Positions 1 to 64,000 of a DNA stretch of 64,000 nt are shown in pieces (positions within the stretch are counted from its first letter, which is position 1; each line of letters starts with the position of its first letter). The notes below the pieces were generated by a model. The model searched no databases. It had not been told where the DNA came from and saw only the letters and a list, made by a program, of their open reading frames with translations. Source of the DNA: Lepidodermella squamata (Eukaryota; Animalia; Gastrotricha). Location: positions 1,426,001-1,490,000 of the forward strand of contig JBLDXI010000010.1 of assembly GCA_047495785.1 (NCBI GenBank). Direction: 5' to 3'. The position numbers were made by a program, and so were the translations under genes.

Positions 1-3000
1 AGAGACATTGCAGTGTAATTTCCCCCGAATGGTCCACTGGTGTAGATTGGCTCTCGTGACATCTCCCCATTGACTTGATTAACAGATTTTGCATCATTCG
101 CAGCGTAGTCTGCCGTGAGAGGCCAGTAGGCGATCAAAGAAGGATATGCATCGAAAACACCAGAAATGTATGTGCGATTTATCGATTCTAGAAAGAAAGT
201 GAGCTACAATGGGTTTCATATTCCAATGACATACTTATATCACAACTAGGACCAGTCCATCCAGCATCGCAAGAACACACATTGTCCCCGACACAAATCC
301 CATTCCCGCAATTATTGCAATTACCTATGATAAGAGATAAGCTGAGAAAATAATGACATCAATAGAATGAATTTACGAGCGAAAAGTCGGCATATTCCTT
401 TCAACTTTATCAGCTCGTCGATAGTCAAGGCTTTGGAGTGAACTGATCCACAGGCTATTTCACCACCCCAAGTAATTTGATTCGGATTTACAAAGCTAGA
501 ATTAAAGTTTGAAATAAGACTTGACTGGCAGTGGCTATAACGCTAACCTGTAGCCAAGGTAAAGCTTTTGCGAGGTTATCGGGTTTGTCGCTGGACTATT
601 AGTTGTTGCTGAAAAGTACTCGCCACAATAATATTTCTGAACTTTGTTGACACTGTCGTAAGTGATCGCGACGAATACCCACGTTCGATTCAAGGCACAA
701 TTAGCAGGAGTGCCGCTCCAAGTTTCGGATCCCAAAAGTAACTGGCTGTTGACAACGTACCACAAGTACATAGCATAAGTCCCACTAAGGGCAGCAGGAT
801 TTGATGGGTGGTAAAATTCGTAAATCGGACTTGGCGCTTCTGTTGCGTTGACATAAGCCGCGAAGGTCCATGAGCCGTTGCCAACATTCAGAAGAGCCGA
901 ATTAAACGTTACGTACAGCTTAGGGGTCCCTGTTCCCGTTTGAATAGCAGTTGTAGAGTACCCAAATGGACCATCTGTGTACGTGATGAGGTTGTTGGGA
1001 AAGCCATTCAAAACATTCAAAGTGTCTGAAACGTTGTAGATGTAAGAAAACGGCCAGTAAGCAATGAGACCAGTTTGCGCGTTCAAATTTGAATTAATAT
1101 GAGTTTGATTGATTGGAACTATAATAGAGCTAATAAAGGAGAGATACAGTAGAAAGCAGGAACCTACGTGTATCACAAGTAAATCCTGTCCAGGGCGAGA
1201 CGCATTTGCAAATCCCAGCTCCAATACAAGTTCCGCCGTTTTTGCAGGTAAAACCACTACAATCGACAGAAAATAATCGGCACCAATTTTTTACCCGTAA
1301 CATCTCGGCCACCGTGAGGGCTGATTTGATAACTGATCCACACGCGAAACGACCATCAGCCATCACATTTCCATTATCCCTTGTGCCGAAGTAAATATTG
1401 GGAGCCGAGACAGGGGCGCCGCTCAACTTAAGGTCGGCCTTGAAGTCATCGCCGCAAAAAAGCTTGCCCGTTGTATTTGTGCTGTCGTAGACGATTCCAA
1501 TGAATTGCCAGTTGTTGTCCATAGCACAGTCATGAACTAAACCCGCATTGCCCGTATTCCACCAATGTCTGTTATCAGCAGCACCACTTGGCGTCCACTG
1601 CCACCAATGCATTCGCTCGCTTGAAGCGTCAAAAAAGCTCCAAAGTGGCATAGAGGCTCCAGAGTAAATGTACACCCACATTGAAAGAGTGAACGAAGAC
1701 GTGCCGAAATTGAACTGGGGAGAGCTGTAAGTCGCGAATCGATTTTGAGGTGAGCCGGGCCCAATTTCGACCGAAGTGGCTGATACACCAAAAGGACCGG
1801 TTTTAAATTTGTGAATCGCGTTTGTCGGCGTGCCATGAATCGCAAAGTTATCGCATGCATCTTTGTAGCCATACTCGGCCGACCAAGGCCAATAAGCCAC
1901 CAGGGATGGAATTGTTGCGAATTGCGCCCTTACGTAGTTAATATCGACCATGGCTTGAAATCGCTATGGTTAGTTTGGTCTCTTTAGCTTTGAATAATGC
2001 TTACTTGATCTGCATGAAATTCCAGTGTAGGGTGGTTTGCATTTGCAATATTTGTACCCCACGCAAGTCCCTCCATTCATGCAGCCTCCAGGGCAATAAA
2101 CTGTAATGCACGACCCAAATTCTATCTCATGAGTAATATTCACTTTTCTGACCTGAAAAGTACCGACAAGCATCTTTAACTTCAGTCAGCTGTTGCAATG
2201 TTAGCGCTGCTTTATGCATGGACACACATGCGATTTTCATATCTGACCACCACTCGATATAAGTTACACCAGCCATAGTGTTGTTAGGTCTGCAAAAGCA
2301 GGCGAAACTGTACTACTGCATTCTAAGTATACAGCATGCATACCTATATCCAATTGTTAGATTTGAAGTTGTCCCTGCGTAATTTAAGTGTTGTCTCGTA
2401 GCAACGAAATTAGAGCCGCAAAATATTTGCGATACATAGCCAGCAGCGACATTGAAAGTTACAGCAACAAATTGCCATTGTTGTGTAGTTTGACAGGCTG
2501 TAGTAATATCCGTTCCATAGGGATTCACTGGGTTGAAGAATAAGCTGTTTGTCGCCGGAATTTGAAAGAAATGCGCGCCGACGTCATTACCAGGCGTCGC
2601 GGTGAAATTGTTGAATTGAAATATAGGAAATTGACCCGTGGCCATATTGATGTAACCAGCCCAGGTCCATGATGAGTTGCCCAGAGCGAGCTGACTCGAC
2701 ACAACCGTTACATACCTGCCGGTTTTCATATATATCGCAGTGTTTGGGATCGTGAAAGGGCCTCTTGTGTAGATTGGGGCGGCAGGCGTTGAAATGCCAT
2801 CAATTTTATTCGTAGTTTTTGCATCTTTAACTGCAAAGTCTATTGAGAACGGCCAGTAAGCAATCAAACTCGGCAATTGATCGATAACGGACGAAATTAT
2901 CTGTTGATCGATTTTGGGAGCGGTAGCTAAGCAGAAGCAACAAAGCATAAACGATAACAGGGAACAAACCAATTGAAATTACATATCGAACAAGTATAGC

Positions 3001-3916
3001 CATAGTAAGACGAAGTGCAACTGCACCAGTTGTTCCCTGCACAGGTTCCACCATTGAGACAACTAACCGATGAGCAATTAGCTGAAATATCAGCAGTTAT
3101 TTGGTGTGCATTCAATGGAGCGAAATTTACTGGTGAAAAATCTGCATGAATCTTTCAAAAGCTTCATTTCATCCAGACTCAAAGCTTTCTTGTGAATTGA
3201 TCCGCAACTCGACCAGCCGCTGAAGGTTCCAATAGGGTTATCTCTTGAACAGAAGCTGAAATAACAGAAGCAGCTAAAAGTTGTGACTCAAACCTGTGCC
3301 CTACGTAGATTTTGTTTGAGTAAATCATTCGTGAACCAGGATTTGGCATGACCACAGTTGAGGAAAATTCGTCGTCGCAAAAAAGCTTCACAGTATTTGT
3401 TGCGCTATCATACACAATGCCGATGAATTTGTAGCTGCGAATATTGCAGGCCATTACAAACCACTCCGACCCAGTGGCTCCATTGACACCCAGAACCTTG
3501 TCAGCTGTTTGAGTTACGTAAAAGCCAGTGGTCGTCGACGGTGGTTCGAAGTCGTATTCGAAAATAGGCATTACAGCACTGCTCTCGCTGTCCATGTACT
3601 GAGCATACGTCCAAGACGAGCCGTCGCCAAAGTTTAGCTGGGCGTTATTGACTACGATCCATCTTGTGCTGCTGTATTGAAAACCCCCGTTAGCTTGTTC
3701 AAAGGCACCTGGACCCGCAACCATTGGAGGGACTGATACTGCCCCATCTATAGTGTTATGAGTCTTTGCATCTCCAAGCTGATAAGTTGAATCCCATGGC
3801 CAGTAAGCCAAGCAATAGGGCATAGAATTTAAGGCTGCGTATATCAAATCCTGATCGCATAGGGATGGATTTAACAGAAGTGGGACGATCAGAATAAGAC
3901 CAGCCAACTTGAACAT
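1..3916 (-). CDS. Paralog A (5' part; 3' end beyond left edge): multi-exon LamG/pentraxin-like + EGF repeat receptor
   Basis: ATG at 3916 followed by a signal peptide (MFKLAGLILIVPLLLNPSLC). Approximate exons 3916-3293, 3244-3131, 3081-2983, 2926-2344, 2289-2152, 2100-2005, 1953-1168, 1118-548, 495-377, 324-236, 187-<1 with GT-AG introns. Repeated AYWP...SWT...WxFVAxxYD..YC motifs alternate with CxNGGxC EGF units, collinear with paralogs B-F. Confidence 0.88.
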
Positions 3917-4513
3917 TCTCGGAGGCGGATATAAGCCAACTAAGTAAACTGAGTAAACTACGCCGCTACTTCTCTAAGTCAGTCGTCAATTATTAATACG
4001 TCGTCTAGTTGATGAATGGATATAGCCAACTGATAATTCGGCATTATTTGATCGATATCTAACCTTTTATTTACCTTGCTTTTGTCTAAATTTGTCAACG
4101 CCATGATGCATGAAAATAGCCCAATCGTGAAGCCAGCTTAGCAATATATTATTGTTCGATTGACTGATTGAATTGAAAAGTGCCATTCGCGCTTGAGGAC
4201 TTCTAACACTTTATGTCGTCGTAGTGGAATGATTCGAAAACTTGCACGGTTTAGAGTAACGTGATGTGAAATGTTGGTTCAAACCTGTATTCATAGGATT
4301 TCTTTTCCATGAATAAAGAGAATTACCGAAAATTTAATGTAATAAATGTACTTGTTCCAGGACATTTCTTTTTTTTTTATTTCTAATTGAGGCGGGATTT
4401 TTTCTAATCTAAACACTTGCCACATTTCAACACTCGGAATTAGCAAATGGTTCTGCTAAAAGTATCGAAAGTCTATTAAATGAACCCCTGAAGGTCATCG
4501 AGAATTATCGATT

Positions 4514-7500
4514 CTACGAACTGGTTTCATCAAGGCCCTCCGGAACGTCCATTTCCCCATCGACGTGAAGGGTATGCCTTGAGGTCGTCGACATAGGCCT
4601 TGGTTCTTCCAAAGGGTTTGCGATAACGCCATCCAGTTTCGCATTATTCAAGTAACCAGCTGCTGCTAGTCGTTCCTCCTCTTTTGTCTTTTCAATATTT
4701 TGCAGGAACTCTTCAGCCGCAAAACGATTCCTGACCTTGGCTCGAAGTTGCTTTAGCTCACGAGTTCGACTCTTGTCGCGAAAATACTTCGTCATATGGG
4801 CCCAGTTATGCCGCAGTTTTTTCAGATCTCTCGATAGCGTGACATAATCCAAGCATACGATGATTCCGATGAAGAACGCCAAAATGCCTAGAACTGTTGT
4901 CGCAGTTGCAACTGCGGTAGAAGATTCGTAAGTTTTTGGCTTCGCAGCAGCTTTGGCACTGGAGAGGAGTTTATTCAAACTGCAGTAAAGGGGCTGCTTG
5001 TCCCAAGTTGAATTTTCATTGCATCTCCAATAGGCATAAATGCTGGACTGATTAGGGCTCGGCTCATATCCTTGGTTCCAATCGCATTCAAACGCTACAA
5101 TGTCGTTATAAAGAATTGTGTCGATTTCGGATGAAGCGTTCAATATGCGATACGAAGATATTTCGAAGTTTTGCGGCATTTCGCAGCTTACATCTAAAAG
5201 CAACAAATTATATAGGCTTAGCCTGAAATTACAGAGTTATTACACAGGCAGGATAGGGTGTTTGTTGACCAATAACCAGATTCCAAACACATATTGACCA
5301 CTTGATGTACGGGAGTGCCCTCAGTCCCGGGTTGTATGTATAAACTAGCAGCCCCAACCACGCATTGCATCGTGTAAGTATCACCGTAATAATAAATTCC
5401 ACTTTTTCTGTCGATAATTACAGCATTTTGTTCTTCCGTCGGACTTCGACACGTGACACCTGAATAAATAGTGCAATAGCTCGATGAAAGTAACAGATTT
5501 GCATTGAGTTTACTTGAGCACCGCGGTTGGTCGATAGGAGTCCATGTTCCGTTTGCTTGGCAAGTTTTTGTGAAGTAGCTGATGGAGACATCAGGCTTGT
5601 AGCCAGGGTTGCAGCTGTAGGATGCAACACCTCCAGTTTGATTCACGGAGACGTTGAAGTAAGTGTTTATCCCAATAACAAGCGATTTGCATGGCGGAAC
5701 TGTGAATTATACCGTTTTCATGTAGAAGGTATAGGGAGTTAATATCGTAACTTACGGCCGCACTGTGGGATTCCGTCCATCCAGCTCCATCCTGTTGGGG
5801 CTGAGAAAGTACACTTTGCTTTGCCAGTAGTCGAACCGGTCATATTGAAACCCGAATTACAACTGTACTGGACAATATCGCTTTTGTAAAAATTAGGGTC
5901 ACTCGTGAAGTTGACGAAGTAAGCGTTGTAGAGTTCAGGTGGGTTTGGGCAAGGCGTGGTGAGACATTTAGGCCTCTTCGCATTGATCATGAGCCAATTA
6001 CCTGAGGTGTCATTTTTTGTGAAAGGGTCGCAAACATGCATCGCAGTGTCTCCTGGTGCCTCAGCTATAAATCCTTTGTCACAAACCATGATTGCTGATT
6101 GCATGTACCCTGCCAAGCCATTGAACGAAGATAAGGGACGAGCTGCGAGAGACCAATTCGAGTTCGGTGCCAGAGAGATTCCTAGAGGGATGCCCGAGCA
6201 GTTGTTCGCTGGGTTCAGTCTCCTGCCACATGTGTACGGGCAGGTATCTCTTGTTTCAGAACTTTTTTCGCAAAAACCCTGTGCAGCCATATCGCCACAT
6301 GTGCAGTTTTGATCTGAAGACAGTTCCGAGTCGACATCGCACTCACAAGTCGCCCATTTCGTGCAGCTTGCTTGGCAAGATGGCCACATGAAGCCAGGAT
6401 TGGAAAGGCAACTGCCCTGATCTCTCCAGGTCTGGCAGATCGGACCAATGTCGGTTTTCGGCTTCAAACATAGCGTTCGAGATGTGTATGGTGTGCACAC
6501 GTCCGGGGAGGAGCAGTAAAATCCTGTTCTGCATGTCGGCGTACACAAATCTGTCAGAAAAAGTACGAAATCATCAGACTTCTATGATCCTAATGTCAAC
6601 CTTACATTCATCGCATATTTGACCAGTGCGCGTAGCGGTGCATTGGCATTTATCAGGCCCGATACAAGTACCACCATTTATACAATCAGGGTTGCAAATC
6701 GCTAAAAGAAGGATTTTTAAAAGGATTGCAAAGAATTGAGCCCATTTTCTCACGTGTTTGACATCGAGATCCGGTCCAACCCGCAGCACATTGACATGTC
6801 CAGTCAGTCAAACAAGTAGCTCCATTTTGACATTGTGGTGTACAGATAGCTGCACAAAAATTGCTAATTAAATTTCGCAGAAGAACACAAGTTTAATGCC
6901 TACCATTCTCACAGATAGATCCAGTTCGGTTCGATGGGCATTGACACGTATTCGGATTTATGCACGTTCCTCCATTTGTACAGTTAGGATTGCAAACAGC
7001 TGATAAAAGATGAAAAATTATGTGTCGAAATGTATTCTTCGCTGCATTTGACTACTCACGTGTTTGGCATTTGGGGCCACGCCATTGCGAGGTACATTGG
7101 CACGTCCAATCTGTCAAGCAAGTCCCTCCATTTTGGCATTGGGGTGTGCAAATAGCTATAAATTCGACAATTGTATACTACGCTAGGCATTCCAGAAATT
7201 ATCTCACCGTTTTCACAAATGGAGCCAGTACGATTTGATGGGCAGGTGCATTGATTCGGCGCAGTGCATATGCCGCCATTCGTGCAATCAGGATTGCAAA
7301 CAGCTAAAAGGTAATAATATGTTTTTCGTGCATGCATTTTTTGTGAATCTCATAGATTTACGGATATCGCATCTAGCTCCGCGCCATTGAGACGTACATC
7401 CACAAGTCCAGTTGGTCAAACACGTGGCCCCATTCAGGCAATTCGGTGTGCAAATTGCTAGTACATTTGGATTGATCACCGTATGCTGGTTAAAACGTTA

Positions 7501-10500
7501 TTCATACCATTTTCACAGGCAAGTCCTGTTCGGTTAGACGGGCAGGAACAATTGTTGGGAGCTATGCATGTTCCTCCATATACGCATGCCGGCGAACAAA
7601 CAGCTGTAGAAAGAGTAATTCATCATAATTCTATGAGTTGGTGAGCCATACGTGTTTGGCACTGCGCTCCAGACCAAGTACTCGGGCATTGGCAGGTTCT
7701 GTCGAGCTTGCACGTACCTCCATTTTGACACTCAGGCGTGCAAACAGCTATGATTAAATCGGATAAAATAATATAGAATTTTTATTGGCAATTTACGTAT
7801 CGAACAATCCTGGCCTGTCCAAAGAGAGGTGCAGGCGCAGTAATCTGCTCCCGCACAAGAGCCGCCGTTCTTGCAAGTGACCGTGGGACAGCCGACGTAA
7901 AACATGCGGCAGAAGTCTTTAACTTTCAGCAGCTCAGCAAGAGTTAGCTCCCGTGAAAATACAGAGACGCATGCGAAGTCGGAATTTCCTTGAGATTGAG
8001 CATTCACCGTCACCCTTTATTATTTTGGTATTTTTGGGATTCAGTTACTTCGAAACTGGGAAAATTCCTACCTTCTACCAATGGCGAGCCAATCAGACGT
8101 TGGTGGTTGGTTAGCGTACGTTACGTTAGCAATAAGAGAGTCGTTGCAATACATTCTAAAGATTTTCGTCGTTGCGTTGTAAGCGACCGCAACAAACTGC
8201 CAGCGGTTAAGTATCATGCATGAGTTGTTAGTGTACGAATTGGTCATAGAATTGAACCACAGCACGTTGCTCTGCTGCGCCATCCATAGATGCGTTAAAA
8301 CTGTTGTATTCGGAACAGAAAATTCTAATAATGGAGTTTGGGGGGCAAGATAACACTTCGCCCAAAGCGCAAGCGTGAACGAGTTGCCGGGATTAACCCT
8401 CGAATCGCGGATCGAAACGAATCGATCTGTGCCAGATGTAGCCGGCGCCAATCGAACGGCTGTGTATGCCCCTCCGAAAGGTCCGGATGCATAAATCGGG
8501 TCCCTGGAGAACTCGCCATCGATTGGATTAGTCGACTTGGCGTCGCTCGCACCGTAGTCAGCCGAAAGTGGCCAGTACGCAAGAAGGCCAGAAAACGAAT
8601 TCAAGGTGGCCGAGATAAAAGTAGTTAATACGACCTCTGAAACCATTCAAATTATGTTTCGCAAGTAGTAGGCTCAGGTCTTACTTGTGTCGCAAGTTGG
8701 TCCTGTCATACCAGGTGGGCAAGCGCACACGTCATTGCCAACACATGTACCTCCGTTGCAGGAAATGGAACATTTCACTTATTTCACAGAGAGAATGAAA
8801 TTAAAAGATTTAGGAGGTTTAAAATTTAGGTATGATTACCAGCAAATAAACGGCAAATACCCTTCAATTCTATGACTTCATCCATCGACAGAGCTTTCGC
8901 GTGAACTGACGCACATGCGAACCTCCCATCCCAGTTTATTTGCGTTGGATGGACATAGCTAATAATTCAGCAATGAGAACTATTTTGCAATTTACTGTAA
9001 ATAATCAAGAGCTAACCTGAATCCGAGGTACAAAGTTGATGACATTAACGGGGCTGAAGTGGCTGTGTAAGTCGTTGAGCTGAATGTATCGTCACAGTAG
9101 TATCTCTGAACCTTCGTATTGCTGTCATACGTAACAGCGACGAACACCCATTTATTCATGACAGTGCACGCAGCAGCCAGCCCACTTGGAGAAGCAGTGC
9201 TCAGAAGCAGCTGATTATTGGCACTGTGCCACAGATATGTGGCGTATGTCCCGCTGCTAGCCGCGGGATTGGATGAATGCAAATATTCGAAAATTGGCTC
9301 GGGGGCCGAAACAGCATAAATATAGGCAGCCAACGTCCAGGAATTTGCATTCAAATTCAAATTTGACGACTGGAATGTTACATAGCAATTAGGAGTGCCC
9401 AAACCAGCTTGGATAGATGTATCAGAGTATCCGAATGGCCCGACAGCATAGGTTAAAATGTTCGACGGAGATGCAGAGATCGTGTAAACCTTGGCGATGT
9501 CAGTAGCTTGAAAGTCCTCCGACAAAGGCCAGTAAGCAACAATTCCGGTCTGAGATTGTATTGTAGCTGCGATGTAAGTGTTGTTGATCGGCACTGTCAA
9601 TAGAATAATGAAGACGTGGTAATGATATTTCGAAAGGTCAACTCACGCGAATCACACAAAGATCCTGTCCAAGGGGATGGGCATTTACAGATTCCAGCCC
9701 CGACACATGTTCCACCATTCTGGCAGGTAAATCCACTGCACGTTACTGAGAAGAATCGACACCAGTTTTTGACTTGATTCATTTCAGCGGTGGTCAGGGC
9801 TTTTTGAAATATCGAAGCACAGGCAAATTTAGCATCAGCAGGTTGGGTGAAGGCCCGGTTACCCAGAAGGAATGAATCGCTTGAAGACGGCGAACTTGGG
9901 ACATTGACGATAACCCCTTGTGTAAGAAACTGATCGCCGCAAAACAGCTGCTGTGTTCTTGTCGCGTTGTCATAGACAATGCCAATGTACTGCCAGTTAT
10001 TGACCATCGCACAAGAGCCCATGGAACCCCCTGAGCCAGCTCCATTGAACCAGAGCATGTTCGCAGCATTGTACATCCAAAAGTGCATCATCGCAGTTCC
10101 AGATACGTGAAACTCAATTAACGGCATTGAACTTCCGCTGTTGACATTCACCCATACTCCGATGGTGAATGAATTTGAGCCCATTGATAGAGCGGCTGAA
10201 GTGAATGTTCCATAACGTGGCTGCGGCGTTCCAGTACCAGCTTCATATGAGGTACTGGCCACTCCGAAAGGGCCAGCCTGAAATTTGTGGACAGAAGTCG
10301 AAAGTACACCATTAATTCCAGCCAAGGTGGCATCTTTCAATTCATAGTCAACAGACAGCGGCCAATAAGCTATAAGTGACGGGAACAAGGCGAATTGAGA
10401 TCTCACGTAAGAAATATCGACCATTGCTATGACAATTGATACGTTTGATAAGTTTGATTAATTCAAGTCAAGATAAATTTACTTGATCTACACGCGTTTC

Positions 10501-12472
10501 CTGTATATGGCGGCGTACATTTGCAGATATTGTAGCCAATGCAAGTTCCGCCATTCAAACATCCCAGTGGGCAGTTTGCTGCGACGATAACAATATTATA
10601 AGTAAGCTCATACATGGGGACAGGGGATCTAGGGCCTAGATCTATCATCCCCATCCCTTATTGTATGGGATGAGGAATTAGCTTAGATGAAAACAAACAG
10701 TTCCACTCGGGAATTTACCTGAAAATAACTTGCAGGTATCGCGCACATCTATTAACTGAGCGGCCGTGAGAGCAGCAGAGTGAAAGGAAACACAAGCCAT
10801 TTTCACATCTGAGAACGACTCGCCGGCAGGGCTCCCAAAGAGCTTGGATGGGGCTCTGAAAACAATACATCTTAAAATTAGGAATAAGAATAGGTTATGA
10901 GTGTTATACCGATAACCTAGAGACAGCCAAGCACTCGTGGCGGGATAGTTTCCTAGTGTCTGCGTTGCTCCGAAATTCGATCCGCAAAATAAACGCAGCG
11001 TTTGAGATGTTGAAGTTTTTGTGTAAACATATGCGACGAATTGCCACTCTTGAGACAGCTGGCACGACTCAGTGTAACCTCCTGTATGAGGGTTCATCGG
11101 AGTGTAGTAAACTACGTCGGCTGAGTTTTGAAATGCGTGAAAGCCCATCGTAGTCGTGGGGTCAGTGAAATTGTTGAATGCGAAAAACGGCAGGAGTGCA
11201 ACAGTCACAAAATTGACGTAACCAGCCAAGGTCCAAGACGATGCGCCCATCGCTAGTTGGGTTGACATTATAGAGATCAATTTTCCCGAGTTGATATATG
11301 AAGCAGTGCCCGGTGTGAGAAAAGGTCCTATTGCGTAAACAGGAGTTGCCGGGGTCGAAACGCCATCGATTTTATTTGATGGTTTTGCGTCTCTCGCTGC
11401 GTAATTGCTTGTCAGAGGCCAGTAGCCGACAAGGTTTGGCATAGTTGCTAATCGGGCTTCAATGTAACTCGTATCGATTGAAGCTGAATAGGCTGAAATG
11501 AAGATGAGGAAAAGGTCCTTGGCTGTGGTTACCAAAAGTGCTTACTTTGGCTGCAAGTAGAGCCATAGTAAGGCGCCGGGCATTTACAGATATTATAGCC
11601 AGCACAAACTCCGCCATTTACGCAGGAAACACTCGGACATGAGGCTGATGGTAAGAGAAAATGTCAATTTGTTAATGCAGTAAAAACGGTGACAGCGATA
11701 GTATTTGAGGAATCAACTTACTGTAAAAGGCTCTGCACGCCTCCCTGACTTCGATCATCTCGTCTAAAGTGAGCGCACTTTTGTAGAACGAGCCACACGT
11801 TACTCTTCCTGTAGCTGTAGCTGTACTAGTAGTGCCCGGTGAATCTCTTCGGCCGTTGTAGATTTTATTAGTGAAAATCATCTGAGTCGCAGGGATTGGA
11901 ACCGCAGAGCCTGCTGAAAATGAGTCAAGGCAGAACAGTTTGATGGTGTTAGCATCTTTGTCGTAAACGATGCCGATAAAAACGTATTCAGCCATGTTGC
12001 AATACATGGTTACCCATTCGGAGCCGGTTCCGCCATTAACACCAATTATATGGGTTCCAGTTTGCATGTAGTAGAATCCGTAAGTCGCAGGCGCAGGTGG
12101 GTCGTCCCATTCCAAGAACGGCATGTTATACCGATCATCTGTATCTCGAAACTCAGTGTAAGTCCACGATGAACCGTCTCCGAAATTCAGCTGAGCACTA
12201 TTGATGACTAACCATGAACTGCTTGAAAATCCAAAACCAGCGTTATTTTGCTGAAATGCACCCTTTTGATTTGCTGTCAGTGATCCAGACGAGGCAGTGC
12301 TGGTGATTTTGTTGTGATTTTTGGCATCGTTGCCTAGGTAAGTACTGTCCCACGGCCAATAAGCTAAGCAGTAAGGCAGCGATGTTAGAGTAGCAAAGAC
12401 AACGTCAGTCTCAGCCGCTACAACGCTTGAGAAGACGAGCAACACAACGATCACTATTAACCTTCTTTCCAT
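4514..12472 (-). CDS. Paralog B, complete: SP-5x(LamG-like+EGF)-8xEGF-2xShKT-5xSushi-TM-cytoplasmic tail receptor, about 23 exons, about 2,200 aa
   Basis: ATG at 12472 (MERRLIVIVVLLVFSSVVA). Approximate exons 12472-11721, 11644-11546, 11492-10909, 10856-10719, 10578-10483, 10427-9647, 9593-9016, 8958-8840, 8777-8685, 8636-8072, 8014-7797, eight 96-nt EGF exons in 7747-6605, then 6550-5755 (ShKT motif CQTWRDQGSCLSNPGFMWPSCQASC plus Sushi), 5699-5514, 5459-5244, 5193-4514 (Sushi, TM VLGILAFFIGIIVCL, tail, stop). AATAAA on the minus strand near 4376-4381. Confidence 0.9.
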
Positions 12473-13440
12473 GGCGAAAAGGTTTTACCGAATGCGCGGT
12501 TCCGATTATTGAACGCCAACACATTCAAGCTGTTTTGTTTTTAGGGTCTGCGGGACTCGACGCAATAGAAATCAAAACAAAGAGAGTGTTTTCGATGTGC
12601 GTATTATTTATTAATTGCAACTTAGCGCAGAACCAGTAAAACAACGGGGCATGTGAGGACCGATCCATTTTGCGCAACGGAACCATTTAGATGATCAAAT
12701 CAACGCTAACTTGTTTTCTTTAACGAGGCAAGCAAAGAAAGGCTTGCTCGCTCACCCAGTTATTTCGATTTTTCTGATTTCAAATAAAGACCATGGCTCA
12801 CTTGAGATGTAATCTTTCATGGATCAGTGCGTTTTGTTGAAATTACAACCATCTTCGGAAAAATGTAAATCTAAAAATGTTTAATAACATGTCCTAAGCT
12901 TAAACTGAGAAGAAGCTCTTGGCTATCCTCCAAGGGAAAACAGGCTTCGAATAAAACTCAGTTCAACCAAATCATCCTGGCGAATGGCAATGACTGCTTT
13001 CTAAAACTCCACCGAATCTTGAAGTGCGTCGAAACAATCATATGAAGAATTCATTATTTATTAAATTGTTTTGCAGTAGGAAACATTACGCATTCAAGGT
13101 ACGTACTTGGTGCTCTGCGCGATCAATATAGTCGCCTAAAATAAACGTTAATTCGCGTTACACTTCTTATGGCAGCTATTGGAAGACTGGTAATATATAC
13201 CTAATCTTTGTTCTCTCATAGCTGTGGTTCCCAAATTTACTGATGAAATTGATGAGCGAGTGAGAGAAATTTGAGAATTTAATTATAATAAATTCTGAAT
13301 GATAAATGATACCTCCAGTTTCCCCAAACATCAATTTCAACGTATCCAGGCTGTGCCAACTATTTATTCCTATTTAAAGTTATTATTTATTCACTATTTA
13401 TCAGTTTAATGATGCATCTGAACTCTGAACGCTCTGTTAT

Positions 13441-14079
13441 TCATACTCATACTCATACTCATTTTTATTTGCAAATCGTAATGAACAGTTAGCAAATGGT
13501 AAATTGATGATCAGCAGTATGAGTATGTGATTTCGAGGCGCCTCACCGCAGATGTTACATGTTTATCAAATAGAGCAGAATTATGTTTAATATAGTTGCA
13601 GAACGCTTGATGAGAATTATTTACGACAACAGAAGACAGACGGTTCCACGCAGCACGAACACGCCTAGAGAAGCAGAATTTATAGCTTAGGTTATTTCTA
13701 CACGCGCTCATCTTCACAGAGTGAGGAGGTAGGCGAGGATTCCGGCAGATTTCAAAGAAATCAGAGAAACCAATGTCAACTAATCCCTGATACATTTTAT
13801 GCATCAAAATCAAATCATGTTGGAGGCGGCGAACTTCAAGCGTCGTTAAGCCCAAATTTTTCAGACGATCTTCGTAAGAGGCACCTTCGACCGATTTGTG
13901 GTATGCGCTTCGATAAAGTAGGCGTTTCGTAAAACGTTTCTGTACCGACTCCAGGTCATCGATGTCGTGCAGGTTAAACGGCGAATACACGGCAGGGCAA
14001 AATTCCAGACGGGACAGCGTATATGTCTTATACGCTCTGAATCGGAGAGTTTTAGAAGAGAAAGACTTCCTTATCATAC
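13441..14079 (-). mobile_element. 5'-truncated non-LTR retrotransposon (CR1/L2-like LINE), C-terminal end of ORF2 with tandem-repeat tail
   Basis: ORF 14077-13511 carries motifs typical of the post-RT region of CR1/L2-type ORF2 (LEF..VYSP...LESVQKRFTK, YEDRLKNLGL..LE.RR..DLI..KM..G, FSRRV..WNRL). It is followed by AATAAA and a (GAGTAT)n tail at 13441-13461. TCATAC occurs at both ends (13441-13446, 14074-14079). Confidence 0.85.
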
Positions 14080-14257
14080 CGTTGATGCGATGGCATTTGG
14101 CATTCGACTGATATTCGACTGAATCGGTTTCTTACTGTTTCTCAAATCCATCGCGAAAAGATGCCGAGCCGCACTGGCAAGACGAGAGGTATCGCGAAAT
14201 ACGTGCACCAAGGCGGCTTTCCGGATCCCGCAGAAAAACCTAACTGACGAGAATAAC

Positions 14258-14427
14258 ACCGAATAATACCGAATTACCGAAGGCAGGGCCAAAATAAAGG
14301 GCAGGGGCAGACCTATTTTAATAATTCAAGGCCTGTTTTGCATTTATCTTTGGCACGCGAGCAATTCAATTATCCGGATATACCCTCCGAAAAAATAGAA
14401 GGCAGTGCCTTATAATTCGGTAATTAC
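14258..14427. mobile_element. Degenerate MITE-like element
   Basis: Imperfect terminal inverted repeats: left ...ATACCGAATTACCGAAGGCA versus reverse complement of the right end GTAATTACCGAATTATAAGGCA. No clear TSD. Confidence 0.4.
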
Positions 14428-14560
14428 TTCATATCTGAACTCGCCGCACTCGATTTACTCATCGCAACTCGCTTCCGGCTCGTTCCGATTCGTAAATCTC
14501 GGGCGGCTCCGTACAGATATAAACCTTTTACTCATGTCGTACCATAAAAATATAATAATA
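14428..14560. repeat. Dispersed repeat of about 130 bp with internal inverted ends, copy 1
   Basis: Reverse complement of 24418-24548 (shared core ATATCTGAACTCGCCGCACTCGATTTACTCATC...). The core is bounded by TTCATATCTGAAC / GTACAGATATAAAC inverted ends. Confidence 0.75.
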
Positions 14561-15141
14561 TTCTAAATTCATAATTAAAATCAAAGTTATTAATCGAATT
14601 GCGCGATGCATTCTCCAACAAGAATTCGGACAATTACTCAGCTGAGAGTTTTGCAACAGTTATACGCAACACCGCTTCCAGAGCTCACTCGGTTCGTGCA
14701 CAGCGCTGAACGCAGAGAGAAATGAAGGATGAGATTCGCAAGACGTAGCGAATGTAGCCCTGATTGGAAAATGTAGCTAATTGTAACTGTTATTGAAAGA
14801 TTAGTAGTTCTTCCGATACAGCTTTATTTCGAAGCAATAAAATCATTCAAGTTTGTCGTGAATATTGATTAAATCGTAAGAAATTAATAACAAGAACGGA
14901 GCAAAAACAGAACGCAAATAGCTGTGGACGATGAGTGGTTTTGTGAATATACCAGGTAGTTTACAGAATGCAATTAACGATATTTCTTGATCAAACCTAA
15001 TGATCTCAATTTGGGCGTTAATACATTGGGATGTTATAGAGCTGAAAATACTTCAAGCACGCAGTTTCTTGAGTTCGAGTTTCAGTTGCCTCTTGCAGCT
15101 GACCTCCGAACTTGTCCTTTCATTTTATATCTGCCAAGTGA

Positions 15142-18100
15142 TTATGATTCATCTTCAGCTGGTACCATATCGCCGTCGATGTGTTGCGGTCTTTCAGTTG
15201 CAGTAGACAACGGCCTGGATGTCTCCAAAGGGTTAGCGATCAACACATCGCCCTGTAGCGTATTCAGATATCCGGCAGCTGCTAAGCGCTCCTCTTCCTT
15301 CTTCCTCTCTATCTCTTGGAGGAGCTCATCTGCTGTGAACTTGTTTCGCACGTTTGCTCTAAGCCGCCTCAATTCCCTGATGCGAGCTTTGTCGCGGATA
15401 TACTTTGAAAAGTGGCCAAAATTATGTCTCAGCTTTCTCAAGTCTCTAGAAAGTGTGACGTAGTCAAGGCAAACAATAATGCCGATAAAAAAGGCAAGAA
15501 TCGCCAGAACGGTGGTAGCTGTTGCTACAGCGGTTGAGGACTCGTACGATTTTTGCTTAGCTGCAGCCTTTGGAGCAGACAGCAGAGCATTCAATGAGCA
15601 GTACAAAGGCTGTTTGTCCCACGTTGAATTTTCGTTGCATCTCCAGTAGGCAATGCGATTAGTCTGGTTTGGGCTTGGCTCGTATCCTTGATTCCAGTCG
15701 CATTCGAAAGCAACGACATAGTTGTAAAGGATAGTACTCACTTCCGAAGAAGAGTTCATTATGCGGTAAGACGAAATCTCGAAATTTTGTGGCATTTCGC
15801 AGCTAACATCTAGAAAGACAAATATGAGCTTATTAGATGTTCAATTTTCTAAAAAACTTCTTACAAAGGCAGGAAAGCGTGTTTGTGGACCAATAACCGG
15901 ACTCCAAGCAATAATTGATAACTTTGCTTAAAGGAGTGACCTCTGTTCCTGGTTCTATGTACAAGCTTGCAGCTCCCACGACGCATTGCATTGTATAATA
16001 CTCGCCGTAGTAGTAGGTCCCACTTTTCCGATCTATTATAACAGCATTTGCTTCTTCAGTCGGACTACGACACGTGACAACTAATCCAAACAACGTTAAT
16101 GATTTAAGAAACAGTTTAGCATTGAATTTTACCTGAACATCGCGGCTGGTCGACAGGAGTCCATGTTCCATTTGCCTGGCAAGTTTTTGTGAAATAGCTA
16201 ATGGAGACATCAGGCTTGTAGCCTGGGTTGCAGCTATAAGAAGCAACGCCTCCGGTTTGATTCACGGAGACATTAAAATAGGCGTTTATCCCGATAATGA
16301 GCGATTTGCATGGTGGAACTACAAAATTATCTCTTTAATAAAGGAATGATGTACTTAGACTTAATTTACTCTAAACTGCTTATGCACTGCTTACTGCCGA
16401 GAAAAGGGTCGACGGATTCATCAGAGTTTTGAGGCAAAGCAAAGAAAATTGTTAATCATTTCTTTGCGAAACGATTCCGCGTTTTTAATGATGGAGTCAG
16501 AGAAATAACGAGGATCATGCTTGTTTTCCATTAATTCTGCAGTCATTTCAGAGGACATCCAAATTTTCAATGTATTTTCAAAATTCCTGGAAACTCAGTG
16601 AAAATATAGTGTCCAATCTCGCTCCAAGAAAGAAAATGAGGACGATTAAAAAAAGACTTTCAATTTCAAATAATTTCAAATAATTTCAAATTTATCAGCA
16701 GTTTTAATTACGTTTATTTGCTGAGCAAAATCAGATTTCTTTGACTTTTCATGGCTCTCTACTCTCTATTATTACATACTTCGAAATTGTCAAACATATC
16801 CCCAACGCAGTCCTAATAAAGCGCTTTGAATCAATCGACAGAAAAAATCATGACAAATCATGGCAAAACCAGGTAAAAATCGACGGAATATTTTCTTTAC
16901 TTTAACTTTATGGACGCTAATGAATCAGTTGACCTCTCGACGCACATCGTTAGCGACGTTGAATAACTCGGATTTAGGCTTATCTACATCCGTTCCAAGG
17001 CCACGGGTGACAAGTAAAAAGCGGCTTTTTAAACGTGAATGAAGCGGCAAAAACAAAAGACTTATTACTTGTCACCTCTCGCCTTGAAAAGGATGTAAAC
17101 AAGCCTAAATCCGAGTTATTCAACGACGCTAACGACATAGCAGAGCCCAAAATTCTCGCGAGTAAGCAGTCTATAGCAAATGATGTCTATGATGAGATTC
17201 TATGTAGGAACTTACGGCCACACTGTGGGGTTCCATCAATCCAGCTCCATCCTGTTGGGGCTGTGAAAGTACACTGTGCCTTGCCAGTAGTCGAACCGGT
17301 CATGTTGAAACCCGAATTACAACTGTATTGAACAATGTCGCCCTTGAAAAATTTAGTATCACTCGTAAAATTGACATAGTAAGCATTATAGAGTTGAGGA
17401 GGGTCCGGGCAAGGCGAAGTGAGACATTTCGGCTTCTTCGAATTGATCATGAGCCAGTTTCCCGAGGTATCATTCTTCGTAAAAGGGTCGCAAACATGCA
17501 TCGCCGTATCTCCAGGTGACTCGGCTGTGAATCCTTTGTCACAAATCATGATTGCTGATTGCATATAACCCGCCAAGCCATTGAACGAAGATAACGGGCG
17601 AGCTGCGAGAGACCAATTCGAATTCGGGGCTAGAGCGATTCCTAGAGGGATGCCCGAGCAGTTGTTGGCTGGGTTCAGTCTCCTGCCGCATGTGTATGGG
17701 CAGGTATCCCTAGTATCGGAACTTTTTTCGCAAAAACCCTGCGCAGCCATGTCGCCACAAGTGCAGTTTTGATCTGAGTACAATTGCGAGTCGACATCGC
17801 ACTCACATGTGGCCCATTTCGTGCAGCTTGCTTGACAAGATGGCCACATAAAGCCAGGATTGGAGAGGCAACTGCCTTGATCTCTCCAGGTCTGGCAGAT
17901 CGGACCAATATCGGTTTTCGGCTTCAAACACAGCGTTCGAGATGTGTATGGCGTGCATACGTCAGGAGACTGGCAGTAAAATCCAGTTCTACATGCCGGC
18001 GTGCATAAATCTGTGAGCATATGCATCTAATAACGTAGAGCAGACTTCGTAATGTTAAGCCTTACACTCATCGCATATTGGTCCAGTGCGAAGAGCAGTA

Positions 18101-21100
18101 CATTGACACTTATCGGGGCCAATACAAGTACCTCCATTTATACAATCAGGGTTGCAAATTGCTGCAAGAAAGTTTGATCATCGGGTAATCACAAAATTTC
18201 TTATTGTCTCACGTGTTTCACATCGCGATCCAGTCCATCCATAAGCACATTGACATGTCCAGTCAGTCAAACAAGTCCCTCCATTTTGGCATTGCGGTGT
18301 ACAAATAGCTGTGAAACATCTCTAATTTTGTTTTTTATGTACAGTGCTCCCTCGATAAAAGCACTGGGTCGGGAGCCAGACCCGGTCTTTAAACAAGGGA
18401 AAGCTATAACGAGGGCTGTAATTGAATGCAGTAGCTAAAAATAGACCGTTTCTACGTCTTAGGACAGTTGCCATGCCAACGCGCAGAAAGAGACGGACAC
18501 GGATTACGTGTCATTGCAAATTTCGCTCGCTAAAGACTGTTAAACAATAACACTATTAATCACTAGTTCTTCGCCAAGTTTTTATTCTTATTTGCCAGGG
18601 CGGCTTTGATTTGACTGGATGGCCTTGTTTTTTTACTCTGATTTTAAGTCCTGCCTGGGGTTAACGAACTCAGAATAAAAAAACCTGGAATCTCATTATT
18701 TCAATTTACTTCAAAAATGCCCAGCTCGTCCGATTTCGCAAACAAATTTCATTTGAAATCACAGCTTAAAAAAATCGATCACCCTGGTCAAGATTGACCA
18801 GAATACTTCTGAATAAATCACCATCAAATTCAGCCAAACATTCTCAAGATAATGCTGTGTTCAATTCATATAACTCATGCTTAGCCTAAAAATCGTAAAA
18901 TTATTTAAAAAATAATATGAAATTTGAAACAATTAGGATGACAAATGTATTTTCGACAATTTTTTCCCGGTTAACCTGACTTTTCTTTTTTAAATTCATC
19001 GAATTAATGGTATTGAGCAATCTCGGACCGATTTCAAGGCATAAGACGTGTGGTTCCGTCAAGAGGGTGTTTAGATTGAATGGAATAAATTTGTATCTTC
19101 TCAGGCGTGATCCATTCGACTGGCCTATTAGGATCAAGGTAAAAATTGGGCAGAAGCTCCCGCCGCCCCTCCCCGGGATGTTGCGATTTTCAAAGTCAAA
19201 ATCGAATTATTAAAAGTTTTACGAAAAACCCGTAAAATTGCCAAGGCGTTGAGCAATGAAATCGTAGAGTAGTGGCAGCCAGTTTCATGTTAGATCAGGC
19301 CTATCGAAAATCGGCTAATAATCCAATAACTCAGGACAACTGGAACGATTGAAAACGGTCTAATTTTATGAGAATAAATCCATGTATCGAAATTAAAATA
19401 AATCGTAAAACAAGGACGCGTTTCTTCATGATTACGCAACACAGCCGGGAACAAAATTGGGAAAACTGATGTTTCAGTTTCCCTAAAAACATCACGATTT
19501 ATATCCTAATTTGATCATGCTACATAATAATGCTGGTAAATTTCAAGAGATTTTCTGGCCGGGAAAAAGCTAAAAATTGAAAAATCAGGGCAATTCAGAT
19601 GAGTCTTTTAGTTGATCAGCAATTGGCCTGAGGGAAAATCTGCAAATCAAGATTGCTAAGATTGACGGGCATTTTTATAGTTATTGAAATGAATCGCTGA
19701 TTTTGTCTGATAAATTGGCGTAATTTCTGATAGAAACGAACGAACGAACGATAGAAAAGTTTAACAAAAAACAAAAGTTTAACTCGCAGCACTACTTGAG
19801 TGGCAGCTAATCCTCACACTCTGTTGCATAATCACAGCCATTTCAAAGCCACAAGAACAGTTTAATGCACTGATGATCTTTCGGTTTGAACTTAACTTGA
19901 AATAACTGGATCTCTCAAAACCACGACAAGGCCCCGCTAGGTTTCTAGGAACGCTTAATTTTTTTAATCTATCAAAAAATTATTATTTGTTTAATTAAAA
20001 ATTTACAACTAATTTATTTAGCAGGGTCCAAAATTACGGTCTACAAACGAGGGAGTTCTTTAAAGGAGGGTGCCACTAACGAGGGAGCACTGTAACAATG
20101 TTAGGTACCCACCGTTCTCACAGATTGATCCAGTTCGGTTCGATGGGCATTGACACGTATTTGGATTTATGCACGCTCCTCCATTTGTACAGTTGGGATT
20201 GCAAACAGCTGAGATTCCAACAGTATGATTTTCTGGAATGTATTCATAATTTTTGAAAGCTTACGTGTTAGGCATTTCGGTCCACGCCATTGCGATGTAC
20301 ATTGGCACGTCCAATCTGTTAAGCAGGTCCCTCCGTTTTGACATTGTGGCGTGCAGATTGCTATTAAACCGAGAATAGTATTCAATTTTTTGTATTTACG
20401 AAGTTATCAATCTCACCATTTTCACAAATCGATCCAGTGCGATTTGCCGGGCAGGCGCATTGGTTTGGCGCTGTGCACGTGCCCCCATTCGTACAATCAG
20501 GGTTACACACAGCTAAAAGGTAAAATACGTTTTTGTGCACGCACACGCACAATTTTTTAATCTCATAGCCTTACGGCAGCGCTTCTCAAACGGTGGGTCG
20601 CGACCCCCGCGGGGGTCGCGGGCCAATTTCTGAGGGGTCGCGGACCGGTCCAAGGGTCGCGGGGGTCGACTGATCATTTTGATAAAACAAAAAAATTAGA
20701 AGATTTGATCCATTTTATGGTCACTCTTCCGGAAAATTATTGACAAATAGCGTCAGCTAAAGCTCGCTTCGCTCGCCACCCACAATATTTGACTTAAAAC
20801 CGGTCGAAAATGCGGCTTGGAACCTCATAGATGTAGAAGTTTCAGGAAATTTTTAGAAAAATGGATCGAAATTGTGCAATATTTGACCATTTTGTCGTAG
20901 AATTTCGGAATTTGAGGCATCTTTTGCTACACCAAAAAACCATAAAAATTAAAAAAAATCGGTAGGGGTCGCAGCCTGGTGAGAATGTAAATTTTGGGGT
21001 CGCCGAGGGTCAGGTATTGAGAAGCCCTGCCTTACGGATATCGCATCTAGCTCCGCGCCACTGGGACGTGCATCCACAAGTCCAGTTTGTCAAACACGTG

Positions 21101-24100
21101 GCTCCATTCAAGCAACTCGGTGTACATATTGCTAATATTTTCCGGTTGAATTAAATTGTGCAAGGTCAAGTTTTAGTCATACCATTCTCACAAGTTAGTC
21201 CAGTTCGGTTAGATGGGCAGGAGCAATTGTTAGGAGCTATACATGTCCCACCGTATACGCATGCAGGTGAGCAAACCGCTGTAAATAGCATGATTCAACC
21301 TAATTTCAATGAGAGTTTAAGCCGTACGTGTTTGGCACAGCGTTCCAGACCAAGTACTCGGACACTGACAGGTTCTGTCGAGCTTGCATGTCCCACCATT
21401 TTGACACTCTGGTGTGCAAACAGCTGTGATAAAAAAGAATATAATTTCGTTAAATTTTAATTGATAGCCTACGTATAGAGCAATCCTGGCCTGTCCAAAG
21501 AGATGTGCAGGCGCAGTAGTCGGCCCCGGCACAAGAGCCACCGTTTTTACAAGTGACTGTGGGACAGCCGACGTAGAACATTCGACAGAAATCTTTCACT
21601 TGCAGCAGCTCAGCAAGACTTAGCTCCCGTGAGAATACAGAGACGCATGCAAAGTCAGAATTTCCCGGAAATACAGCATTTGTCGTCACTCTTTATGACG
21701 TTTTGTTATTATTTAGGCACTTCGGAACTGACTAAATTCCTACCTTCTACCAATGGCAAGCCAATCAGACGTTGGTGGTTGGTTAGTGTACGTAACGTTA
21801 GCTATTAGCGTGTTGTTGCAATACAGCCTGAATATTTTCGTCGTTGCGTTGTAAGTAGCCGCGACAAACTGCCATCGGTTAAGGATCATGCAAGAGTTGT
21901 TAGTCTGTGCATTGTTCATAGAATTGAACCACAGCACGTTGCTCTGCTGCGCCATCCACAAATGCGAAATAATTGCTGTGCTCGGAACGGAGAACTCTAG
22001 CAATGGAGTTTGGGGGGCAAGATAACACTTCGCCCAAAGCGCAAGCGTGAACGAGGTGCCGGGATTAATCCTAGAATCACGGACTGATACAAAGCGATCT
22101 GTGCCAGATGCAGCCGGTGCTAAGCGAGCAGCGGTGTATGAACCACCAAAAGGTCCAGCTGCGTATATTGGATCCCTGGAGAACTCGCCATCGATCGGAT
22201 TAGTCGACTTAGCATCCCTGGCGCCGTAATCAGCCGAAAGTGGCCAGTAAGCAAGAAGACCAGTATAAGAATTCAAGGTGGTTGAAATAAAACTCGTTAA
22301 TACGACCTCTGTTATCATACAAATTCAGCCTTGCAAGTACTTGGCTCAGGTCTTACTTGTGTCACATGTTGGTCCTGTCATACCAGGTGGGCAAGCGCAC
22401 ACGTCATTGCCAACACATGTCCCTCCATTGCAGGAAATAGAGCATTTCACTTCATTGAAAGAGAACTTCATTGAGAATCTTTAAAATTAAGGTAATATTA
22501 CCCGCGAATAAACGACAAACACCCTTTAAATCAATCACTTCGTCCATTGAGAGAGCTTTCGAATGGACCGAGGCACATGCGAACCTTCCATCCCAGTTTA
22601 TTTGCGACGGATGCACATAGCTAATAACCCGAGAGAATGTCACTGCGGACTGCGGGCTACTAGTAATAATACTGAAAGCCTAACCTGAATCCAAGGTACA
22701 CAGTTGGAGACATTAGCGGAGCTGAAGTAGCTGTATACGTTGTTGAGCTGAAAGTATCGTCGCAGTAGTATCTCTGAACCTTTGTATCCTTATCGTAAGT
22801 AACAGCGACGAACACCCATTTATTCATGACAGTACACGCAGCAGCCACACCACTTGGCGAAGCAGTATTCAGAAGCAGCTGATTATTGGCACTGTGCCAT
22901 AGACGCGTGGCGTATGTCCCACTGCTAGCCGCGGGGTTTGATGAATGCAAGTATTCGAAAATTGGCTCGGGGGCCGAAACAGCATAAATGTAGGCAGCCA
23001 GAGTCCATGAATTTGCATTCAAATTCAGATTTGCAGACTGGAATGTCACGTAGCAATTAGGAGTGCCCAAACCAGCTTGGATAGCAGTATCGGAGTAACC
23101 GAACGGTCCGACAGCATAGGTTAACAGATTCGACGGAGAAGCAGAAATCGTGTAAACCTTGGCGATGTCAGTAGCTTGAAAGTCCTCCGACAAAGGCCAG
23201 TAGGCAACAATTCCGGTCTGAGATTGCATTGTAGCTGCGATGTACGTATTGTTCACTGGCACTGTCAAATAAATAATGGAGATGTGATAACCAGATTCCA
23301 AAAGGTCGACTCACGCGAATCACACAGGGATCCTGTCCAAGGGGATGGGCATTTACAGATTCCAGCCCCGACACATGTTCCACCATTCTGGCAGGTGACT
23401 CCGCTACACGTTACCGAAAAATATCGGCACCAATTTTTGACCTGATTCATTTCAGCAGTACTGAGCGCTTTTTTGAATATCGAAGCGCAAGCAAATTTAG
23501 CATCAGCAGCTTGCGTGAAGGCCCGGTTACCCAGAAGGAATGAATCACTAGAAGTAGGCGCAACTGGAACATTTGTGAGAACACCCTGGGTAAGAAACTG
23601 ATCGCCGCAAAACAGCTGCTGTGTTCCTGTTGCGTTATCGTAAACTATGCCAATGTACTGCCAGTTATTGACCATTGCACAAGAGCCCATGGAACCCCCT
23701 GAGCCATCTCCATTGAACCATAGCTGGTTAGCGGCATTCCACATCCACAAATGCATTTTAAAAGTTCCGGATACGTGAAATTCGATCAATGGCATTGAAC
23801 TTCCGCTATTGACGCTTATCCATACTCCAATGGTGAATGAGTTCGAGCCCATTGATAGAGCGGCTGAAGTGAATGTTCCAAAACGTGGTTGCGGCGTTCC
23901 AGTACCAGCTTCATATGAGGTACTTTCCACTCCGAAAGGACCGGCGTAGAATTTATGGACTGAATTTGAAAGCACCCCATTAATTCCTGCCAAGGTGGCA
24001 TCTTTCAAGCCGTATTCAGCAGATAGCGGCCAATAGGCTGTAAGTGATGGGAACAACGCGAATTGAGTTCTGACGTAGGAAATATCGACCATTGCTGAAA

Positions 24101-26736
24101 GTAAGCGGATGTTTCTCAAAATATCACGTAAGGCGAAACCCAAAAATTACTTGATCTACACGCGTTTCCAGTATACGGCGGCGTACATTTGCAGATATTG
24201 TAGCCAATGCAGGTTCCGCCATTCATACATCCCATGGGACAGTTAGCTGTTATTAATTGTATCGGTAAGGTTAAACACACGATTTATGACCCATTGAGGG
24301 GGAAAACAAAAGATCTTCATTGTGGAACTACTAGTAAGTTGAAGTGCGCACGCTGATCGTTGCAATGGATCGTTGCTATGACCCCGGGATAAAAAATCTT
24401 TGCCGTGCGATCCACTAGTATATTTTTGTATGGTATAACATTAGTAAAAAGTTCATATCTGAACGGAACCGACCGAGATTTACGAATCGAAACGAGCCGG
24501 AGGCGAGTTGAGATGAGTAAATCGAGTGCGGCGAGTTCAGATATAAACGATTTACGAATGTTATACCGTAAAATATCGAATTGGCCAAGCTACTCGACCT
24601 ATAATTTTGACGACAATTCTATATTTTATATTTATGACCTTGCCACACCCTCTACAGCGTAACTTATTAATCGTGGTAAATTACTGAGGACTGAGGCAAA
24701 CAAACACTTGCTGCAAGAAAATTAATGGGTCGCACGACCATAATGTATCATCCGGGAGTCACAACAACGATCGATTGACCACTAAGATATTTGCTAGGGA
24801 TTTTTTTACCATATTTTAGATTTAATGATACAGGTCAACTTTTGTGTACACATCACGCATAATCATACTTCGAAGTTTTGCTTACGTAGGTATCAATATT
24901 TTTGTTATGGGCACACCGATCAACTAGTTAATTTTGATGATGCGCATAAAGCCCAACGTAGGCCAGAACAATAAAAACGTACACACACAGCAACTAATAT
25001 GGAATCATTACCTGAAAATAACTTGCAGGTATCGCGGACATCTATTAACTGAGCAGCCGTGAGGGCGGCGGAGTGGAAAGAAACGCAAGCCATTTTCACG
25101 TCTGAAAATGCTTCAGCGGCCGGGTTTCCAAAGAGTATAGAAGGGGCGCTAAAACCAACACATTCCTAATAGTAAGGATAAGAAATATAAATGTTTTACC
25201 GGTAGCCTAGAGACAACCAAGCACTTGTCGCGGGATTATTCCCCAGTGTCTGCGTCGCTCCGAAATTCGATCCGCAAAATAAACGCAGCGTTTGAGATGT
25301 TGAGGTTTTTGTGTAAACATACGCGACGAATTGCCACTCTTGAGACAGCTGGCACGACTCAGTGTAACCTCCTGTATGAGGGTTCATCGGAGTGTAGTAA
25401 ACTACGTCGGCTGAGTTTTGAAATGCGTGGAAACCCAGTGTATTCGCAGGGTCAGTAAAGTTGTTGAATACAAAAAACGGTAGGAGTGCAACAGTCACAA
25501 AGTTTACGTAACCAGCCAAGGTCCAAGACGATGCGCCCATCGCTAGTTGGCTTGACATTATAGATATCAATTTTCCCGAGTTGATATATGAAGCAGTGCC
25601 TGGTGTGAGAAAAGGTCCCATGGTGTAAACAGGAGTTGCCGGGGTCGAAACACCATCGATTTTATTTGTAGGTTTTGCGTCTCTAGCAGCGTAATTACTG
25701 GTAAGAGGCCAATAGCCAACAAGGTTCGGTAGAGTTGCTAATTGGGCTTCAATGATACTTGTATCGATTGACGCCGAATAGGCTGTTTAATGAAAAGTGA
25801 TGAAATTCATTAACATTGGTTATCAAAGGCTGCTCACTTTGGCTGCAAGTCGGGCCAATATAAGGCGCTGGGCACTTGCACAGGTTATAGCCAGCACAAA
25901 CCCCGCCATTTACGCAAGAAACACTCGGGCATGAGGCTGCAATGAAAGAAAGTGTAAATGGGAAAGCGTCGAGGAATCAACTTACTGTAAAAAGCTCTAC
26001 AAGCATCCCTAACTTCGAGCAATTCGTCTAAAGTGAGCGCACTTTTGTAGAACGAGCCGCACGCAACTCTTCCAGTAGCTGTAGCTGTACCTGTAGAGCC
26101 CGGTGAATCCCTTCGGCCGTTATAGATTTTGTTGGTGAAAATCATCTGAGTCGCCGGGTTGGGAACAGCAGAGCTTGCAGAGAATGAGGTATCGCAGAAT
26201 ACTTTCACGGTGTTTGTATCTTTGTCGTAGACCATCCCGATGAGAACGTATTCAGCCATGTTGCAATACATGGTTACCCATTCGGAGCCGGTTCCGCCAT
26301 TAACACCAATTATATGGGTTCCAGTTTGCATGTAGTAGAATCCGTAAGTCGCAGGCGCAGGTGGGTCGTCCCATTCCAAGAACGGCATGTTATACCGATC
26401 ATCTGTATCTCGAAACTCAGTGTAAGTCCACGATGAACCGTCTCCGAAATTCAGCTGAGCACTATTGATGACTAACCATGAACTGCTTGAAAATCCAAAA
26501 CCAGCGTTATTTTGCTGAAATGCACCCTTTTGATTTGCTGTCAGTGATCCAGACGAGGCAGTGCTGGTGATTTTGTTGTGATTTTTGGCATCGTTGCCTA
26601 GGTAAGTACTGTCCCACGGCCAATAAGCTAAGCAGTAAGGCAGCGATGTTAGAGTAGCAAAGACAACGTCAGTCTCAGCTGTTGCACAGTTTGAGAAGAA
26701 GAGCAAGACGGCGATCACGTTAAACCCGCCTCCCAT
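15142..26736 (-). CDS. Paralog C, complete: same receptor architecture as B (8-EGF stalk); four introns expanded by insertions
   Basis: ATG at 26736 (MGGGFNVIAVLLFFSNCATA). Approximate exons 26736-25986, 25916-25818, 25782-25199, 25148-25012, 24246-24151, 24094-23315, 23262-22685, 22620-22502, 22450-22357, 22307-21743, 21690-21473; EGF exons 21422-21327, 21278-21183, 21131-21036, 20512-20417, 20360-20265, 20208-20113, 18308-18213, 18161-18066; then 18010-17216, 16318-16133, 16080-15864, 15809-15142. No disabling change seen. Confidence 0.88.
16947..17135. repeat. Fold-back element with arms of about 70 bp, inside an expanded intron of paralog C
   Basis: TCGTTAGCGACGTTGAATAACTCGGATTTAGGCTT...GGTGACAAGTAA (16947-17017) is the imperfect reverse complement of 17065-17135. 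The host intron is about 900 bp versus about 55 bp in B and D. Confidence 0.8.
18342..20092. mobile_element. Non-autonomous Tc1/mariner-superfamily (pogo/Tigger-like) element, 1,751 bp
   Basis: TIRs CAGTGCTCCCTCG(A/T)TA at both ends with a TA duplication (18340-18341, 20093-20094). The equivalent intron of paralog D (about 31010-31061) shows the empty site ...TTACGTAACAATGTTAGG. No transposase ORF seen. Confidence 0.9.
20577..21029. mobile_element. hAT-superfamily MITE, 453 bp
   Basis: TIRs CAGCGCTTCTCAA / TTGAGAAGCCCTG, subterminal GGGGTCGC repeats and a perfect 8-bp TSD CCTTACGG (20569-20576, 21030-21037). Absent from the equivalent introns of B and D. Confidence 0.92.
24260..25005. mobile_element. 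Composite degenerate insertion in a paralog C intron, including copy 2 of the 130-bp repeat (24418-24548)
   Basis: The intron is about 760 bp versus about 55 bp in A, D and E. It contains an inverted pair ATCGTTGCTATGACCCCGGGAT (about 24369-24390) / ATCCGGGAGTCACAACAACGAT (about 24750-24771) and the repeat shared with 14428-14560. Confidence 0.55.
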
Positions 26737-27554
26737 GGTAGATTAGTTTTACCGAATGAGCAGTTTGTACTTCAACATGCTCATTGTTTTGTTTTTAGGG
26801 TTCTCAAGACACGACGCAGTAGAAATCAAAACAAAGAGAGTTTTTTCGATGAAGTTATAATTTATTCATATAGAAACTCAGCACGGATCCGATAAAACAA
26901 CGGGGCAGGTGCCAATCCATTTTGCGTAATCCACGTGACAGATTTAGCAAGGCTCAATTGTTTTTTTAAGAAGATGAGTGGAAAATGTAAGGACCATTTT
27001 AGACCTGTGGCGTATCATTTTATGGTAAAACAGCACCAATGTTTGCACCAATAGAAAGCGTATCCGATATTGGATGGAGTCTAATAGTATGTTAGATCAG
27101 AGGCATATAAGTATTATATAACCTGATATATCCCTACCATCCCTAGCGTTACTTCGCTCATCAAGTACATCTCCAGCATAATTTCCTTGAATGATCCTCA
27201 ATTTCGGGCATGACCTGGTGGCTTAATTTTTGTAGCCTGCCATAAAGGAGTACCCGCGTATCATGGAAACCATGGTGATTTATGCGATCACATGCCTTGG
27301 AAAATCTCTCATCACCTAGACTACAATATTTTCATCGTGTCCAAACTGTTAACCACCATCGCGCCATTGAGCGTCCTTAGCGGAAATAGGCGAATAATAT
27401 GATCTAGCAGAAATTGGATAGGCTGAGCTATCATAGGCTGAGTATCATATTTTATTCATGTTTTTTAGTAAGAACGATTAGGCATTCATAAACGTACTTG
27501 GTGCGTTTTGCGATCAATAGCTTGCTATCGAGAAAATTATGTCATAAATTATTT

Positions 27555-27960
27555 CTCTTCCGCAAGCATCTCAGCTTTAGAGGTTACAGGTACTTGGCTG
27601 TAAAAGTTATGCCATGGCAAACCTGAACAAAAGCAATGAAGTAAAAATGCGGAGATTGGGCTGTTGCGTGACTACGGCGTAGTGGCTAGTGGCCAATACG
27701 CCCGATTATTCCTGGTAGTGCCGCCATCTTCTATACCAAATGAACAGTATGAATATATGCATAGAATCCGAGAATACTGTGCCGTCGCAATAAACCTTCA
27801 GCGCACCACCCGTGCTTGCATAATAGCTGTAGCCAATCACGATGTTACAAGGGTAGCCGAGCCATTCTATGCTGCCTGGCCCTGCGAAGCCGATAATGTT
27901 CGAGCCAGTTTGCCAAAACTTGATTCCATTTGTATCTGTGTTGGCGAAGTCCGGACCACA
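27555..27960 (-). pseudogene. Decayed relic of a divergent first LamG-like domain exon
   Basis: Minus-strand translation [50 protein letters not shown] aligns by eye with paralog [31 protein letters not shown]...[14 protein letters not shown]. It is bounded by stops, carries internal deletions and abuts a MITE. The extension below about 27700 is weaker. Confidence 0.75.
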
Positions 27961-27995
27961 TCAAACCTTAGAAAATAGATTCTCGGTGTTTTCCA

Positions 27996-28282
27996 TTGTA
28001 GGCCGGGTTTCGTAAGGTCAAAGTCCAAAGCATGATTCACGCTATTGAGATCATGCAGTTAGTTGTTAGAATTTTTTTTCAAATTCTTCAAATTCTCCAG
28101 ATTATTGAAATGTATCTTGAGAATGCAGGGTTATTTTGATACTGGAATTTCTAAAATAGTTTGAAAAATCTGAAAAATTTGAAAAATAAGGCTACGCATA
28201 TAACGTTACAGAATAGTGCTATTTTTAAACGTCACGCGCTATTTTTAGAATTGTACTTTGACCCTGCAAACCCGGCCTACAA
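27996..28282. mobile_element. MITE with terminal inverted repeats of about 33 bp
   Basis: TTGTAGGCCGGGTTTCGTAAGGTCAAAGTCCAA versus reverse complement of the right end TTGTAGGCCGGGTTTGCAGGGTCAAAGTACAA. AT-rich interior; possible TA TSD. Confidence 0.8.
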
Positions 28283-28690
28283 CGTCGTATTTCTTAATAT
28301 TCCCTCATGTTCTTTTCAATTATTTATCGAACCAGCTTTAGAGATATAATTATTACGGTGATCGGTGATGTATTACTGATAAGTCAAGATTCGATAGTCA
28401 AAGACATCTCGCAAGGCATTTGGCGAATGGATTCAGTTAGAATCTTTAGCTGGTCCGGCGCATTGTGACATGTGAGAAGTCTACCTGATAAACCCATGCA
28501 AATAGACTCTTTATTAATTGAAGTTTGTCGAAAAAATGATAAAATAATTATTCCAAATGAATGACTCTAATATTGTAACAGAGAAGCTGAAACAATTTTA
28601 AGCGCGTGTAATGCAGTTTCAATTGTCTCCGACTTTTCAGAACTTCCTATTACTCTCACAGTCAACCGTCTGTTGAAATCTGTTCGTTTA

Positions 28691-31600
28691 TTACGATTCA
28701 TCCTGGGCTGGTACCATTTCGCCGTCTATGTGTTGTGGCCTCTCAGTTGCTGTAGACAACGGCCTGGGTGTCTCCAAGGGATTTGCGATCAAAACATCAC
28801 CCTGCAGCGTATTCAAATAACCGGCAGCTGCTAAGCGTTCTTCTTCCTTCTTTTTCTCGACCTCTTGGAGGAACTCATCTGCGGTGAACTTGTTGCGCAC
28901 TTTGGCTCTCAGCTGTTTCAATTCCCTCGTTCGGGCTTTGTCACGGAGATATTTAGAAAAGTGGCCGAAGTTATGTCTTAGCTTTCTCAGGTCTCTCGAG
29001 AGCGTGACGTAGTCAAGACAAACAATAATGCCGATAAAGAACGCAAGGATCGCTAGAACGGTGGTAGCTGTCGCTACAGCAGTCGAGGACTCGTACGATT
29101 TTTGCTTAGCCGCAGCCTTAGGAGCGGATAGCAGAGTATTCAATGAACAGTACAACGGCTGCTTGTCCCACGTTGAGTTTTCATTGCATCTCCAGTAGGC
29201 TATGCGATTGGTCTGGTTAGGCGTGGGCTCGTATCCTTGATTCCAGTCGCATTCAAAAGCAACGACGTAGTTGTACAGGATAGTGCTCACTTCCGACGTA
29301 GAGTTCATTATGCGGTACGCCGAAATTTCGAAATTTTGTGGCATTTCGCAGCTCACATCTAAAAGGACACATTTTGACCTTATTCAATAGTGACGGTTCT
29401 AAACACTTCTTACAAAGGCAGGAAAGGGTGTTTGTGGACCAATAACCAGACTCTAAGCAAGTATTGACAACTTGGCGTAAAGGAGTGCCCTCGGTTCCGG
29501 GTTCAATGTACAAGCTAGCAGCTCCAACGACGCATTGCAATGTATACGACTCGCCGTAGTAGTAAGTCCCACTTTTCCGATCGATTATAACAGCATTTTC
29601 TTCTTCGGTCGGACTACGACACGTGACAACTTATCCGAAAAACTTCCACAATAGGAGTGAACAACTTTAGCATAAAATGTTACCTGAACATCGCGGCTGG
29701 TCGATAGGAGTCCACGTTCCGTTTGCTTGGCAGGTTTTTGTGAAATAGCTGATGGAGACATCAGGCTTGTAGCCTGGGTTGCAGCTATAGGACGCAACAC
29801 CTCCAGTTTGATTCACTGAGACATTGAAGTAAGTGTTTATTCCGAGTATGAGCGATTTACATGGCGGAACTGAAAATAAAACTCCTTAGTGAATGAGGTC
29901 TTACTGCTGTCACATCTTACGGCCGCACTGTGGTGTTCCATCCATCCAGCTCCATCCTGTTGGGGCTGTGAAAGTACACTTTGCATTGCCAGTAGTCGAG
30001 CCGGTCATGTTGAAACCGGAATTACAACTGTACTGAACGATATCGCCTTTGTAAAAATTAGGGTCACTCGTGAAGTTGACGAAGTAAGCGTTGTAGAGTT
30101 CAGGTGGGTTAGGGCAGGGCGTGGTGAGACATTTAGGCCTCCTCGCATTGATCATTAGCCAATTACCTGATGTGTCATTTTTTGTGAAAGGGTCACAAAC
30201 ATGCATCGCAGTGTCTCCTGGTGCCTCGGCTATGAATCCTTTGTCACAAACCATGATTGCTGATTGCATATAACCCGCCAAGCCATTGAACGATGATAAG
30301 GGACGAGCTGCGAGAGACCAATTCGAGTTCGGTGCTAGAGTGATTCCCAGCGGAATACTCGAGCAGTTGTTGGCTGGGTTCAGTCTCCTGCCACACGTGT
30401 ATGGGCAGGTATCTCGTGTTTCTGAACTTTTTTCGCAAAAACCTTGCGCAGCCATGTCGCCACAAGTGCAGTTTTGATCTGAGTACAATTGCGAGTCGAC
30501 ATCGCACTCACATGTTGCCCATTTCGTGCAGCTTGCTTGGCAAGATGGCCACATGAAGCCAGGATTAGAGAGGCAACTGCCTTGATCTCGCCAGGTCTGG
30601 CAGATCGGACCAATGTCGGTTTTCGGCTTCAAACATAGCGTTCGAGATGTGTATGGTGTGCACACGTCCGGGGAGGAGCAGTAAAAGCCTGTTCTGCAGA
30701 CAGGTGTACATAAATCTGTGAGAAGAAATGGAAAATAAATATCATCAACCATCTATATGTTAAGCCTTACACTCGTCGCATATTGGACCAGTGCGAAGAG
30801 CAGTGCATTGGCACTTGTCGGGTGCGATGCACGTACCGCCATTAATACAGTCGGGGTTGCAAATTGCTGCAAAGGAGATTCAATTTTTGACAAATGAATT
30901 TTCCGATTACCCTACGTGTTTGGCAGCGTGGTCCTGTCCAACCTGCAGCACATTGACATGTCCAGTCAGTCAAACAAGTCCCTCCATTTTGGCATTGCGG
31001 TGTACAAATAGCTGTGAAAAATCTCCAATTTTGTTTGTTACGTAACAATGTTAGGTACCTACCGTTCTCACAGATAGATCCAGTTCGGTTCGACGGACAT
31101 TGACACGTATTCGGATTTATGCACGTTCCTCCATTGGTACAGTTGGGATTGCAAACAGCTGAGAGTCCAACACTGTGATTTACTGGAATTTATTCATAAC
31201 TTTTGAAAGCTTACGTGTCAGGCATTTTGGTCCACGCCATTGCGAGGTACATTGGCACGTCCAATCTGTCAAGCAAGTTCCTCCATTCTGACATTGGGGC
31301 GTGCAGATTGCTATTTAACCGAGAATTTCATTCTACGGGGTACGCTACTATGTTCCAAAACTGTGAAACTCACCGTTCTCGCAAATGGATCCAGTGCGAT
31401 TCGATGGGCAGGTGCATTGATTCGGCGCCGTGCATGTGCCTCCATTCGTGCAATCAGGATTGCAAACAGCTAAAACGTAAAAATGAATCATCGCAAATAT
31501 GTATGAATCTCATAGATTTACGGATATCGCATCTAGCTCCGCGCCACTGGGACGTACATCCACAAGTCCAGTTAGTCAAACACGTAGCCCCATTCAAGCA

Positions 31601-34600
31601 ACTGGGTGTACAAATTGCTAACGGTTTCCCACAGATTTAACTGACTTTGTAAAGTAAATGTATAGCCGTACCATTTTCACAGGCAAGTCCTGTTCGGTTA
31701 GACGGGCAGGAACAATTGTTGGGAGCTATGCATGTCCCTCCATATACGCATGCCGGCGAACAGACAGCTGTAAATCACATGAGTCAGTTCAATATCTATG
31801 GGATTTCGAGCCATACGTGTTTGGCACAGCGTTCCAGACCAAGTACTCGGACACTGGCAGGTTCTGTCAAGCTTGCACGTCCCTCCATTTTGACACTCAG
31901 GCGTGCAAACAGCTGCAATCACACCTAATAAAAAGAAATTGGGATTGTTGTCGAAAACCTACGTATCGAACAATCCTGGCCTGTCCAAAGCGAGGTACAG
32001 GTGCAGTAATCCGCTCCCACGCAAGTGCCACCGTTCTTGCAAGTGACAGTGGTACAGCCGACGTAAAACATGCGGCACAAGTCTTTGACCTTCAGCAGCT
32101 CAGTAAGATTTAACTCCCGTGAGAATACAGAGACGCATGCGAAGTCGGAATTTCCTTGAGATTGAGCACTTACCGTCACCCTTTAAAAACGTATTCTGGT
32201 GATTCAGGTACTTCGAAACTGGCTAAATTCCTACCTTCTCCCAATGGCGAGCCAATCAGACGTTGGTGGTTGGTTAGCGTACGTTACGTTAGCGATAAGA
32301 GAGTCGTTGCAATACATTCTAAATATTTTCGTCGTTGCGTTGTAAGTGGCAGCAACAAACTGCCAGCGGTTAAGTATCATGCAAGTATTATTAGTGTACG
32401 GATTGTTCATAGAATTGAACCATAGCACGTTGCTCTGCTGCGCCATCCATAGATGCGTTAAAACTGTTGTGTTCGGAACGGAGAACTCGAGCAATGGAGT
32501 TTGTGGAGCCATATAACACTTCGCCCAAAGCGCAAGCGTGAACGAGTTGCCGGGATTAATCCTCGAATCGCGGGCTGAAACAAATCGATCTGTGCCTGAT
32601 GTAGCCGGCGCTAAGCGAACAGCGGTGTATGTACCACCAAAAGGCCCTGATGCGTATATTGGCTCTCTGGAAAACTCCGCATTAATTGGATTAGTAGGAT
32701 TTGCATCTCTAGCTCCGTAATCGGCCGACAAAGGCCAGTACGCAATTAGGGACGAGTATGAAGCTAAAGTTGCTGAAACGTAGCTAGTCACAATGATCTC
32801 TGTAAAATTGAACTTATTCATGGAAGTGTGTTAGCATTTCGAATCATACTCGTGTCGCAAACAGGTCCCGTCCAGCCGGAGTTGCAGGAACATACATTAT
32901 CGCCAGCACAAACCCCATTATTGCAAGAATTAGTGCATTTCTCTGCAGTGAACAATTCTATAGAATTTGATATATGAAAATTAAATTCGACTTACTTGCG
33001 AATAGGCGGCAGATAGTTTTCAACTCCATCATATCCTCCACACTCAAAACTTTGGAATGAACGGAAGCACATGCGAATCTGCCAGTCCAGGTGATTTGAG
33101 TCGGATGCACAAAACTGTATCCAAGGTAAAGTGTTGATGACGTGAGTGGGGGAGGAGAAGTCACGGTGTATGTTGTCGAGCTGAAAGAGTCGTCGCAGTA
33201 GTATCGTTGCACCTTTGTGGTTTTGTCGTAGGTTATAGCCACGAAGGTCCACTGATTGAGAACCGTGCAAGCAGCCTGAACACCACTAGGAGCTGCTGAG
33301 TAATAGTAAAGCTGATTTGTATTTCGGTGCCAAAGATACATCGCGTAAGTGCCACTCATAGCTGCTGGGTTAGACGAGTGAAGGTACTCGAATATGGGCT
33401 GAGGAGCGGCCACTGCATAGATATACGCCGTATATGTCCACGAATCAGAACTTATATTCAAGCTTGGAGATTGAAAGGTGACATAGCAATCAGGGGTACC
33501 AGAACCGGTAGTTATCGCCGTGTTCGCGTAACCGAATGGACCATCGGAGTAGGTGAGCATGTTAGAAGGGATACCGGAAACCGAGTATACCTGAGCAACG
33601 TCGGTAGCGCCAAAATCATAAGACAGTGGCCAATAAGCGACAATCCCGGCCTGAGCTTGGATTTTGTCGAGGATATAAGTGTTATCTAATGCCTCTGGAA
33701 TTCAGAATAAATAACAATTGATAACATTTATCTTAAATTTCTAACGGGTGTCACAGAGAAGACCAGTCCAAGGAGCTGGGCAATTGCAAATGCCGATTCC
33801 AACGCAAGTCCCGCCATTTTTGCAAGAGGTTCCGCTGCATATAGGCGAAAAGTACCTGCACCAGTTCTTCACAGTGTTCAGCTGAGCTGGTGATAAGGCT
33901 TGGGTGAATAGCGAGGCACACGCGAAGCGCCCACTGGCAACAGCGGCACCGGCAGATCTTGCCCCGAGGTAAAAGCTTTGCGCGGAAACGGGGGCGTACG
34001 CGACTGAGTATCCACCAAGGAATTGGTCACCGCAAAATAAGTTGAATTTTAGAGCGGTACTGTCAAAAACCACTGCAACGAATTGCCAATTAGTTACCAT
34101 AGCACAACCAAGCACGTAGCCGCCACCTGATCCTCCGGCATTGAACCACAAGGAGTTGGTTGCTGGAAGTCCAACAGTCGGAGGTATCCACTGCCAAAAG
34201 TGCATATAAGTACTCGTAGCATTGAAAAATTCAGCCAGTGGAACGGCGTTTCCGTCGTCAAGGTTCAGCCACATGCTTAGAGTAAACGAAGAGGATCCCA
34301 TGGCAAGTTTTGGAGAAGTGTAAGTCGCAAAACGATTTTGTGGCGTCCCCGCACCCAGTTCAACTGCTGTGAAAATTCCTCCAAATGGACCATCCTTAAA
34401 TTTATGCACCGTTGTGCTGGGTGTTCCGTCGATTTGATTGGTCAAACACGCATCGTCATATCCGTATTCAGAAGTAAGTGGCCAATAGGCTATCAGGCTT
34501 GGGTACAACGCGAATTGAGTACGAACGTATGCAATATCGACCATCGCTGAATTCCGAAATTAATTAATGTTTAAAGAACCAATTGGGACCTACTAGTTCT

Positions 34601-36522
34601 ACAGGCGTTTCCTGTATAAGACGGTGGACACTTGCAGATATTGTACCCGACGCAAGTTCCTCCGTTGGCGCAACCCATGGCACAATACACTTTTCATCAT
34701 GAAATATTAATAGGGCGCATTATATAGTCTGAGAAAAACATACCAGAGAAAACCTTGCAGGTTTCGCGTACTTGAATGAGCTGATCGACTGTTAGAGCTG
34801 CTGAATGAAACGACACGCACGCGAGCTTGACATCAGACGTCTTTTCAGCCCTCACCGTACCGAGACGAACGGCGGGATAACTAATAAGTATAAAAAGTTT
34901 AGGAACATCTTAAAATACGGATTCCCGAATCTATACCGATAGCCCAGAGTCATGACCTCAGTTGTCACAGCGTAGTTCGTTAAAGAGTTCACTGCACCTA
35001 CAAAGTTTGAGCCGCAGAACAACTGAATGGTATTGGAAGTTCCGGAATTCGTGAAAACCAACGCGACGAATTGCCACTGCCCCGTATTGATGCAAGGCTC
35101 AGTGTACCCTCCAGTATGTGGGTTCATCGGTGTGAAATAGATCTGATTTCCAATGGCAGTGTTGTGTGCATGCGTTCCGAAAGTATTCGCCGGGTCCACT
35201 GTCCAGTTATTGAAAGCGAAAAACGGCATATCCCCAACTGTCACGAAGTTTATGTAACCGGCCCAGGTCCATGACGAAGCGCCGCGAGACAGTGTGGGTG
35301 ATTGAATAACTATCATCCTACCAGCGTTGATATACACTGCTGTATTCGGCATGAGAAATGGCCCGTTTACATATACGGGTGTTGCAGGCGTGGAAACTCC
35401 GTCAATTTTATTGGTCGTTTTAGCATCACTCGCTGCGTAACTGCTCGTCAATGGCCAGTAACCAATCAAACTGGGCAAGCTGCTTAATTTAGTGGCGATT
35501 ACAGTTGCATCAATAGAAGCAGAGTATACTAATTTTACATCATCTTCAGCTCAAAGATATAGAGTAATTCAATATACCTAAATTGCAGGTTTGGCCGTAG
35601 TAGGGCGAGGGACATTTGCAAATGTTGTAACCAGCGCATACTCCACCGTTAACGCAGCTGTTTGAAGAGCAATCCGCTGTAAAATGAATGTGCTAGTTTG
35701 CGCGATACTACATATTAAGATTGACTCACTGTAAAAAGCCCGACAAGCGTCTTTAACTTCAAGCATTTCATCGACAGTTAGTGCTCTTTTGAAGAACGAA
35801 AGGCACGCTGTTCTAGCATTTGCCGTACCTGAACCTGTCGTCCCGGGAGAGTCTCTGAAATAATGCTATCTAGCTCTATTAATCACAAATGCTGTCTCAT
35901 ACCTTCCACCGACGTACACCCTGTTGGTGTAAATCATCAGAGAACGAGGAATCGGCATTGCTGTGATCGTTGAAAAAGTGTTGCTACAGAAAAACTTGAC
36001 TGTGTTTGATTGACTGTCGTACACTACACCGATGAATTTGATTCCACTCACGTCGCAGAACTGTGTGAACCATTCAGAACCAGTTGGGCCGTTGATGCCC
36101 ATTATGTTACTTCCTGTTTGCATATAATAGAATCCGTAGGTTGCCGGAGCAGGCGGATCGTCCCATTCAAATAAGGGCATGTTCGACCTAGCGTCAGTAT
36201 CCAGCCATTGAGTGAAGGTCCACGACGATCCGTCATTGAAATTAAGCTGGGCGTTGTTGATAAGAAACCAATAACCGGATGAAAATCTGAAAGCAGCGCT
36301 GCCCTGGCCGTAAACACCATTATCATTCGCTGTCACAGATCCAGTCGAAGAAGCGCCGTTAATCTTGTTGTTGTTCTTAGCATCTGTTCCGAGGTATGTA
36401 GAGTCCAGGGGCCAGAAGGCAAGGCAATACGGAAGCGAGGTCAAAGTTGCGTAGGCCACATCGACTTCACAGTAGGCGGTGTTGAGGAAAATTACAATTA
36501 TAATGACGACTGATACTTGCAT
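28691..36522 (-). CDS. Paralog D, complete, chimeric receptor (5' E-like, 3' B/C-like; 8-EGF stalk)
   Basis: ATG at 36522 (MQVSVVIIIVIFLNTAYC). Approximate exons 36522-35902, 35854-35731, 35677-35578, 35528-34937, 34879-34744, 34689-34590, 34546-33766, 33693-32996, 32942-32850, 32799-32235, 32181-31963, eight EGF exons in 31912-30770, then 30716-29921, 29869-29684, 29629-29413, 29358-28691 (TM VLAILAFFIGIIVCL). Confidence 0.9.
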
Positions 36523-37333
36523 CGCTTACTTCAGTCTCAATAAAAAACCGTCTGTCTTGGGTGGATACTGTACAAAATCTGGGTCTATTGGCCATTATAC
36601 TGAAATCTTGTTAGCAGCGCCGCGGTGAATCTTAATAATTTATATCCTCGCAAAACAATAACAAATTACTGGGAGCACTTGCAAAAACACAAGTGGGGCA
36701 GGCTGTGAATGGTGAATCACGCGGGTTATAAAGAAAAATCAATAAAACCTACGTACGTCGCCCTGGCACCAGGAAGATGAAAGATTCATTATGTCTGCGC
36801 CAATTCCTGGTTTGCGATAATATGACAGGTAACAAAATACAGTTTTCAAAATCATGATTTTGCTGCGAGCTCAATTAATTTCTCTCCTTCCATTTATTCA
36901 GAATAATCTTCTATAATATAAAATCTAAATGCTTCATCGTCAGGGTGCGACAGTACAGGGGTGCTGGGGTGTCGCAACACGTAGTAGCGTAGTCGCGCCT
37001 CGCGCCGCAGTTTCATTGCACTTTCATTGAAAAACGGTTGAATAAATCGCTAAGCCATCGCCCCTGACGGTTTCTCCAACGGCCTTGAAACTCTGAGACG
37101 GGGTTGATATATTCATATTTTTATATTCCTTATAATATCGTTAACACCATAAGTTTCTCTGGTATAAATGGCGAAGCCGCAAAATTGTTCATAAAAGACA
37201 GTAATAAGCTATACTTGAGTTCGTATTCGGCGGTTTTACTTTCCTCATCCCATCATTGCAAACATGTTTTACTACTACAATCACTCTCAATGCATTCTCA
37301 CATATATGAACCAGTCATTTGCCGGAAGTTAAC

Positions 37334-37691
37334 TTAGAGTGCGGCTGCTGCTATGGCCGGCGCGTTTGCAATGGCCTTCTGGGCAACCTTTTTGCCGATT
37401 TTCTTTATCTTACTGCCGATTTTCTTGATGGAGCGCTCGGCCTCTTTGGGTTTCGACTTAGGCCCATTCACTTCTTTTTTGGGTGTTTGAGCTCGTTTTG
37501 GCGATACATGATCTTCCTTGAGAGGTCCGTTGGGACGGGCCTCTCTAATGTCATGGTAACGAGCTGCCTCCTCCTCCTCAGCATATACAGCGACTACAGC
37601 CTAATAGAGCAAGAAACATGAGAAATGCAATTTTATGAGTGTTGGGCTTGAGGCAAACCGCTAGCAAGATGACAATCAGCAATTTGTTCAT
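37334..37691 (-). CDS. Two-exon secreted prepropeptide (99 aa) ending in a cationic amphipathic cecropin-like peptide; putative antimicrobial peptide precursor
   Basis: Exon 1 37691-37659 (MNKLLIVILLA), 58-nt GT...AG intron 37658-37601, exon 2 37600-37334. Product: MNKLLIVILLAAVVAVYA-EEEEAARYHDIREARPNGPLKEDHVSPKRAQTPKKEVNGPKSKPKEAER-SIKKIGSKIKKIGKKVAQKAIANAPAIAAAAL*. Splicing rebuilds a clean signal peptide ending V-Y-A. Confidence 0.8.
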
Positions 37692-37773
37692 TGCGGGAGA
37701 ATAAAAGTCGAGTCAAACTGAAATGATATTTTGCAGAAGATAAGAAAATGAAATTTTACGGCGATTGCATTTG

Positions 37774-37780
37774 TTATATA
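37774..37780 (-). promoter_or_regulatory. Candidate TATA box (TATATAA) for the peptide gene
   Basis: TATATAA on the minus strand about 85 bp upstream of ATG 37691. Position is the only support; no transcript evidence. Confidence 0.35.
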
Positions 37781-38605
37781 GCATCCTAAGCGGTTAGCAT
37801 CTGTACAAATTCTGTTATTTTTCGTTTGTTTTGTTGCGTGAAAAAGGAAAAGAAGAAAGTTAGCGGCTTACTGGTGTAGTTATCCGTTTGGAATCGTCGT
37901 TGTCATGCCCTGTCAGCTCGATGGTTAGGTGCTAGAATGCTCAGCTGGTGTATTTGGCTTTCTGACAAAGTATTACCTCTCGAGCTAAGCCCTTACGATG
38001 CGAGTAATTAAGCAATTCGAAAATACGCAATGAAGCGATCATAAAATAATGTAATGGAAAAGGCAGAGCCATCGCTTGTACACAGGTGGCCTTTCCACTC
38101 ACTCGGCGAAGCCTACAAACTCCGTTGTAGCAAGTGGTCGAAGCGTCCAAGCACCCCACTGGCGGCGAAGAGACAATGTTACGGCGATTGAAAAGATTTT
38201 ATATCTATAGCATCCTTGGCACCTGTGCAAATTTCATCCACGTTCATCGTTTTGTCTGGTCACGATATTTTTATTAAGTTTTATTAATTAGCGGCGGGCT
38301 TTCATTTTTCATTTTTTCAAATTTTTCAACTTGAAATTTCATAGGTTTCTGATATTTTTTTGATCCAACAAAAAATACCACCGTGTCTGCCATAGTCTCA
38401 TTGACCTCTGTGTCAATTTTTTCGAGTTGGAAATAAAAATGACGACGTATTGTAATTCAATCAAACCGGCCGAATTCGTATTATCCGCCAAAACTTACTC
38501 AGGCGGAGTGCGTGATTTTTGTGATTTTTGTCGCGAGGAAAAACCAGAAAAGCTGAATCCTGATCTGAATGCTGAATGCTGAGCCTCTAAAACCTTTTTC
38601 TTAAG

Positions 38606-38946
38606 TGAGGGAGATTTTTAGGAACATTCATGGGAGTAATTTATAATCTACAATTTCCTTGGATTAGGTGCCTTCAGCTTGGAAATTGTAGATTATAAAT
38701 TACTCCCATGATCGAGTCCCCCCTCGGCCCCGCGGTGGTTTTACCAATCCATCGCGTTACAAAATAGAAAATCGGGAGGCTGGGAGTGTCAGCTAGACTG
38801 CACCAGTCGAAATCCGTCATACGGAAATGTTCATCTCAATCTCTTACGATAAGACCTAGGGTTAGAGTAAGTGGCATGCCCTTCTAGTCCTCAAAGTTCG
38901 CTTTGAAAAAGAAATTATTATTATTTGTTCCTAAAAATCTCCCTCA
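38606..38946. mobile_element. MITE with perfect 21-bp TIRs containing a nested 84-bp perfect hairpin
   Basis: Outer TGAGGGAGATTTTTAGGAACA (38606-38626) / TGTTCCTAAAAATCTCCCTCA (38926-38946). Inner 31-bp arms at 38628-38658 / 38681-38711 with a 22-nt loop. Confidence 0.85.
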
Positions 38947-39219
38947 AGCCAAGCCGATTCCAGCCGATTTTTCGAGCACACTAATTTATGTTCGTTTTTG
39001 GTTAAAATAAAATTAACTAGTAAATACTTGTAAATTCGGCAAATAATTTCCCATCCCTGGCAGCTTTAGGATCCAAGATCGCACCCTGCTCAGTTTGTTA
39101 CAAGAACATTTTATTTTCCAATAGGAGTCTGAAACTCAAGTCGAAGTTAACACAAGATTATTAGTGTCAATGTGCTCGAGACTCAAGAAGAAATGACTGT
39201 AATGGAAATTGATGACTGA

Positions 39220-42200
39220 TTAGGAGTCTTCAGGAAGGTCCATTTCCCCGTCTATGTGTTGTGGTCTTCTCATTTTAGACGCCGTAGACAACGGCCTGGA
39301 TGTCTCCAGGGGATTGGCGATCATCATATCACCTTGCAAATTATTCAGATATCCAGCTGCAGCAAGTCGTTCCTCCTCCTTCTTCTGCTCGACTTCTTTT
39401 AGGAACTCATCTGCCGTGAACCTATTACGGATTTTGGCTCTCAGCTGCTTCAACTCCCTGTTACGATCTTTGTCGCGAATATACTTCGTAAGATGGCCGA
39501 AATTATGTCTCAGCTTCCTGAGATCTCTTGAAAGCGTGACGTAGTCGAGACAAACAATAACTCCGATGAAAAAGCCCAGAATCGCCAGGACAGTGGTCGC
39601 CGTGGCTACAGCAGTTGTAGATTCATACGATTTTTGCTTAGCCATAGCTTTAGGGGCTGATAACAGCGCATTCGGTGAGCAGAATAAAGGTTGCTTATCC
39701 CACGTTGAGTTTTCGTTACATCTCCAGTAGGCAATTCTGTTGGTCTGGTTTGGGGTAGGCTCGAAACCTTGATTCCAGTCGCATTCGAAAGCAACAACAG
39801 TGTTGTACAGAATAGTGCTGACTTCCGATGAAGAGTTCATGATACGATACGACGAAATTTCGAAATCCTGCGGCATCTCGCAACTTACAACTGGAAAAAT
39901 TCATTCTCAACAAAAATAAGACCTAGGTCTTTTTCAGGAATCTCACGTAAACATGATAGGCCGTTCGTGGACCAGTAACCGGAGTCTAAGCAAGTATTAA
40001 CAACCTGTTGAAGCGGGGTGGCCTCAGTTCCTGGCTCGATGTACAAGCTGCTAGCACCGAGGTTACATTTCATTGTATAGCTATCGCCGAATGCATATGT
40101 ACCACTTCTCTTGTTCGTAATATACGCATTGTCCTCCTCAACCGGCGTTCGGCATGTTACAACTGGTGGAAAAACATGTTTCTCAATGCGTCGCTCCTTA
40201 GGTTTAAGCATTTACCTGAGCATTTCGGCAGGTCCAGGGGGGTCCAAGTTCCGTTCGATTGGCATTTCTTGATGAAAAAGCTCAAGTCATTGTCTGGTTT
40301 GTAACCTTGAATGCAACTATAAGACGCCACTCCGCCGGTTTGGTTCGCAGAAACATTAAAGAATGTGTTTACTCCTTGAGTGAGACCTTTGCATGGCGGA
40401 ACTAGTTACAAACGGTATAAAAAGGATGGATCAGGTGAGAATTAGCTACTTACGCCCACATAGGGGGGCTCCATTGACCCAACTCCAGCCTGTTGCACCA
40501 GAGAAAGAGCATTTGGCCTTGCCCGTTGTGGAGCCCGTCATATTGAAACCAGGCAAACAGAAGTATTGTACTACATCATCTTTATAATACAACGTATCCG
40601 TAGTGAAGTTGACATAGTAGGCGTTGAATAACGGCGGAGGATCAGGACAAGGCGAGGTAAGACATTTAGGCTTCTTAGAATTGATCATGTACCAGTTCCC
40701 TGTAGCGGTGTTTGTGGTGAATGGGTCGCAAACATGCATGGCGGTATCCCCAGGCGCCTCTGGTTTAAAACCTTTGTCGCATACCATGATTGCTGATTGC
40801 ATGTAAGCGCTCAATCCGTTGAACGAAGATAACGGCCCAGCTGCCAAGATCCAATTCGAATTGGGAGCTAGCGTGATTCCTGAAGGAACGCTTGTACAAT
40901 TGTTAAGAGGATTCAGTCGTCTCCCGCATGTGTATGGACATGTAGATCGGACTGTGGAATCTTTTTCACAGAATCCTTGCGCGGCCATATCGCCGCAGGT
41001 GCAATTCTGGTCGGAAGCCAAGGACGGATCGACGTCGCACTCACAAGTTGCCCATTTTGTACAGCTAGCCTGGCAGGAGGGCCACATGAAGCCGGGGTTT
41101 GAGAGGCAGCTACCTTGATCACGCCAAGTTTTGCAACTTGGGCCGATGTCAGTTTTTGGCGTCAAACAAAGCGTTTTTGAGGTAGATGGCTCGCAGACAT
41201 TGGGTGATGAGCAGTAGTAGCCGGTTTTGCACGCCGGTGTGCAAAAATCTATTGATTTCCCGAAAATATGAATTTTGTTTTCAAATTTTGTTTTCAAATA
41301 GCTTACACTCATCACAGATTGCTCCGGTTAGAGTAGGTGGGCACTGACATGTGTTTGGCCCAACACATGTCCCTCCGTTGATGCAATTCGGATCACAGAT
41401 GGCTAAAATTGATAGTAATTTAATAGGGAATCTAGTTTCTACAAGGGATATGTACGATTTTCACATCGGGAGCCCGACCAGCCTGTGAGGCATTGGCAAG
41501 TTCTGTCCAGCAGGCACGTTCCGCCATTCTGACACTCGGGAGTGCAAACGGCTGTTCGAAAAGCATATATACACATATGAACGAAGTACATATTGAAAGC
41601 CTACGCATAGTGCAGTCAGGTCCAGTCCAAAAGGAAGTGCAAGCGCAGTAGTCTGCCCCAACGCATGTCCCGCCATTCGTGCAGTTGATATTAGGGCAAC
41701 CGATGTAAAACATCCGGCACAGGTTTTTCACTTTGATCAAATCAGTTAAAGGTAGCTCTTTGGAGAAGATCGAAACGCAGGCGAAATCAGAGTTTCCTTG
41801 GAAAATTCCACTGGTATACACCCTAAAAAACTAGGACTTATCAACAGGAAAGCGTAGCAAAGTCATGTTCACACCTTCGTCCTATGAGTAGCCAATCTGT
41901 TGTTGGAGGGGAACTCGCGTATGTTACATTCGCTACCAAGGTATCATTGCAGTACATGCTGAATATTTTCGTGGTTTGATTGTAAGTTACTGCCACGTAT
42001 TGCCATTTGTTCAGCATTGGACAAGACTTATTCGTCTGGGTACTGGAGATCGGATTAAACCAAATCACATCAGTCTGCTGGGCCATCCACAGGTGCGTAG
42101 CCGGGGATGTGTCGGCATTCGCGAACTCAAGGAATGGAGTTTGTGGGCTGTTGTAGGCTCGGACCCATAAGGCGAGTGAAAAGGAGCTCCCAAGATTCAC

Positions 42201-45200
42201 CTTGGAATTTTTTATCGAAATGAATCGACTAATGCCGGTAGCTGGCGCCAACGTTACGCTAGTAAAGGATCCGCCAAATGGACCAGAACTGTAAACCGGC
42301 TCACGGGAGAATTCGCCATGGACCTGATTAGTAGGACACGCATCTCTAGCTCCGTAATCGGCCGAAAGTGGCCAGTAAGCTACCATGGACGAATAAGAAG
42401 CCAAAGTGGCTGAAACGTAGCCCGTTACAATGACCTCTGAAAATTAGCCAACGTGAAAGCATTCGATTATTATTTTTCGATCTCACTTGTATCACAAACA
42501 GGGCCCGTCCAGCCAGCATTGCAAGAACAAACATTGTCGCCAGCACAAGCTCCGTTATTACAAGAAATTGTACACTTTCCTGTTGGAAGACAAGTAGGTA
42601 AAATCTTTCGAGATTAGGGATTCGACTTACTTGCGAATAGGCGGCAGATAGTTTTCAGTTCCATCATATCCTCCACACTCAAAACTTTCGAATGAACGGA
42701 AGCGCATGCGAATCTGCCAGTCCAGGTGATTTGAGAGGGATGCACAAAGCTGTATCCAAGGTAAAGAGTGGATGACGTGAGTGGAGGCGGAGAAGTCACA
42801 GTGTATGTCGTCGAGCTGAAAGCGTCGTCGCAGTAGTATCGTTGAATTTTCGTGGTTTTGTCATAGGTTATAGCCACGAAGGTCCATTGATTGAGAACCG
42901 TGCAAGCAGCTGGGATTCCACTAGGAGCTGCTGAGTAATAGTAAAGCTGATTTGTATTTCGGTGCCAAAGATACATCGCGTAAGTGGCACTCATCGCTGC
43001 TGGGTTAGACGAGTGAAGGTACTCGAATATGGGCTGAGGAGCGGCCACTGCATAGATATACGCGGTATAGGTCCATGAATTAGAACTTATATTCAGTCCC
43101 GGGGATTGAAAGGATACATAGCAACCAGGAGTGCCACTGCCGGTAGTTATCGCAGTATTCTCATAACCGAATGGACCAACGGAGTAAGTTAGCATGTTCG
43201 AGGGCATACCGGAAACCGAGTATACCTGGGCGACATCAGTTGCGCCAAAATCATAAGACAATGGCCAATAGGCGACAATCCCGGCCTGCGCTTGGATTTT
43301 GTTGAGGATATAAGTGTTATCCAAAGGCACTGAAAATTATAGAATTACTTTCACATAAATTAGAATTATAAATTGTTCTCACGAGTATCGCAGAGCAGAC
43401 CAGTCCAAGGAGATGGGCAATTACAAATTCCGATTCCCATACACGTTCCGCCATTATTGCAAGAAGTACTGCTGCAACTTGGTGTAAAATATCGGCACCA
43501 ATTTTTAACAGTATTCAGTTCTGTAGGCGTGAGCGCCTGGGTAAATATCGAGGCGCATGCAAAGCTACCACTGGCAACATTGGCCCCAGCAGATCTTGCC
43601 CCGAGGTAAAAGTTTTGCGCGGAAACGGGGGCGTAAGCGACTGAAAAGCCGCCAATGAATTGGTCACCGCAAAATAGATTCACCTTCAACGCTGTTTTAT
43701 CGAAAACCGCTGCAACGAACTGCCAATTAGTTACCATAGCACAACCAAGCGCGTAGCCGCCACCTGATCCCCCGGCATTGAACCACAGTGAATTAGCTGC
43801 TGGAAGTCCAGCAGTCGGAGGTATCCACTGCCAAAAATGCATATAAGTACTTGTTGCGTTGAAAAATTCTGCCAGTGGAACGGCATTCCCGTTGTCAAGG
43901 TTCAGCCACATGCTTATAGTGAAAGATGACGAGCCCATCGCAAGTTTCGGAGAACTGTATGTCGCAAAACGAGTTTGAGGCGAGCCTGCGCCCAGTTCAA
44001 CTGCTGTATTTTGGCCTCCAAATGGACCGTTCTCGAATTTGTGGATTGAATTGCTTGGTGTTCCGTCGATCTGATGCATCGTTATAGCCGTATTCGGACG
44101 TTAGGGGCCAGTAGGCAATCAAGCTTGGGAAACTCGCGAATTGAGTTCTCACAAAGGTTATATCGACCATTGCTATACAACTCCGTGGATAATAGGTTAT
44201 TTTCATTAAAATGATCGATCTTACGTGTTTTACAAGCGTTCCCAGTGAAAAGAGGTGGGCATTTGCATATGTTGTATCCAACACATGTGCCGCCATTCGA
44301 GCAACCCATAGGACAGTATACTTGAAACCAGGATGTTTTATGTTTTTATAGAAAACGAAGTAATTCATACCGGAGAATACCTTGCAGACATCTCGCACTT
44401 GTATCAGCTGACTCAATGAGAGAGCTGCCGCATGAAATGATATACAGGCCATTTTAACGTCGGAAGTTTTCTCGGGCTGCGCGGCACTGTTGTACAAAGC
44501 GGGATAGCTAATCGCAGGTAAAATCAACCATCAGCATATCAGCAAAAATTAACCCTCTTACCGGTAGCCCAGTGTCAAAGTCTCTGTGGTTACTGCATAA
44601 TTTGTCAGAGTTTTCGCTGCGCTAACAAAATTTGAACCACAAAAAAGCTGAATTGTGTTGGAAGTTCCTGTTTTCGTGAAGACGAGCGCGACGAATTGCC
44701 ACTGGCCTGTGTTAATGCAAGGCTCGGTGTACCCTCCTGTATGTGGGTTCATCGGAGTGTAATATATATTATTCCCACTAGGAGTATTGTGAGCATGCGT
44801 TCCGAAAGTATACGCCGGATCACCAGTCCAGTTAGTGAAGGCAAAAAATGGAAAGTCGCCGGCTGTTACAAAATTGATGTAACCAGCCCAGGTCCATGAC
44901 GCAGCTCCGAGAGACAACTGAGAGGATTGAATGAGTATCATCCTACCAGCGTTTATGTACGCTGCGGTATTCGGCATCAAAAACGGGCCATTCACGTATA
45001 CAGGTGTCGCGGGCGTTGAGACTCCGTCAATTTGATTCGATGTCTTAGCATCTCTTGCTGCGTAACTGCTTGTCAACGGCCAGTAAGCAATCAAACTAGG
45101 CAGATTGTTGATTTTTGAAGCGATATAAGCCGTATCAATCGGGGCTGTGTACGCTGTGGGCAAATACTTTCAATTAGCCAGATTAAGTATGATTAGTTGA

Positions 45201-46129
45201 GTTAGTACTTAGGCTGCAGGTTTGGCCGTAGTAAGGAGCTGGACACTTGCAGATATTGTACCCAGCACATACACCACCATTCACGCAACTTATCGATGGG
45301 CAAGCAGCTGAAAATACAAAAGGATATTCAAACGACTTCGGGGGAAGTTGAATTTACAGTAAAATGCTCGGCAGGCATCTTTCACTTCCAGCATGTCATC
45401 CAAGGTCAAAGCAGCCCTGTAGAAGGAACCGCAAGCAATACGGCCATTAGACACAGCATTAGTCGAATCACTGAAGAACAATATTCTGATGAAGAAGTAA
45501 ATGAATCCCGAAGCTTACCGTCTTCCGTTGTAAATTTTATCACTGAAAACCATCAACGATTTGGGATATGGCATGGCGGTTGTTGTTGAAAACGCGTCGT
45601 TGCAGAATAGTCTGAAAGTATTGCTTTTCGAGTCGTAAACAATGCCGAGGAAGTTGTAATCAATCATATTGCAAAACATCGTCAACCATTCCGATCCCGT
45701 CCCACCGTTCACCCCGATTATATTGGATCCAGTCTGCATGTAGTAGAAACCAAGGGTAGCAGGAGCGGGCGGATCATCCCATTCCAAAAACGGCATGTTC
45801 GTCCTAGAATCTGTATCTCGAAATTCTGTGTAAGTCCACGAGGAACCATCACCAAAGTTGAGCTGGGGGCTATTGACGATGACCCAGCCCTTGCCATTAT
45901 CCCAGCCATTGTTAGGCTGCTGATAAGCGCCCCAGGTGTCAACGATCATTGTACCGTACGAAGCAGCGCTGTTGATCTGATTGTTGTTTTTGGCGTCTTT
46001 GGTGGTGTAAGTCGAATCCCACGGCCAATAGGCCAAGCAATAAGGTAAGGAAGTCAATGTTGCATAGATCACGTCATTATCCGCCACAACGCGGTGGCAG
46101 AGAAATAAAATAAGGAGAAAGCTATTCAT
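39220..46129 (-). pseudogene. Paralog E: full receptor architecture (2-EGF stalk) but frameshifted by an 11-bp deletion in the LamG3 exon
   Basis: ATG at 46129 (MNSFLLILFLCHRVVA); all domains through TM and tail (39876-39220) are present. At about 44074 the minus strand reads GAT GCA T CAG ATC versus GAT GCG TGT TTG ACC AAT CAA ATC in D, shifting frame to a stop at 43997. Could also be a truncated secreted form or an assembly error. Confidence 0.75.
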
Positions 46130-46589
46130 CTTACGAATTCGTTGCAAATCTGAACTCAGAGCAAAGAAATGATCAAGCTAGAGCGCTTTTGTTTATACAG
46201 CAATAAACACGCCGTGTTGTGGTGACGCCATAGTAAGGCTACGGTACCTTGTAAATCATTTAGAGACCTATCAAATTCAGATCGTTTGATTAGGTGCGCT
46301 TATTTTAGCAAATCGATCCGTCTTCACTTCCATATATACAACTTGATCGATCTAGTTTTCATTGCATGCTTAGCTTGTGCGTTACAATTTCGTTGCTGCA
46401 AACTTTCCCTTTACTGAAAAAACCAGAGCATTTAATAGAATTGTTTGCATATGTTGTACGCCTTTAGAGGATCTAAGCTTATACGACATAGGCTTAAGCC
46501 TATACGGGATAAGCAATAATTTCAACTGCCATGGCGGCCAAACCGTGATGGTCACAGTCAATCCTCATATGTCAACCGGTTGCTGTAAT

Positions 46590-46950
46590 CAAGGGCTATC
46601 GATTATTGCCAGGTTGAAGTCGACGCGGCACATTCAGAGTCAAGTTTTGGCCAAAACCTTGATTCCAGTCACACTCGAAAGCAACGATCTGGTCGTAGAG
46701 CACAGTTGCTACCTCAGAAATCGTGTTCATTATGCGATATGTTGTGATCTCAAAGGTTTGCGGCATTTCACAGCTTACCGCTAAAAATTAAGAAATTCGA
46801 GATGACAAATTCAATGCCCTTGTTGAAGCTACTTACGAAGACAAGCCAATTGGTTTGTCGACCAATATCCGGATTCCAAACAAGTATTGACAACTTGCAT
46901 CATAGGTGAGTTGTCCGTACCGGGTTCTATGTACAAGCTGTTGGAGCCTT
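46590..46950 (-). pseudogene. Orphan fragment of the Sushi-4/Sushi-5 exons of a lost paralog
   Basis: Translates [37 protein letters not shown], then an intron (about 46836-46781), then [42 protein letters not shown], then frameshift/stop. No TM segment and no upstream exons. Confidence 0.85.
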
Positions 46951-47794
46951 ATTTGCTATATTTATTTGCTTATTTGCTGGACTGGACCTTCCTGCACAGA
47001 GCGTTTTAAACTAGCTTAAAACTAGCTGTATGAACTTTGTGGATTTTTGTGGATCAAGTCACAGGTGTTGCCAAGTCAAGTCATTTCAAAAAAGGTTCTG
47101 CAATTTGCTAGCTCTAATTTCACGCAAATATTTTCATCTGGAAACAATTTGCAGAGCTGGCGATACCCGAACTAAGAGCAGAATAGGCAAATGTGTGAGC
47201 TCTGAAGACTTTTGCCCTATGCTTTGCTGCGCGTTGCACCCAGCACCCACACATCCTTAATAAAGGGTTGGATATCGATATATACATTTCAATCAGTTAG
47301 GGGAACACGTAAACATAAACGGCAAAGTCGATACATTCTACATTTTCATTTTTGGAAGTTGTAGAAGGGCTTATTTCGTTGATGAGGGGACAGTTACCTA
47401 AATATGTATAAATAATGCGAGCACTTCTCAGTTCTTCCCTATCGGTTTTCGAATGTCCTGGAAACCCGGCTCTCTTATTTAAAATCAGTCCGTTATTCAG
47501 ACCCTGCATCATATTTCGACATTTTGCGGTTTTTAGACTTTAGACGGTATTTATTATTGCAGCTACGACACTACACTTCCGGTTACAATTTAGGTTCAAC
47601 AAAATATAGTTCTACGTACAGGCACATTTTGTTTCGGCTAGGTTTCGATACCAGGATGACCTTTACACGGTTGATCAAGCTAAGCTGTTCTTACTTTCGA
47701 AACCAAGGGTATTTATTGCAATAGATCTGTCAGGTGACTAATACTTTCCAGCGTCAAGAAAAAAGAAGCAACTATATATGCGTGAAAGAGTTCA

Positions 47795-50700
47795 TTAGGA
47801 TGACTCAAACTCCGGAATGTCCATGCCAGCTTCAACATGACCGATATCTTTCTTCTCATGTGGAGCTCCAGTTGCTGGTCTATCAAGGCTTAACGGGTTC
47901 CGTACTAGTAGATCCGACTGCTGGGCATTGAAAAACCCTGCACTAGCAAGTTGCCGCTCTTCCGTCTTCCTCTCCAACTCCTCCATGAATCTATCAGTGG
48001 AGTACTTGTTGCGCAATTTAGCTCGCAGCTGATGAAGTTGTGCAACCCGGCTTCTGTCCCTGAGCCATTTTGTGAAATGTCCAAAATTATGTCGAAATCG
48101 TCTGATATCTCTTGATAGTGTCATATAATCGAGGCATACAACAATGCCTAGGAAGAAGCCGAGGATTGATAGGACTGTCGAGGCTGTGGCTACCGCTGTA
48201 TCAGATTCGTAAGCAACAACTTTCACTGGCTTGGGCGCGGTTAGAAGGGCGTTTCTTGAGCATGCAAGTTCTTGTTTGTCCCACGTGGCATTCTCGTTGC
48301 ATCGCCAATATGCATATTGGTATGTTTGATTTTTGTTTGGTTCGTAACCTTGATTCCAGTCACACTCGAAAGCAACGATCTGGTCGTAGAGAATAGTTGC
48401 TACCTCAGAACTTGAGTTCATTATTCGATAGTTTGCAATTTCAAAGCTTTGTGGCATATCACAGCTTACAACTGAAAATAATGAAAAAACATTAAGATCA
48501 GAACATCAATCATCTCATGAAATAACTTACAAAGACATGCCAGTTGGTTGGTCGACCAATATCCAGAATCCAAACACGTATTGACGACTTGACTTAGAGG
48601 TGTGTTTTCCGTACCAGGCTCTATGTACAAGCTGTTAGCGCCTTTGCTACATTTCATGGTGTAAGATTCGCCAAAAAAGTAGGTTCCATCTTTCAAATCA
48701 GTTATGTATGCATTTTCTTCCTCTGTCGGTTTCGAACATGTTACAACTGCAGGAGAAAGTTACAATAATAATATATTGAAACTGAAAACACTCAAAAAGC
48801 TTTACCCGAGCAAACCGGTTGCCCTACGGGCGTCCACGTACCGTTCGATTGACAGGTTTTCACAAACAGTTCCAAACTAGAATCTGTCTTGTAACCTTGC
48901 CTGCAGCTGTAAGAAGCGATACCGCCCGTTTGATTCGCAGAGACATTATAAAATGAGTTAATTCCGTCGATTACAGCCTTGCACGGGGGAACTGTAAAGT
49001 TTATAATAATAAATAATGTTGCTGAATAAAGAGAAAAAACGGTAGCTTACGAAGGCAAGAAGCTTTACCGTCAACCCAACTCCAACCAGTTGAACCAGTG
49101 AAGGTGCATTCCATGAGTCCCGTTGTCGAGCCAGTCATATTATAACCAGCATTGCAGATGTATTTGACTCGATCTCCCTTCTGGTAGTAATCTAGGCTGG
49201 TTGAGTTTACGAAATAAGCTTGTGCTAGAGATGGAGGGTTCGGACAGGCAGCAGCTAAACACGTAGGATAATTGCTATTGATCCGGAGCCAGTTGCCAGT
49301 GGCTGCATTCGGCGTGAATGGATCGCATACATGCATCCCAGTATCAGCGGCCAATTTAGCTGTGAAACCCTTCTTGCATAACATCAACGCTGTTTGCATG
49401 AAACCAGCATTGCCATTGAATGATTTCAAAGGCGGAGCTGATAGGGACCATTCAGCATTGGCAGGTAAAGTTACTCCTTCGGGAACAGCTGAGCAGTTGT
49501 TGAGAGGATTCAATCGTCTTCCGCACGTGTAAGCACATACGACCGTTGCCTCCATTTCAGTTTCACAGGCGCCAGTAGCAGCCCAATCTCCACACGTGCA
49601 GTTCTGGTCAACAGGCAAACCGGGGTCGACATTGCATTCACAAGTGGCCCATTTTGTGCATGTACCCTGGCAGGCGATCCACATGAAACCGGGATTAGAC
49701 ATGCAACTGCCCTGATCCTTCCACGTTTGACACATCGGGCCAACATCTTTTCGAGGGGACAGGCAAAGTGTGGTATTAGTTGATCGAGTGCAAACATTTG
49801 AGCCTGTACACACTGAGCCTGTCGAGCATGCCGGGACACATCGAACTAATAAAAACGTAGACATACAACAAGTTTAAGGAATCACCCGTAACTCACATTG
49901 TGAACAATCATCACCAGTATAGAGATCTGTGCAATTGCATTTGTCTGGAGCTATGCAAACGCCATCATTTTTGCATTGGTAGGTGCAAATAGCTGAAAAA
50001 GTATTAAAATCGATAGGTATCGAAATGGAAAACGGAATGCTGAAACAGGAAAGAGAGGAGACACAGTATGGCTTCAAAAGCCATGAAAGACAACACTAAG
50101 TCTATAATGGTGCTTGAGTCGGTAGCAGAATGAATAACCCTTGTCCACTCAAAGTCGCTAATGCCTCATAGCTCCTCCAGTGTCCCATTTGTTCTACTAT
50201 TCCTCAATATTACATTTATTCATCTTTTGTAGCTTACGTGTCGTGCAAGATGTTCCACTCCAGCCGGAAGCGCAAGTACAAGTTTTGTCAGCATTACAGG
50301 TCGCGCCATTCGCGCAATTAGGGTTGCAAATAGCTGAAACAATCATTACAGTCAATGCAAGAGCAAAGAAACGGAAAATTACATGTATCACAGGTTGATC
50401 CGGTCCATATGTTCGTGCAGTTGCATTTGTCAGGGGCAGCGCAAGTACCACCGTTTTTACATGGAATAGAACAAATTGCTAAAAAAAATTAAAATAATTA
50501 TTCAATACATTGGTTATTTTTATTTTTCAGAAGATTACGCGTTGCGCATGAGGGACCCGTCCAGCCTGAAGCACACGTGCACTTGTTGCCAGTATTGCAC
50601 GTACCACCATTCGAACATGATGGGTTACATAGGGCTGAAAAAGGCCCAGAATGAAGATAATTGAGCTTAGTTAATTTATGTTTGCTATATACAGTGAAAA

Positions 50701-53700
50701 TCAAAAGTTACGCACAGTCAGGAATTTGTTGAGTTAAAAATAAAAATATCTAACACACTCCTGAACTATTTTTAGCTACAAGCTTGCCCAAAAATCAGCT
50801 AAAAAAAAGTGTAAATCGGACAGACCAAGAAGTTTTAATAGTTGGAAAAATATGAATATTCATAAGGTGCTACTTAATATTCCGAAGCCCTCCGAAGTTG
50901 ATAACTATGTCAAAAAAATTCCGGACAATTATTTTTGATTAGCGGACACCTCATTCCAACTGCTCAAATTTTTCTGCAACTTATGGCACTTAAATAAGAA
51001 TGTCGCAGTTTCATGACATCTCATGAACATATTCAAATTATTGAAACTATCCTCATTTCCTCGGAGCTATTTTTGGAGCTCGTGAGTAAGGCGTCGTTTT
51101 GGTCCGTTTTGCAGGAGATAAACAACCTCATTTCGCACGTGCCAACAATTTCAACTTGTGTCGCCTCAATCCCACCGTGCGGATCTTTTGATTGTCACTG
51201 TATGCTACCCAGATTCATTTTTTATTCATTTTATTAGCACTGGAAAAGTATTTGGATCTAAGCAGTCATAGAGCGAAGAAGGACCGCGGAACTTTTACGG
51301 ATTACAAAAATCGACATGAAGGTCCCCCATTTAGTCTTTCGCTGAGCTCACCGTACGGGCCGTTGGAACTGGTATAGGGATGATCCCTACCAACCCTAGT
51401 GATACCTCGCTCTCTGCTAAGCAGCTTTATAAGAATACAGCCCAGATATTTATTGCTATTAGAGAACTTCCACCGTGGATAAAAATATGAAAGTTGTTCT
51501 CGAGACCTTGAAATTGGAAATTGTTTTTAAAGCTCACCTGTAGTGCAAGCTGATCCGCTCCAGCTCGAAGTACAGGTGCAAGTTTTGTCAGAATTGCATG
51601 TGCCGCCATTCGCACATACAGGGCTGCAAATAGCTGAAGACAAGCAATCATTGTTAGGAATCAATGCTAGAGCAAGGAATTTAAAAAATACATGTATCAC
51701 AGGTTGATCCGGTCCATATGTTCGTGCAGTTGCATTTGTCAGGGGCAGCGCAAGTACCACCGTTTTTACAAGGAATAGTACAAATTGCTGAAACAAAATG
51801 TTTCAAACTGCGGATTGATCACGGATTGATTTCAAAAGATTACGCGATAAGCAAGCCGTTCCTGTCCAGCCTGAGGCACACGTGCACGTGCCAGCATTGC
51901 ACGTACCACCATTCGCGCATACGGGGTTGCATACGGCTGAAAAAGCAAATTGACAGTCATGGTGACAGAGGAAAACCAGCGTGTAATCAAATTTGTATTT
52001 TCACTGCTACTCTTGCCTTGATACTGGACTCGGCATAGTAAAACCGACGTTTTTGTGCTTTTTCACTTGAATAAATTCGTGGTGTTCATAATTAAAGATC
52101 TTTTCTCTGTGAGGAAGGTAAATGCTTCCTACGATGAAGGGTAAAATCTTGCCAATTGCATACTTCCCAATAGCAACTCATTCGGATAGTTACATTAGCC
52201 TATCAATAGAGGCCTACCTGATGTGCAGGCAGATCCACTCCAACCCGACGCACAAGTGCAAGTTTTGTCAGCATTGCAAGTGCCGCCATTCGCACATACA
52301 GGGCTGCAAATAGCTGAAGACAAGCAATCATTGTTAGGAATCAATACGAGAGCAAGGGATTTAAAAAATACATGTATCACATGTTGATCCGGTCCATATA
52401 TCCGTACAATTGCACTTGTCAGGAGCAATACACGTGCCACCGTTTTTACATGAAGTAGTGCAAATTGCTAGAAAATAGCATGATATTATATTGGCTTTCG
52501 GGTAGTTCGAGTAATTACGTGTTGCGCAGGAGGGACCCGTCCAACCAGAAGCACACGTGCACTTGTTGCCAGTATTGCATGTACCGCCATTCGCACAGGC
52601 AGGGTTACACACAGCTGTTAATAACAGAATTATTGCCAAGTCTAAGAGGAAAAAAGTGGGTTATACGTATGGTGCACGTAGTTCCCGTCCATTGCTCTGT
52701 GCAATTACAGATGTTCGAGCCAATACAAGTACCGCCATTTAGACACGGACTTGATGTGCACGAAACAGCGAAGTATCTGCACATATTTCGAACTTGCATC
52801 AGGCTGGATGCGTTCAGGGCGGCTGTGTGAATTGACGTACAGCCCATGTTGAAATTCGCCAGGTACGTAGTGTCACCATATCGACGGCCAATGATCATCG
52901 AATATCTTGCGGCTGGAGCCGGGCTCGTCGCTTTCCATCCGACGAATGTCGAGTTGCAGAAGATACTGAGATTTCCGGTGGCTTTGTCAAACGTAACAGC
53001 GATAAACTGATAGCCAGGTGTGAGCAAACAGTCAACTCTGAAACCAGCCGTATTTCCGACACCGTTCATAGGGTTAAACCATAATTTATCGGCAACGTCA
53101 TGCATCCACAAGTGCATCAGAGGACTCGTGTCACTGTCAGTTAACTCATAAATTGGTTGAACCGACGTTGATACGATTCTTATCAGTGTTGTAATTGTGA
53201 ATGATTGCCCATCCAACAAGTTCAGCAGGCTGTTTCGTATAGTCACGAATTGCGGAGTTGAGCCTTGAACCTGCAACGCACAGGTCGTGCAGTACGCGCC
53301 TCCAATATGAACCGGGCGAGTATTCGGTTCTCCATCGATACGGTTTACCCAGGCATCTGTCGTTCCGAACTCTTGCGTGAAAGGCCAGTAGGCCAGAAGC
53401 CCCGGTAACTCGGACAGTTTCGCTGTTATCACATCCCTGTAAAACATTTGCACAGCTACCGGCAATTCTGTTGAGATCAATCATTAATGAGAACGTCAAG
53501 TCTACCTGTGTTGCAATTAGCTCCCGTCCACCCTGCTTGGCATTTACATTTATTGAACCCCACGCAGGTCCCACTATTCTTGCATAGCGATGTTGCACAT
53601 TTCACTAATTATGGGTAATAAGAGGTTAATTTCCTGAATCTTTTACTAAAAAACCTGAGAATAGCGCACATGTATCCTTGACTTTGAGAATTTCGGTTAC

Positions 53701-56700
53701 GTTCAACGCCGAGGAGTGAACTGAAGCACAAGCAATGCTTCCGTCGAAGTTAGCCCCGGTGGGATCGCCATTGCTGGAAGGAGAAACAATTTAGAACAAT
53801 AAGAAAAGCTCGCAGTTTCTCACCTGAAGCCTAGGTTCAATTTCGAAGATGTCATTGGTGCTGATGATACTTGATAAGTGGTACCGGGGAATTCATCGCA
53901 AAAGTGCCTGACGGTTTTCGACGGGCCATCATAACTCACAGCGATGAAAACCCAGCTAAAAGGCGAAGTTCCGAACGAGCAAGTGTTTGCTGTGCCTGAA
54001 TCAACTTTGAGCGTGTTAGCAGCCGAGTAAAGCCACCGCATCCCGTAGTAGCCGCTACCAACGGTGCTATTCAACGGATTGACATACTCGAAAATGGCCC
54101 TGAAAATCCGGTCATTTTGTAAAAATCAGCCTGGCTCCTAAAGACTACCTCATTATAGATGCTGTAGGAACGACGAAAGCAGTGAAAGTCCAAGATGAAG
54201 AGCCGAAGTTCAAGGCAGCGTTGTCGAAACCAAGGTAGAGCTTAGGATTGCCAGTACCGAATTGTATACCAGTGTCGGGTAAACCGAAAGGACCAGTCGA
54301 ATACGTTAATAAATTGCTTGCAACTCCGTTAATTGTATTCAAGAAGTCTTTAGCTTGATATTGGTAATTTAGAGGCCAGTAAGCTACCAAATCTGTTAAA
54401 TTTCCGATCCAGTTTTTCACGTATGCGTTATCCGTCGGCACTGTAAATCGATTTCCTTGAATACTCTTTAGGATAGAAAGATGGATTGCCACTCACAAGC
54501 ATCACATAGCCGGCCTTCATACGGCGCCACGCAGTTACAACTGTTGTATCCCGAACACGTTCCACCATTAGCACAATTATTTGGGCATGATTCTCACGTA
54601 AGAATTACCGATATTTTAGCAGAAAGATTGAGAAAGCAATGCATACCTGAGAAGCTTTTGCATAAGTCTTTGACATCAAGCAATTGGTCTGTGGTCAAAG
54701 ATGAGCTGAAGACTGATAAACAAGCGATTTTCGCAGAAATGACTTGGCCACCGAAACTCCTATACAAAAAAGGCCATTCAAATTTATGATTGGGTATAAT
54801 TTCTCACCTGCAACCGAGGCAGACAAAGCTCGTTGTTAAAGGAAAGGATGAGTATGTATCGATGGCCTTATAGGCGTCCCCACAGAAAACCTTGCCCTGT
54901 CTTTGCATGTGATCGTATGAGTAGCCAACATACTGCCAGTTTTGAACCATCGGGCATGGAGGATTTTGTACAGCAACTATGGCGTTAGCCCAAAATGCGT
55001 TGTAAGTGCCGAAGTGCCAAAGATGTGTATAGATCCCGCCGCTGCTGTTACTCCATTCAAAGAGCGGCCCTGCATTGCCATCCACCAGATAAACCCAAAA
55101 GGATACAGTGAAAGATGAATTTCCGAAATTCAGCTGGCTGTTGTTGAATACAGCATATTTGTTCTGCGGCGTGCTAATACCGATTTCGACGGCTGTGCTC
55201 CCAACTCCATATGGTCCAGACGTGAAATTGTGGACCGTGTTCGACGGTGTTGGACTGACCTTGGTGCCAGGACTGATATCATTGTAGCCATACTTGTAAT
55301 TCAGTGGTAGATATGCTATCAGAGATGGATAGCTTGCTAATTCCGATGAGACATAATCGTCGACATCAACTATACATTGAGATAGAGTATCACGTCAGAG
55401 TTTGGCATTCCAAGAATTTACTCGAAGAGCACAGATCGCCAGAATAAGGCGGATTGCATTTGCAGACGTTGAAGCCAACGCACGTGCCACCGTTCGCACA
55501 ACTTACAGGGCAGTAAACTATAATAGATAACCGTTACTAATAGTTTGAGAGTTAATATAAGTACCTGAGAACATCCTACAGGCATTGCGGACTTGCAGCA
55601 ATTCGTCAACCGTTAGGGCTTTTGAGTGATAGGTAGCACATGACATGTATGTGTCGCTGACTACTTCTGGCTGTGCGGTGCCACTTGACGTCCAGGGAGG
55701 TCTATTTTTCAATAATTGAAGATATCAACGATCTAAATATGACACTAATGAATTACCTGTTTCCCAGCTTCAGGACATTAGATGTAGATGGGGGCTTCAC
55801 GCGCGTTCGTGCCGGTCCTGCCCAAGTCCATCCGCAAAAATGGCGCATTGAGTAAGAAGTACCAGCAACGTCGACGACGATGGCAACAAATTGCCATTGT
55901 AGATAGGAGACGCAATCGTCTTCAAAGTTATCTCCCGGAGGGTTCAACGCATGAAAATACAATTTACTAGTCGTATGTGTGACTTGGTAAAAACAAGCGC
56001 CCTGATCGCCACGAACTGGGTTATCAAGCGATGCGTTAACGAACTGAAATATCGGAAGATCAGGCGTGCTCCGAAAATTGACAAACGCTGTGAACGTCCA
56101 GGTTCCGGAGCCACGCGATAGGAGATTCGAATATATCGTCATGTAAGAGTTGGCCTTGAAATAAGCTGCAGAATTAGGCGCTAAGAATGGCCCGGTAACA
56201 TAATTTGCAGACGGGAATGGGTTAGGCGTCGAAACAGCATCAAGCCTATTCGGCCCAGCATCCAATCGCCCGTAACTATTCGAAAGGGGCCAGTAAGCAA
56301 CCAAGGCAGGAAGCTTTGCAAGCTCAGCCGTGATGAATGCTGAATCTATCGCAGCAGTATAGGCTAAAGAAAAACAAAGGGTTATTCTTAAGTTGATGAT
56401 TGATGTGATAAGATCCAACTAGTTGTGCATAGACCGCCGTAGTAAGTAGTCGGGCACTTGCAGATGTCCTTGCCTATGCATGTCCCGCTGTTAGAACACG
56501 ACGGTGAACAGACTCCTGAGGAAAAGTACGTGCTGAACCAAGTTCTACTTACGGTGACTAAATTACCAGTGAAAGATGTACATGCAAACTGATGGAGCTG
56601 TAATTTGTCCAGGGATAATGCTTCGGAGTAGAAGGCGCCGCACATAGCTTTATAGTCAGCAGTTGTGACCGGACTCGGCGTGTCCCTTAAAGATGATTGA

Positions 56701-57909
56701 AACAAGAAATCAAGATCTTCGATTTTTCATGGGTGATGACTCTTAAGAATGGTAAATGCCCACAACGGAAAATGCATCCATTTTGCTTCGCCATCCCCAG
56801 AATGTTTTGTGCCGTGTCGGAATTCTCCGAAGACAAAATGTCACAATAAAATCCATGAACTTCTATAGCCCAATTTCGCGCTTCTGCAAGAGAGTTTATT
56901 GATAATGCTGTTAATAATTTGAAGTATTGGGAAAAACAGGATTAGGGCCAGGATAAGTTTCTTAGCTCTAAGCCACTCCGTAAAGTTAGCTGGCAACTAT
57001 TCCCAACACCCTCTCTCATATCAAAAGGAGCGCGCATTTCGGTCATTAATTAACCTAATTAACCTAATCCACTTCATTCGTGTTACACGAAAATACGCCA
57101 AACGCCAAACCATCCAGTGGCTGTAAATGAAAATCATGACCACCTTTCAAACGTGCGATGCTTCTGCTAAACACGAAGCGAAATAGCCATCCCACACGAA
57201 AAACAACTATCGTTTCCTTGAGAAACTAGAAGGTAAGAACTAGAATCCTAATCAGGTGGATAAAATCAGACATCTGTGGACGAATAACCAACCTGTATGC
57301 AATGTAAACTTTGTTCGTCGTGACAATTCGAGAGGCTGGGTACGGCATAACAGTTACAGGCGCGAAAGCGCCATTGCAGTACAGGCGGAGCGTGCCAGCA
57401 TAAGCGTCGTAAACAATAGCTATTAGCTTAAGCCCGCCAATGTTACAGGGTAAAATCATCCATTCCGAACCAGGTAGACCATTCACCCCAATGATGTTAC
57501 TGCCCGTTTGCCAGACGTAGAAACCGTTGGCAGTTCCAACAGGTGGATCGTCGTATTCCATTATTGGCATGACAGCTCTGCTATTGGTGTTAATTACCTG
57601 GGCGTAGGTCCATGACGTAGCTCCGAAGTTCAATTGTGCGTCTGATATCGTGATGTAGCGGCCGCCGGCTGCGTTGTACGATCCGGAAGATTCACCGCTG
57701 TACCCGTTGGCATAACTACTCGACGCCGTGTTCGAAAGTACGCTATTCAACTTATTTGTCGTTTTCGCATCATTACCAGCGTATGAACTGCTCCACGGCC
57801 AATAAGCCACACAACTTTCGAGGGAAACCAACGCAGCGAACGCTAGATCAGTATCCCCATTGACTCGAGACAGAAGGCAGAAAAGGGTTCCAAAAATCAG
57901 GAACCTCAT
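47795..57909 (-). CDS. Paralog F, complete, divergent receptor with a 10-EGF stalk
   Basis: ATG at 57909 ([18 protein letters not shown]). Exon 1 57909-57293, exon 2 from 56685, LamG-like/EGF exons through about 52667, ten EGF exons in 52614-49896, ShKT/Sushi exon about 49845-49051, Sushi exons about 48991-48806 and 48747-48531, last exon about 48472-47795 ([17 protein letters not shown]). Confidence 0.87.
50692..51200. mobile_element. Tc1/mariner-type MITE, 509 bp, in an intron of paralog F
   Basis: TIRs CAGTGAAAATCAAAAGTTACGCAC versus CAGTGACAATCAAAAGATCCGCAC (reverse complement of the right end), flanked by TA at 50690-50691 and 51201-51202. Confidence 0.85.
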
Positions 57910-59327
57910 ATTTTGTGGAAAATACGTTCTTCTTACAGCTGAATGTTATAGCGAGAAACTAATTATTTGACGTTGCCTCTCTAGGCAGTCCTCATTAATG
58001 ATTTGTATGCCTGCTTGAGCGTACGACGCAAAGGCAAAGGTTCGACTTGGTTTACTAGGTCTTTTCTCGCTTTTCATTGCTGCTGCGCATTTGAAAGGAA
58101 CTATTGTCTATTCACTATTCTATATTTAGCTACAAGAATTACGATCTATTCCAACAAAAAAACGTATGTGTCGGGGAAAGTCGGGCATCTCCTTTCTAAC
58201 ACTAAGCGACGATCACCTCGTGCGAAAGAAATATTCCGTCTCAGCAATCACATTTGCATTATTCATGCACAAGTCGGTCGATAAATATGAAAAGCTGCTT
58301 GTAAGATTAAAAACCAGACACTGTGCGCCTTTCGCATTAATTTTTAATCTAGCCCTTACGCGCGCACGCGTGGTTCGTAACAGTACTTGAAGAAAGCCGA
58401 GCTGTTGAAGTTGAATCATCAACTTGACAACGGTAACGGTCTTTAGTACCCGACATCATTATACAGACCAATGATGAAGACAACATCAGGAGGCTTTGAC
58501 AAACGGGCCTGGTTGGCCATTTCTGATTAATAGTCTCCAGTGAGTAAAAGCTCCGCTGATTACGTGAGACTGTGTTTCAGTTGGCTTCAGAGCGTGAACG
58601 TTTATTTAGAATTGATGAATGGGCAAATTCCGCTGATACCGACTTTGTACGCGTTTACTTTTTCAAAGGGCATTCCCTTAAAACTATTGCTCGTCTGCCC
58701 AAGATCGCTGCAAAGCAGGCTCAAATTCTCAGGAGAGGCCTAGCCTTGCTCTATAACTCGGTATTTACGGTAAATCAGTTTCCTCGTTCGATTTCTCTTA
58801 GGAAAAACCTAAGAACACCACCATGGAAGCCTGCGCTTAACCCCACTTTAACCTCTGGATCTTGACGTCGGCTTTGACCTCACGTCGAAATATGATTGGT
58901 TTAACACATTTTCCATGTTGCGGATATTTTACAGCAACATTTTAATGCATCTCTTGGTAATGAAAATTTACCGGATGTTTTTACCGAGGCCTGGAAAAGT
59001 CGAAATACAGAGGGCGAAACTTGGACAATAAAATGCCAATATCTTTCATTTTGAGTAAAAACATTGGCATAAGCTTGTTTTCTTCCCAAATAGGCAATTT
59101 TGCTTCTCTATTATACGATTTCTTCCGCTTCGGTATTCGGTATACAGTAGCTGCGCAATGAGTTTTAACCGAGCTGTATGCGACTTTTTAACCGACGAAA
59201 TTTAACCTAACCTATGATGAAATTAAGCAGAAGGAAGCAAAGACCACAAGCAACGAGCGCATTAGCGTGGCCGGAAACATGCGATCCACTTTGCATAAAA
59301 ATCCCTAAATTATATTGAAAAACAAAC

Positions 59328-59944
59328 CTGTATGCAATGTAAACTTTGTTAGTCGTGACAATTCGAGAGGCTGGGTACGGCATAACAGTTACAGGCGCGA
59401 AGGCGCCATTGCAGTACAGGCGGAGAGTGCCAGCATAAGCGTCGTAAACAATTGCGACAAGCCGAGGCGCGCCAATGTCACAAGCGTAGATCATCCATTC
59501 ACTGCCTGGTTGTCCATTTACGCCAATAATGTTACTGCCCGTTTGCCAGACGTAGAAACCGTTGACAGTTCCAACAGGTGGATCGTCGTATTCCATTATT
59601 GGCATGACAGCTCTGCTATTGGTGTCAATTACCTGGGCGTACGTCCATGACGTAGCTCCGAAGTTCAATTGTGCGTCTGTTATCGTGATGTAGCGGCCCC
59701 CCGCTGCGTTGTACGATCCGGAAGATTCACCGCTGTACCCGTTGTCATAACTACCCGACGCCGTGTTCGAAAGTACGCTATTCAACTTATTTGTCGTTTT
59801 CGCATCATTACCAGCGTATGAACTGCTCCACAGCCAATAAGCAACACAACTTTCGAGGGAAACCAACGCAGCGAACGCTAGATCAGCATCCCCATTGACT
59901 CGAGACAGAAGGCAAAACAGGGTTCCAAAAAGCAACAGCATCAT
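59328..59944 (-). other. Duplicate of paralog F exon 1 (signal peptide + LamG1): alternative first exon or orphan
   Basis: 617 nt, the same length and splice phase as 57909-57293. Open frame from ATG, GT donor at 59327-59326, nearly identical protein except a few changes including YWP to YWL. No exon 2 of its own. Confidence 0.8.
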
Positions 59945-60991
59945 TTTCGCGGTGAATGTTTTATTTCAACTGAATGCGCTGATAAGGAGTAGCGTTACCT
60001 CCCTACTGTGAGCAACTGTCATAAATCATACTAAGTCAGTTCGCACGATAACCCATTTATGGTACGTGACGTTATTTACCTCAAGCCTTATGCAGTCATT
60101 TAAAATGCAAGGACCTCTAAAATGTCTGCTGTGGGATCGATTTTTTCTATCATCGGTTTTATGTTTTGCTGCCACGTGGTTGATAAGAACCAATTATATT
60201 TATGCCAAACTAAACATGTCCATAGCAAACATGTCGGCTCCTTTATAACGCACGTGGAAGAAGTTCACTTAAAAATAGCAGTCTCCGTTGGATACGAATG
60301 TCATTTCATCGAGTAAAATTTTCCCACAAGCAGGAATAATTCCCAATGCTTCAATTCTTTTCAAGGTAAGAAAAAACCTGACACTGCGCGGCAGGTACAT
60401 TAATTTTTAAGGCTAGCCCTGGCCTGCGCAATCGAGCGTCGCTAAAAACGAAGAAAGGAAACCCTAGAGCTTAATCATAAGCTATGAAAAAACGAAGGAC
60501 TGTATGTGGCCTCCCATTGAGAGCATTTATGACCTGCGGGTAGAGAAAATTTTATTTTAACAGGTATATTTGCTGGGCAACAGATTGAGCACTTGTTGCA
60601 AATTCAAACCGAAATTCGTGTCATCATCGGATCAAAGGTCATCATTTCTACCGCGTGTACCCTGTGCATCGTTGTTTTCACCTTTAAATTTCAATTGCAG
60701 TTCAAATCGTACGCTGTGATGACGATAGATTAATTAGCTATGCCTTCCATCATTTAATTCAAGCATACATAAACCTCACAGCCAAGGGCAATCCAAAACT
60801 TGTTCAGTTTAATTCATCTTCCCGAGTAGAAATAAATACCAGTGTCTGTGTGAGCCGATTAATACTTCACAAAAACGGGAGAAACCTGTCAAACTTTTAA
60901 TAAATCAGCGATGACATATTTACAAAGCATGTCAATAGTAGAGTAAGAGTAAGAAATCAATCCCTAATCTTAACAGTATGTGAAATATCGG

Positions 60992-63900
60992 TCATCCGGA
61001 TGACTCAGACTCCGGAATGTCCATACCGGCTTCGACGTGACCAAGATCTTTCCTCTGATGAGGCGCTCCAGTTGCTGGTCTATTAGGACTTAATGGGTTT
61101 GGTACAAGCACATCAGACCGCTGGCCATTTACAAAGCCAGCAGTAGCAAGCTGTTGCTCTTCTTTCTTCTTTTCTAAATCTTCCATAAATCTTTCAGACG
61201 AATACTTGTTTCTCAATCGAGCTCGCAACTGGTGAAGTTGCCCCACCCGGCTTCTGTCTCTCAACCATTTTGTGAAATGATTCAGATTATGTCGAAATCG
61301 CTTAATATCTCTAGTCAGCGTCATGTAATCGAGGCATACAACAATACCCAAGAAGAAGCCGAGAATCGATAAGACTGTCGAGGCGGTAGCCACTGCTGTG
61401 TCTGATTCGTAGGCGACTACTTTCGCTGGCTTCGGTGCAGTCAAAAGGGCATTTCTCGAGCATGCAAGCTGCTGTTTGTCCCATGTGGCATTCTCGTTGC
61501 ATCGCCAATACGCAATTTGGTAGGTTTGGTTTTTGCTTGGTTCGTAACCTTGATTCCAGTCACACTCGAAAGCAACGACTTCGTTGTAGAGAATAGTTTC
61601 CACCTCAGAACTCGAGTTCATTATCCGATAATTCGCGATTTCAAAGCTTTGCGGCATCTCGCAACTCACAACTGATAAAAAATTACCAAAAATATACCTT
61701 CTATCAGTTGCCTCATGAAAATACTCACGAAGACATGCCAGTTGGTTGGTCGACCAATATCCAGAATCCAAACACGTATTGACGACCTGACTTAGAGGTG
61801 TGTTTTCTGTACCAGGCTCAATGTACAAGCTGTTAGCACCTTTGCTACATTTCATGGTATAGGTTTCGCCAAAAAAGTAGGTTCCATCTTTCAAATCAGT
61901 AATGTATGCATTTTCTTCCTCCATCGGCTTCGAGCACGTCACAACTGCAAAACGAATAATGCACTTCTTCAGCCCCTATAGTCGCGACGATAGAAATATT
62001 ACCAGAACAGATCGGTTGACCAACAGGCGTCCATGAACCGTTCGATTGACATGTTTTCACAAATAGTTCCAAGCTGGAATCTGTCTTGAAACCTTGCTTG
62101 CAGCTATAAGAAGCGATGCCACCAGTTTGATTCGCAGAAACATTGTAGAATGTGTTGATGCCATCAATTAGAGCTTTGCAAGGAGGAACTATAAATTCTC
62201 AGTATAATATTACTAAATAAGGTATGAGAGAAGCGTTTTCTTACGTAGGCATGAAGCTTTGCCATCAACCCAACTCCAGCCAGTTGAGCCACTGAAAGTG
62301 CATTCCATGAGCCCAGTTGTAGAGCCAGTCATATTATAGCCAGAATTGCAGATATACTTCACCCGGTCGCCCTTTTTGAAGTAATCCAGGGTGGTGGAGT
62401 TGACAAAATAAGCTTGTGCTAAAGATGGCGGATTTGAACAGGCTGTAGCTAAACACGTAGGATAATTGCTATTGATCCGGAGCCAGTTGCCTGTGGCTGC
62501 ATTCGGAGTGAATGGATCACAAACATGCATCCCAGTATCAGCGGCTGATTTTGCTGTAAAGCCCTTCTTGCACAACATCATAGCTGTCTGCATAAACCCG
62601 GCACTGCCATTAAAGGATTTCAAAGGCGGGGCTGATAAGGACCATTCAGCGTTGTCAGGTAAGGTAACACCTTTAGGTACAGCTGAGCAGTTATTAGATG
62701 GGCTCAATCGTCTTCCGCAGGTGTAAGCACATACGATCAGAGCCTCTTTTTCCGTTTCACAGGCTCCAGTAGCCGCCCACTCGCCACACGTGCAGTTCTG
62801 GTCAACAGGCAAACGTGGGTCGACTTCGCATTCACAAGTGGCCCATTTCGTGCATGTACCCTGGCACACAATCCACATGAACCCGGGATTAGACATGCAA
62901 CTGCCCTGATCCTTCCACGTTTTACACATCGGTCCAATGTCATTTCGAGGGGACAAGCAGAGTGTCGTATCGGTGGAAGGAGTGCAAAGGTTTGGGCCTG
63001 AGCACACTGAGCCTCCCGTACACGCCGGAACACAGCGGTCTAAAATATTGTTCAATCTTATAAACACAAATACCCAAAACTAGTCAAAACTCACATTGGG
63101 AACAATCGTCGCCAGTAAAGAAGTCAGTGCAATTGCATTTATCCGGAGCAGCGCACACGCCATCATTTTTACATTCAAAGGTGCAGATTGCTGAAAATAA
63201 GAAAGGATAGAGGCTAGAAAGGTTAGATCAGGTTCAAAGTATTACGCGTTGTGCAGGCAGGTCCACTCCATCCCGGAGCACAAGTGCATGTCTTGTCAGC
63301 ATTACATGTCCCACCATTGGCACATTTAGGGTCACAAAGAGCTACAGCATATTGCAAAGACAGATTAAGAAGATATTGGCGGATAATATGATACAACCTG
63401 TGTTGCAGGTGGCTCCGCCCCATGCCTCTGTGCAATTGCAGGTGTTCCAACCAACGCAAGTGCCGCCATTTAGACACGGATTTGTGCATGATACTGAGAA
63501 GTACCTGCACATATTCCGAACTCTGTTCAGACTGGATGCGTTCAGGGCAGCTTTGTAGATGGACGTACAGCCTAGGTTGAAAGTTGGCGGATTTGTTCCG
63601 TCGTGCCGGCGGCCAATGTACATCCAATAGCTTGTAACTGGAGGGGGGTTCATCGTCTTTGATCCAATAAATGTGGAGTTACAATAGAGGCTAATATTTC
63701 CCGAGGTTTTTTCATATGTGACTGCAATAAATTGATTGCCCGGTGTGAGCAAACAACTTCCCTTAAGACCAGCCGCCACACCACCACCATTCATTGGGTT
63801 GAACCATAGGTTATCAGCACTATCATACATCCACCAGTGCATAGCAAAGGATGTGTCGTTATTGGTAAACTCAACAATCGGTTGACTCGTTGATGACAGG

Positions 63901-64000
63901 ATTCGTATCGTTGCTGCAATTGTAAAAGATTGCCCTGCAAAGTTCAGCAGGCCGTGTCGATAAGTGACGAATTTCGGCGAGGGTGCGCCTTGAACCTGTA
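60992..64000 (-). CDS. Paralog G (3' part; 5' end beyond right edge), closest to F, 2-EGF stalk
   Basis: LamG5+EGF exon >64000-63398, EGF exons about 63341-63246 and 63190-63094, ShKT/Sushi exon about 63039-62245, Sushi exons about 62189-62003 and 61944-61729, last exon about 61671-60992 with [17 protein letters not shown] and stop. Confidence 0.88.

What the first reader, a model, noticed from the sequence alone, without database searches (positions are those of the whole stretch)
1..64000. Tandem array of at least seven diversifying cell-surface receptor genes: candidate immune/recognition locus
Seen: seven same-strand paralogs fill the window and run off both edges. N-terminal LamG-like domains differ strongly between copies, while Sushi-5/TM/juxtamembrane segments ([33 protein letters not shown]) barely vary. 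The array also contains mosaics, relics and a frameshifted copy. Established: birth-and-death arrays with variable distal domains typify innate-immune and allorecognition receptor families. Inference: this is a lineage-specific recognition-receptor repertoire.
Basis: partly seen in the sequence, partly recalled or inferred. Interest (0 to 1): 0.85.

Follow-up and report, generated by a model that had tools for sequence, protein, structure and literature searches.

The report
Tandem lectin-on-a-stalk surface receptor genes
A microscopic animal (probably the freshwater gastrotrich Lepidodermella squamata) carries dozens of copies of a gene for a giant membrane protein with several sugar-binding-type heads on a stalk of variable length; the copies are real and swap parts, but nothing yet shows that they serve immunity rather than feeding, adhesion or the body surface.

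Summary
Observation confirmed, with corrections. Seven minus-strand genes (five whole, two cut by the edges) encode 2,020-2,280-aa type I membrane proteins: signal peptide, five (LamG3 + EGF) units, 2-10 further EGFs, two ShK-like, five Sushi, one TM, ~110-aa tail. They belong to an 11-gene, 108-kb cluster; the TM exon has 37 near-full matches genome-wide. Copies are 54-86% identical in coding DNA, so not haplotigs; spliced junctions occur in a second study's run. Mosaic G4, frameshifted G5 and three relics are confirmed. The EGF stalk changes in two-exon steps; relatives elsewhere carry an extra AbfB sugar-binding module. LamG domains evolve 2-3 times faster than the ShK/Sushi base (dN/dS 0.11-0.18 versus 0.06-0.08) but remain under purifying selection; site tests with simulated power found no convincing positive selection, and the cytoplasmic part varies as fast as LamG. 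The fold is closest to microbial carbohydrate-binding jelly-rolls. Best reading: a birth-and-death family of multivalent glycan-binding surface receptors; immune function is plausible (about 35%), not shown. The scan noted the same family before at two other loci of this genome. New variant of a known design.

The parts
1..3916 (-). Gene G1, 5' part (LamG1-LamG5 start); continues 3,026 bases beyond the left edge; 2,022 aa, 18 exons, 2 stalk EGFs, intact
4514..12472 (-). Gene G2, 2,220 aa, 23 exons, 8 stalk EGFs, intact; G3-like 5' part, G4-like ShK-Sushi3, divergent last exon
15142..26736 (-). Gene G3, 2,216 aa, 23 exons, 8 stalk EGFs, intact frame; four introns enlarged by insertions (523-1,804 nt)
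28691..36522 (-). Gene G4, 2,225 aa, 23 exons, 8 stalk EGFs, intact; reference model; three predicted introns seen spliced in run X2
32640..32750 (-). Recombination breakpoint in G4 inside the LamG5 exon: upstream G5-like (LamG2-4), downstream G2/G3-like
39220..46129 (-). Gene G5, 17 exons, 2 stalk EGFs; frameshifted, so pseudogene or truncated secreted form (582 in-frame aa plus 25)
44070..44078 (-). 11-bp deletion (relative to G4) causing the G5 frameshift in LamG3; not a homopolymer slip
47795..57909 (-). Gene G6, 2,282 aa, 28 exons, 10 stalk EGFs, intact
60992..64000 (-). Gene G7, 3' part (LamG5 to tail); starts at w68,708 beyond the right edge; 2,023 aa, 2 stalk EGFs, intact
33846..34594 (-). 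Example head domain: G4 LamG3, Pfam Laminin_G_3 E 1.4e-9
32997..33692 (-). [not shown]
30772..31963 (-). G4 EGF stalk: eight 96-nt phase-1 exons of two alternating types
29922..30713 (-). G4 exon with EGF-like, two ShK-like and Sushi 1-2 modules
28691..29358 (-). G4 last exon: Sushi 5, TM helix, cytoplasmic tail
27760..27933 (-). Relic of a LamG1 exon, closest to the gene left of G1 (55% aa, E 2e-14)
46644..46948 (-). Relic of Sushi 4-5 exons, G6-like (77-84% aa)
59327..59944 (-). Orphan duplicate of G6 exon 1 (signal peptide + most of LamG1), 91% aa identical, conserved Pro changed to Leu; relic or alternative first exon

Best explanation
A lineage-restricted family of very large single-pass surface receptors that bind glycans multivalently. 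SHOWN: architecture, topology by hydropathy, transcription and splicing of G4-like members, copy turnover, mosaic recombination, stalk-length variation, faster evolution of the heads. INFERRED: the ShK-Sushi-TM base is a constrained pedestal; the EGF stalk, lengthened by unequal crossing-over in two-exon units (2, 4, 8, 10, 14 EGFs), sets how far the head reaches; the five LamG3 jelly-rolls, each an old position-specific lineage, are sugar-binding modules that give avidity and combinatorial specificity; the non-catalytic tail, with a conserved YxxL right after the TM, a basic helix and a conserved acidic end motif, couples to adaptors for uptake or signalling. Repertoire grows by duplication, recombination between paralogs and module gain or loss rather than by recurrent positive selection on codons. 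The likely ligands are foreign (microbial or algal) polysaccharides met at the gut or body surface, for defence or for food capture and sorting; these two cannot be separated here (immune role alone about 0.35).
Against: A shared fold shows no function; identity to all solved relatives is 8-16%. No binding residue was mapped. Window genes have no AbfB. No positive selection. The tail evolves as fast as the heads (dN/dS 0.16-0.17), so faster heads may be plain weaker constraint. No tissue or challenge expression data.
Confidence: 0.55

Rival explanations
1. Structural surface or adhesion proteins: the receptors tether the cuticle, glycocalyx or adhesive-tube secretion to the epidermis, binding the animal's own glycans or matrix; paralogs serve different body regions, and stalk length matches coat thickness.
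For: Purifying selection everywhere and old, stable head lineages; LamG-EGF repeats are typical of adhesion and apical-matrix proteins (own knowledge: neurexin, Crumbs, EYS); 18-48 N-glycosylation sequons; Hydra uses bacterial-type beta-trefoil lectins in its cuticle (PMC3531485).
Against: Pseudogene, relics and frequent mosaics suit a dispensable repertoire better than a structural gene; heads resemble microbial carbohydrate modules more than LNS domains; arabinose-type ligands are not typical animal glycans (own knowledge).
Confidence: 0.25
2. Self, kin or neuronal recognition code (allorecognition or neurexin/Dscam-like): paralogs bind each other or protein partners.
For: Large tandem family of single-pass proteins with variable distal domains and mosaics; Sushi and EGF occur in ascidian allorecognition receptors (own knowledge).
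Against: No allelic polymorphism measured; no positive selection; solitary animal if the species inference is right; no Ig domains; head fold far from LNS.
Confidence: 0.08
3. Largely neutral or dosage-driven amplification of one functional receptor type in a recombination-prone region; differences among heads are tolerated drift.
For: dN/dS of heads equals that of the tail; loops vary slightly more than strands (0.147 vs 0.112); transposon insertions and relics throughout.
Against: 14 of 15 modelled long genes have open frames despite saturated dS between subfamilies (54-60% coding identity), so several lineages have been kept under selection for a long time.
Confidence: 0.11
4. Assembly artefact (uncollapsed haplotypes or MDA chimeras).
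For: If this is the L. squamata assembly it is from amplified DNA with about 3% heterozygosity (PMC11660948); one 360-nt tract is 99-100% identical between G2 and G3.
Against: Whole coding regions are at most 86% identical; G4's donor segments differ from G5 and G2/G3 by 4-15%, so the mosaic is old, not a chimeric read; spliced contigs in a separate 2015 study.
Confidence: 0.01

Closest known systems
Vertebrate selectins (lectin-EGF-Sushi(n)-TM-short tail; tandem cluster)
   Same: Lectin-type head, EGF, Sushi pedestal, single TM, non-catalytic tail; Sushi 1-2 model matches E-selectin SCRs best (Foldseek E 2.5e-8).
   Different: Head is five LamG3 jelly-rolls, not one C-type lectin; ShK-like pair and variable EGF stalk; tens of copies; about three times longer. 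Analogy of design, not homology.
SVEP1/polydom and other pentraxin-EGF-Sushi proteins
   Different: SVEP1 is secreted, single-copy, has vWA/HYR and ~34 Sushi (own knowledge); no TM, no ShK, one pentraxin.
Neurexin / CASPR / Crumbs / EYS (LNS-EGF repeat proteins)
   Same: Repeated jelly-roll + EGF units; single-pass in most.
Biomphalaria glabrata GRC and PTC2 clusters of single-pass transmembrane genes (PMC7494358)
   Same: Spiralian cluster of divergent single-pass proteins with gene gain and loss, synonymous divergence above nonsynonymous, suggested saccharide recognition.
   Different: Those are mapped resistance loci with extreme allelic polymorphism; here no phenotype or allele data, and no sequence homology was tested or found.
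Microbial LamG3 and CBM42 carbohydrate modules (AbnA domain 4, CBM40, AbfB)
   Same: Best structural and feature matches of the head; AbfB in sister genes. Clostridial neurotoxin HCN and trans-sialidase lectin-like domains share the fold at 8-16% identity.
   Different: Here they sit in intron-rich animal membrane proteins; no catalytic, translocation or toxin domain. Direction or fact of gene transfer not tested.

Membership tests
Selectins | N-terminal C-type lectin domain | tested here: not met
   Pfam and fold give Laminin_G_3 jelly-roll
Selectins | EGF, then Sushi repeats, TM, short tail | tested here: met
Neurexin/LNS adhesion proteins | Laminin_G_1/2 (LNS) domains | tested here: not met
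   [not shown]
Pentraxins / SVEP1 | Pentaxin domain above family threshold with Ca-binding signature | tested here: not met
   No Pfam Pentaxin hit; PTX3 profile E 0.04 only; Ca ligands not examined
Laminin_G_3 (PF13385) ConA-like superfamily | Profile match and jelly-roll fold | tested here: met
   LamG3-5 above gathering score; LamG1-2 below Pfam detection but align with invariant Gly/Cys; model pLDDT 88
ShK (PF01549) domain | Six-Cys ShK pattern | tested here: inconclusive
   ShK2 E 0.03, below threshold; ShK1 no Pfam hit but phmmer matches bona fide ShK proteins at E 1e-5 to 3e-8; ShK2 helical in model, ShK1 low confidence
Birth-and-death innate/allorecognition receptor arrays | Tandem expansion with pseudogenes and inter-paralog recombination | tested here: met
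Birth-and-death innate/allorecognition receptor arrays | Positive selection on ligand-binding sites | tested here: not met
   1 of 20 LamG tests survives correction, on one codon; power checked by simulation
Birth-and-death innate/allorecognition receptor arrays | High allelic polymorphism / copy-number variation among individuals | not testable with these tools
   Only one DNA run, as contigs, probably the source sample
Birth-and-death innate/allorecognition receptor arrays | Immune signalling domain or motif (TIR, death, kinase, ITAM/ITIM) | tested here: inconclusive
   No Pfam domain in the tail; one conserved LxYxxL, but only two residues from the membrane
Birth-and-death innate/allorecognition receptor arrays | Immune-tissue expression, induction, or resistance phenotype | not testable with these tools
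   Only presence of spliced contigs

The most novel reading that the evidence does not exclude
The first recognisable pattern-recognition repertoire of a gastrotrich, built from microbial-type carbohydrate modules (LamG3, AbfB) on a conserved Sushi-ShK pedestal and diversified combinatorially (head swapping, stalk length, module gain) instead of by positive selection on codons.
Probability: 0.3. Interest if true: 0.72.

Novelty: new variant of a known kind. Interest (0 to 1): 0.45.

Why it matters
Nothing on gastrotrich immune or glycan-recognition gene families turned up in the paper searches, and no paper with this domain order was found. The family gives concrete, foldable domains for glycan-array tests and a clean case of repertoire building by module shuffling under purifying selection. 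It does not by itself settle an open question, and similar lineage-specific lectin-receptor expansions are common in invertebrates.

Tried and rejected
Positive selection: M7/M8/M8a site models on 26 partitions; only B-subfamily LamG1 significant, from one codon at the omega bound, probably a multi-base change. Word-indexed protein searches with the last exon and with the 66-domain LamG profile found nothing; they only see proteins of similar length, so this is no proof of absence. JGI metagenome scan: no relative. ESM Atlas for TM/tail: only a weak lead to mollusc Sushi proteins (0.82). Hidden domains in the window's long introns: none; in sister genes B1-B3 such 'introns' held AbfB, so my B models lack that module (it does not enter the dN/dS partitions). 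Toxin reading of the fold match to neurotoxin HCN: rejected, shared jelly-roll only. Joined models were used only in local scripts; all remote searches were exon by exon by reference, and the joined full-length search was left out. Sample of the BUCK21 contig could not be traced in the paper's supplements.

Full report
SETTING. The window is G000:C10:1,426,001-1,490,000 of a 121.2-Mb, 151-contig animal assembly, GC about 0.44, with introns of median 53 nt. These figures fit the published assembly of the gastrotrich Lepidodermella squamata (122.8 Mb, 157 contigs, 43.3% GC; PMC11660948). The identification is an inference; no marker gene was checked.

WHAT IS THERE. I annotated one gene (G4) by hand: 23 exons, all GT-AG, 2,225 aa with no internal stop, then built the others with a spliced aligner run locally. 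Seven genes lie head-to-tail on the minus strand: G1 (starts 3,916, runs off left), G2 12,472-4,514, G3 26,736-15,142, G4 36,522-28,691, G5 46,129-39,220, G6 57,909-47,795, G7 (starts beyond the right edge, ends 60,992). Each encodes a signal peptide, five units of a ~230-aa jelly-roll plus an EGF, a stalk of further EGF exons, an EGF-like module, two ShK-like modules, five Sushi modules, one TM helix and a tail of about 110 aa. The cluster continues on both sides to 11 genes over 108 kb. The last exon has 37 substantial matches in the genome plus one relic: 31 on C10, 4 on C48, one each on C28 and C33 (lower bound). The outermost cluster member G10 has a single head, and the C28/C33 copies have a head only about 0.6 kb from the ShK exon, so a short-headed ancestor is likely (inference).

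NOT AN ARTEFACT. Coding identity between cluster genes is 54-86%, far from the ~3% heterozygosity of the probable source. Contigs of run X2 (2015, another study, RNA by guess) skip exactly three predicted introns of G4 (54, 49 and 56 nt, CT..AC on the plus strand); close paralogs may contribute, so this shows expression of the G2-G4 group, not of each gene. Environmental assemblies hold relatives of the membrane-proximal module at 39-57% identity with 54-67-nt introns, one spanning EGF to tail with the same TM and end motifs; one is labelled BUCK21, which I read as the lake metagenome set of PMC8121793 (unverified). No named protein matched beyond generic Sushi and ShK repeats.

HOW THE COPIES DIFFER. 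(a) Heads: a tree of 75 LamG domains groups them by position, so the five-head array predates the gene duplications in this cluster. Same-position heads average 49-56% identity among the window's genes, against 83% for Sushi-5 and 86% for the TM; the juxtamembrane helix (63%) and tail (46%) are not conserved as wholes. (b) Stalk: 2, 8, 8, 8, 2, 10, 2 EGFs in G1-G7, and 14, 4, 2 in neighbours, always even, with two alternating exon types: growth by a two-exon unit. (c) Mosaics: G4 is G5-like over LamG2-4 (69-96% nt) and G2/G3-like (80-96%) from about w32,700; G2 has a divergent last exon; G6-G9 also swap partners; all nine triplet tests gave p=0.0005. (d) Loss: G5 has an 11-bp deletion at w44,074 and would end after two heads; relics lie at 27,760-27,933, 46,644-46,948 and 59,327-59,944. 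(e) Module gain or loss: the gene left of G1 has four heads; three genes at C10:748-786 kb and at least two in the 1.2-Mb cluster carry an AbfB module, a lead taken from note s1-368340 and confirmed here.

SELECTION. At similar dS, heads have dN/dS 0.16 (95% CI 0.14-0.18) in G6-G9 and 0.18 (0.16-0.21) in the B group, against 0.06 and 0.08 for ShK+Sushi and 0.02-0.08 for the TM; the cytoplasmic part is 0.16-0.17. ML single-ratio values for ten genes are 0.10-0.17 for heads and 0.07 for the base. Of 20 M8-vs-M8a tests on heads, one passes Bonferroni (B LamG1, one codon) and two are marginal (p 0.04-0.05). The models are my own implementation; simulated data with 5-8% of sites at omega 3 were detected in both ten-gene runs, the one finished concatenated run and two of four four-gene runs. 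Recombination and saturation limit these tests, but strong pervasive positive selection is unlikely. Variable positions correlate across the five heads, consistent with shared tolerant or specificity loops.

MECHANISM AND RIVALS. The anatomy is lectin heads on a stalk, as in selectins, multiplied: a constrained base, an adjustable spacer and five distinct heads giving avidity. The repertoire is remade by duplication, unequal exchange and module turnover under purifying selection. Foreign glycans are the likeliest ligands (0.55 overall), either for defence (about 0.35) or for food capture and sensing. A cuticle or adhesion role (0.25), neutral amplification (0.11), self or neuronal code (0.08) and artefact (0.01) remain. 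The snail GRC/PTC2 resistance clusters show that spiralian single-pass arrays with dS above dN can still be immune loci (PMC7494358), so the lack of positive selection lowers but does not remove the immune reading. A cecropin-like gene between G5 and G4 is a weak circumstantial hint; it has a paralog on C56 and may have arrived independently.

VERDICT. Real, larger than reported, with a domain order I could not find described, but a variant of a familiar design and already noted by this scan at two other loci of the same genome (s1-368340, s1-407657). Interest 0.45. Limits: only 17 of about 37 copies were fetched; the joined full-length proteins were not searched remotely, by instruction; species unconfirmed.

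Noticed in passing
window 37334-37691 (-): Two-exon, 99-aa secreted precursor (58-nt GT-AG intron): signal peptide, charged propiece, 32-aa C-terminal cationic amphipathic helix (net +8, hydrophobic moment 0.72), cecropin-like in design; no Pfam match; one paralog at C56:130,887-131,180 (61% aa) with shared upstream sequence.
   Followed up: partly
window 18340-20094: 1,755-bp non-autonomous DNA transposon in a G3 intron, 15-bp terminal inverted repeats including TA; at least 17 near full-length copies at 83-96% in the genome.
   Followed up: yes
window 13514-14131 (-): ORF that reads like the C-terminal end of a LINE reverse transcriptase (own knowledge); no Pfam hit.
   Followed up: no
window 16947-17135, 24416-24573, 14415-14557, 38628-38711: Small palindromic (MITE-like) repeats in introns and spacers, some with copies elsewhere in the cluster.
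   Followed up: no
window about 12060-12418 versus 26324-26682: First 120 codons of mature LamG1 are 99-100% identical between G2 and G3 while the rest is 61-95%: recent gene conversion, or a local assembly error.
   Followed up: partly
G000:C66:122-241 kb and C4:2.54-2.60 Mb: Large tandem arrays of AbfB-like modules, including about 20 near-identical units at ~1,010-bp spacing on C66:167-186 kb; other genes or a collapsed/expanded repeat.
   Followed up: no
G000:C7:2.32-2.34 Mb, C32:21-84 kb and 2.18-2.20 Mb, C13, C38, C54: LamG3 domains without the TM exon, some in ORFs above 900 aa: related secreted or other families.
   Followed up: no
L013:3250-3925 (gene B3): About 600 extra bases at the start of the LamG3 exon; possible insertion that disrupts or shortens B3.
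   Followed up: no
L005 (G8) and L006 (G9), intron inside LamG2; L013 (B3): GC-AG introns predicted at a position that is GT-AG in paralogs.
   Followed up: no
L001:1-4244; L002:3951-5060; L007:1739-3843; L008:5738-9613: Cluster flanks: ankyrin-repeat ORFs and two short single-TM paralogs, a NIDO-like ORF on the left; a 7TM-like gene, a retinol-dehydrogenase-like and a ligand-gated-channel-like gene on the right (read by eye).
   Followed up: no

Follow-up and report, generated by a model that had tools for sequence, protein, structure and literature searches.

What kind of protein is encoded by gene B, an intron-bearing animal gene on the minus strand (12472..4514) of a 64-kb window of Lepidodermella squamata DNA (the window being the whole stretch that was analyzed), and what might that protein do? 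The initial annotation had read the gene as five pairs of a LamG-like unit and an EGF, followed by an EGF stalk, two ShKT domains, five Sushi domains, and a membrane span, and it recognized no named protein with this architecture.

Domain order of gene B

Translation of the open reading frames, exon by exon, shows coding segments that are open throughout and a gene that is intact. All sequence searches on gene B were likewise done exon by exon. The product begins with a signal peptide and five Laminin_G_3-EGF pairs; eight EGFs come next, then a pair of ShKT-like modules, five modules of Sushi type, a single membrane span, and a tail, and each part of the proposed order, from the five LamG-EGF pairs to the membrane span, was found in its place between 12472 and 4514 of the minus strand. 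The predicted product is very large and crosses the membrane once, and its stalk bears five lectin-like heads. Its parts are as follows.

12410..12472 (-), start codon and hydrophobic signal peptide of about 21 residues (ORF translation; paralogue N termini are hydrophobic too)
11723..12412 (-), LamG-type unit 1, the most divergent unit type (no Pfam match; invariant AYWP in alignment A1; hhalign to units 2-5, 98.3-99.4%)
11553..11639 (-), EGF 1 (six-Cys EGF pattern)
10690..11535 (-), LamG-type unit 2, with a short intron read through in frame (weak Laminin_G_3 match, 13 bits, E 0.11; hhalign to units 3-5, 99.4-99.7%)
10490..10573 (-), EGF 2 (six-Cys EGF pattern; Pfam EGF_2, E 0.0011)
9762..10424 (-), LamG-type unit 3 (Pfam Laminin_G_3, 38.9 bits, cutoff 27.6; AF2 pLDDT 87; VIA Z 21.4 to 5hon_B)
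9654..9740 (-), EGF 3, in one exon with unit 3 (Pfam EGF_2, 22.3 bits; six-Cys pattern)
8829..9600 (-), LamG-type unit 4, two exons, 9600-9013 and 8966-8829 (Pfam Laminin_G_3, 30.2 bits)
8692..8772 (-), EGF 4 (six-Cys EGF pattern)
7912..8646 (-), LamG-type unit 5, two exons, 8646-8071 and 8013-7912 (Pfam Laminin_G_3, 37.9 bits)
7804..7890 (-), EGF 5 (Pfam and six-Cys EGF pattern)
6604..7742 (-), stalk of eight short non-calcium-type EGFs of two alternating sequence types (regex map; weak Pfam matches)
6345..6473 (-), ShKT-like module 1 (six Cys; C..W...G.C and C..SC motifs; Pfam ShK on paralogues)
6198..6344 (-), ShKT-like module 2, tentative (pattern only)
5964..6200 (-), Sushi-type module 1, 79 aa (four-Cys and Trp pattern; no Pfam match)
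5760..5951 (-), Sushi module 2 (Pfam Sushi, 28.8 bits against a cutoff of 20.7)
5518..5697 (-), Sushi module 3 (Pfam Sushi, 35.1 bits)
5248..5457 (-), Sushi-type module 4, weak (Pfam Sushi, 13.5 bits, E 0.098; four-Cys/Trp pattern)
4982..5185 (-), Sushi module 5, just below cutoff (Pfam Sushi, 18.9 bits, E 0.002)
4841..4921 (-), single membrane span with a C-terminal conserved CLDY(V/M)T motif (hydrophobic run in translation)
4514..4840 (-), cytoplasmic tail of about 108 residues and stop codon 4516-4514 (translation)

Genes C, D, E, and F, also in the window, have the same order, in agreement with the earlier statement that it holds in every complete copy; genome-wide, five heads are not universal, and one paralogue outside the window has seven. 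Among the families that a Pfam scan had been expected to return, Laminin_G_3 (units 3-5), EGF, and Sushi (modules 2 and 3) were matched, but Pentaxin was not, and neither was ShK in gene B itself.

The stalk EGFs have weak Pfam matches to EGF, tenascin, teneurin, and PEAR1 types, and no DNA-level tandem repeat was found in the stalk. The CLDY(V/M)T motif that closes the membrane span is present in every paralogue. The tail translated from gene B is basic beside the membrane and acidic at its end, and neither Pfam nor atlas features revealed a recognizable motif or family in it.

Lectin-like heads and membrane-proximal base

Units 3, 4, and 5 exceed the Pfam cutoff for Laminin_G_3 (PF13385; 27.6 bits) and units 1 and 2 do not, but hhalign joins the latter to the others as homologues at 98.3-99.9% (98.3-99.7% against units 3-5), so that on these profile comparisons the five unit types are all judged homologous. 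Alignment A1 bears out the LamG hallmarks that had been noticed by eye, with AYWP, S(F/W)T, WxF(V/I)AxxYD, and the C-terminal AL...E helix conserved in the five units. The proposed replacement of the usual Y-x-(N/D)-G by a Cys is also seen: the units read F-C-G-D where relatives such as ENA protein P0036 read W-Y-N-G. Further conserved Cys had been claimed as well and are borne out; F-C-G-D and S-C-A-M account for two extra Cys.

The ConA-like fold that had been predicted for the repeated unit is supported by structural modeling. The AF2 model of unit 3 (pLDDT 87, pTM 0.85) is a two-sheet jelly roll that matches carbohydrate-binding jelly rolls at Z 17-21, and a Foldseek search with the unit model gave an E value of 1e-11. 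VIA returned 169 chains at Z ≥8, and the best 50 of the 169 are ConA-like jelly-roll domains of lectin, glycosidase, and toxin-binding types. The best match is 5hon_B (Z 21.4; rmsd 2.7 Å over 191 residues), and the best structural neighbors are carbohydrate-binding domains, with scores of 21.4 for the arabinan-binding domain 4 of AbnA, 15.5-17.5 for sialic acid CBM40, and 14-16 for pentraxins. However, the botulinum toxin HcN jelly rolls score equal to the sugar-binding domains, and a shared fold is no proof of function. The head ligand would most likely be a glycan.

Other family assignments for the heads were considered. Pentraxin membership (PF00354) was rejected, as no unit had a Pentaxin match at E ≤0.1, the profile reached PTX3 only at E 0.67, and the structural Z of pentraxins is below that of the Laminin_G_3-type sugar-binding domains. 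Pfam gave no Lectin_C match in any exon and no match to Laminin_G_1 or Laminin_G_2 (LNS) in any unit.

Between the stalk and the Sushi repeats, the reading of two ShKT domains is partly supported, and is firm for module 1 only, through the paralogues. Against a Pfam ShK (PF01549) cutoff of 20.9 bits, module 1 scores 25.0 and 23.6 bits in two paralogues and 15.1 bits in gene E; its best matches by atlas features are all ShK clusters (0.84-0.86). Gene B's own exon gives no ShK match even at E 10. Module 2 is never matched by Pfam ShK, and its assignment follows the pattern alone, although hhalign aligns it with module 1 in the expected register (P 0.002). Both modules have six Cys with C..W...G.C and C..(S/T)C motifs that are invariant across 19 paralogues; C5 and C6 lie farther apart than usual. 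Modeled together by AF2 with the 19 paralogues, the two modules reached a pLDDT of 54, which is too poor for a fold search, and a profile of the ShKT-Sushi exon run against PDB sequences found Sushi proteins only and no ShK. No other part of the family is as well conserved as the ShKT modules.

All five of the Sushi-type modules carry the four-Cys/Trp pattern. The claim of five Sushi domains stands at full strength for modules 2 and 3, which are above the Pfam Sushi (PF00084) cutoff of 20.7 bits; modules 4 and 5 are below it, and module 1 is assigned by pattern. Profile A2 matches complement factor H and other complement regulators at 2e-13. The last exon, which encodes Sushi 5, the membrane span, and the tail, has 58-86% identity among paralogues.

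The gene family and its possible roles

Gene B belongs to a tandemly arrayed family, which numbers about 36 genes by a count of about 36 ShKT-Sushi modules in the genome and is so far known in the Lepidodermella squamata genome only. Across the genome, paralogues have 5-7 heads and a stalk of 1 to about 13 EGFs, and in six of them the ShKT pair is immediately preceded by a carbohydrate-binding module that Pfam identifies as AbfB. The module order is kept in divergent subfamilies on two contigs. The units cluster by position, which indicates that the five-unit array predates the gene duplications. An orphan first exon lies at 59207-59944 of the window. In gene E of the array, a deletion of 11 bases breaks the reading frame, which suggests that not all copies need to work.

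Every domain tested is under purifying selection, with dN/dS of 0.05-0.20, and no positive selection was seen at the level of whole domains. Copies differ by dS values of 0.17 to >2. Between subfamilies the base is better conserved than the heads; for genes B and F, identity is 35-44% in the heads, 61% in the ShKT-Sushi region, and 58% in the last exon. Identity is also distributed as a mosaic, since the heads of B are closest to C, the base of B is closest to D, and heads 2-4 of D are closest to E. By this pattern, the paralogues are recombination mosaics.

We consider it probable that gene B is a functional member of this family and encodes a type-I membrane glycoprotein that acts as a lectin-like adhesion or recognition receptor, with a selectin-like layout and a different kind of head. 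A multivalent receptor of this sort is the most likely function that we infer from the parts. Each of the five ConA-like Laminin_G_3 modules would be braced by a small EGF, and together they would form a multivalent ligand-binding arm, which a rigid EGF stalk, variable in length between paralogues, would hold off the cell. The base runs from the ShKT pair through the five Sushi modules and the membrane span to the tail; it is better conserved and common to all paralogues, and it would link every head type to one shared partner or anchor. The protein would be located at the cell surface and may be coupled to the interior via its tail.

The variability of the heads might be read more boldly. It is conceivable, if doubtful, that the family is a phylum-restricted, recombination-shuffled receptor repertoire in which variable heads meet microbial, food, or non-self glycans and a constant ShKT-Sushi-tail base signals; if true, a diversified system of lectin receptors would have arisen here independently. 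A diversified innate immune or non-self repertoire, with heads for microbial or foreign glycans, new head combinations made by recombination of tandem paralogues, and signaling by the constant base, agrees with the large tandem array, the mosaic identity among paralogues, and the greater divergence of heads than of base. However, head dN/dS values of 0.05-0.2 reveal no excess of amino acid change, and the tail is without a known immune signaling motif, which makes this explanation unlikely. The same purifying selection, found throughout, would suit a structural anchor that ties epidermal cells to cuticle, scales, or matrix by adhesion without signaling, with the long stalks as spacers. The EGFs are of rigid tenascin/teneurin types, and the LamG-EGF alternation recalls neurexin, CASPR, Crumbs, and EYS, which are matrix and junction proteins with such alternation. 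An anchor pure and simple is improbable nonetheless, as about 36 divergent paralogues with head-specific divergence seem more than it needs, and conservation of the roughly 108-residue tail hints at a partner inside the cell.

Two further explanations can be given very little weight. The ShK-type Cys pattern and the Pfam ShK matches of the paralogues could mark the ShKT modules as channel-blocking, toxin-like units and the protein as a precursor of secreted ShK-type peptides, but ShKT domains without toxic action are common in the extracellular proteins of animals. Here they are flanked by the EGF stalk and the Sushi repeats in a membrane-anchored protein and are its family's most conserved part. 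Moreover, the exon lacks KK, KR, and RK, its sole basic pair being a conserved RR in the module 2 sequence CGRRL, 10 residues before the end of the ShKT pair; a toxin precursor is therefore highly improbable. The likely source assembly was made from amplified DNA with chimeric reads (PMC11660948), which, with the frame break of 11 bases in gene E and the orphan first exon (59207-59944), would be expected of an assembly or amplification artifact or a dead pseudogene array. However, the copies stand at dS 0.17 to >2 with dN/dS far below 1, gene B has an open frame in every coding segment, and the order is kept across subfamilies on two contigs. The artifact or pseudogene explanation was rejected on the open frames and dN/dS, and we regard it as extremely unlikely.

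Read as lectin-like adhesion or recognition receptors, the approximately 36 genes are concrete candidates for roles in sticking, sensing, and defense in gastrotrichs, whose cell surface biology is hardly described. The family also illustrates how stock modules yield new receptor layouts through head number, stalk length, an optional AbfB module, and swaps between tandem copies.

Comparison with known systems

The domain order of gene B looks undescribed. The ShKT-Sushi module and tail are absent from the 155 best LamG relatives (out of 1.84 billion representatives), and word-based searches of similar-length proteins with the ShKT-Sushi, last, and LamG3-EGF exons were all blank. A scan of JGI metagenomes with the ShKT profile gave nothing, and the LamG profile gave four weak loci, of which L015 and L017 carry long uninterrupted bacterial-type ORFs. 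A literature search also found no protein of this layout. The suggestion that no named protein has this architecture thus agrees with these exon-level searches, although missing relatives are weak evidence, since this genome is evidently missing from the searched databases, and its phylum probably is too.

The closest named relatives of the heads are uncharacterized multi-Laminin_G_3 proteins of Lingula anatina (XP_013421969 and XP_013404145) and amphioxus (XP_078610005). These have 3-7 tandem Laminin_G_3 units and share the WPL strand, the SFT motif, and the Cys pair of the last strand and helix with gene B. However, identity is only 21-24%, their units are without the two extra Cys (F-C-G-D and S-C-A-M), and they have no EGF per unit, no ShKT, and no shared tail; the partner domains are instead either PAN or the set of Sushi, VWA, and C-type lectin. 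Three single-exon ORFs from ENA metagenomes (P0009, P0031, and P0035), known as first-exon-sized pieces only, encode a signal peptide, a LamG unit with the same four Cys, and then an EGF-like module. P0009 has 32% identity over 269 residues, and the sources of all three are probably related small animals.

Among well-known proteins, alpha-neurexin, CASPR, Crumbs, and EYS resemble gene B in a large extracellular region with repeated LamG-EGF cassettes, and neurexin, CASPR, and Crumbs are type-I membrane proteins. However, the four use Laminin_G_1/2 (LNS) and are without Sushi and ShKT, whereas gene B matches Laminin_G_3 only; no sequence relationship to neurexin, CASPR, Crumbs, or EYS beyond the superfamily was found. 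SVEP1/polydom and CSMD/Sez6-type proteins, like gene B, join EGF and Sushi repeats to a module of pentraxin or other ConA-like type, but the number and order of their modules are very unlike those of gene B, in which Pfam matched no VWA, HYR, or CUB.

Selectins also have a lectin-like head, an EGF, membrane-proximal Sushi repeats, a single span, and a short tail. The selectin head is a C-type lectin, whereas those of gene B are ConA-like Laminin_G_3 units, five rather than one, and gene B adds a long EGF stalk and two ShKT-like modules. The likeness is thus one of layout only and reflects a common design principle of heads on a stalk. What gene B adds is a fresh combination of modules inside a familiar design, lectin heads on an EGF/Sushi stalk, and not a system of a new kind.

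Layout of gene B and its paralogues

Gene B, the gene under study, is read from a chain of open coding segments in eukaryotic DNA with short introns; in the assembly, the window is C10:1426001-1490000. All of the parts listed in the initial annotation (five LamG-EGF pairs, an EGF stalk, two ShKT and five Sushi modules, and a membrane span) were read in these segments, as follows.

12472 to 4514, minus strand: chain of open coding segments of gene B
N-terminus: hydrophobic signal peptide
Next: five units (heads) of ~230 residues each, every unit followed by a six-Cys EGF
Stalk: eight more short EGFs, of two alternating types
Between the stalk and the Cys-rich pair: small four-Cys piece
ShKT-like region: two Cys-rich modules
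Sushi-type region: five four-Cys/Trp modules
C-terminal side: single membrane span, then a tail of ~108 residues

The same order is found in all six to seven paralogues in the window, all of them on the minus strand, in agreement with the constancy first claimed for it. The number of stalk EGFs varies: genes B, C, and D each have eight, E has two or three, and F has ~eleven. Genome-wide searches (assembly of 121.2 Mb in 151 contigs) found ~36 copies of the ShKT-Sushi module, most of them at C10 0.75-1.52 Mb, four on C48, and others singly elsewhere. In other subfamilies the order is kept but the parts are varied: locus L019 combines five heads with two stalk EGFs, L020 (at C10:1274300-1284299, beyond the window) encodes seven LamG-EGF units and one stalk EGF, followed by the ShKT pair and Sushi modules, and L021 has ~thirteen stalk EGFs. 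In six paralogues, Pfam also finds an AbfB carbohydrate-binding module immediately upstream of the ShKT pair.

We also found dozens of Pfam AbfB matches outside the receptor family, at C66:139000-241000 and C4:2537000-2604000. They include a run of ~19 near-identical matches spaced by ~1,010 bases (C66:167863-186396), a spacing that suggests a distinct tandem array made of exons or genes with AbfB modules. The genome also has another group of LamG-bearing genes, seen as weaker Laminin_G_3 matches in very long open frames of 747-973 codons (C7:3007613-3084834, C32:4237581, C13:2042561, C54:3097853, and C38:776546). An ORF of 188 residues (13511-14077) that lies between B and C, and for which Pfam gave no match, resembles the C-terminal portion of ORF2 from a non-LTR retrotransposon.

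Head units, base modules, and their relatives

All sequence searches with gene B were run per exon, not on the joined spliced protein. Pfam Laminin_G_3 matched units 3, 5, and 4 at 38.9, 37.9, and 30.2 bits (cut-off, 27.6), while unit 2 scored 13 bits, below the cut-off, and unit 1 had no match; profile-profile comparison links all five unit types with a probability of 98.3-99.9%. The LamG hallmark motifs and Cys residues noted initially were found again in an alignment of 15 window units, in which A-Y-W-P is invariant, S(F/W)T and WxF(V/I)AxxYD are present, and four Cys are conserved. Unit 3 and its EGF were modeled together with AlphaFold (pLDDT 87, pTM 0.85), and the model was compared with 48,161 PDB representatives.

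Structural matches to the unit 3 model
AbnA arabinan-binding domain 4: Z 21.4, rmsd 2.7 A over 191 residues
HcN jelly rolls of clostridial neurotoxins and their NTNH partners: Z 17-20
Sialic-acid CBM40 modules: Z 15.5-17.5
Pentraxins: Z 14-16

These best matches give the head unit a predicted ConA-like fold with sugar-binding modules as its nearest neighbors, the fold that had been proposed from sequence. The toxin matches reflect only the generic jelly roll. Membership of the head units in the pentraxins was considered and rejected.

For the base, the claim of two ShKT domains held in part. Pfam ShK had no match on gene B's own exon, even at E 10, although over the genome it matched module 1 of two paralogues at 25.0 and 23.6 bits; gene E of the window reached 15.1 bits (cut-off, 20.9). 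In module 2, the motifs C..W...G.C and C..TC are invariant across 19 paralogues, and its alignment to module 1 reached only P 0.002. Every best match in a feature-based atlas was to an ShK cluster (0.84-0.86), to be taken as leads only, and the predicted structure of the pair has a pLDDT of 54, too low for use. Overall, the ShKT identity of the gene B modules is only partly supported by these sequence comparisons. Two of the five claimed Sushi modules exceed the Pfam cut-off (module 2, 28.8 bits; module 3, 35.1 bits), module 5 falls just below it (18.9 bits), module 4 is weak (13.5 bits), and module 1 is recognized only by its pattern. A profile of the ShKT-Sushi exon matches complement regulators at 2e-13.

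A search of 1.84 billion representative proteins with the unit profile returned 5,809 proteins at an E of 0.001 or lower; none had a score like that of a self-match, and therefore the L. squamata genome is absent from that set. The nearest named relatives, from the brachiopod Lingula and from amphioxus, are uncharacterized multi-Laminin_G_3 proteins that are only 21-24% identical to the units and differ in their own partner domains (PAN, or Sushi, VWA, and C-type lectin). A few single-exon ORFs from ENA metagenomes (P0009, at 32% identity, P0031, and P0035) encode a signal peptide, then a unit that shares the four conserved Cys, then an EGF-like module, and are probably from related small animals. 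The ShKT-Sushi module or tail occurs in 0 of the 155 best LamG relatives, word-based protein searches with three exons were blank, metagenome scans were blank or gave bacterial matches, and literature searches yielded no protein combining LamG-EGF with ShKT and Sushi. This agrees with the architecture having looked unfamiliar at first reading, although the absence is weakened by the exon-level rather than full-length scope of the searches and by poor database coverage of the phylum. The domain order of gene B appears to be undescribed, a new combination inside a familiar receptor design.

Variation among copies and readings of function

When the units are placed in a tree, those of any one position from 1 to 5 group together (bootstrap, 91-98% for positions 1, 2, 4, and 5; 53%, weak support, for position 3), which indicates that the five-unit array is older than the gene duplications. 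Two irregular copies were seen in the window. Gene E lacks 11 bases relative to gene D in LamG unit 3 (44020-44130), right after the AYWPLTSEYGY motif, and the resulting frame shift leads to a stop 39 codons from that motif; this could reflect either recent disabling of the copy or an assembly error. Between genes F and G, an orphan first exon (59207-59944; signal peptide and LamG unit 1) is nearest to unit 1 of F and reads AYWL where the aligned units have the invariant AYWP; there are no units downstream, and it is therefore probably a partial duplicate.

Several less probable readings of the family compete with the one favored below. An artefact is very unlikely in view of the pairwise dN/dS of 0.05-0.20 in every domain with unsaturated dS, which indicates that the genes are maintained. 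With low probability, the family could be an immune or non-self recognition repertoire, and here the distribution of variation is relevant. Identity among genes B to E is a mosaic, domain by domain, such that the closest relative differs between segments of one gene: between B and C, identity is 89-95% across heads 1-4 and falls to 76% in the last exon; between B and D, it is 56-71% across heads 1-4 but rises to 86% for head 5 and to 96% for the ShKT-Sushi exon; and between D and E, it is 85-94% across heads 2-4 but 56% for head 1. Such a pattern indicates exchange between array neighbors, by gene conversion or unequal crossing-over. Between subfamilies (B versus F), the heads are 35-44% identical, whereas the ShKT-Sushi exon reaches 61% and the last exon 58%, which marks the heads as the variable part and the base as the constant part. 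Two further rivals are an anchor between cell and cuticle, of low probability, and a precursor of ShK peptides, which is very unlikely.

We infer instead that gene B encodes a type-I surface glycoprotein in which the five EGF-spaced lectin-like modules would form a multivalent binding arm, with glycans as the probable ligand. The arm would be carried on a rigid stalk whose length is specific to each paralogue, and the conserved ShKT-Sushi base and tail may engage a partner or anchor common to all of them. The layout resembles that of selectins (lectin-EGF-Sushi-TM), and the LamG-EGF alternation resembles that of neurexin, CASPR, Crumbs, and EYS, although the head domains that define the selectins and these LamG-EGF proteins were not found in gene B.

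Follow-up and report, generated by a model that had tools for sequence, protein, structure and literature searches.

Insect cecropins typically bear an aromatic residue close to the N-terminus, end in an amidation signal and are made with a very short pro-piece; the cecropins of Ascaris carry an acidic pro-piece at their C-terminus. Frog genes of the preprodermaseptin type share a gene layout and a conserved module and encode variable peptides. The arminins of Hydra are orphan, lineage-restricted secreted precursors with a cationic C-terminal active part, made by a small aquatic host that lives among bacteria. In spiders, a ‘processing quadruplet motif’, in which Arg at position -1 is accompanied by Glu at -2, -3 or -4, stands before the mature peptide and releases linear cytolytic peptides from both simple and multi-peptide precursors (PMC7889660). 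For the Gastrotricha, the searchable literature describes no antimicrobial peptides.

Here, we analyzed a locus of the gastrotrich Lepidodermella squamata that lies within a stretch of 64,000 nucleotides (C10:1426001-1490000, hereafter the window; positions given without a contig are positions in it). The genome searched comprised 121.2 Mb in 151 contigs, with a GC content of ~44%. A preliminary description, made from the letters of the window, had proposed an unannotated gene for a cecropin-like antimicrobial peptide precursor inside a receptor array. Our analysis indicates that the gene encodes a secreted precursor from which a helical peptide of the antimicrobial type is probably released.

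Gene structure and transcripts

All features of the gene lie on the minus strand. Translation starts at an ATG at 37691 and, after splicing, gives a precursor of 99 amino acids. The coding part of exon 1 (37659-37691) encodes MNKLLIVILLA, residues 1-11 of the signal peptide, and is separated from exon 2 by a 58-nt phase-0 intron with GT..AG borders (37601-37658; GTTTGC...CTATTAG) and a pyrimidine-rich 3´ end. The coding part of exon 2 (37334-37600) opens with AVVAVYAEEEE and closes with a 32-mer and a TAA stop codon (37334-37336). The 18-residue signal peptide, MNKLLIVILLAAVVAVYA, combines the n-region MNK and a 13-residue hydrophobic core with small residues at -3 and -1; its last part, AVVAVYA (37580-37600), is predicted to be cleaved between VYA and EEEE. 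It is followed by a pro-region of 49 amino acids, from EEEEAAR to KPKEAER (37433-37579), which ends in the motif PKEAER (37433-37450), and by the predicted mature 32-mer, SIKKIGSKIKKIGKKVAQKAIANAPAIAAAAL (37337-37432). The canonical intron, the signal peptide, the EEEE start of the pro-region and the 32-mer preceded by EAER were thus all found as the preliminary description had given them. It had also stated correctly that the listing of open reading frames misses the gene, since the listing at the locus is confined to a GTG fragment of 45 aa and a read-through of exon 1, 37 aa long.

Upstream of the coding sequence, a TATA box (TATATAA, 37774-37780) is followed by the conserved element AATCGCCGTAAAATTTCA. 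The 5´UTR spans ~47 nt (37692-37738), with a start at about 37738 as judged from a paralog cDNA contig. On the other side, a 3´UTR of ~110 nt (37220-37333), delimited by cDNA-type contigs and the sequence itself, contains the variant poly(A) signal AGTAAA (37235-37240), with poly(A) addition near 37226-37220. Searches for tRNAs and Rfam families around the gene gave no match, and a multicopy element at 38083-38134 received no assignment.

Three public runs (X1, X2 and X3), all stored as contigs, contain the stretch. In X1, where a SMART cDNA oligo was present as a loose end, contigs were 100% identical to the window over 37248-37578, i.e., the 3´UTR and exon 2 with its copy-specific pro-region, and no contig of this run reached into the promoter, the intron or the flank downstream of the gene. 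Coverage of exon 2 and the 3´UTR but not of the intron and flanks is the pattern expected of cDNA. In X3, one contig was 100% identical over 37220-37417, and a second one, of 514 nt, carried a 21-T loose end at 37226, which corresponds to a poly(A) tail. The latter followed 37226-37453, replaced 37454-37559 by 136 other letters, returned to 37560-37599, skipped 58 nt and continued through 37658-37738. Because the replacement adds 30 letters, equal to the 10 extra codons of the family member on contig C56 (109 vs. 99 amino acids), this contig is the full mRNA of the C56 paralog.

The mRNA of the C56 paralog is spliced at the homologous 58-nt intron. With regard to the junction 37659/37600, proposed earlier for the window copy, exactly 58 nt were missing from the paralog contig, and no contig of the three runs crossed the junction of the window copy itself. 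Trans-splicing of the window-gene mRNA was also considered and rejected, as the paralog-type cDNA contig reached 37738 and beyond it had only a short G-run, without a 30-nt leader. Taken together, the window gene is a complete two-exon unit that is transcribed, and the locus is very probably a real, expressed gene for a secretory pre-pro-peptide.

The precursor family and its processing motif

A DNA search with positions 37200-37800 retrieved a single full-length relative (C56:130750-131375, 81% identity) and nine more loci that matched only in the first 230-250 nt, comprising the promoter, 5´UTR, exon 1, intron and start of exon 2. At these 10 further loci, the 5´ stretch of 230-250 nt was conserved at 72-84%, and the remainder was not alignable. 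In line with this, a pattern for exon 1 found 10 loci in the genome at up to three mismatches, and none when the reversed pattern was used as a control. On the basis of these comparisons, the window gene is a member of an orphan family of about 10 loci on five contigs, the other members lying on C56, C13, C42 and C9. The genome search for paralogs suggested in the preliminary description had a positive outcome, with about 10 loci of the same gene structure.

Every family member has a promoter with a GCTATA(A/T)AA box and a AATCGCCG element ~85 nt upstream of the ATG. The coding layout is likewise shared and consists of a 33-nt signal exon, MNKLLIV(I/F)(L/F)LA, a phase-0 intron of 56-60 nt, the sequence AVVAVYAEE(EE), a region rich in Lys, Pro and Thr, a PKEAER site (KEAKR or NEAKR in some members) and finally a gene-specific payload. 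The window gene shows every one of these features, as do eight further loci that are intact. Decayed copies were also found, namely C13:4490168, which lacks the GT donor, the truncated C42:4719631 and the relic C56:130177.

The payloads themselves are diverse. The window copy and C56:131271 encode a payload of the form SIKK(I/V)GSK..., and C42:4625186 encodes IFGKIGKFADKVVKK...; C42:4620987 holds two payloads in one precursor, GIIKGLANLAHK... and GILKGLAKVAKQ... At C13:4512298 and C56:135240, SGFFGGLKKLYNK... precedes an acidic linker with ESER, behind which lies another helix-prone segment. In the member on C9 (C9:2589xxx), the unit GSMSKNVRNPKHLQG(S/N)PKEAER is repeated in tandem five to six times, and the payload is a non-amphipathic 22-mer. 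Two members carry payloads of 66-89 amino acids. Among the 11 distinct types, six were significantly amphipathic over the first 18 residues, and nearly all contained 22-28% Lys. Given the C9 repeats and the long payloads, not every product of the module has to be antimicrobial.

Sites encoding PKEAER, searched with a degenerate pattern in 121 Mb, fell inside family genes in 12 out of 12 cases, compared to two hits for the control. The PKEAER/EAKR motif was located at the payload boundary in all intact members that bear a motif and also between repeated payloads; each payload in the family is preceded by EAER, ESER or EAKR, and the long members on C13 and C56 possess extra ESER sites. At the DNA level, the motif was conserved as exact matches of 24 nt amid otherwise unalignable sequence. 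In view of this position at the boundary, the separation of repeats, the conservation in DNA and the restriction to the family, cleavage after the Arg of the motif is the most economical reading. The site of the window gene, KEAER followed by SIKK, has Glu at both -2 and -4 ahead of the Arg at -1. We consider it fairly probable that the 32-mer is released by a cut behind EAER.

The pro-region is not acidic: its net charge is +1 (pI 8.4) in the window gene and reaches +7 to +12 in relatives with long pro-regions. In the AlphaFold2 model it is low-confidence coil, with a pLDDT of 52-62, until the motif is reached and the helix sets in. No dibasic sites were present in the translation of the window gene.

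The two SIKK-type genes also differ most in this part of the precursor. Their introns and flanks are 89-93% identical and their signal regions show a dN of 0 and a dS of 0.18, and the pro-regions are not alignable. An unalignable pro-region between flanks of this identity indicates replacement rather than slow divergence. The mature region, with a dN of 0.10 and a dS of 0.20, retained 25 of the 32 residues with seven conservative changes, and nine of the 10 tail residues were identical; the resulting dN/dS of ~0.5 over 32 codons is not significant as evidence of constraint.

A more far-reaching reading would see in the window gene the output of a lineage-specific ‘secretion cassette’, in which a constant module has been recombined repeatedly with unrelated payloads into a combinatorial arsenal of effectors, and in which a Glu-x-Glu-Arg rule has arisen independently of spider venom glands. 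We put this forward tentatively, as a possibility that is more doubtful than probable. If true, it would call for a protease that is Arg-specific and dedicated to this processing in the Gastrotricha, a phylum for which there is no description of antimicrobial peptides or of such a route of maturation.

The predicted 32-mer, its possible roles and the origin of the window copy

The 32-mer has a net charge of +8, a pI of 10.85 and a monoisotopic mass of 3200.02 Da, compared with 3201.97 Da for its counterpart from the C56 paralog. As reported earlier, its translation contains eight Lys and neither Asp, Glu nor Cys, and its IKKIGxK heptad goes back to a 21-bp tandem duplication (37388-37429; 86% in a repeat search), which encodes IKKIGSK and IKKIGKK and whose copies, 37388-37408 and 37409-37429, are identical at 18 of 21 bases. 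The peptide ends in ...AAAAL directly before the stop codon and, without a C-terminal Gly, has no amidation signal.

The helical hydrophobic moment was computed for a helix of 100 degrees and compared with shuffled sequences, for which the means were ~0.25. It amounted to 0.72 for residues 1-18 (P ~0.001 or less) and 0.56 for residues 1-22 (P 0.005), with a maximum at 95-100 degrees, the pitch of an alpha-helix. Cecropin A, magainin 2 and melittin, used as a scale only, have values in the same range. The tail, NAPAIAAAAL, is short, hydrophobic (H 0.55) and non-amphipathic, with Pro at residue 25 of the peptide, and the mean hydrophobicity of the 32-mer is low (H 0.10). AlphaFold2, run on a single sequence, folded residues 51-87 of the exon-2 product into one helix, whose block-mean pLDDT was 85-96 as far as residue 80 and fell to 72 in the tail; a helix modelled from one sequence is weak evidence. 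The amphipathic basic N-helix claimed in the preliminary description thus agrees with both the hydrophobic moment and the model. Overall, the peptide is short, predicted to be secreted, cationic, free of Cys and amphipathic as a helix, features that match the functional class of linear cationic alpha-helical antimicrobial peptides. Whether it acts on microbial membranes we judge, from its sequence, to be an evenly balanced matter.

As the best explanation of the results as a whole, which we hold with slightly better than even confidence, the window gene is a family member encoding a processed, membrane-active peptide of the defence type. The proposed course of events, of which the signal cleavage site, the cut after Arg, the membrane activity and the biological role are inferred, begins with removal of the 18-residue signal peptide. 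The disordered pro-region of 49 residues would then be cut behind the Arg of PKEAER, releasing a cysteine-free peptide of 32 residues and charge +8. Residues 1-22 would form an amphipathic Lys/Ile helix, and a kink at Ala-Asn-Ala-Pro would lead over to a hydrophobic tail that is short, rich in Ala and strongly conserved. The peptide would bind to and disrupt anionic microbial membranes, either in host defence or in the killing of ingested bacteria by a bacterivorous animal. Within this lineage-restricted family, one and the same module, made up of the TATA promoter, the signal exon, the short phase-0 intron, AVYAEEEE and PKEAER, is combined with payloads that are unrelated to each other and for the most part Lys-rich and amphipathic. 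The window copy is a dispersed 1.16-kb duplicate of the C56 copy.

The same membrane mechanism could serve an offensive or deterrent role, as a cytolytic toxin or digestive lysin directed against eukaryotic prey or predators. The logic of the precursor, with its signal, propeptide, Glu-x-Glu-Arg-type site and multi-peptide forms, resembles that of the linear peptides of spider venom, and the charge and amphipathicity of the 32-mer are also those of cytolysins. However, low hydrophobicity combined with high charge usually favours bacterial over zwitterionic membranes, and the 32-mer, with an H of 0.10, has such a profile; to our knowledge, moreover, gastrotrichs have no venom apparatus. We consider a toxin unlikely; its mechanism overlaps with that of a defence peptide, and the target would be the sole difference.

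Gastrotrichs possess duo-gland adhesive organs, and the Lys/Ala-rich products of the family might instead go, as building blocks or modulators, into a secreted cationic material such as the glue of the adhesive tubes, the cuticle, the egg coat or mucus, and act by charge and not by killing. The Lys-rich repeats of the KKAAEKVKASG type in the 66-89-aa payloads of C13:4512298 and C56:135240, together with the strongly basic pro-regions of relatives, are consistent with such a material. The product of the window gene, however, is a short 32-mer delimited by a processing motif, has no repeats except for one duplication of seven residues and lacks cross-linking features of the Tyr/DOPA, Cys or Gly-rich type. 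In addition, a sharply amphipathic helix with a hydrophobic tail typifies a membrane-active peptide more than a polymer, which makes a structural role quite unlikely.

The origin of the window copy bears on whether it has a function of its own. A blastn comparison of the window with C56 showed 77% identity over 1229 columns, 37000-38155 aligning with C56:130576-131734, and no homology beyond. This common unit of 1.16 kb holds the gene, ~415 bp on the 5´ side of the inferred transcript start and ~220 bp on the 3´ side of the poly(A) site. We rejected C56 as merely the other haplotype of the locus, since the homology does not go beyond 1.16 kb at 77% and, on C56, three family genes stand in tandem with no receptor exons. 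The alignment suggests that the window copy is a small duplicate at the DNA level which kept its intron and landed between two receptor genes. Exons of the LamG type from those receptors gave ~140 matches in the genome. C10 (0.75-1.8 Mb) and C48 accounted for nearly all of these, and no match was close to a family locus on C56, C13 (4.49-4.51 Mb), C42 or C9. The functional link to putative immune receptors that the preliminary description had drawn was therefore abandoned; the receptor neighbourhood looks incidental and not a property of the family.

A young duplicate might be redundant, transcribed from the promoter it carried along but without a function of its own, and possibly a presence/absence variant. 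Several observations are compatible with this, namely the small size of the unit, the location of the nearest relative in the three-gene tandem cluster of C56, the decayed copies within the family and, in X2, a depth of window-identical contigs that was about half that of the paralog-type contig (57 vs. 112). One X2 contig seemingly joins 37197 to 37805 and skips the gene, from which the window copy could be polymorphic and dispensable; the joint comprises 27 letters only, which counts against this reading. Further, the window copy shows no damage in its reading frame, splice sites, promoter or processing motif, 25 of the 32 mature residues have been kept with conservative changes at a dS of ~0.2, and an independent cDNA run contains transcripts of the pro-region specific to this copy, so that we regard a copy devoid of function as very unlikely. 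Finally, a neuropeptide-, hormone- or pheromone-like signal from a prohormone-type precursor is highly improbable: the C9 precursor, with five to six copies separated by PKEAER, does have a typical prohormone layout, but the window gene lacks dibasic sites and an amidation Gly, a +8 32-mer with an Ile/Lys amphipathic face is atypical of receptor ligands, and unrelated payloads among paralogs fit diversifying effectors better than receptor-matched ligands.

Returning to the processed defence peptide, if it is indeed cleaved and active, the family would be the first of the host-defence type from the Gastrotricha and a clean natural example of a conserved promoter, signal and processing module driving unrelated payloads. 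A processing rule of spider venom would then be followed in an unrelated, non-venomous animal. In itself, the window gene is an orphan variant of a well-known kind of effector, and the cassette architecture and the spider-like processing rule are its more interesting aspects. From a practical point of view, a short, Cys-free, unmodified 32-mer and its natural variant are easily synthesised. The locus also illustrates that standard gene calling misses a whole class of two-exon peptide genes.

Comparison with known peptide systems

Homology searches placed neither the precursor nor its parts in a described family. Pfam gave no family, cecropin and latarcin included, for the precursor, its fragments or any family member, and hmmscan with the 88-aa exon-2 product, the 45-aa fragment and the 32-mer returned no match to PF00272 at thresholds from E<=1 to E<=10; a Pfam match to CAP18_C (E 1.3) was dismissed as chance level. 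No homologues were found among 5.8 billion proteins in a word-indexed search with the exon-2 product and a nine-member family profile, nor among 1.84 billion representative proteins in an exhaustive phmmer search. PDB sequence matches of the 32-mer to L-iditol dehydrogenase and ‘Heymonin’ (E ~1) were attributed to chance. A feature search of the ESM Atlas with two family members yielded nothing significant, and a full-text literature search for the peptide strings of the family returned only unrelated matches. With no match in Pfam, the protein libraries, the PDB, the ESM Atlas or the literature, ‘cecropin-like’ denotes an analogy of design and not membership.

As an analogy, the term may stand. 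Like the insect cecropins (PF00272) and the Ascaris cecropins P1-P4, which are linear, Cys-free, Lys-rich peptides of 31-39 residues from signal-bearing precursors, with an amphipathic N-helix, a kink of the Gly/Pro type and a more hydrophobic C-segment, the 32-mer appears to unite a basic amphipathic N-helix, a Pro and a hydrophobic tail. As a statement of kinship, in contrast, the term fails: there is no sequence relationship, the 32-mer contains neither Trp nor Phe, hence no N-terminal Trp, and no terminal Gly for amidation, its hydrophobic tail is only ~7-10 residues long, and the pro-region is N-terminal, 49 residues long and ends in EAER. The hinge is likewise ambiguous, with Pro present at residue 25 but a single continuous helix without a hinge in the AlphaFold2 model.

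The Hydra arminins offer a parallel as orphan secreted precursors with a cationic C-terminal peptide from a small aquatic invertebrate. They share no sequence or motif with the window gene, and the N-terminal half of arminin is anionic and its activity proven, whereas the gastrotrich peptide is known from sequence. Indeed, the pro-region found here is not anionic, unlike the pro-pieces of spiders, frogs and Hydra.

The frog preprodermaseptin genes come closer in their architecture. They also form a multigene family in which a conserved signal/5´ module precedes unrelated or hypervariable mature peptides, with two exons and an intron placed after most of the signal peptide. They differ in having an acidic spacer, Lys-Arg processing and frequent amidation, there is no sequence relationship, and the conservation in the gastrotrich family reaches into the promoter.

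With the linear peptides of spider venom (latarcins, cupiennins and oxyopinins), the family shares a signal and propeptide, a predicted cut after Arg with Glu at -2 to -4 (here KEAER before S and VESER before T), cationic amphipathic helices, and simple or multi-peptide precursors whose linkers reuse the end of the propeptide (PMC7889660). The arrangement of the quadruplet motif was thus found, and the anionic propeptide and sequence homology were not: Pfam gave no latarcin match, and the propeptides are neutral to strongly basic here but anionic in spiders. Further differences are the lack of a clear inverted motif at the linker starts and the use of EAKR in some members. As the animal is non-venomous and belongs to another phylum, the likeness would be convergent. 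In the logic of the precursor, the closest analogues are the linear peptides of spider venom, which have both the processing motif and precursors with several peptides in common with the family; second come the preprodermaseptin genes of frogs, in which variable peptides are attached to a constant signal module.

Family loci with other payloads and decayed copies

The signal cassette common to the family also precedes other payloads. Locus L019 (C9:2588124-2591158; gene at about C9:2589187-2589658, minus strand) is a precursor of a multi-copy, non-amphipathic peptide on this cassette. In its payload, a 66-bp unit coding for GSMSKNVRNPKHLQG(S/N)PKEAER is repeated in tandem, with five to six copies in all. 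Two further members, L016 (C13:4510764-4513798) and L015 (C56:133706-136740), are long (233 and 267 aa, respectively) and carry Lys-rich repeats of 20 residues (DLVKKAAEKVKASG...), two PKEAER sites and an acidic linker, SGEEPVESER, the end of which constitutes a second Glu-x-Glu-Arg site.

Other copies are decayed. L020 (C13:4490168) has a closed frame and GC in place of GT at its intron donor. The frame of L022 (C42:4719631) is truncated after 16 codons. Further, an exon-1-like relic encoding MNKVLVVILLT, without a donor, was detected at C56:130177-130220.

A possible absence allele and a second promoter-like copy

In the DNA run X2, one contig (depth 63) apparently joins window position 37197 to 37805, thereby omitting 607 nt that comprise the TATA box and the entire gene. 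In this run, depth was 57 for the contig with the gene and 112 for the paralog-type contig. This joint could represent a heterozygous presence/absence variant, but its short side spans only 27 letters.

A 29-nt copy of the promoter core (AATTTTACGGCGATTG...TTATA), 76% identical to the family core at 37752-37780, was found at 38175-38203, that is, 423 nt farther upstream. It may represent the remnant of another promoter of this family.

Repeats and the receptor array around the gene

The receptor exon adjoining the gene (35866-36522) has approximately 140 paralogous exons in the genome, located mainly on C10 at about 0.75-1.8 Mb and on C48 at 0.84-0.88 Mb. Since nearly all of them lie on C10 and several contain in-frame stops, they form a very large tandem array with pseudogenised units.

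Immediately outside the duplicated unit (37000-38155), which is common to the window and C56, X2 depth climbed to about 5900 at 36941-36987, compared to about 115-170 in the surroundings, which suggests a short high-copy repeat.

Upstream of the gene, an element of about 52 nt (38083-38134, within 38040-38200) is also multicopy: a genome search returned at least 38 other copies, 88-92% identical and spread over many contigs, and its depth was very high in all three public runs, including the cDNA-type run. Neither a tRNA (ARAGORN) nor an Rfam match was obtained for this element. Because a loose end, GGTTCAATCCCC, resembles the T-arm of a tRNA, it may be a tRNA-derived repeat.
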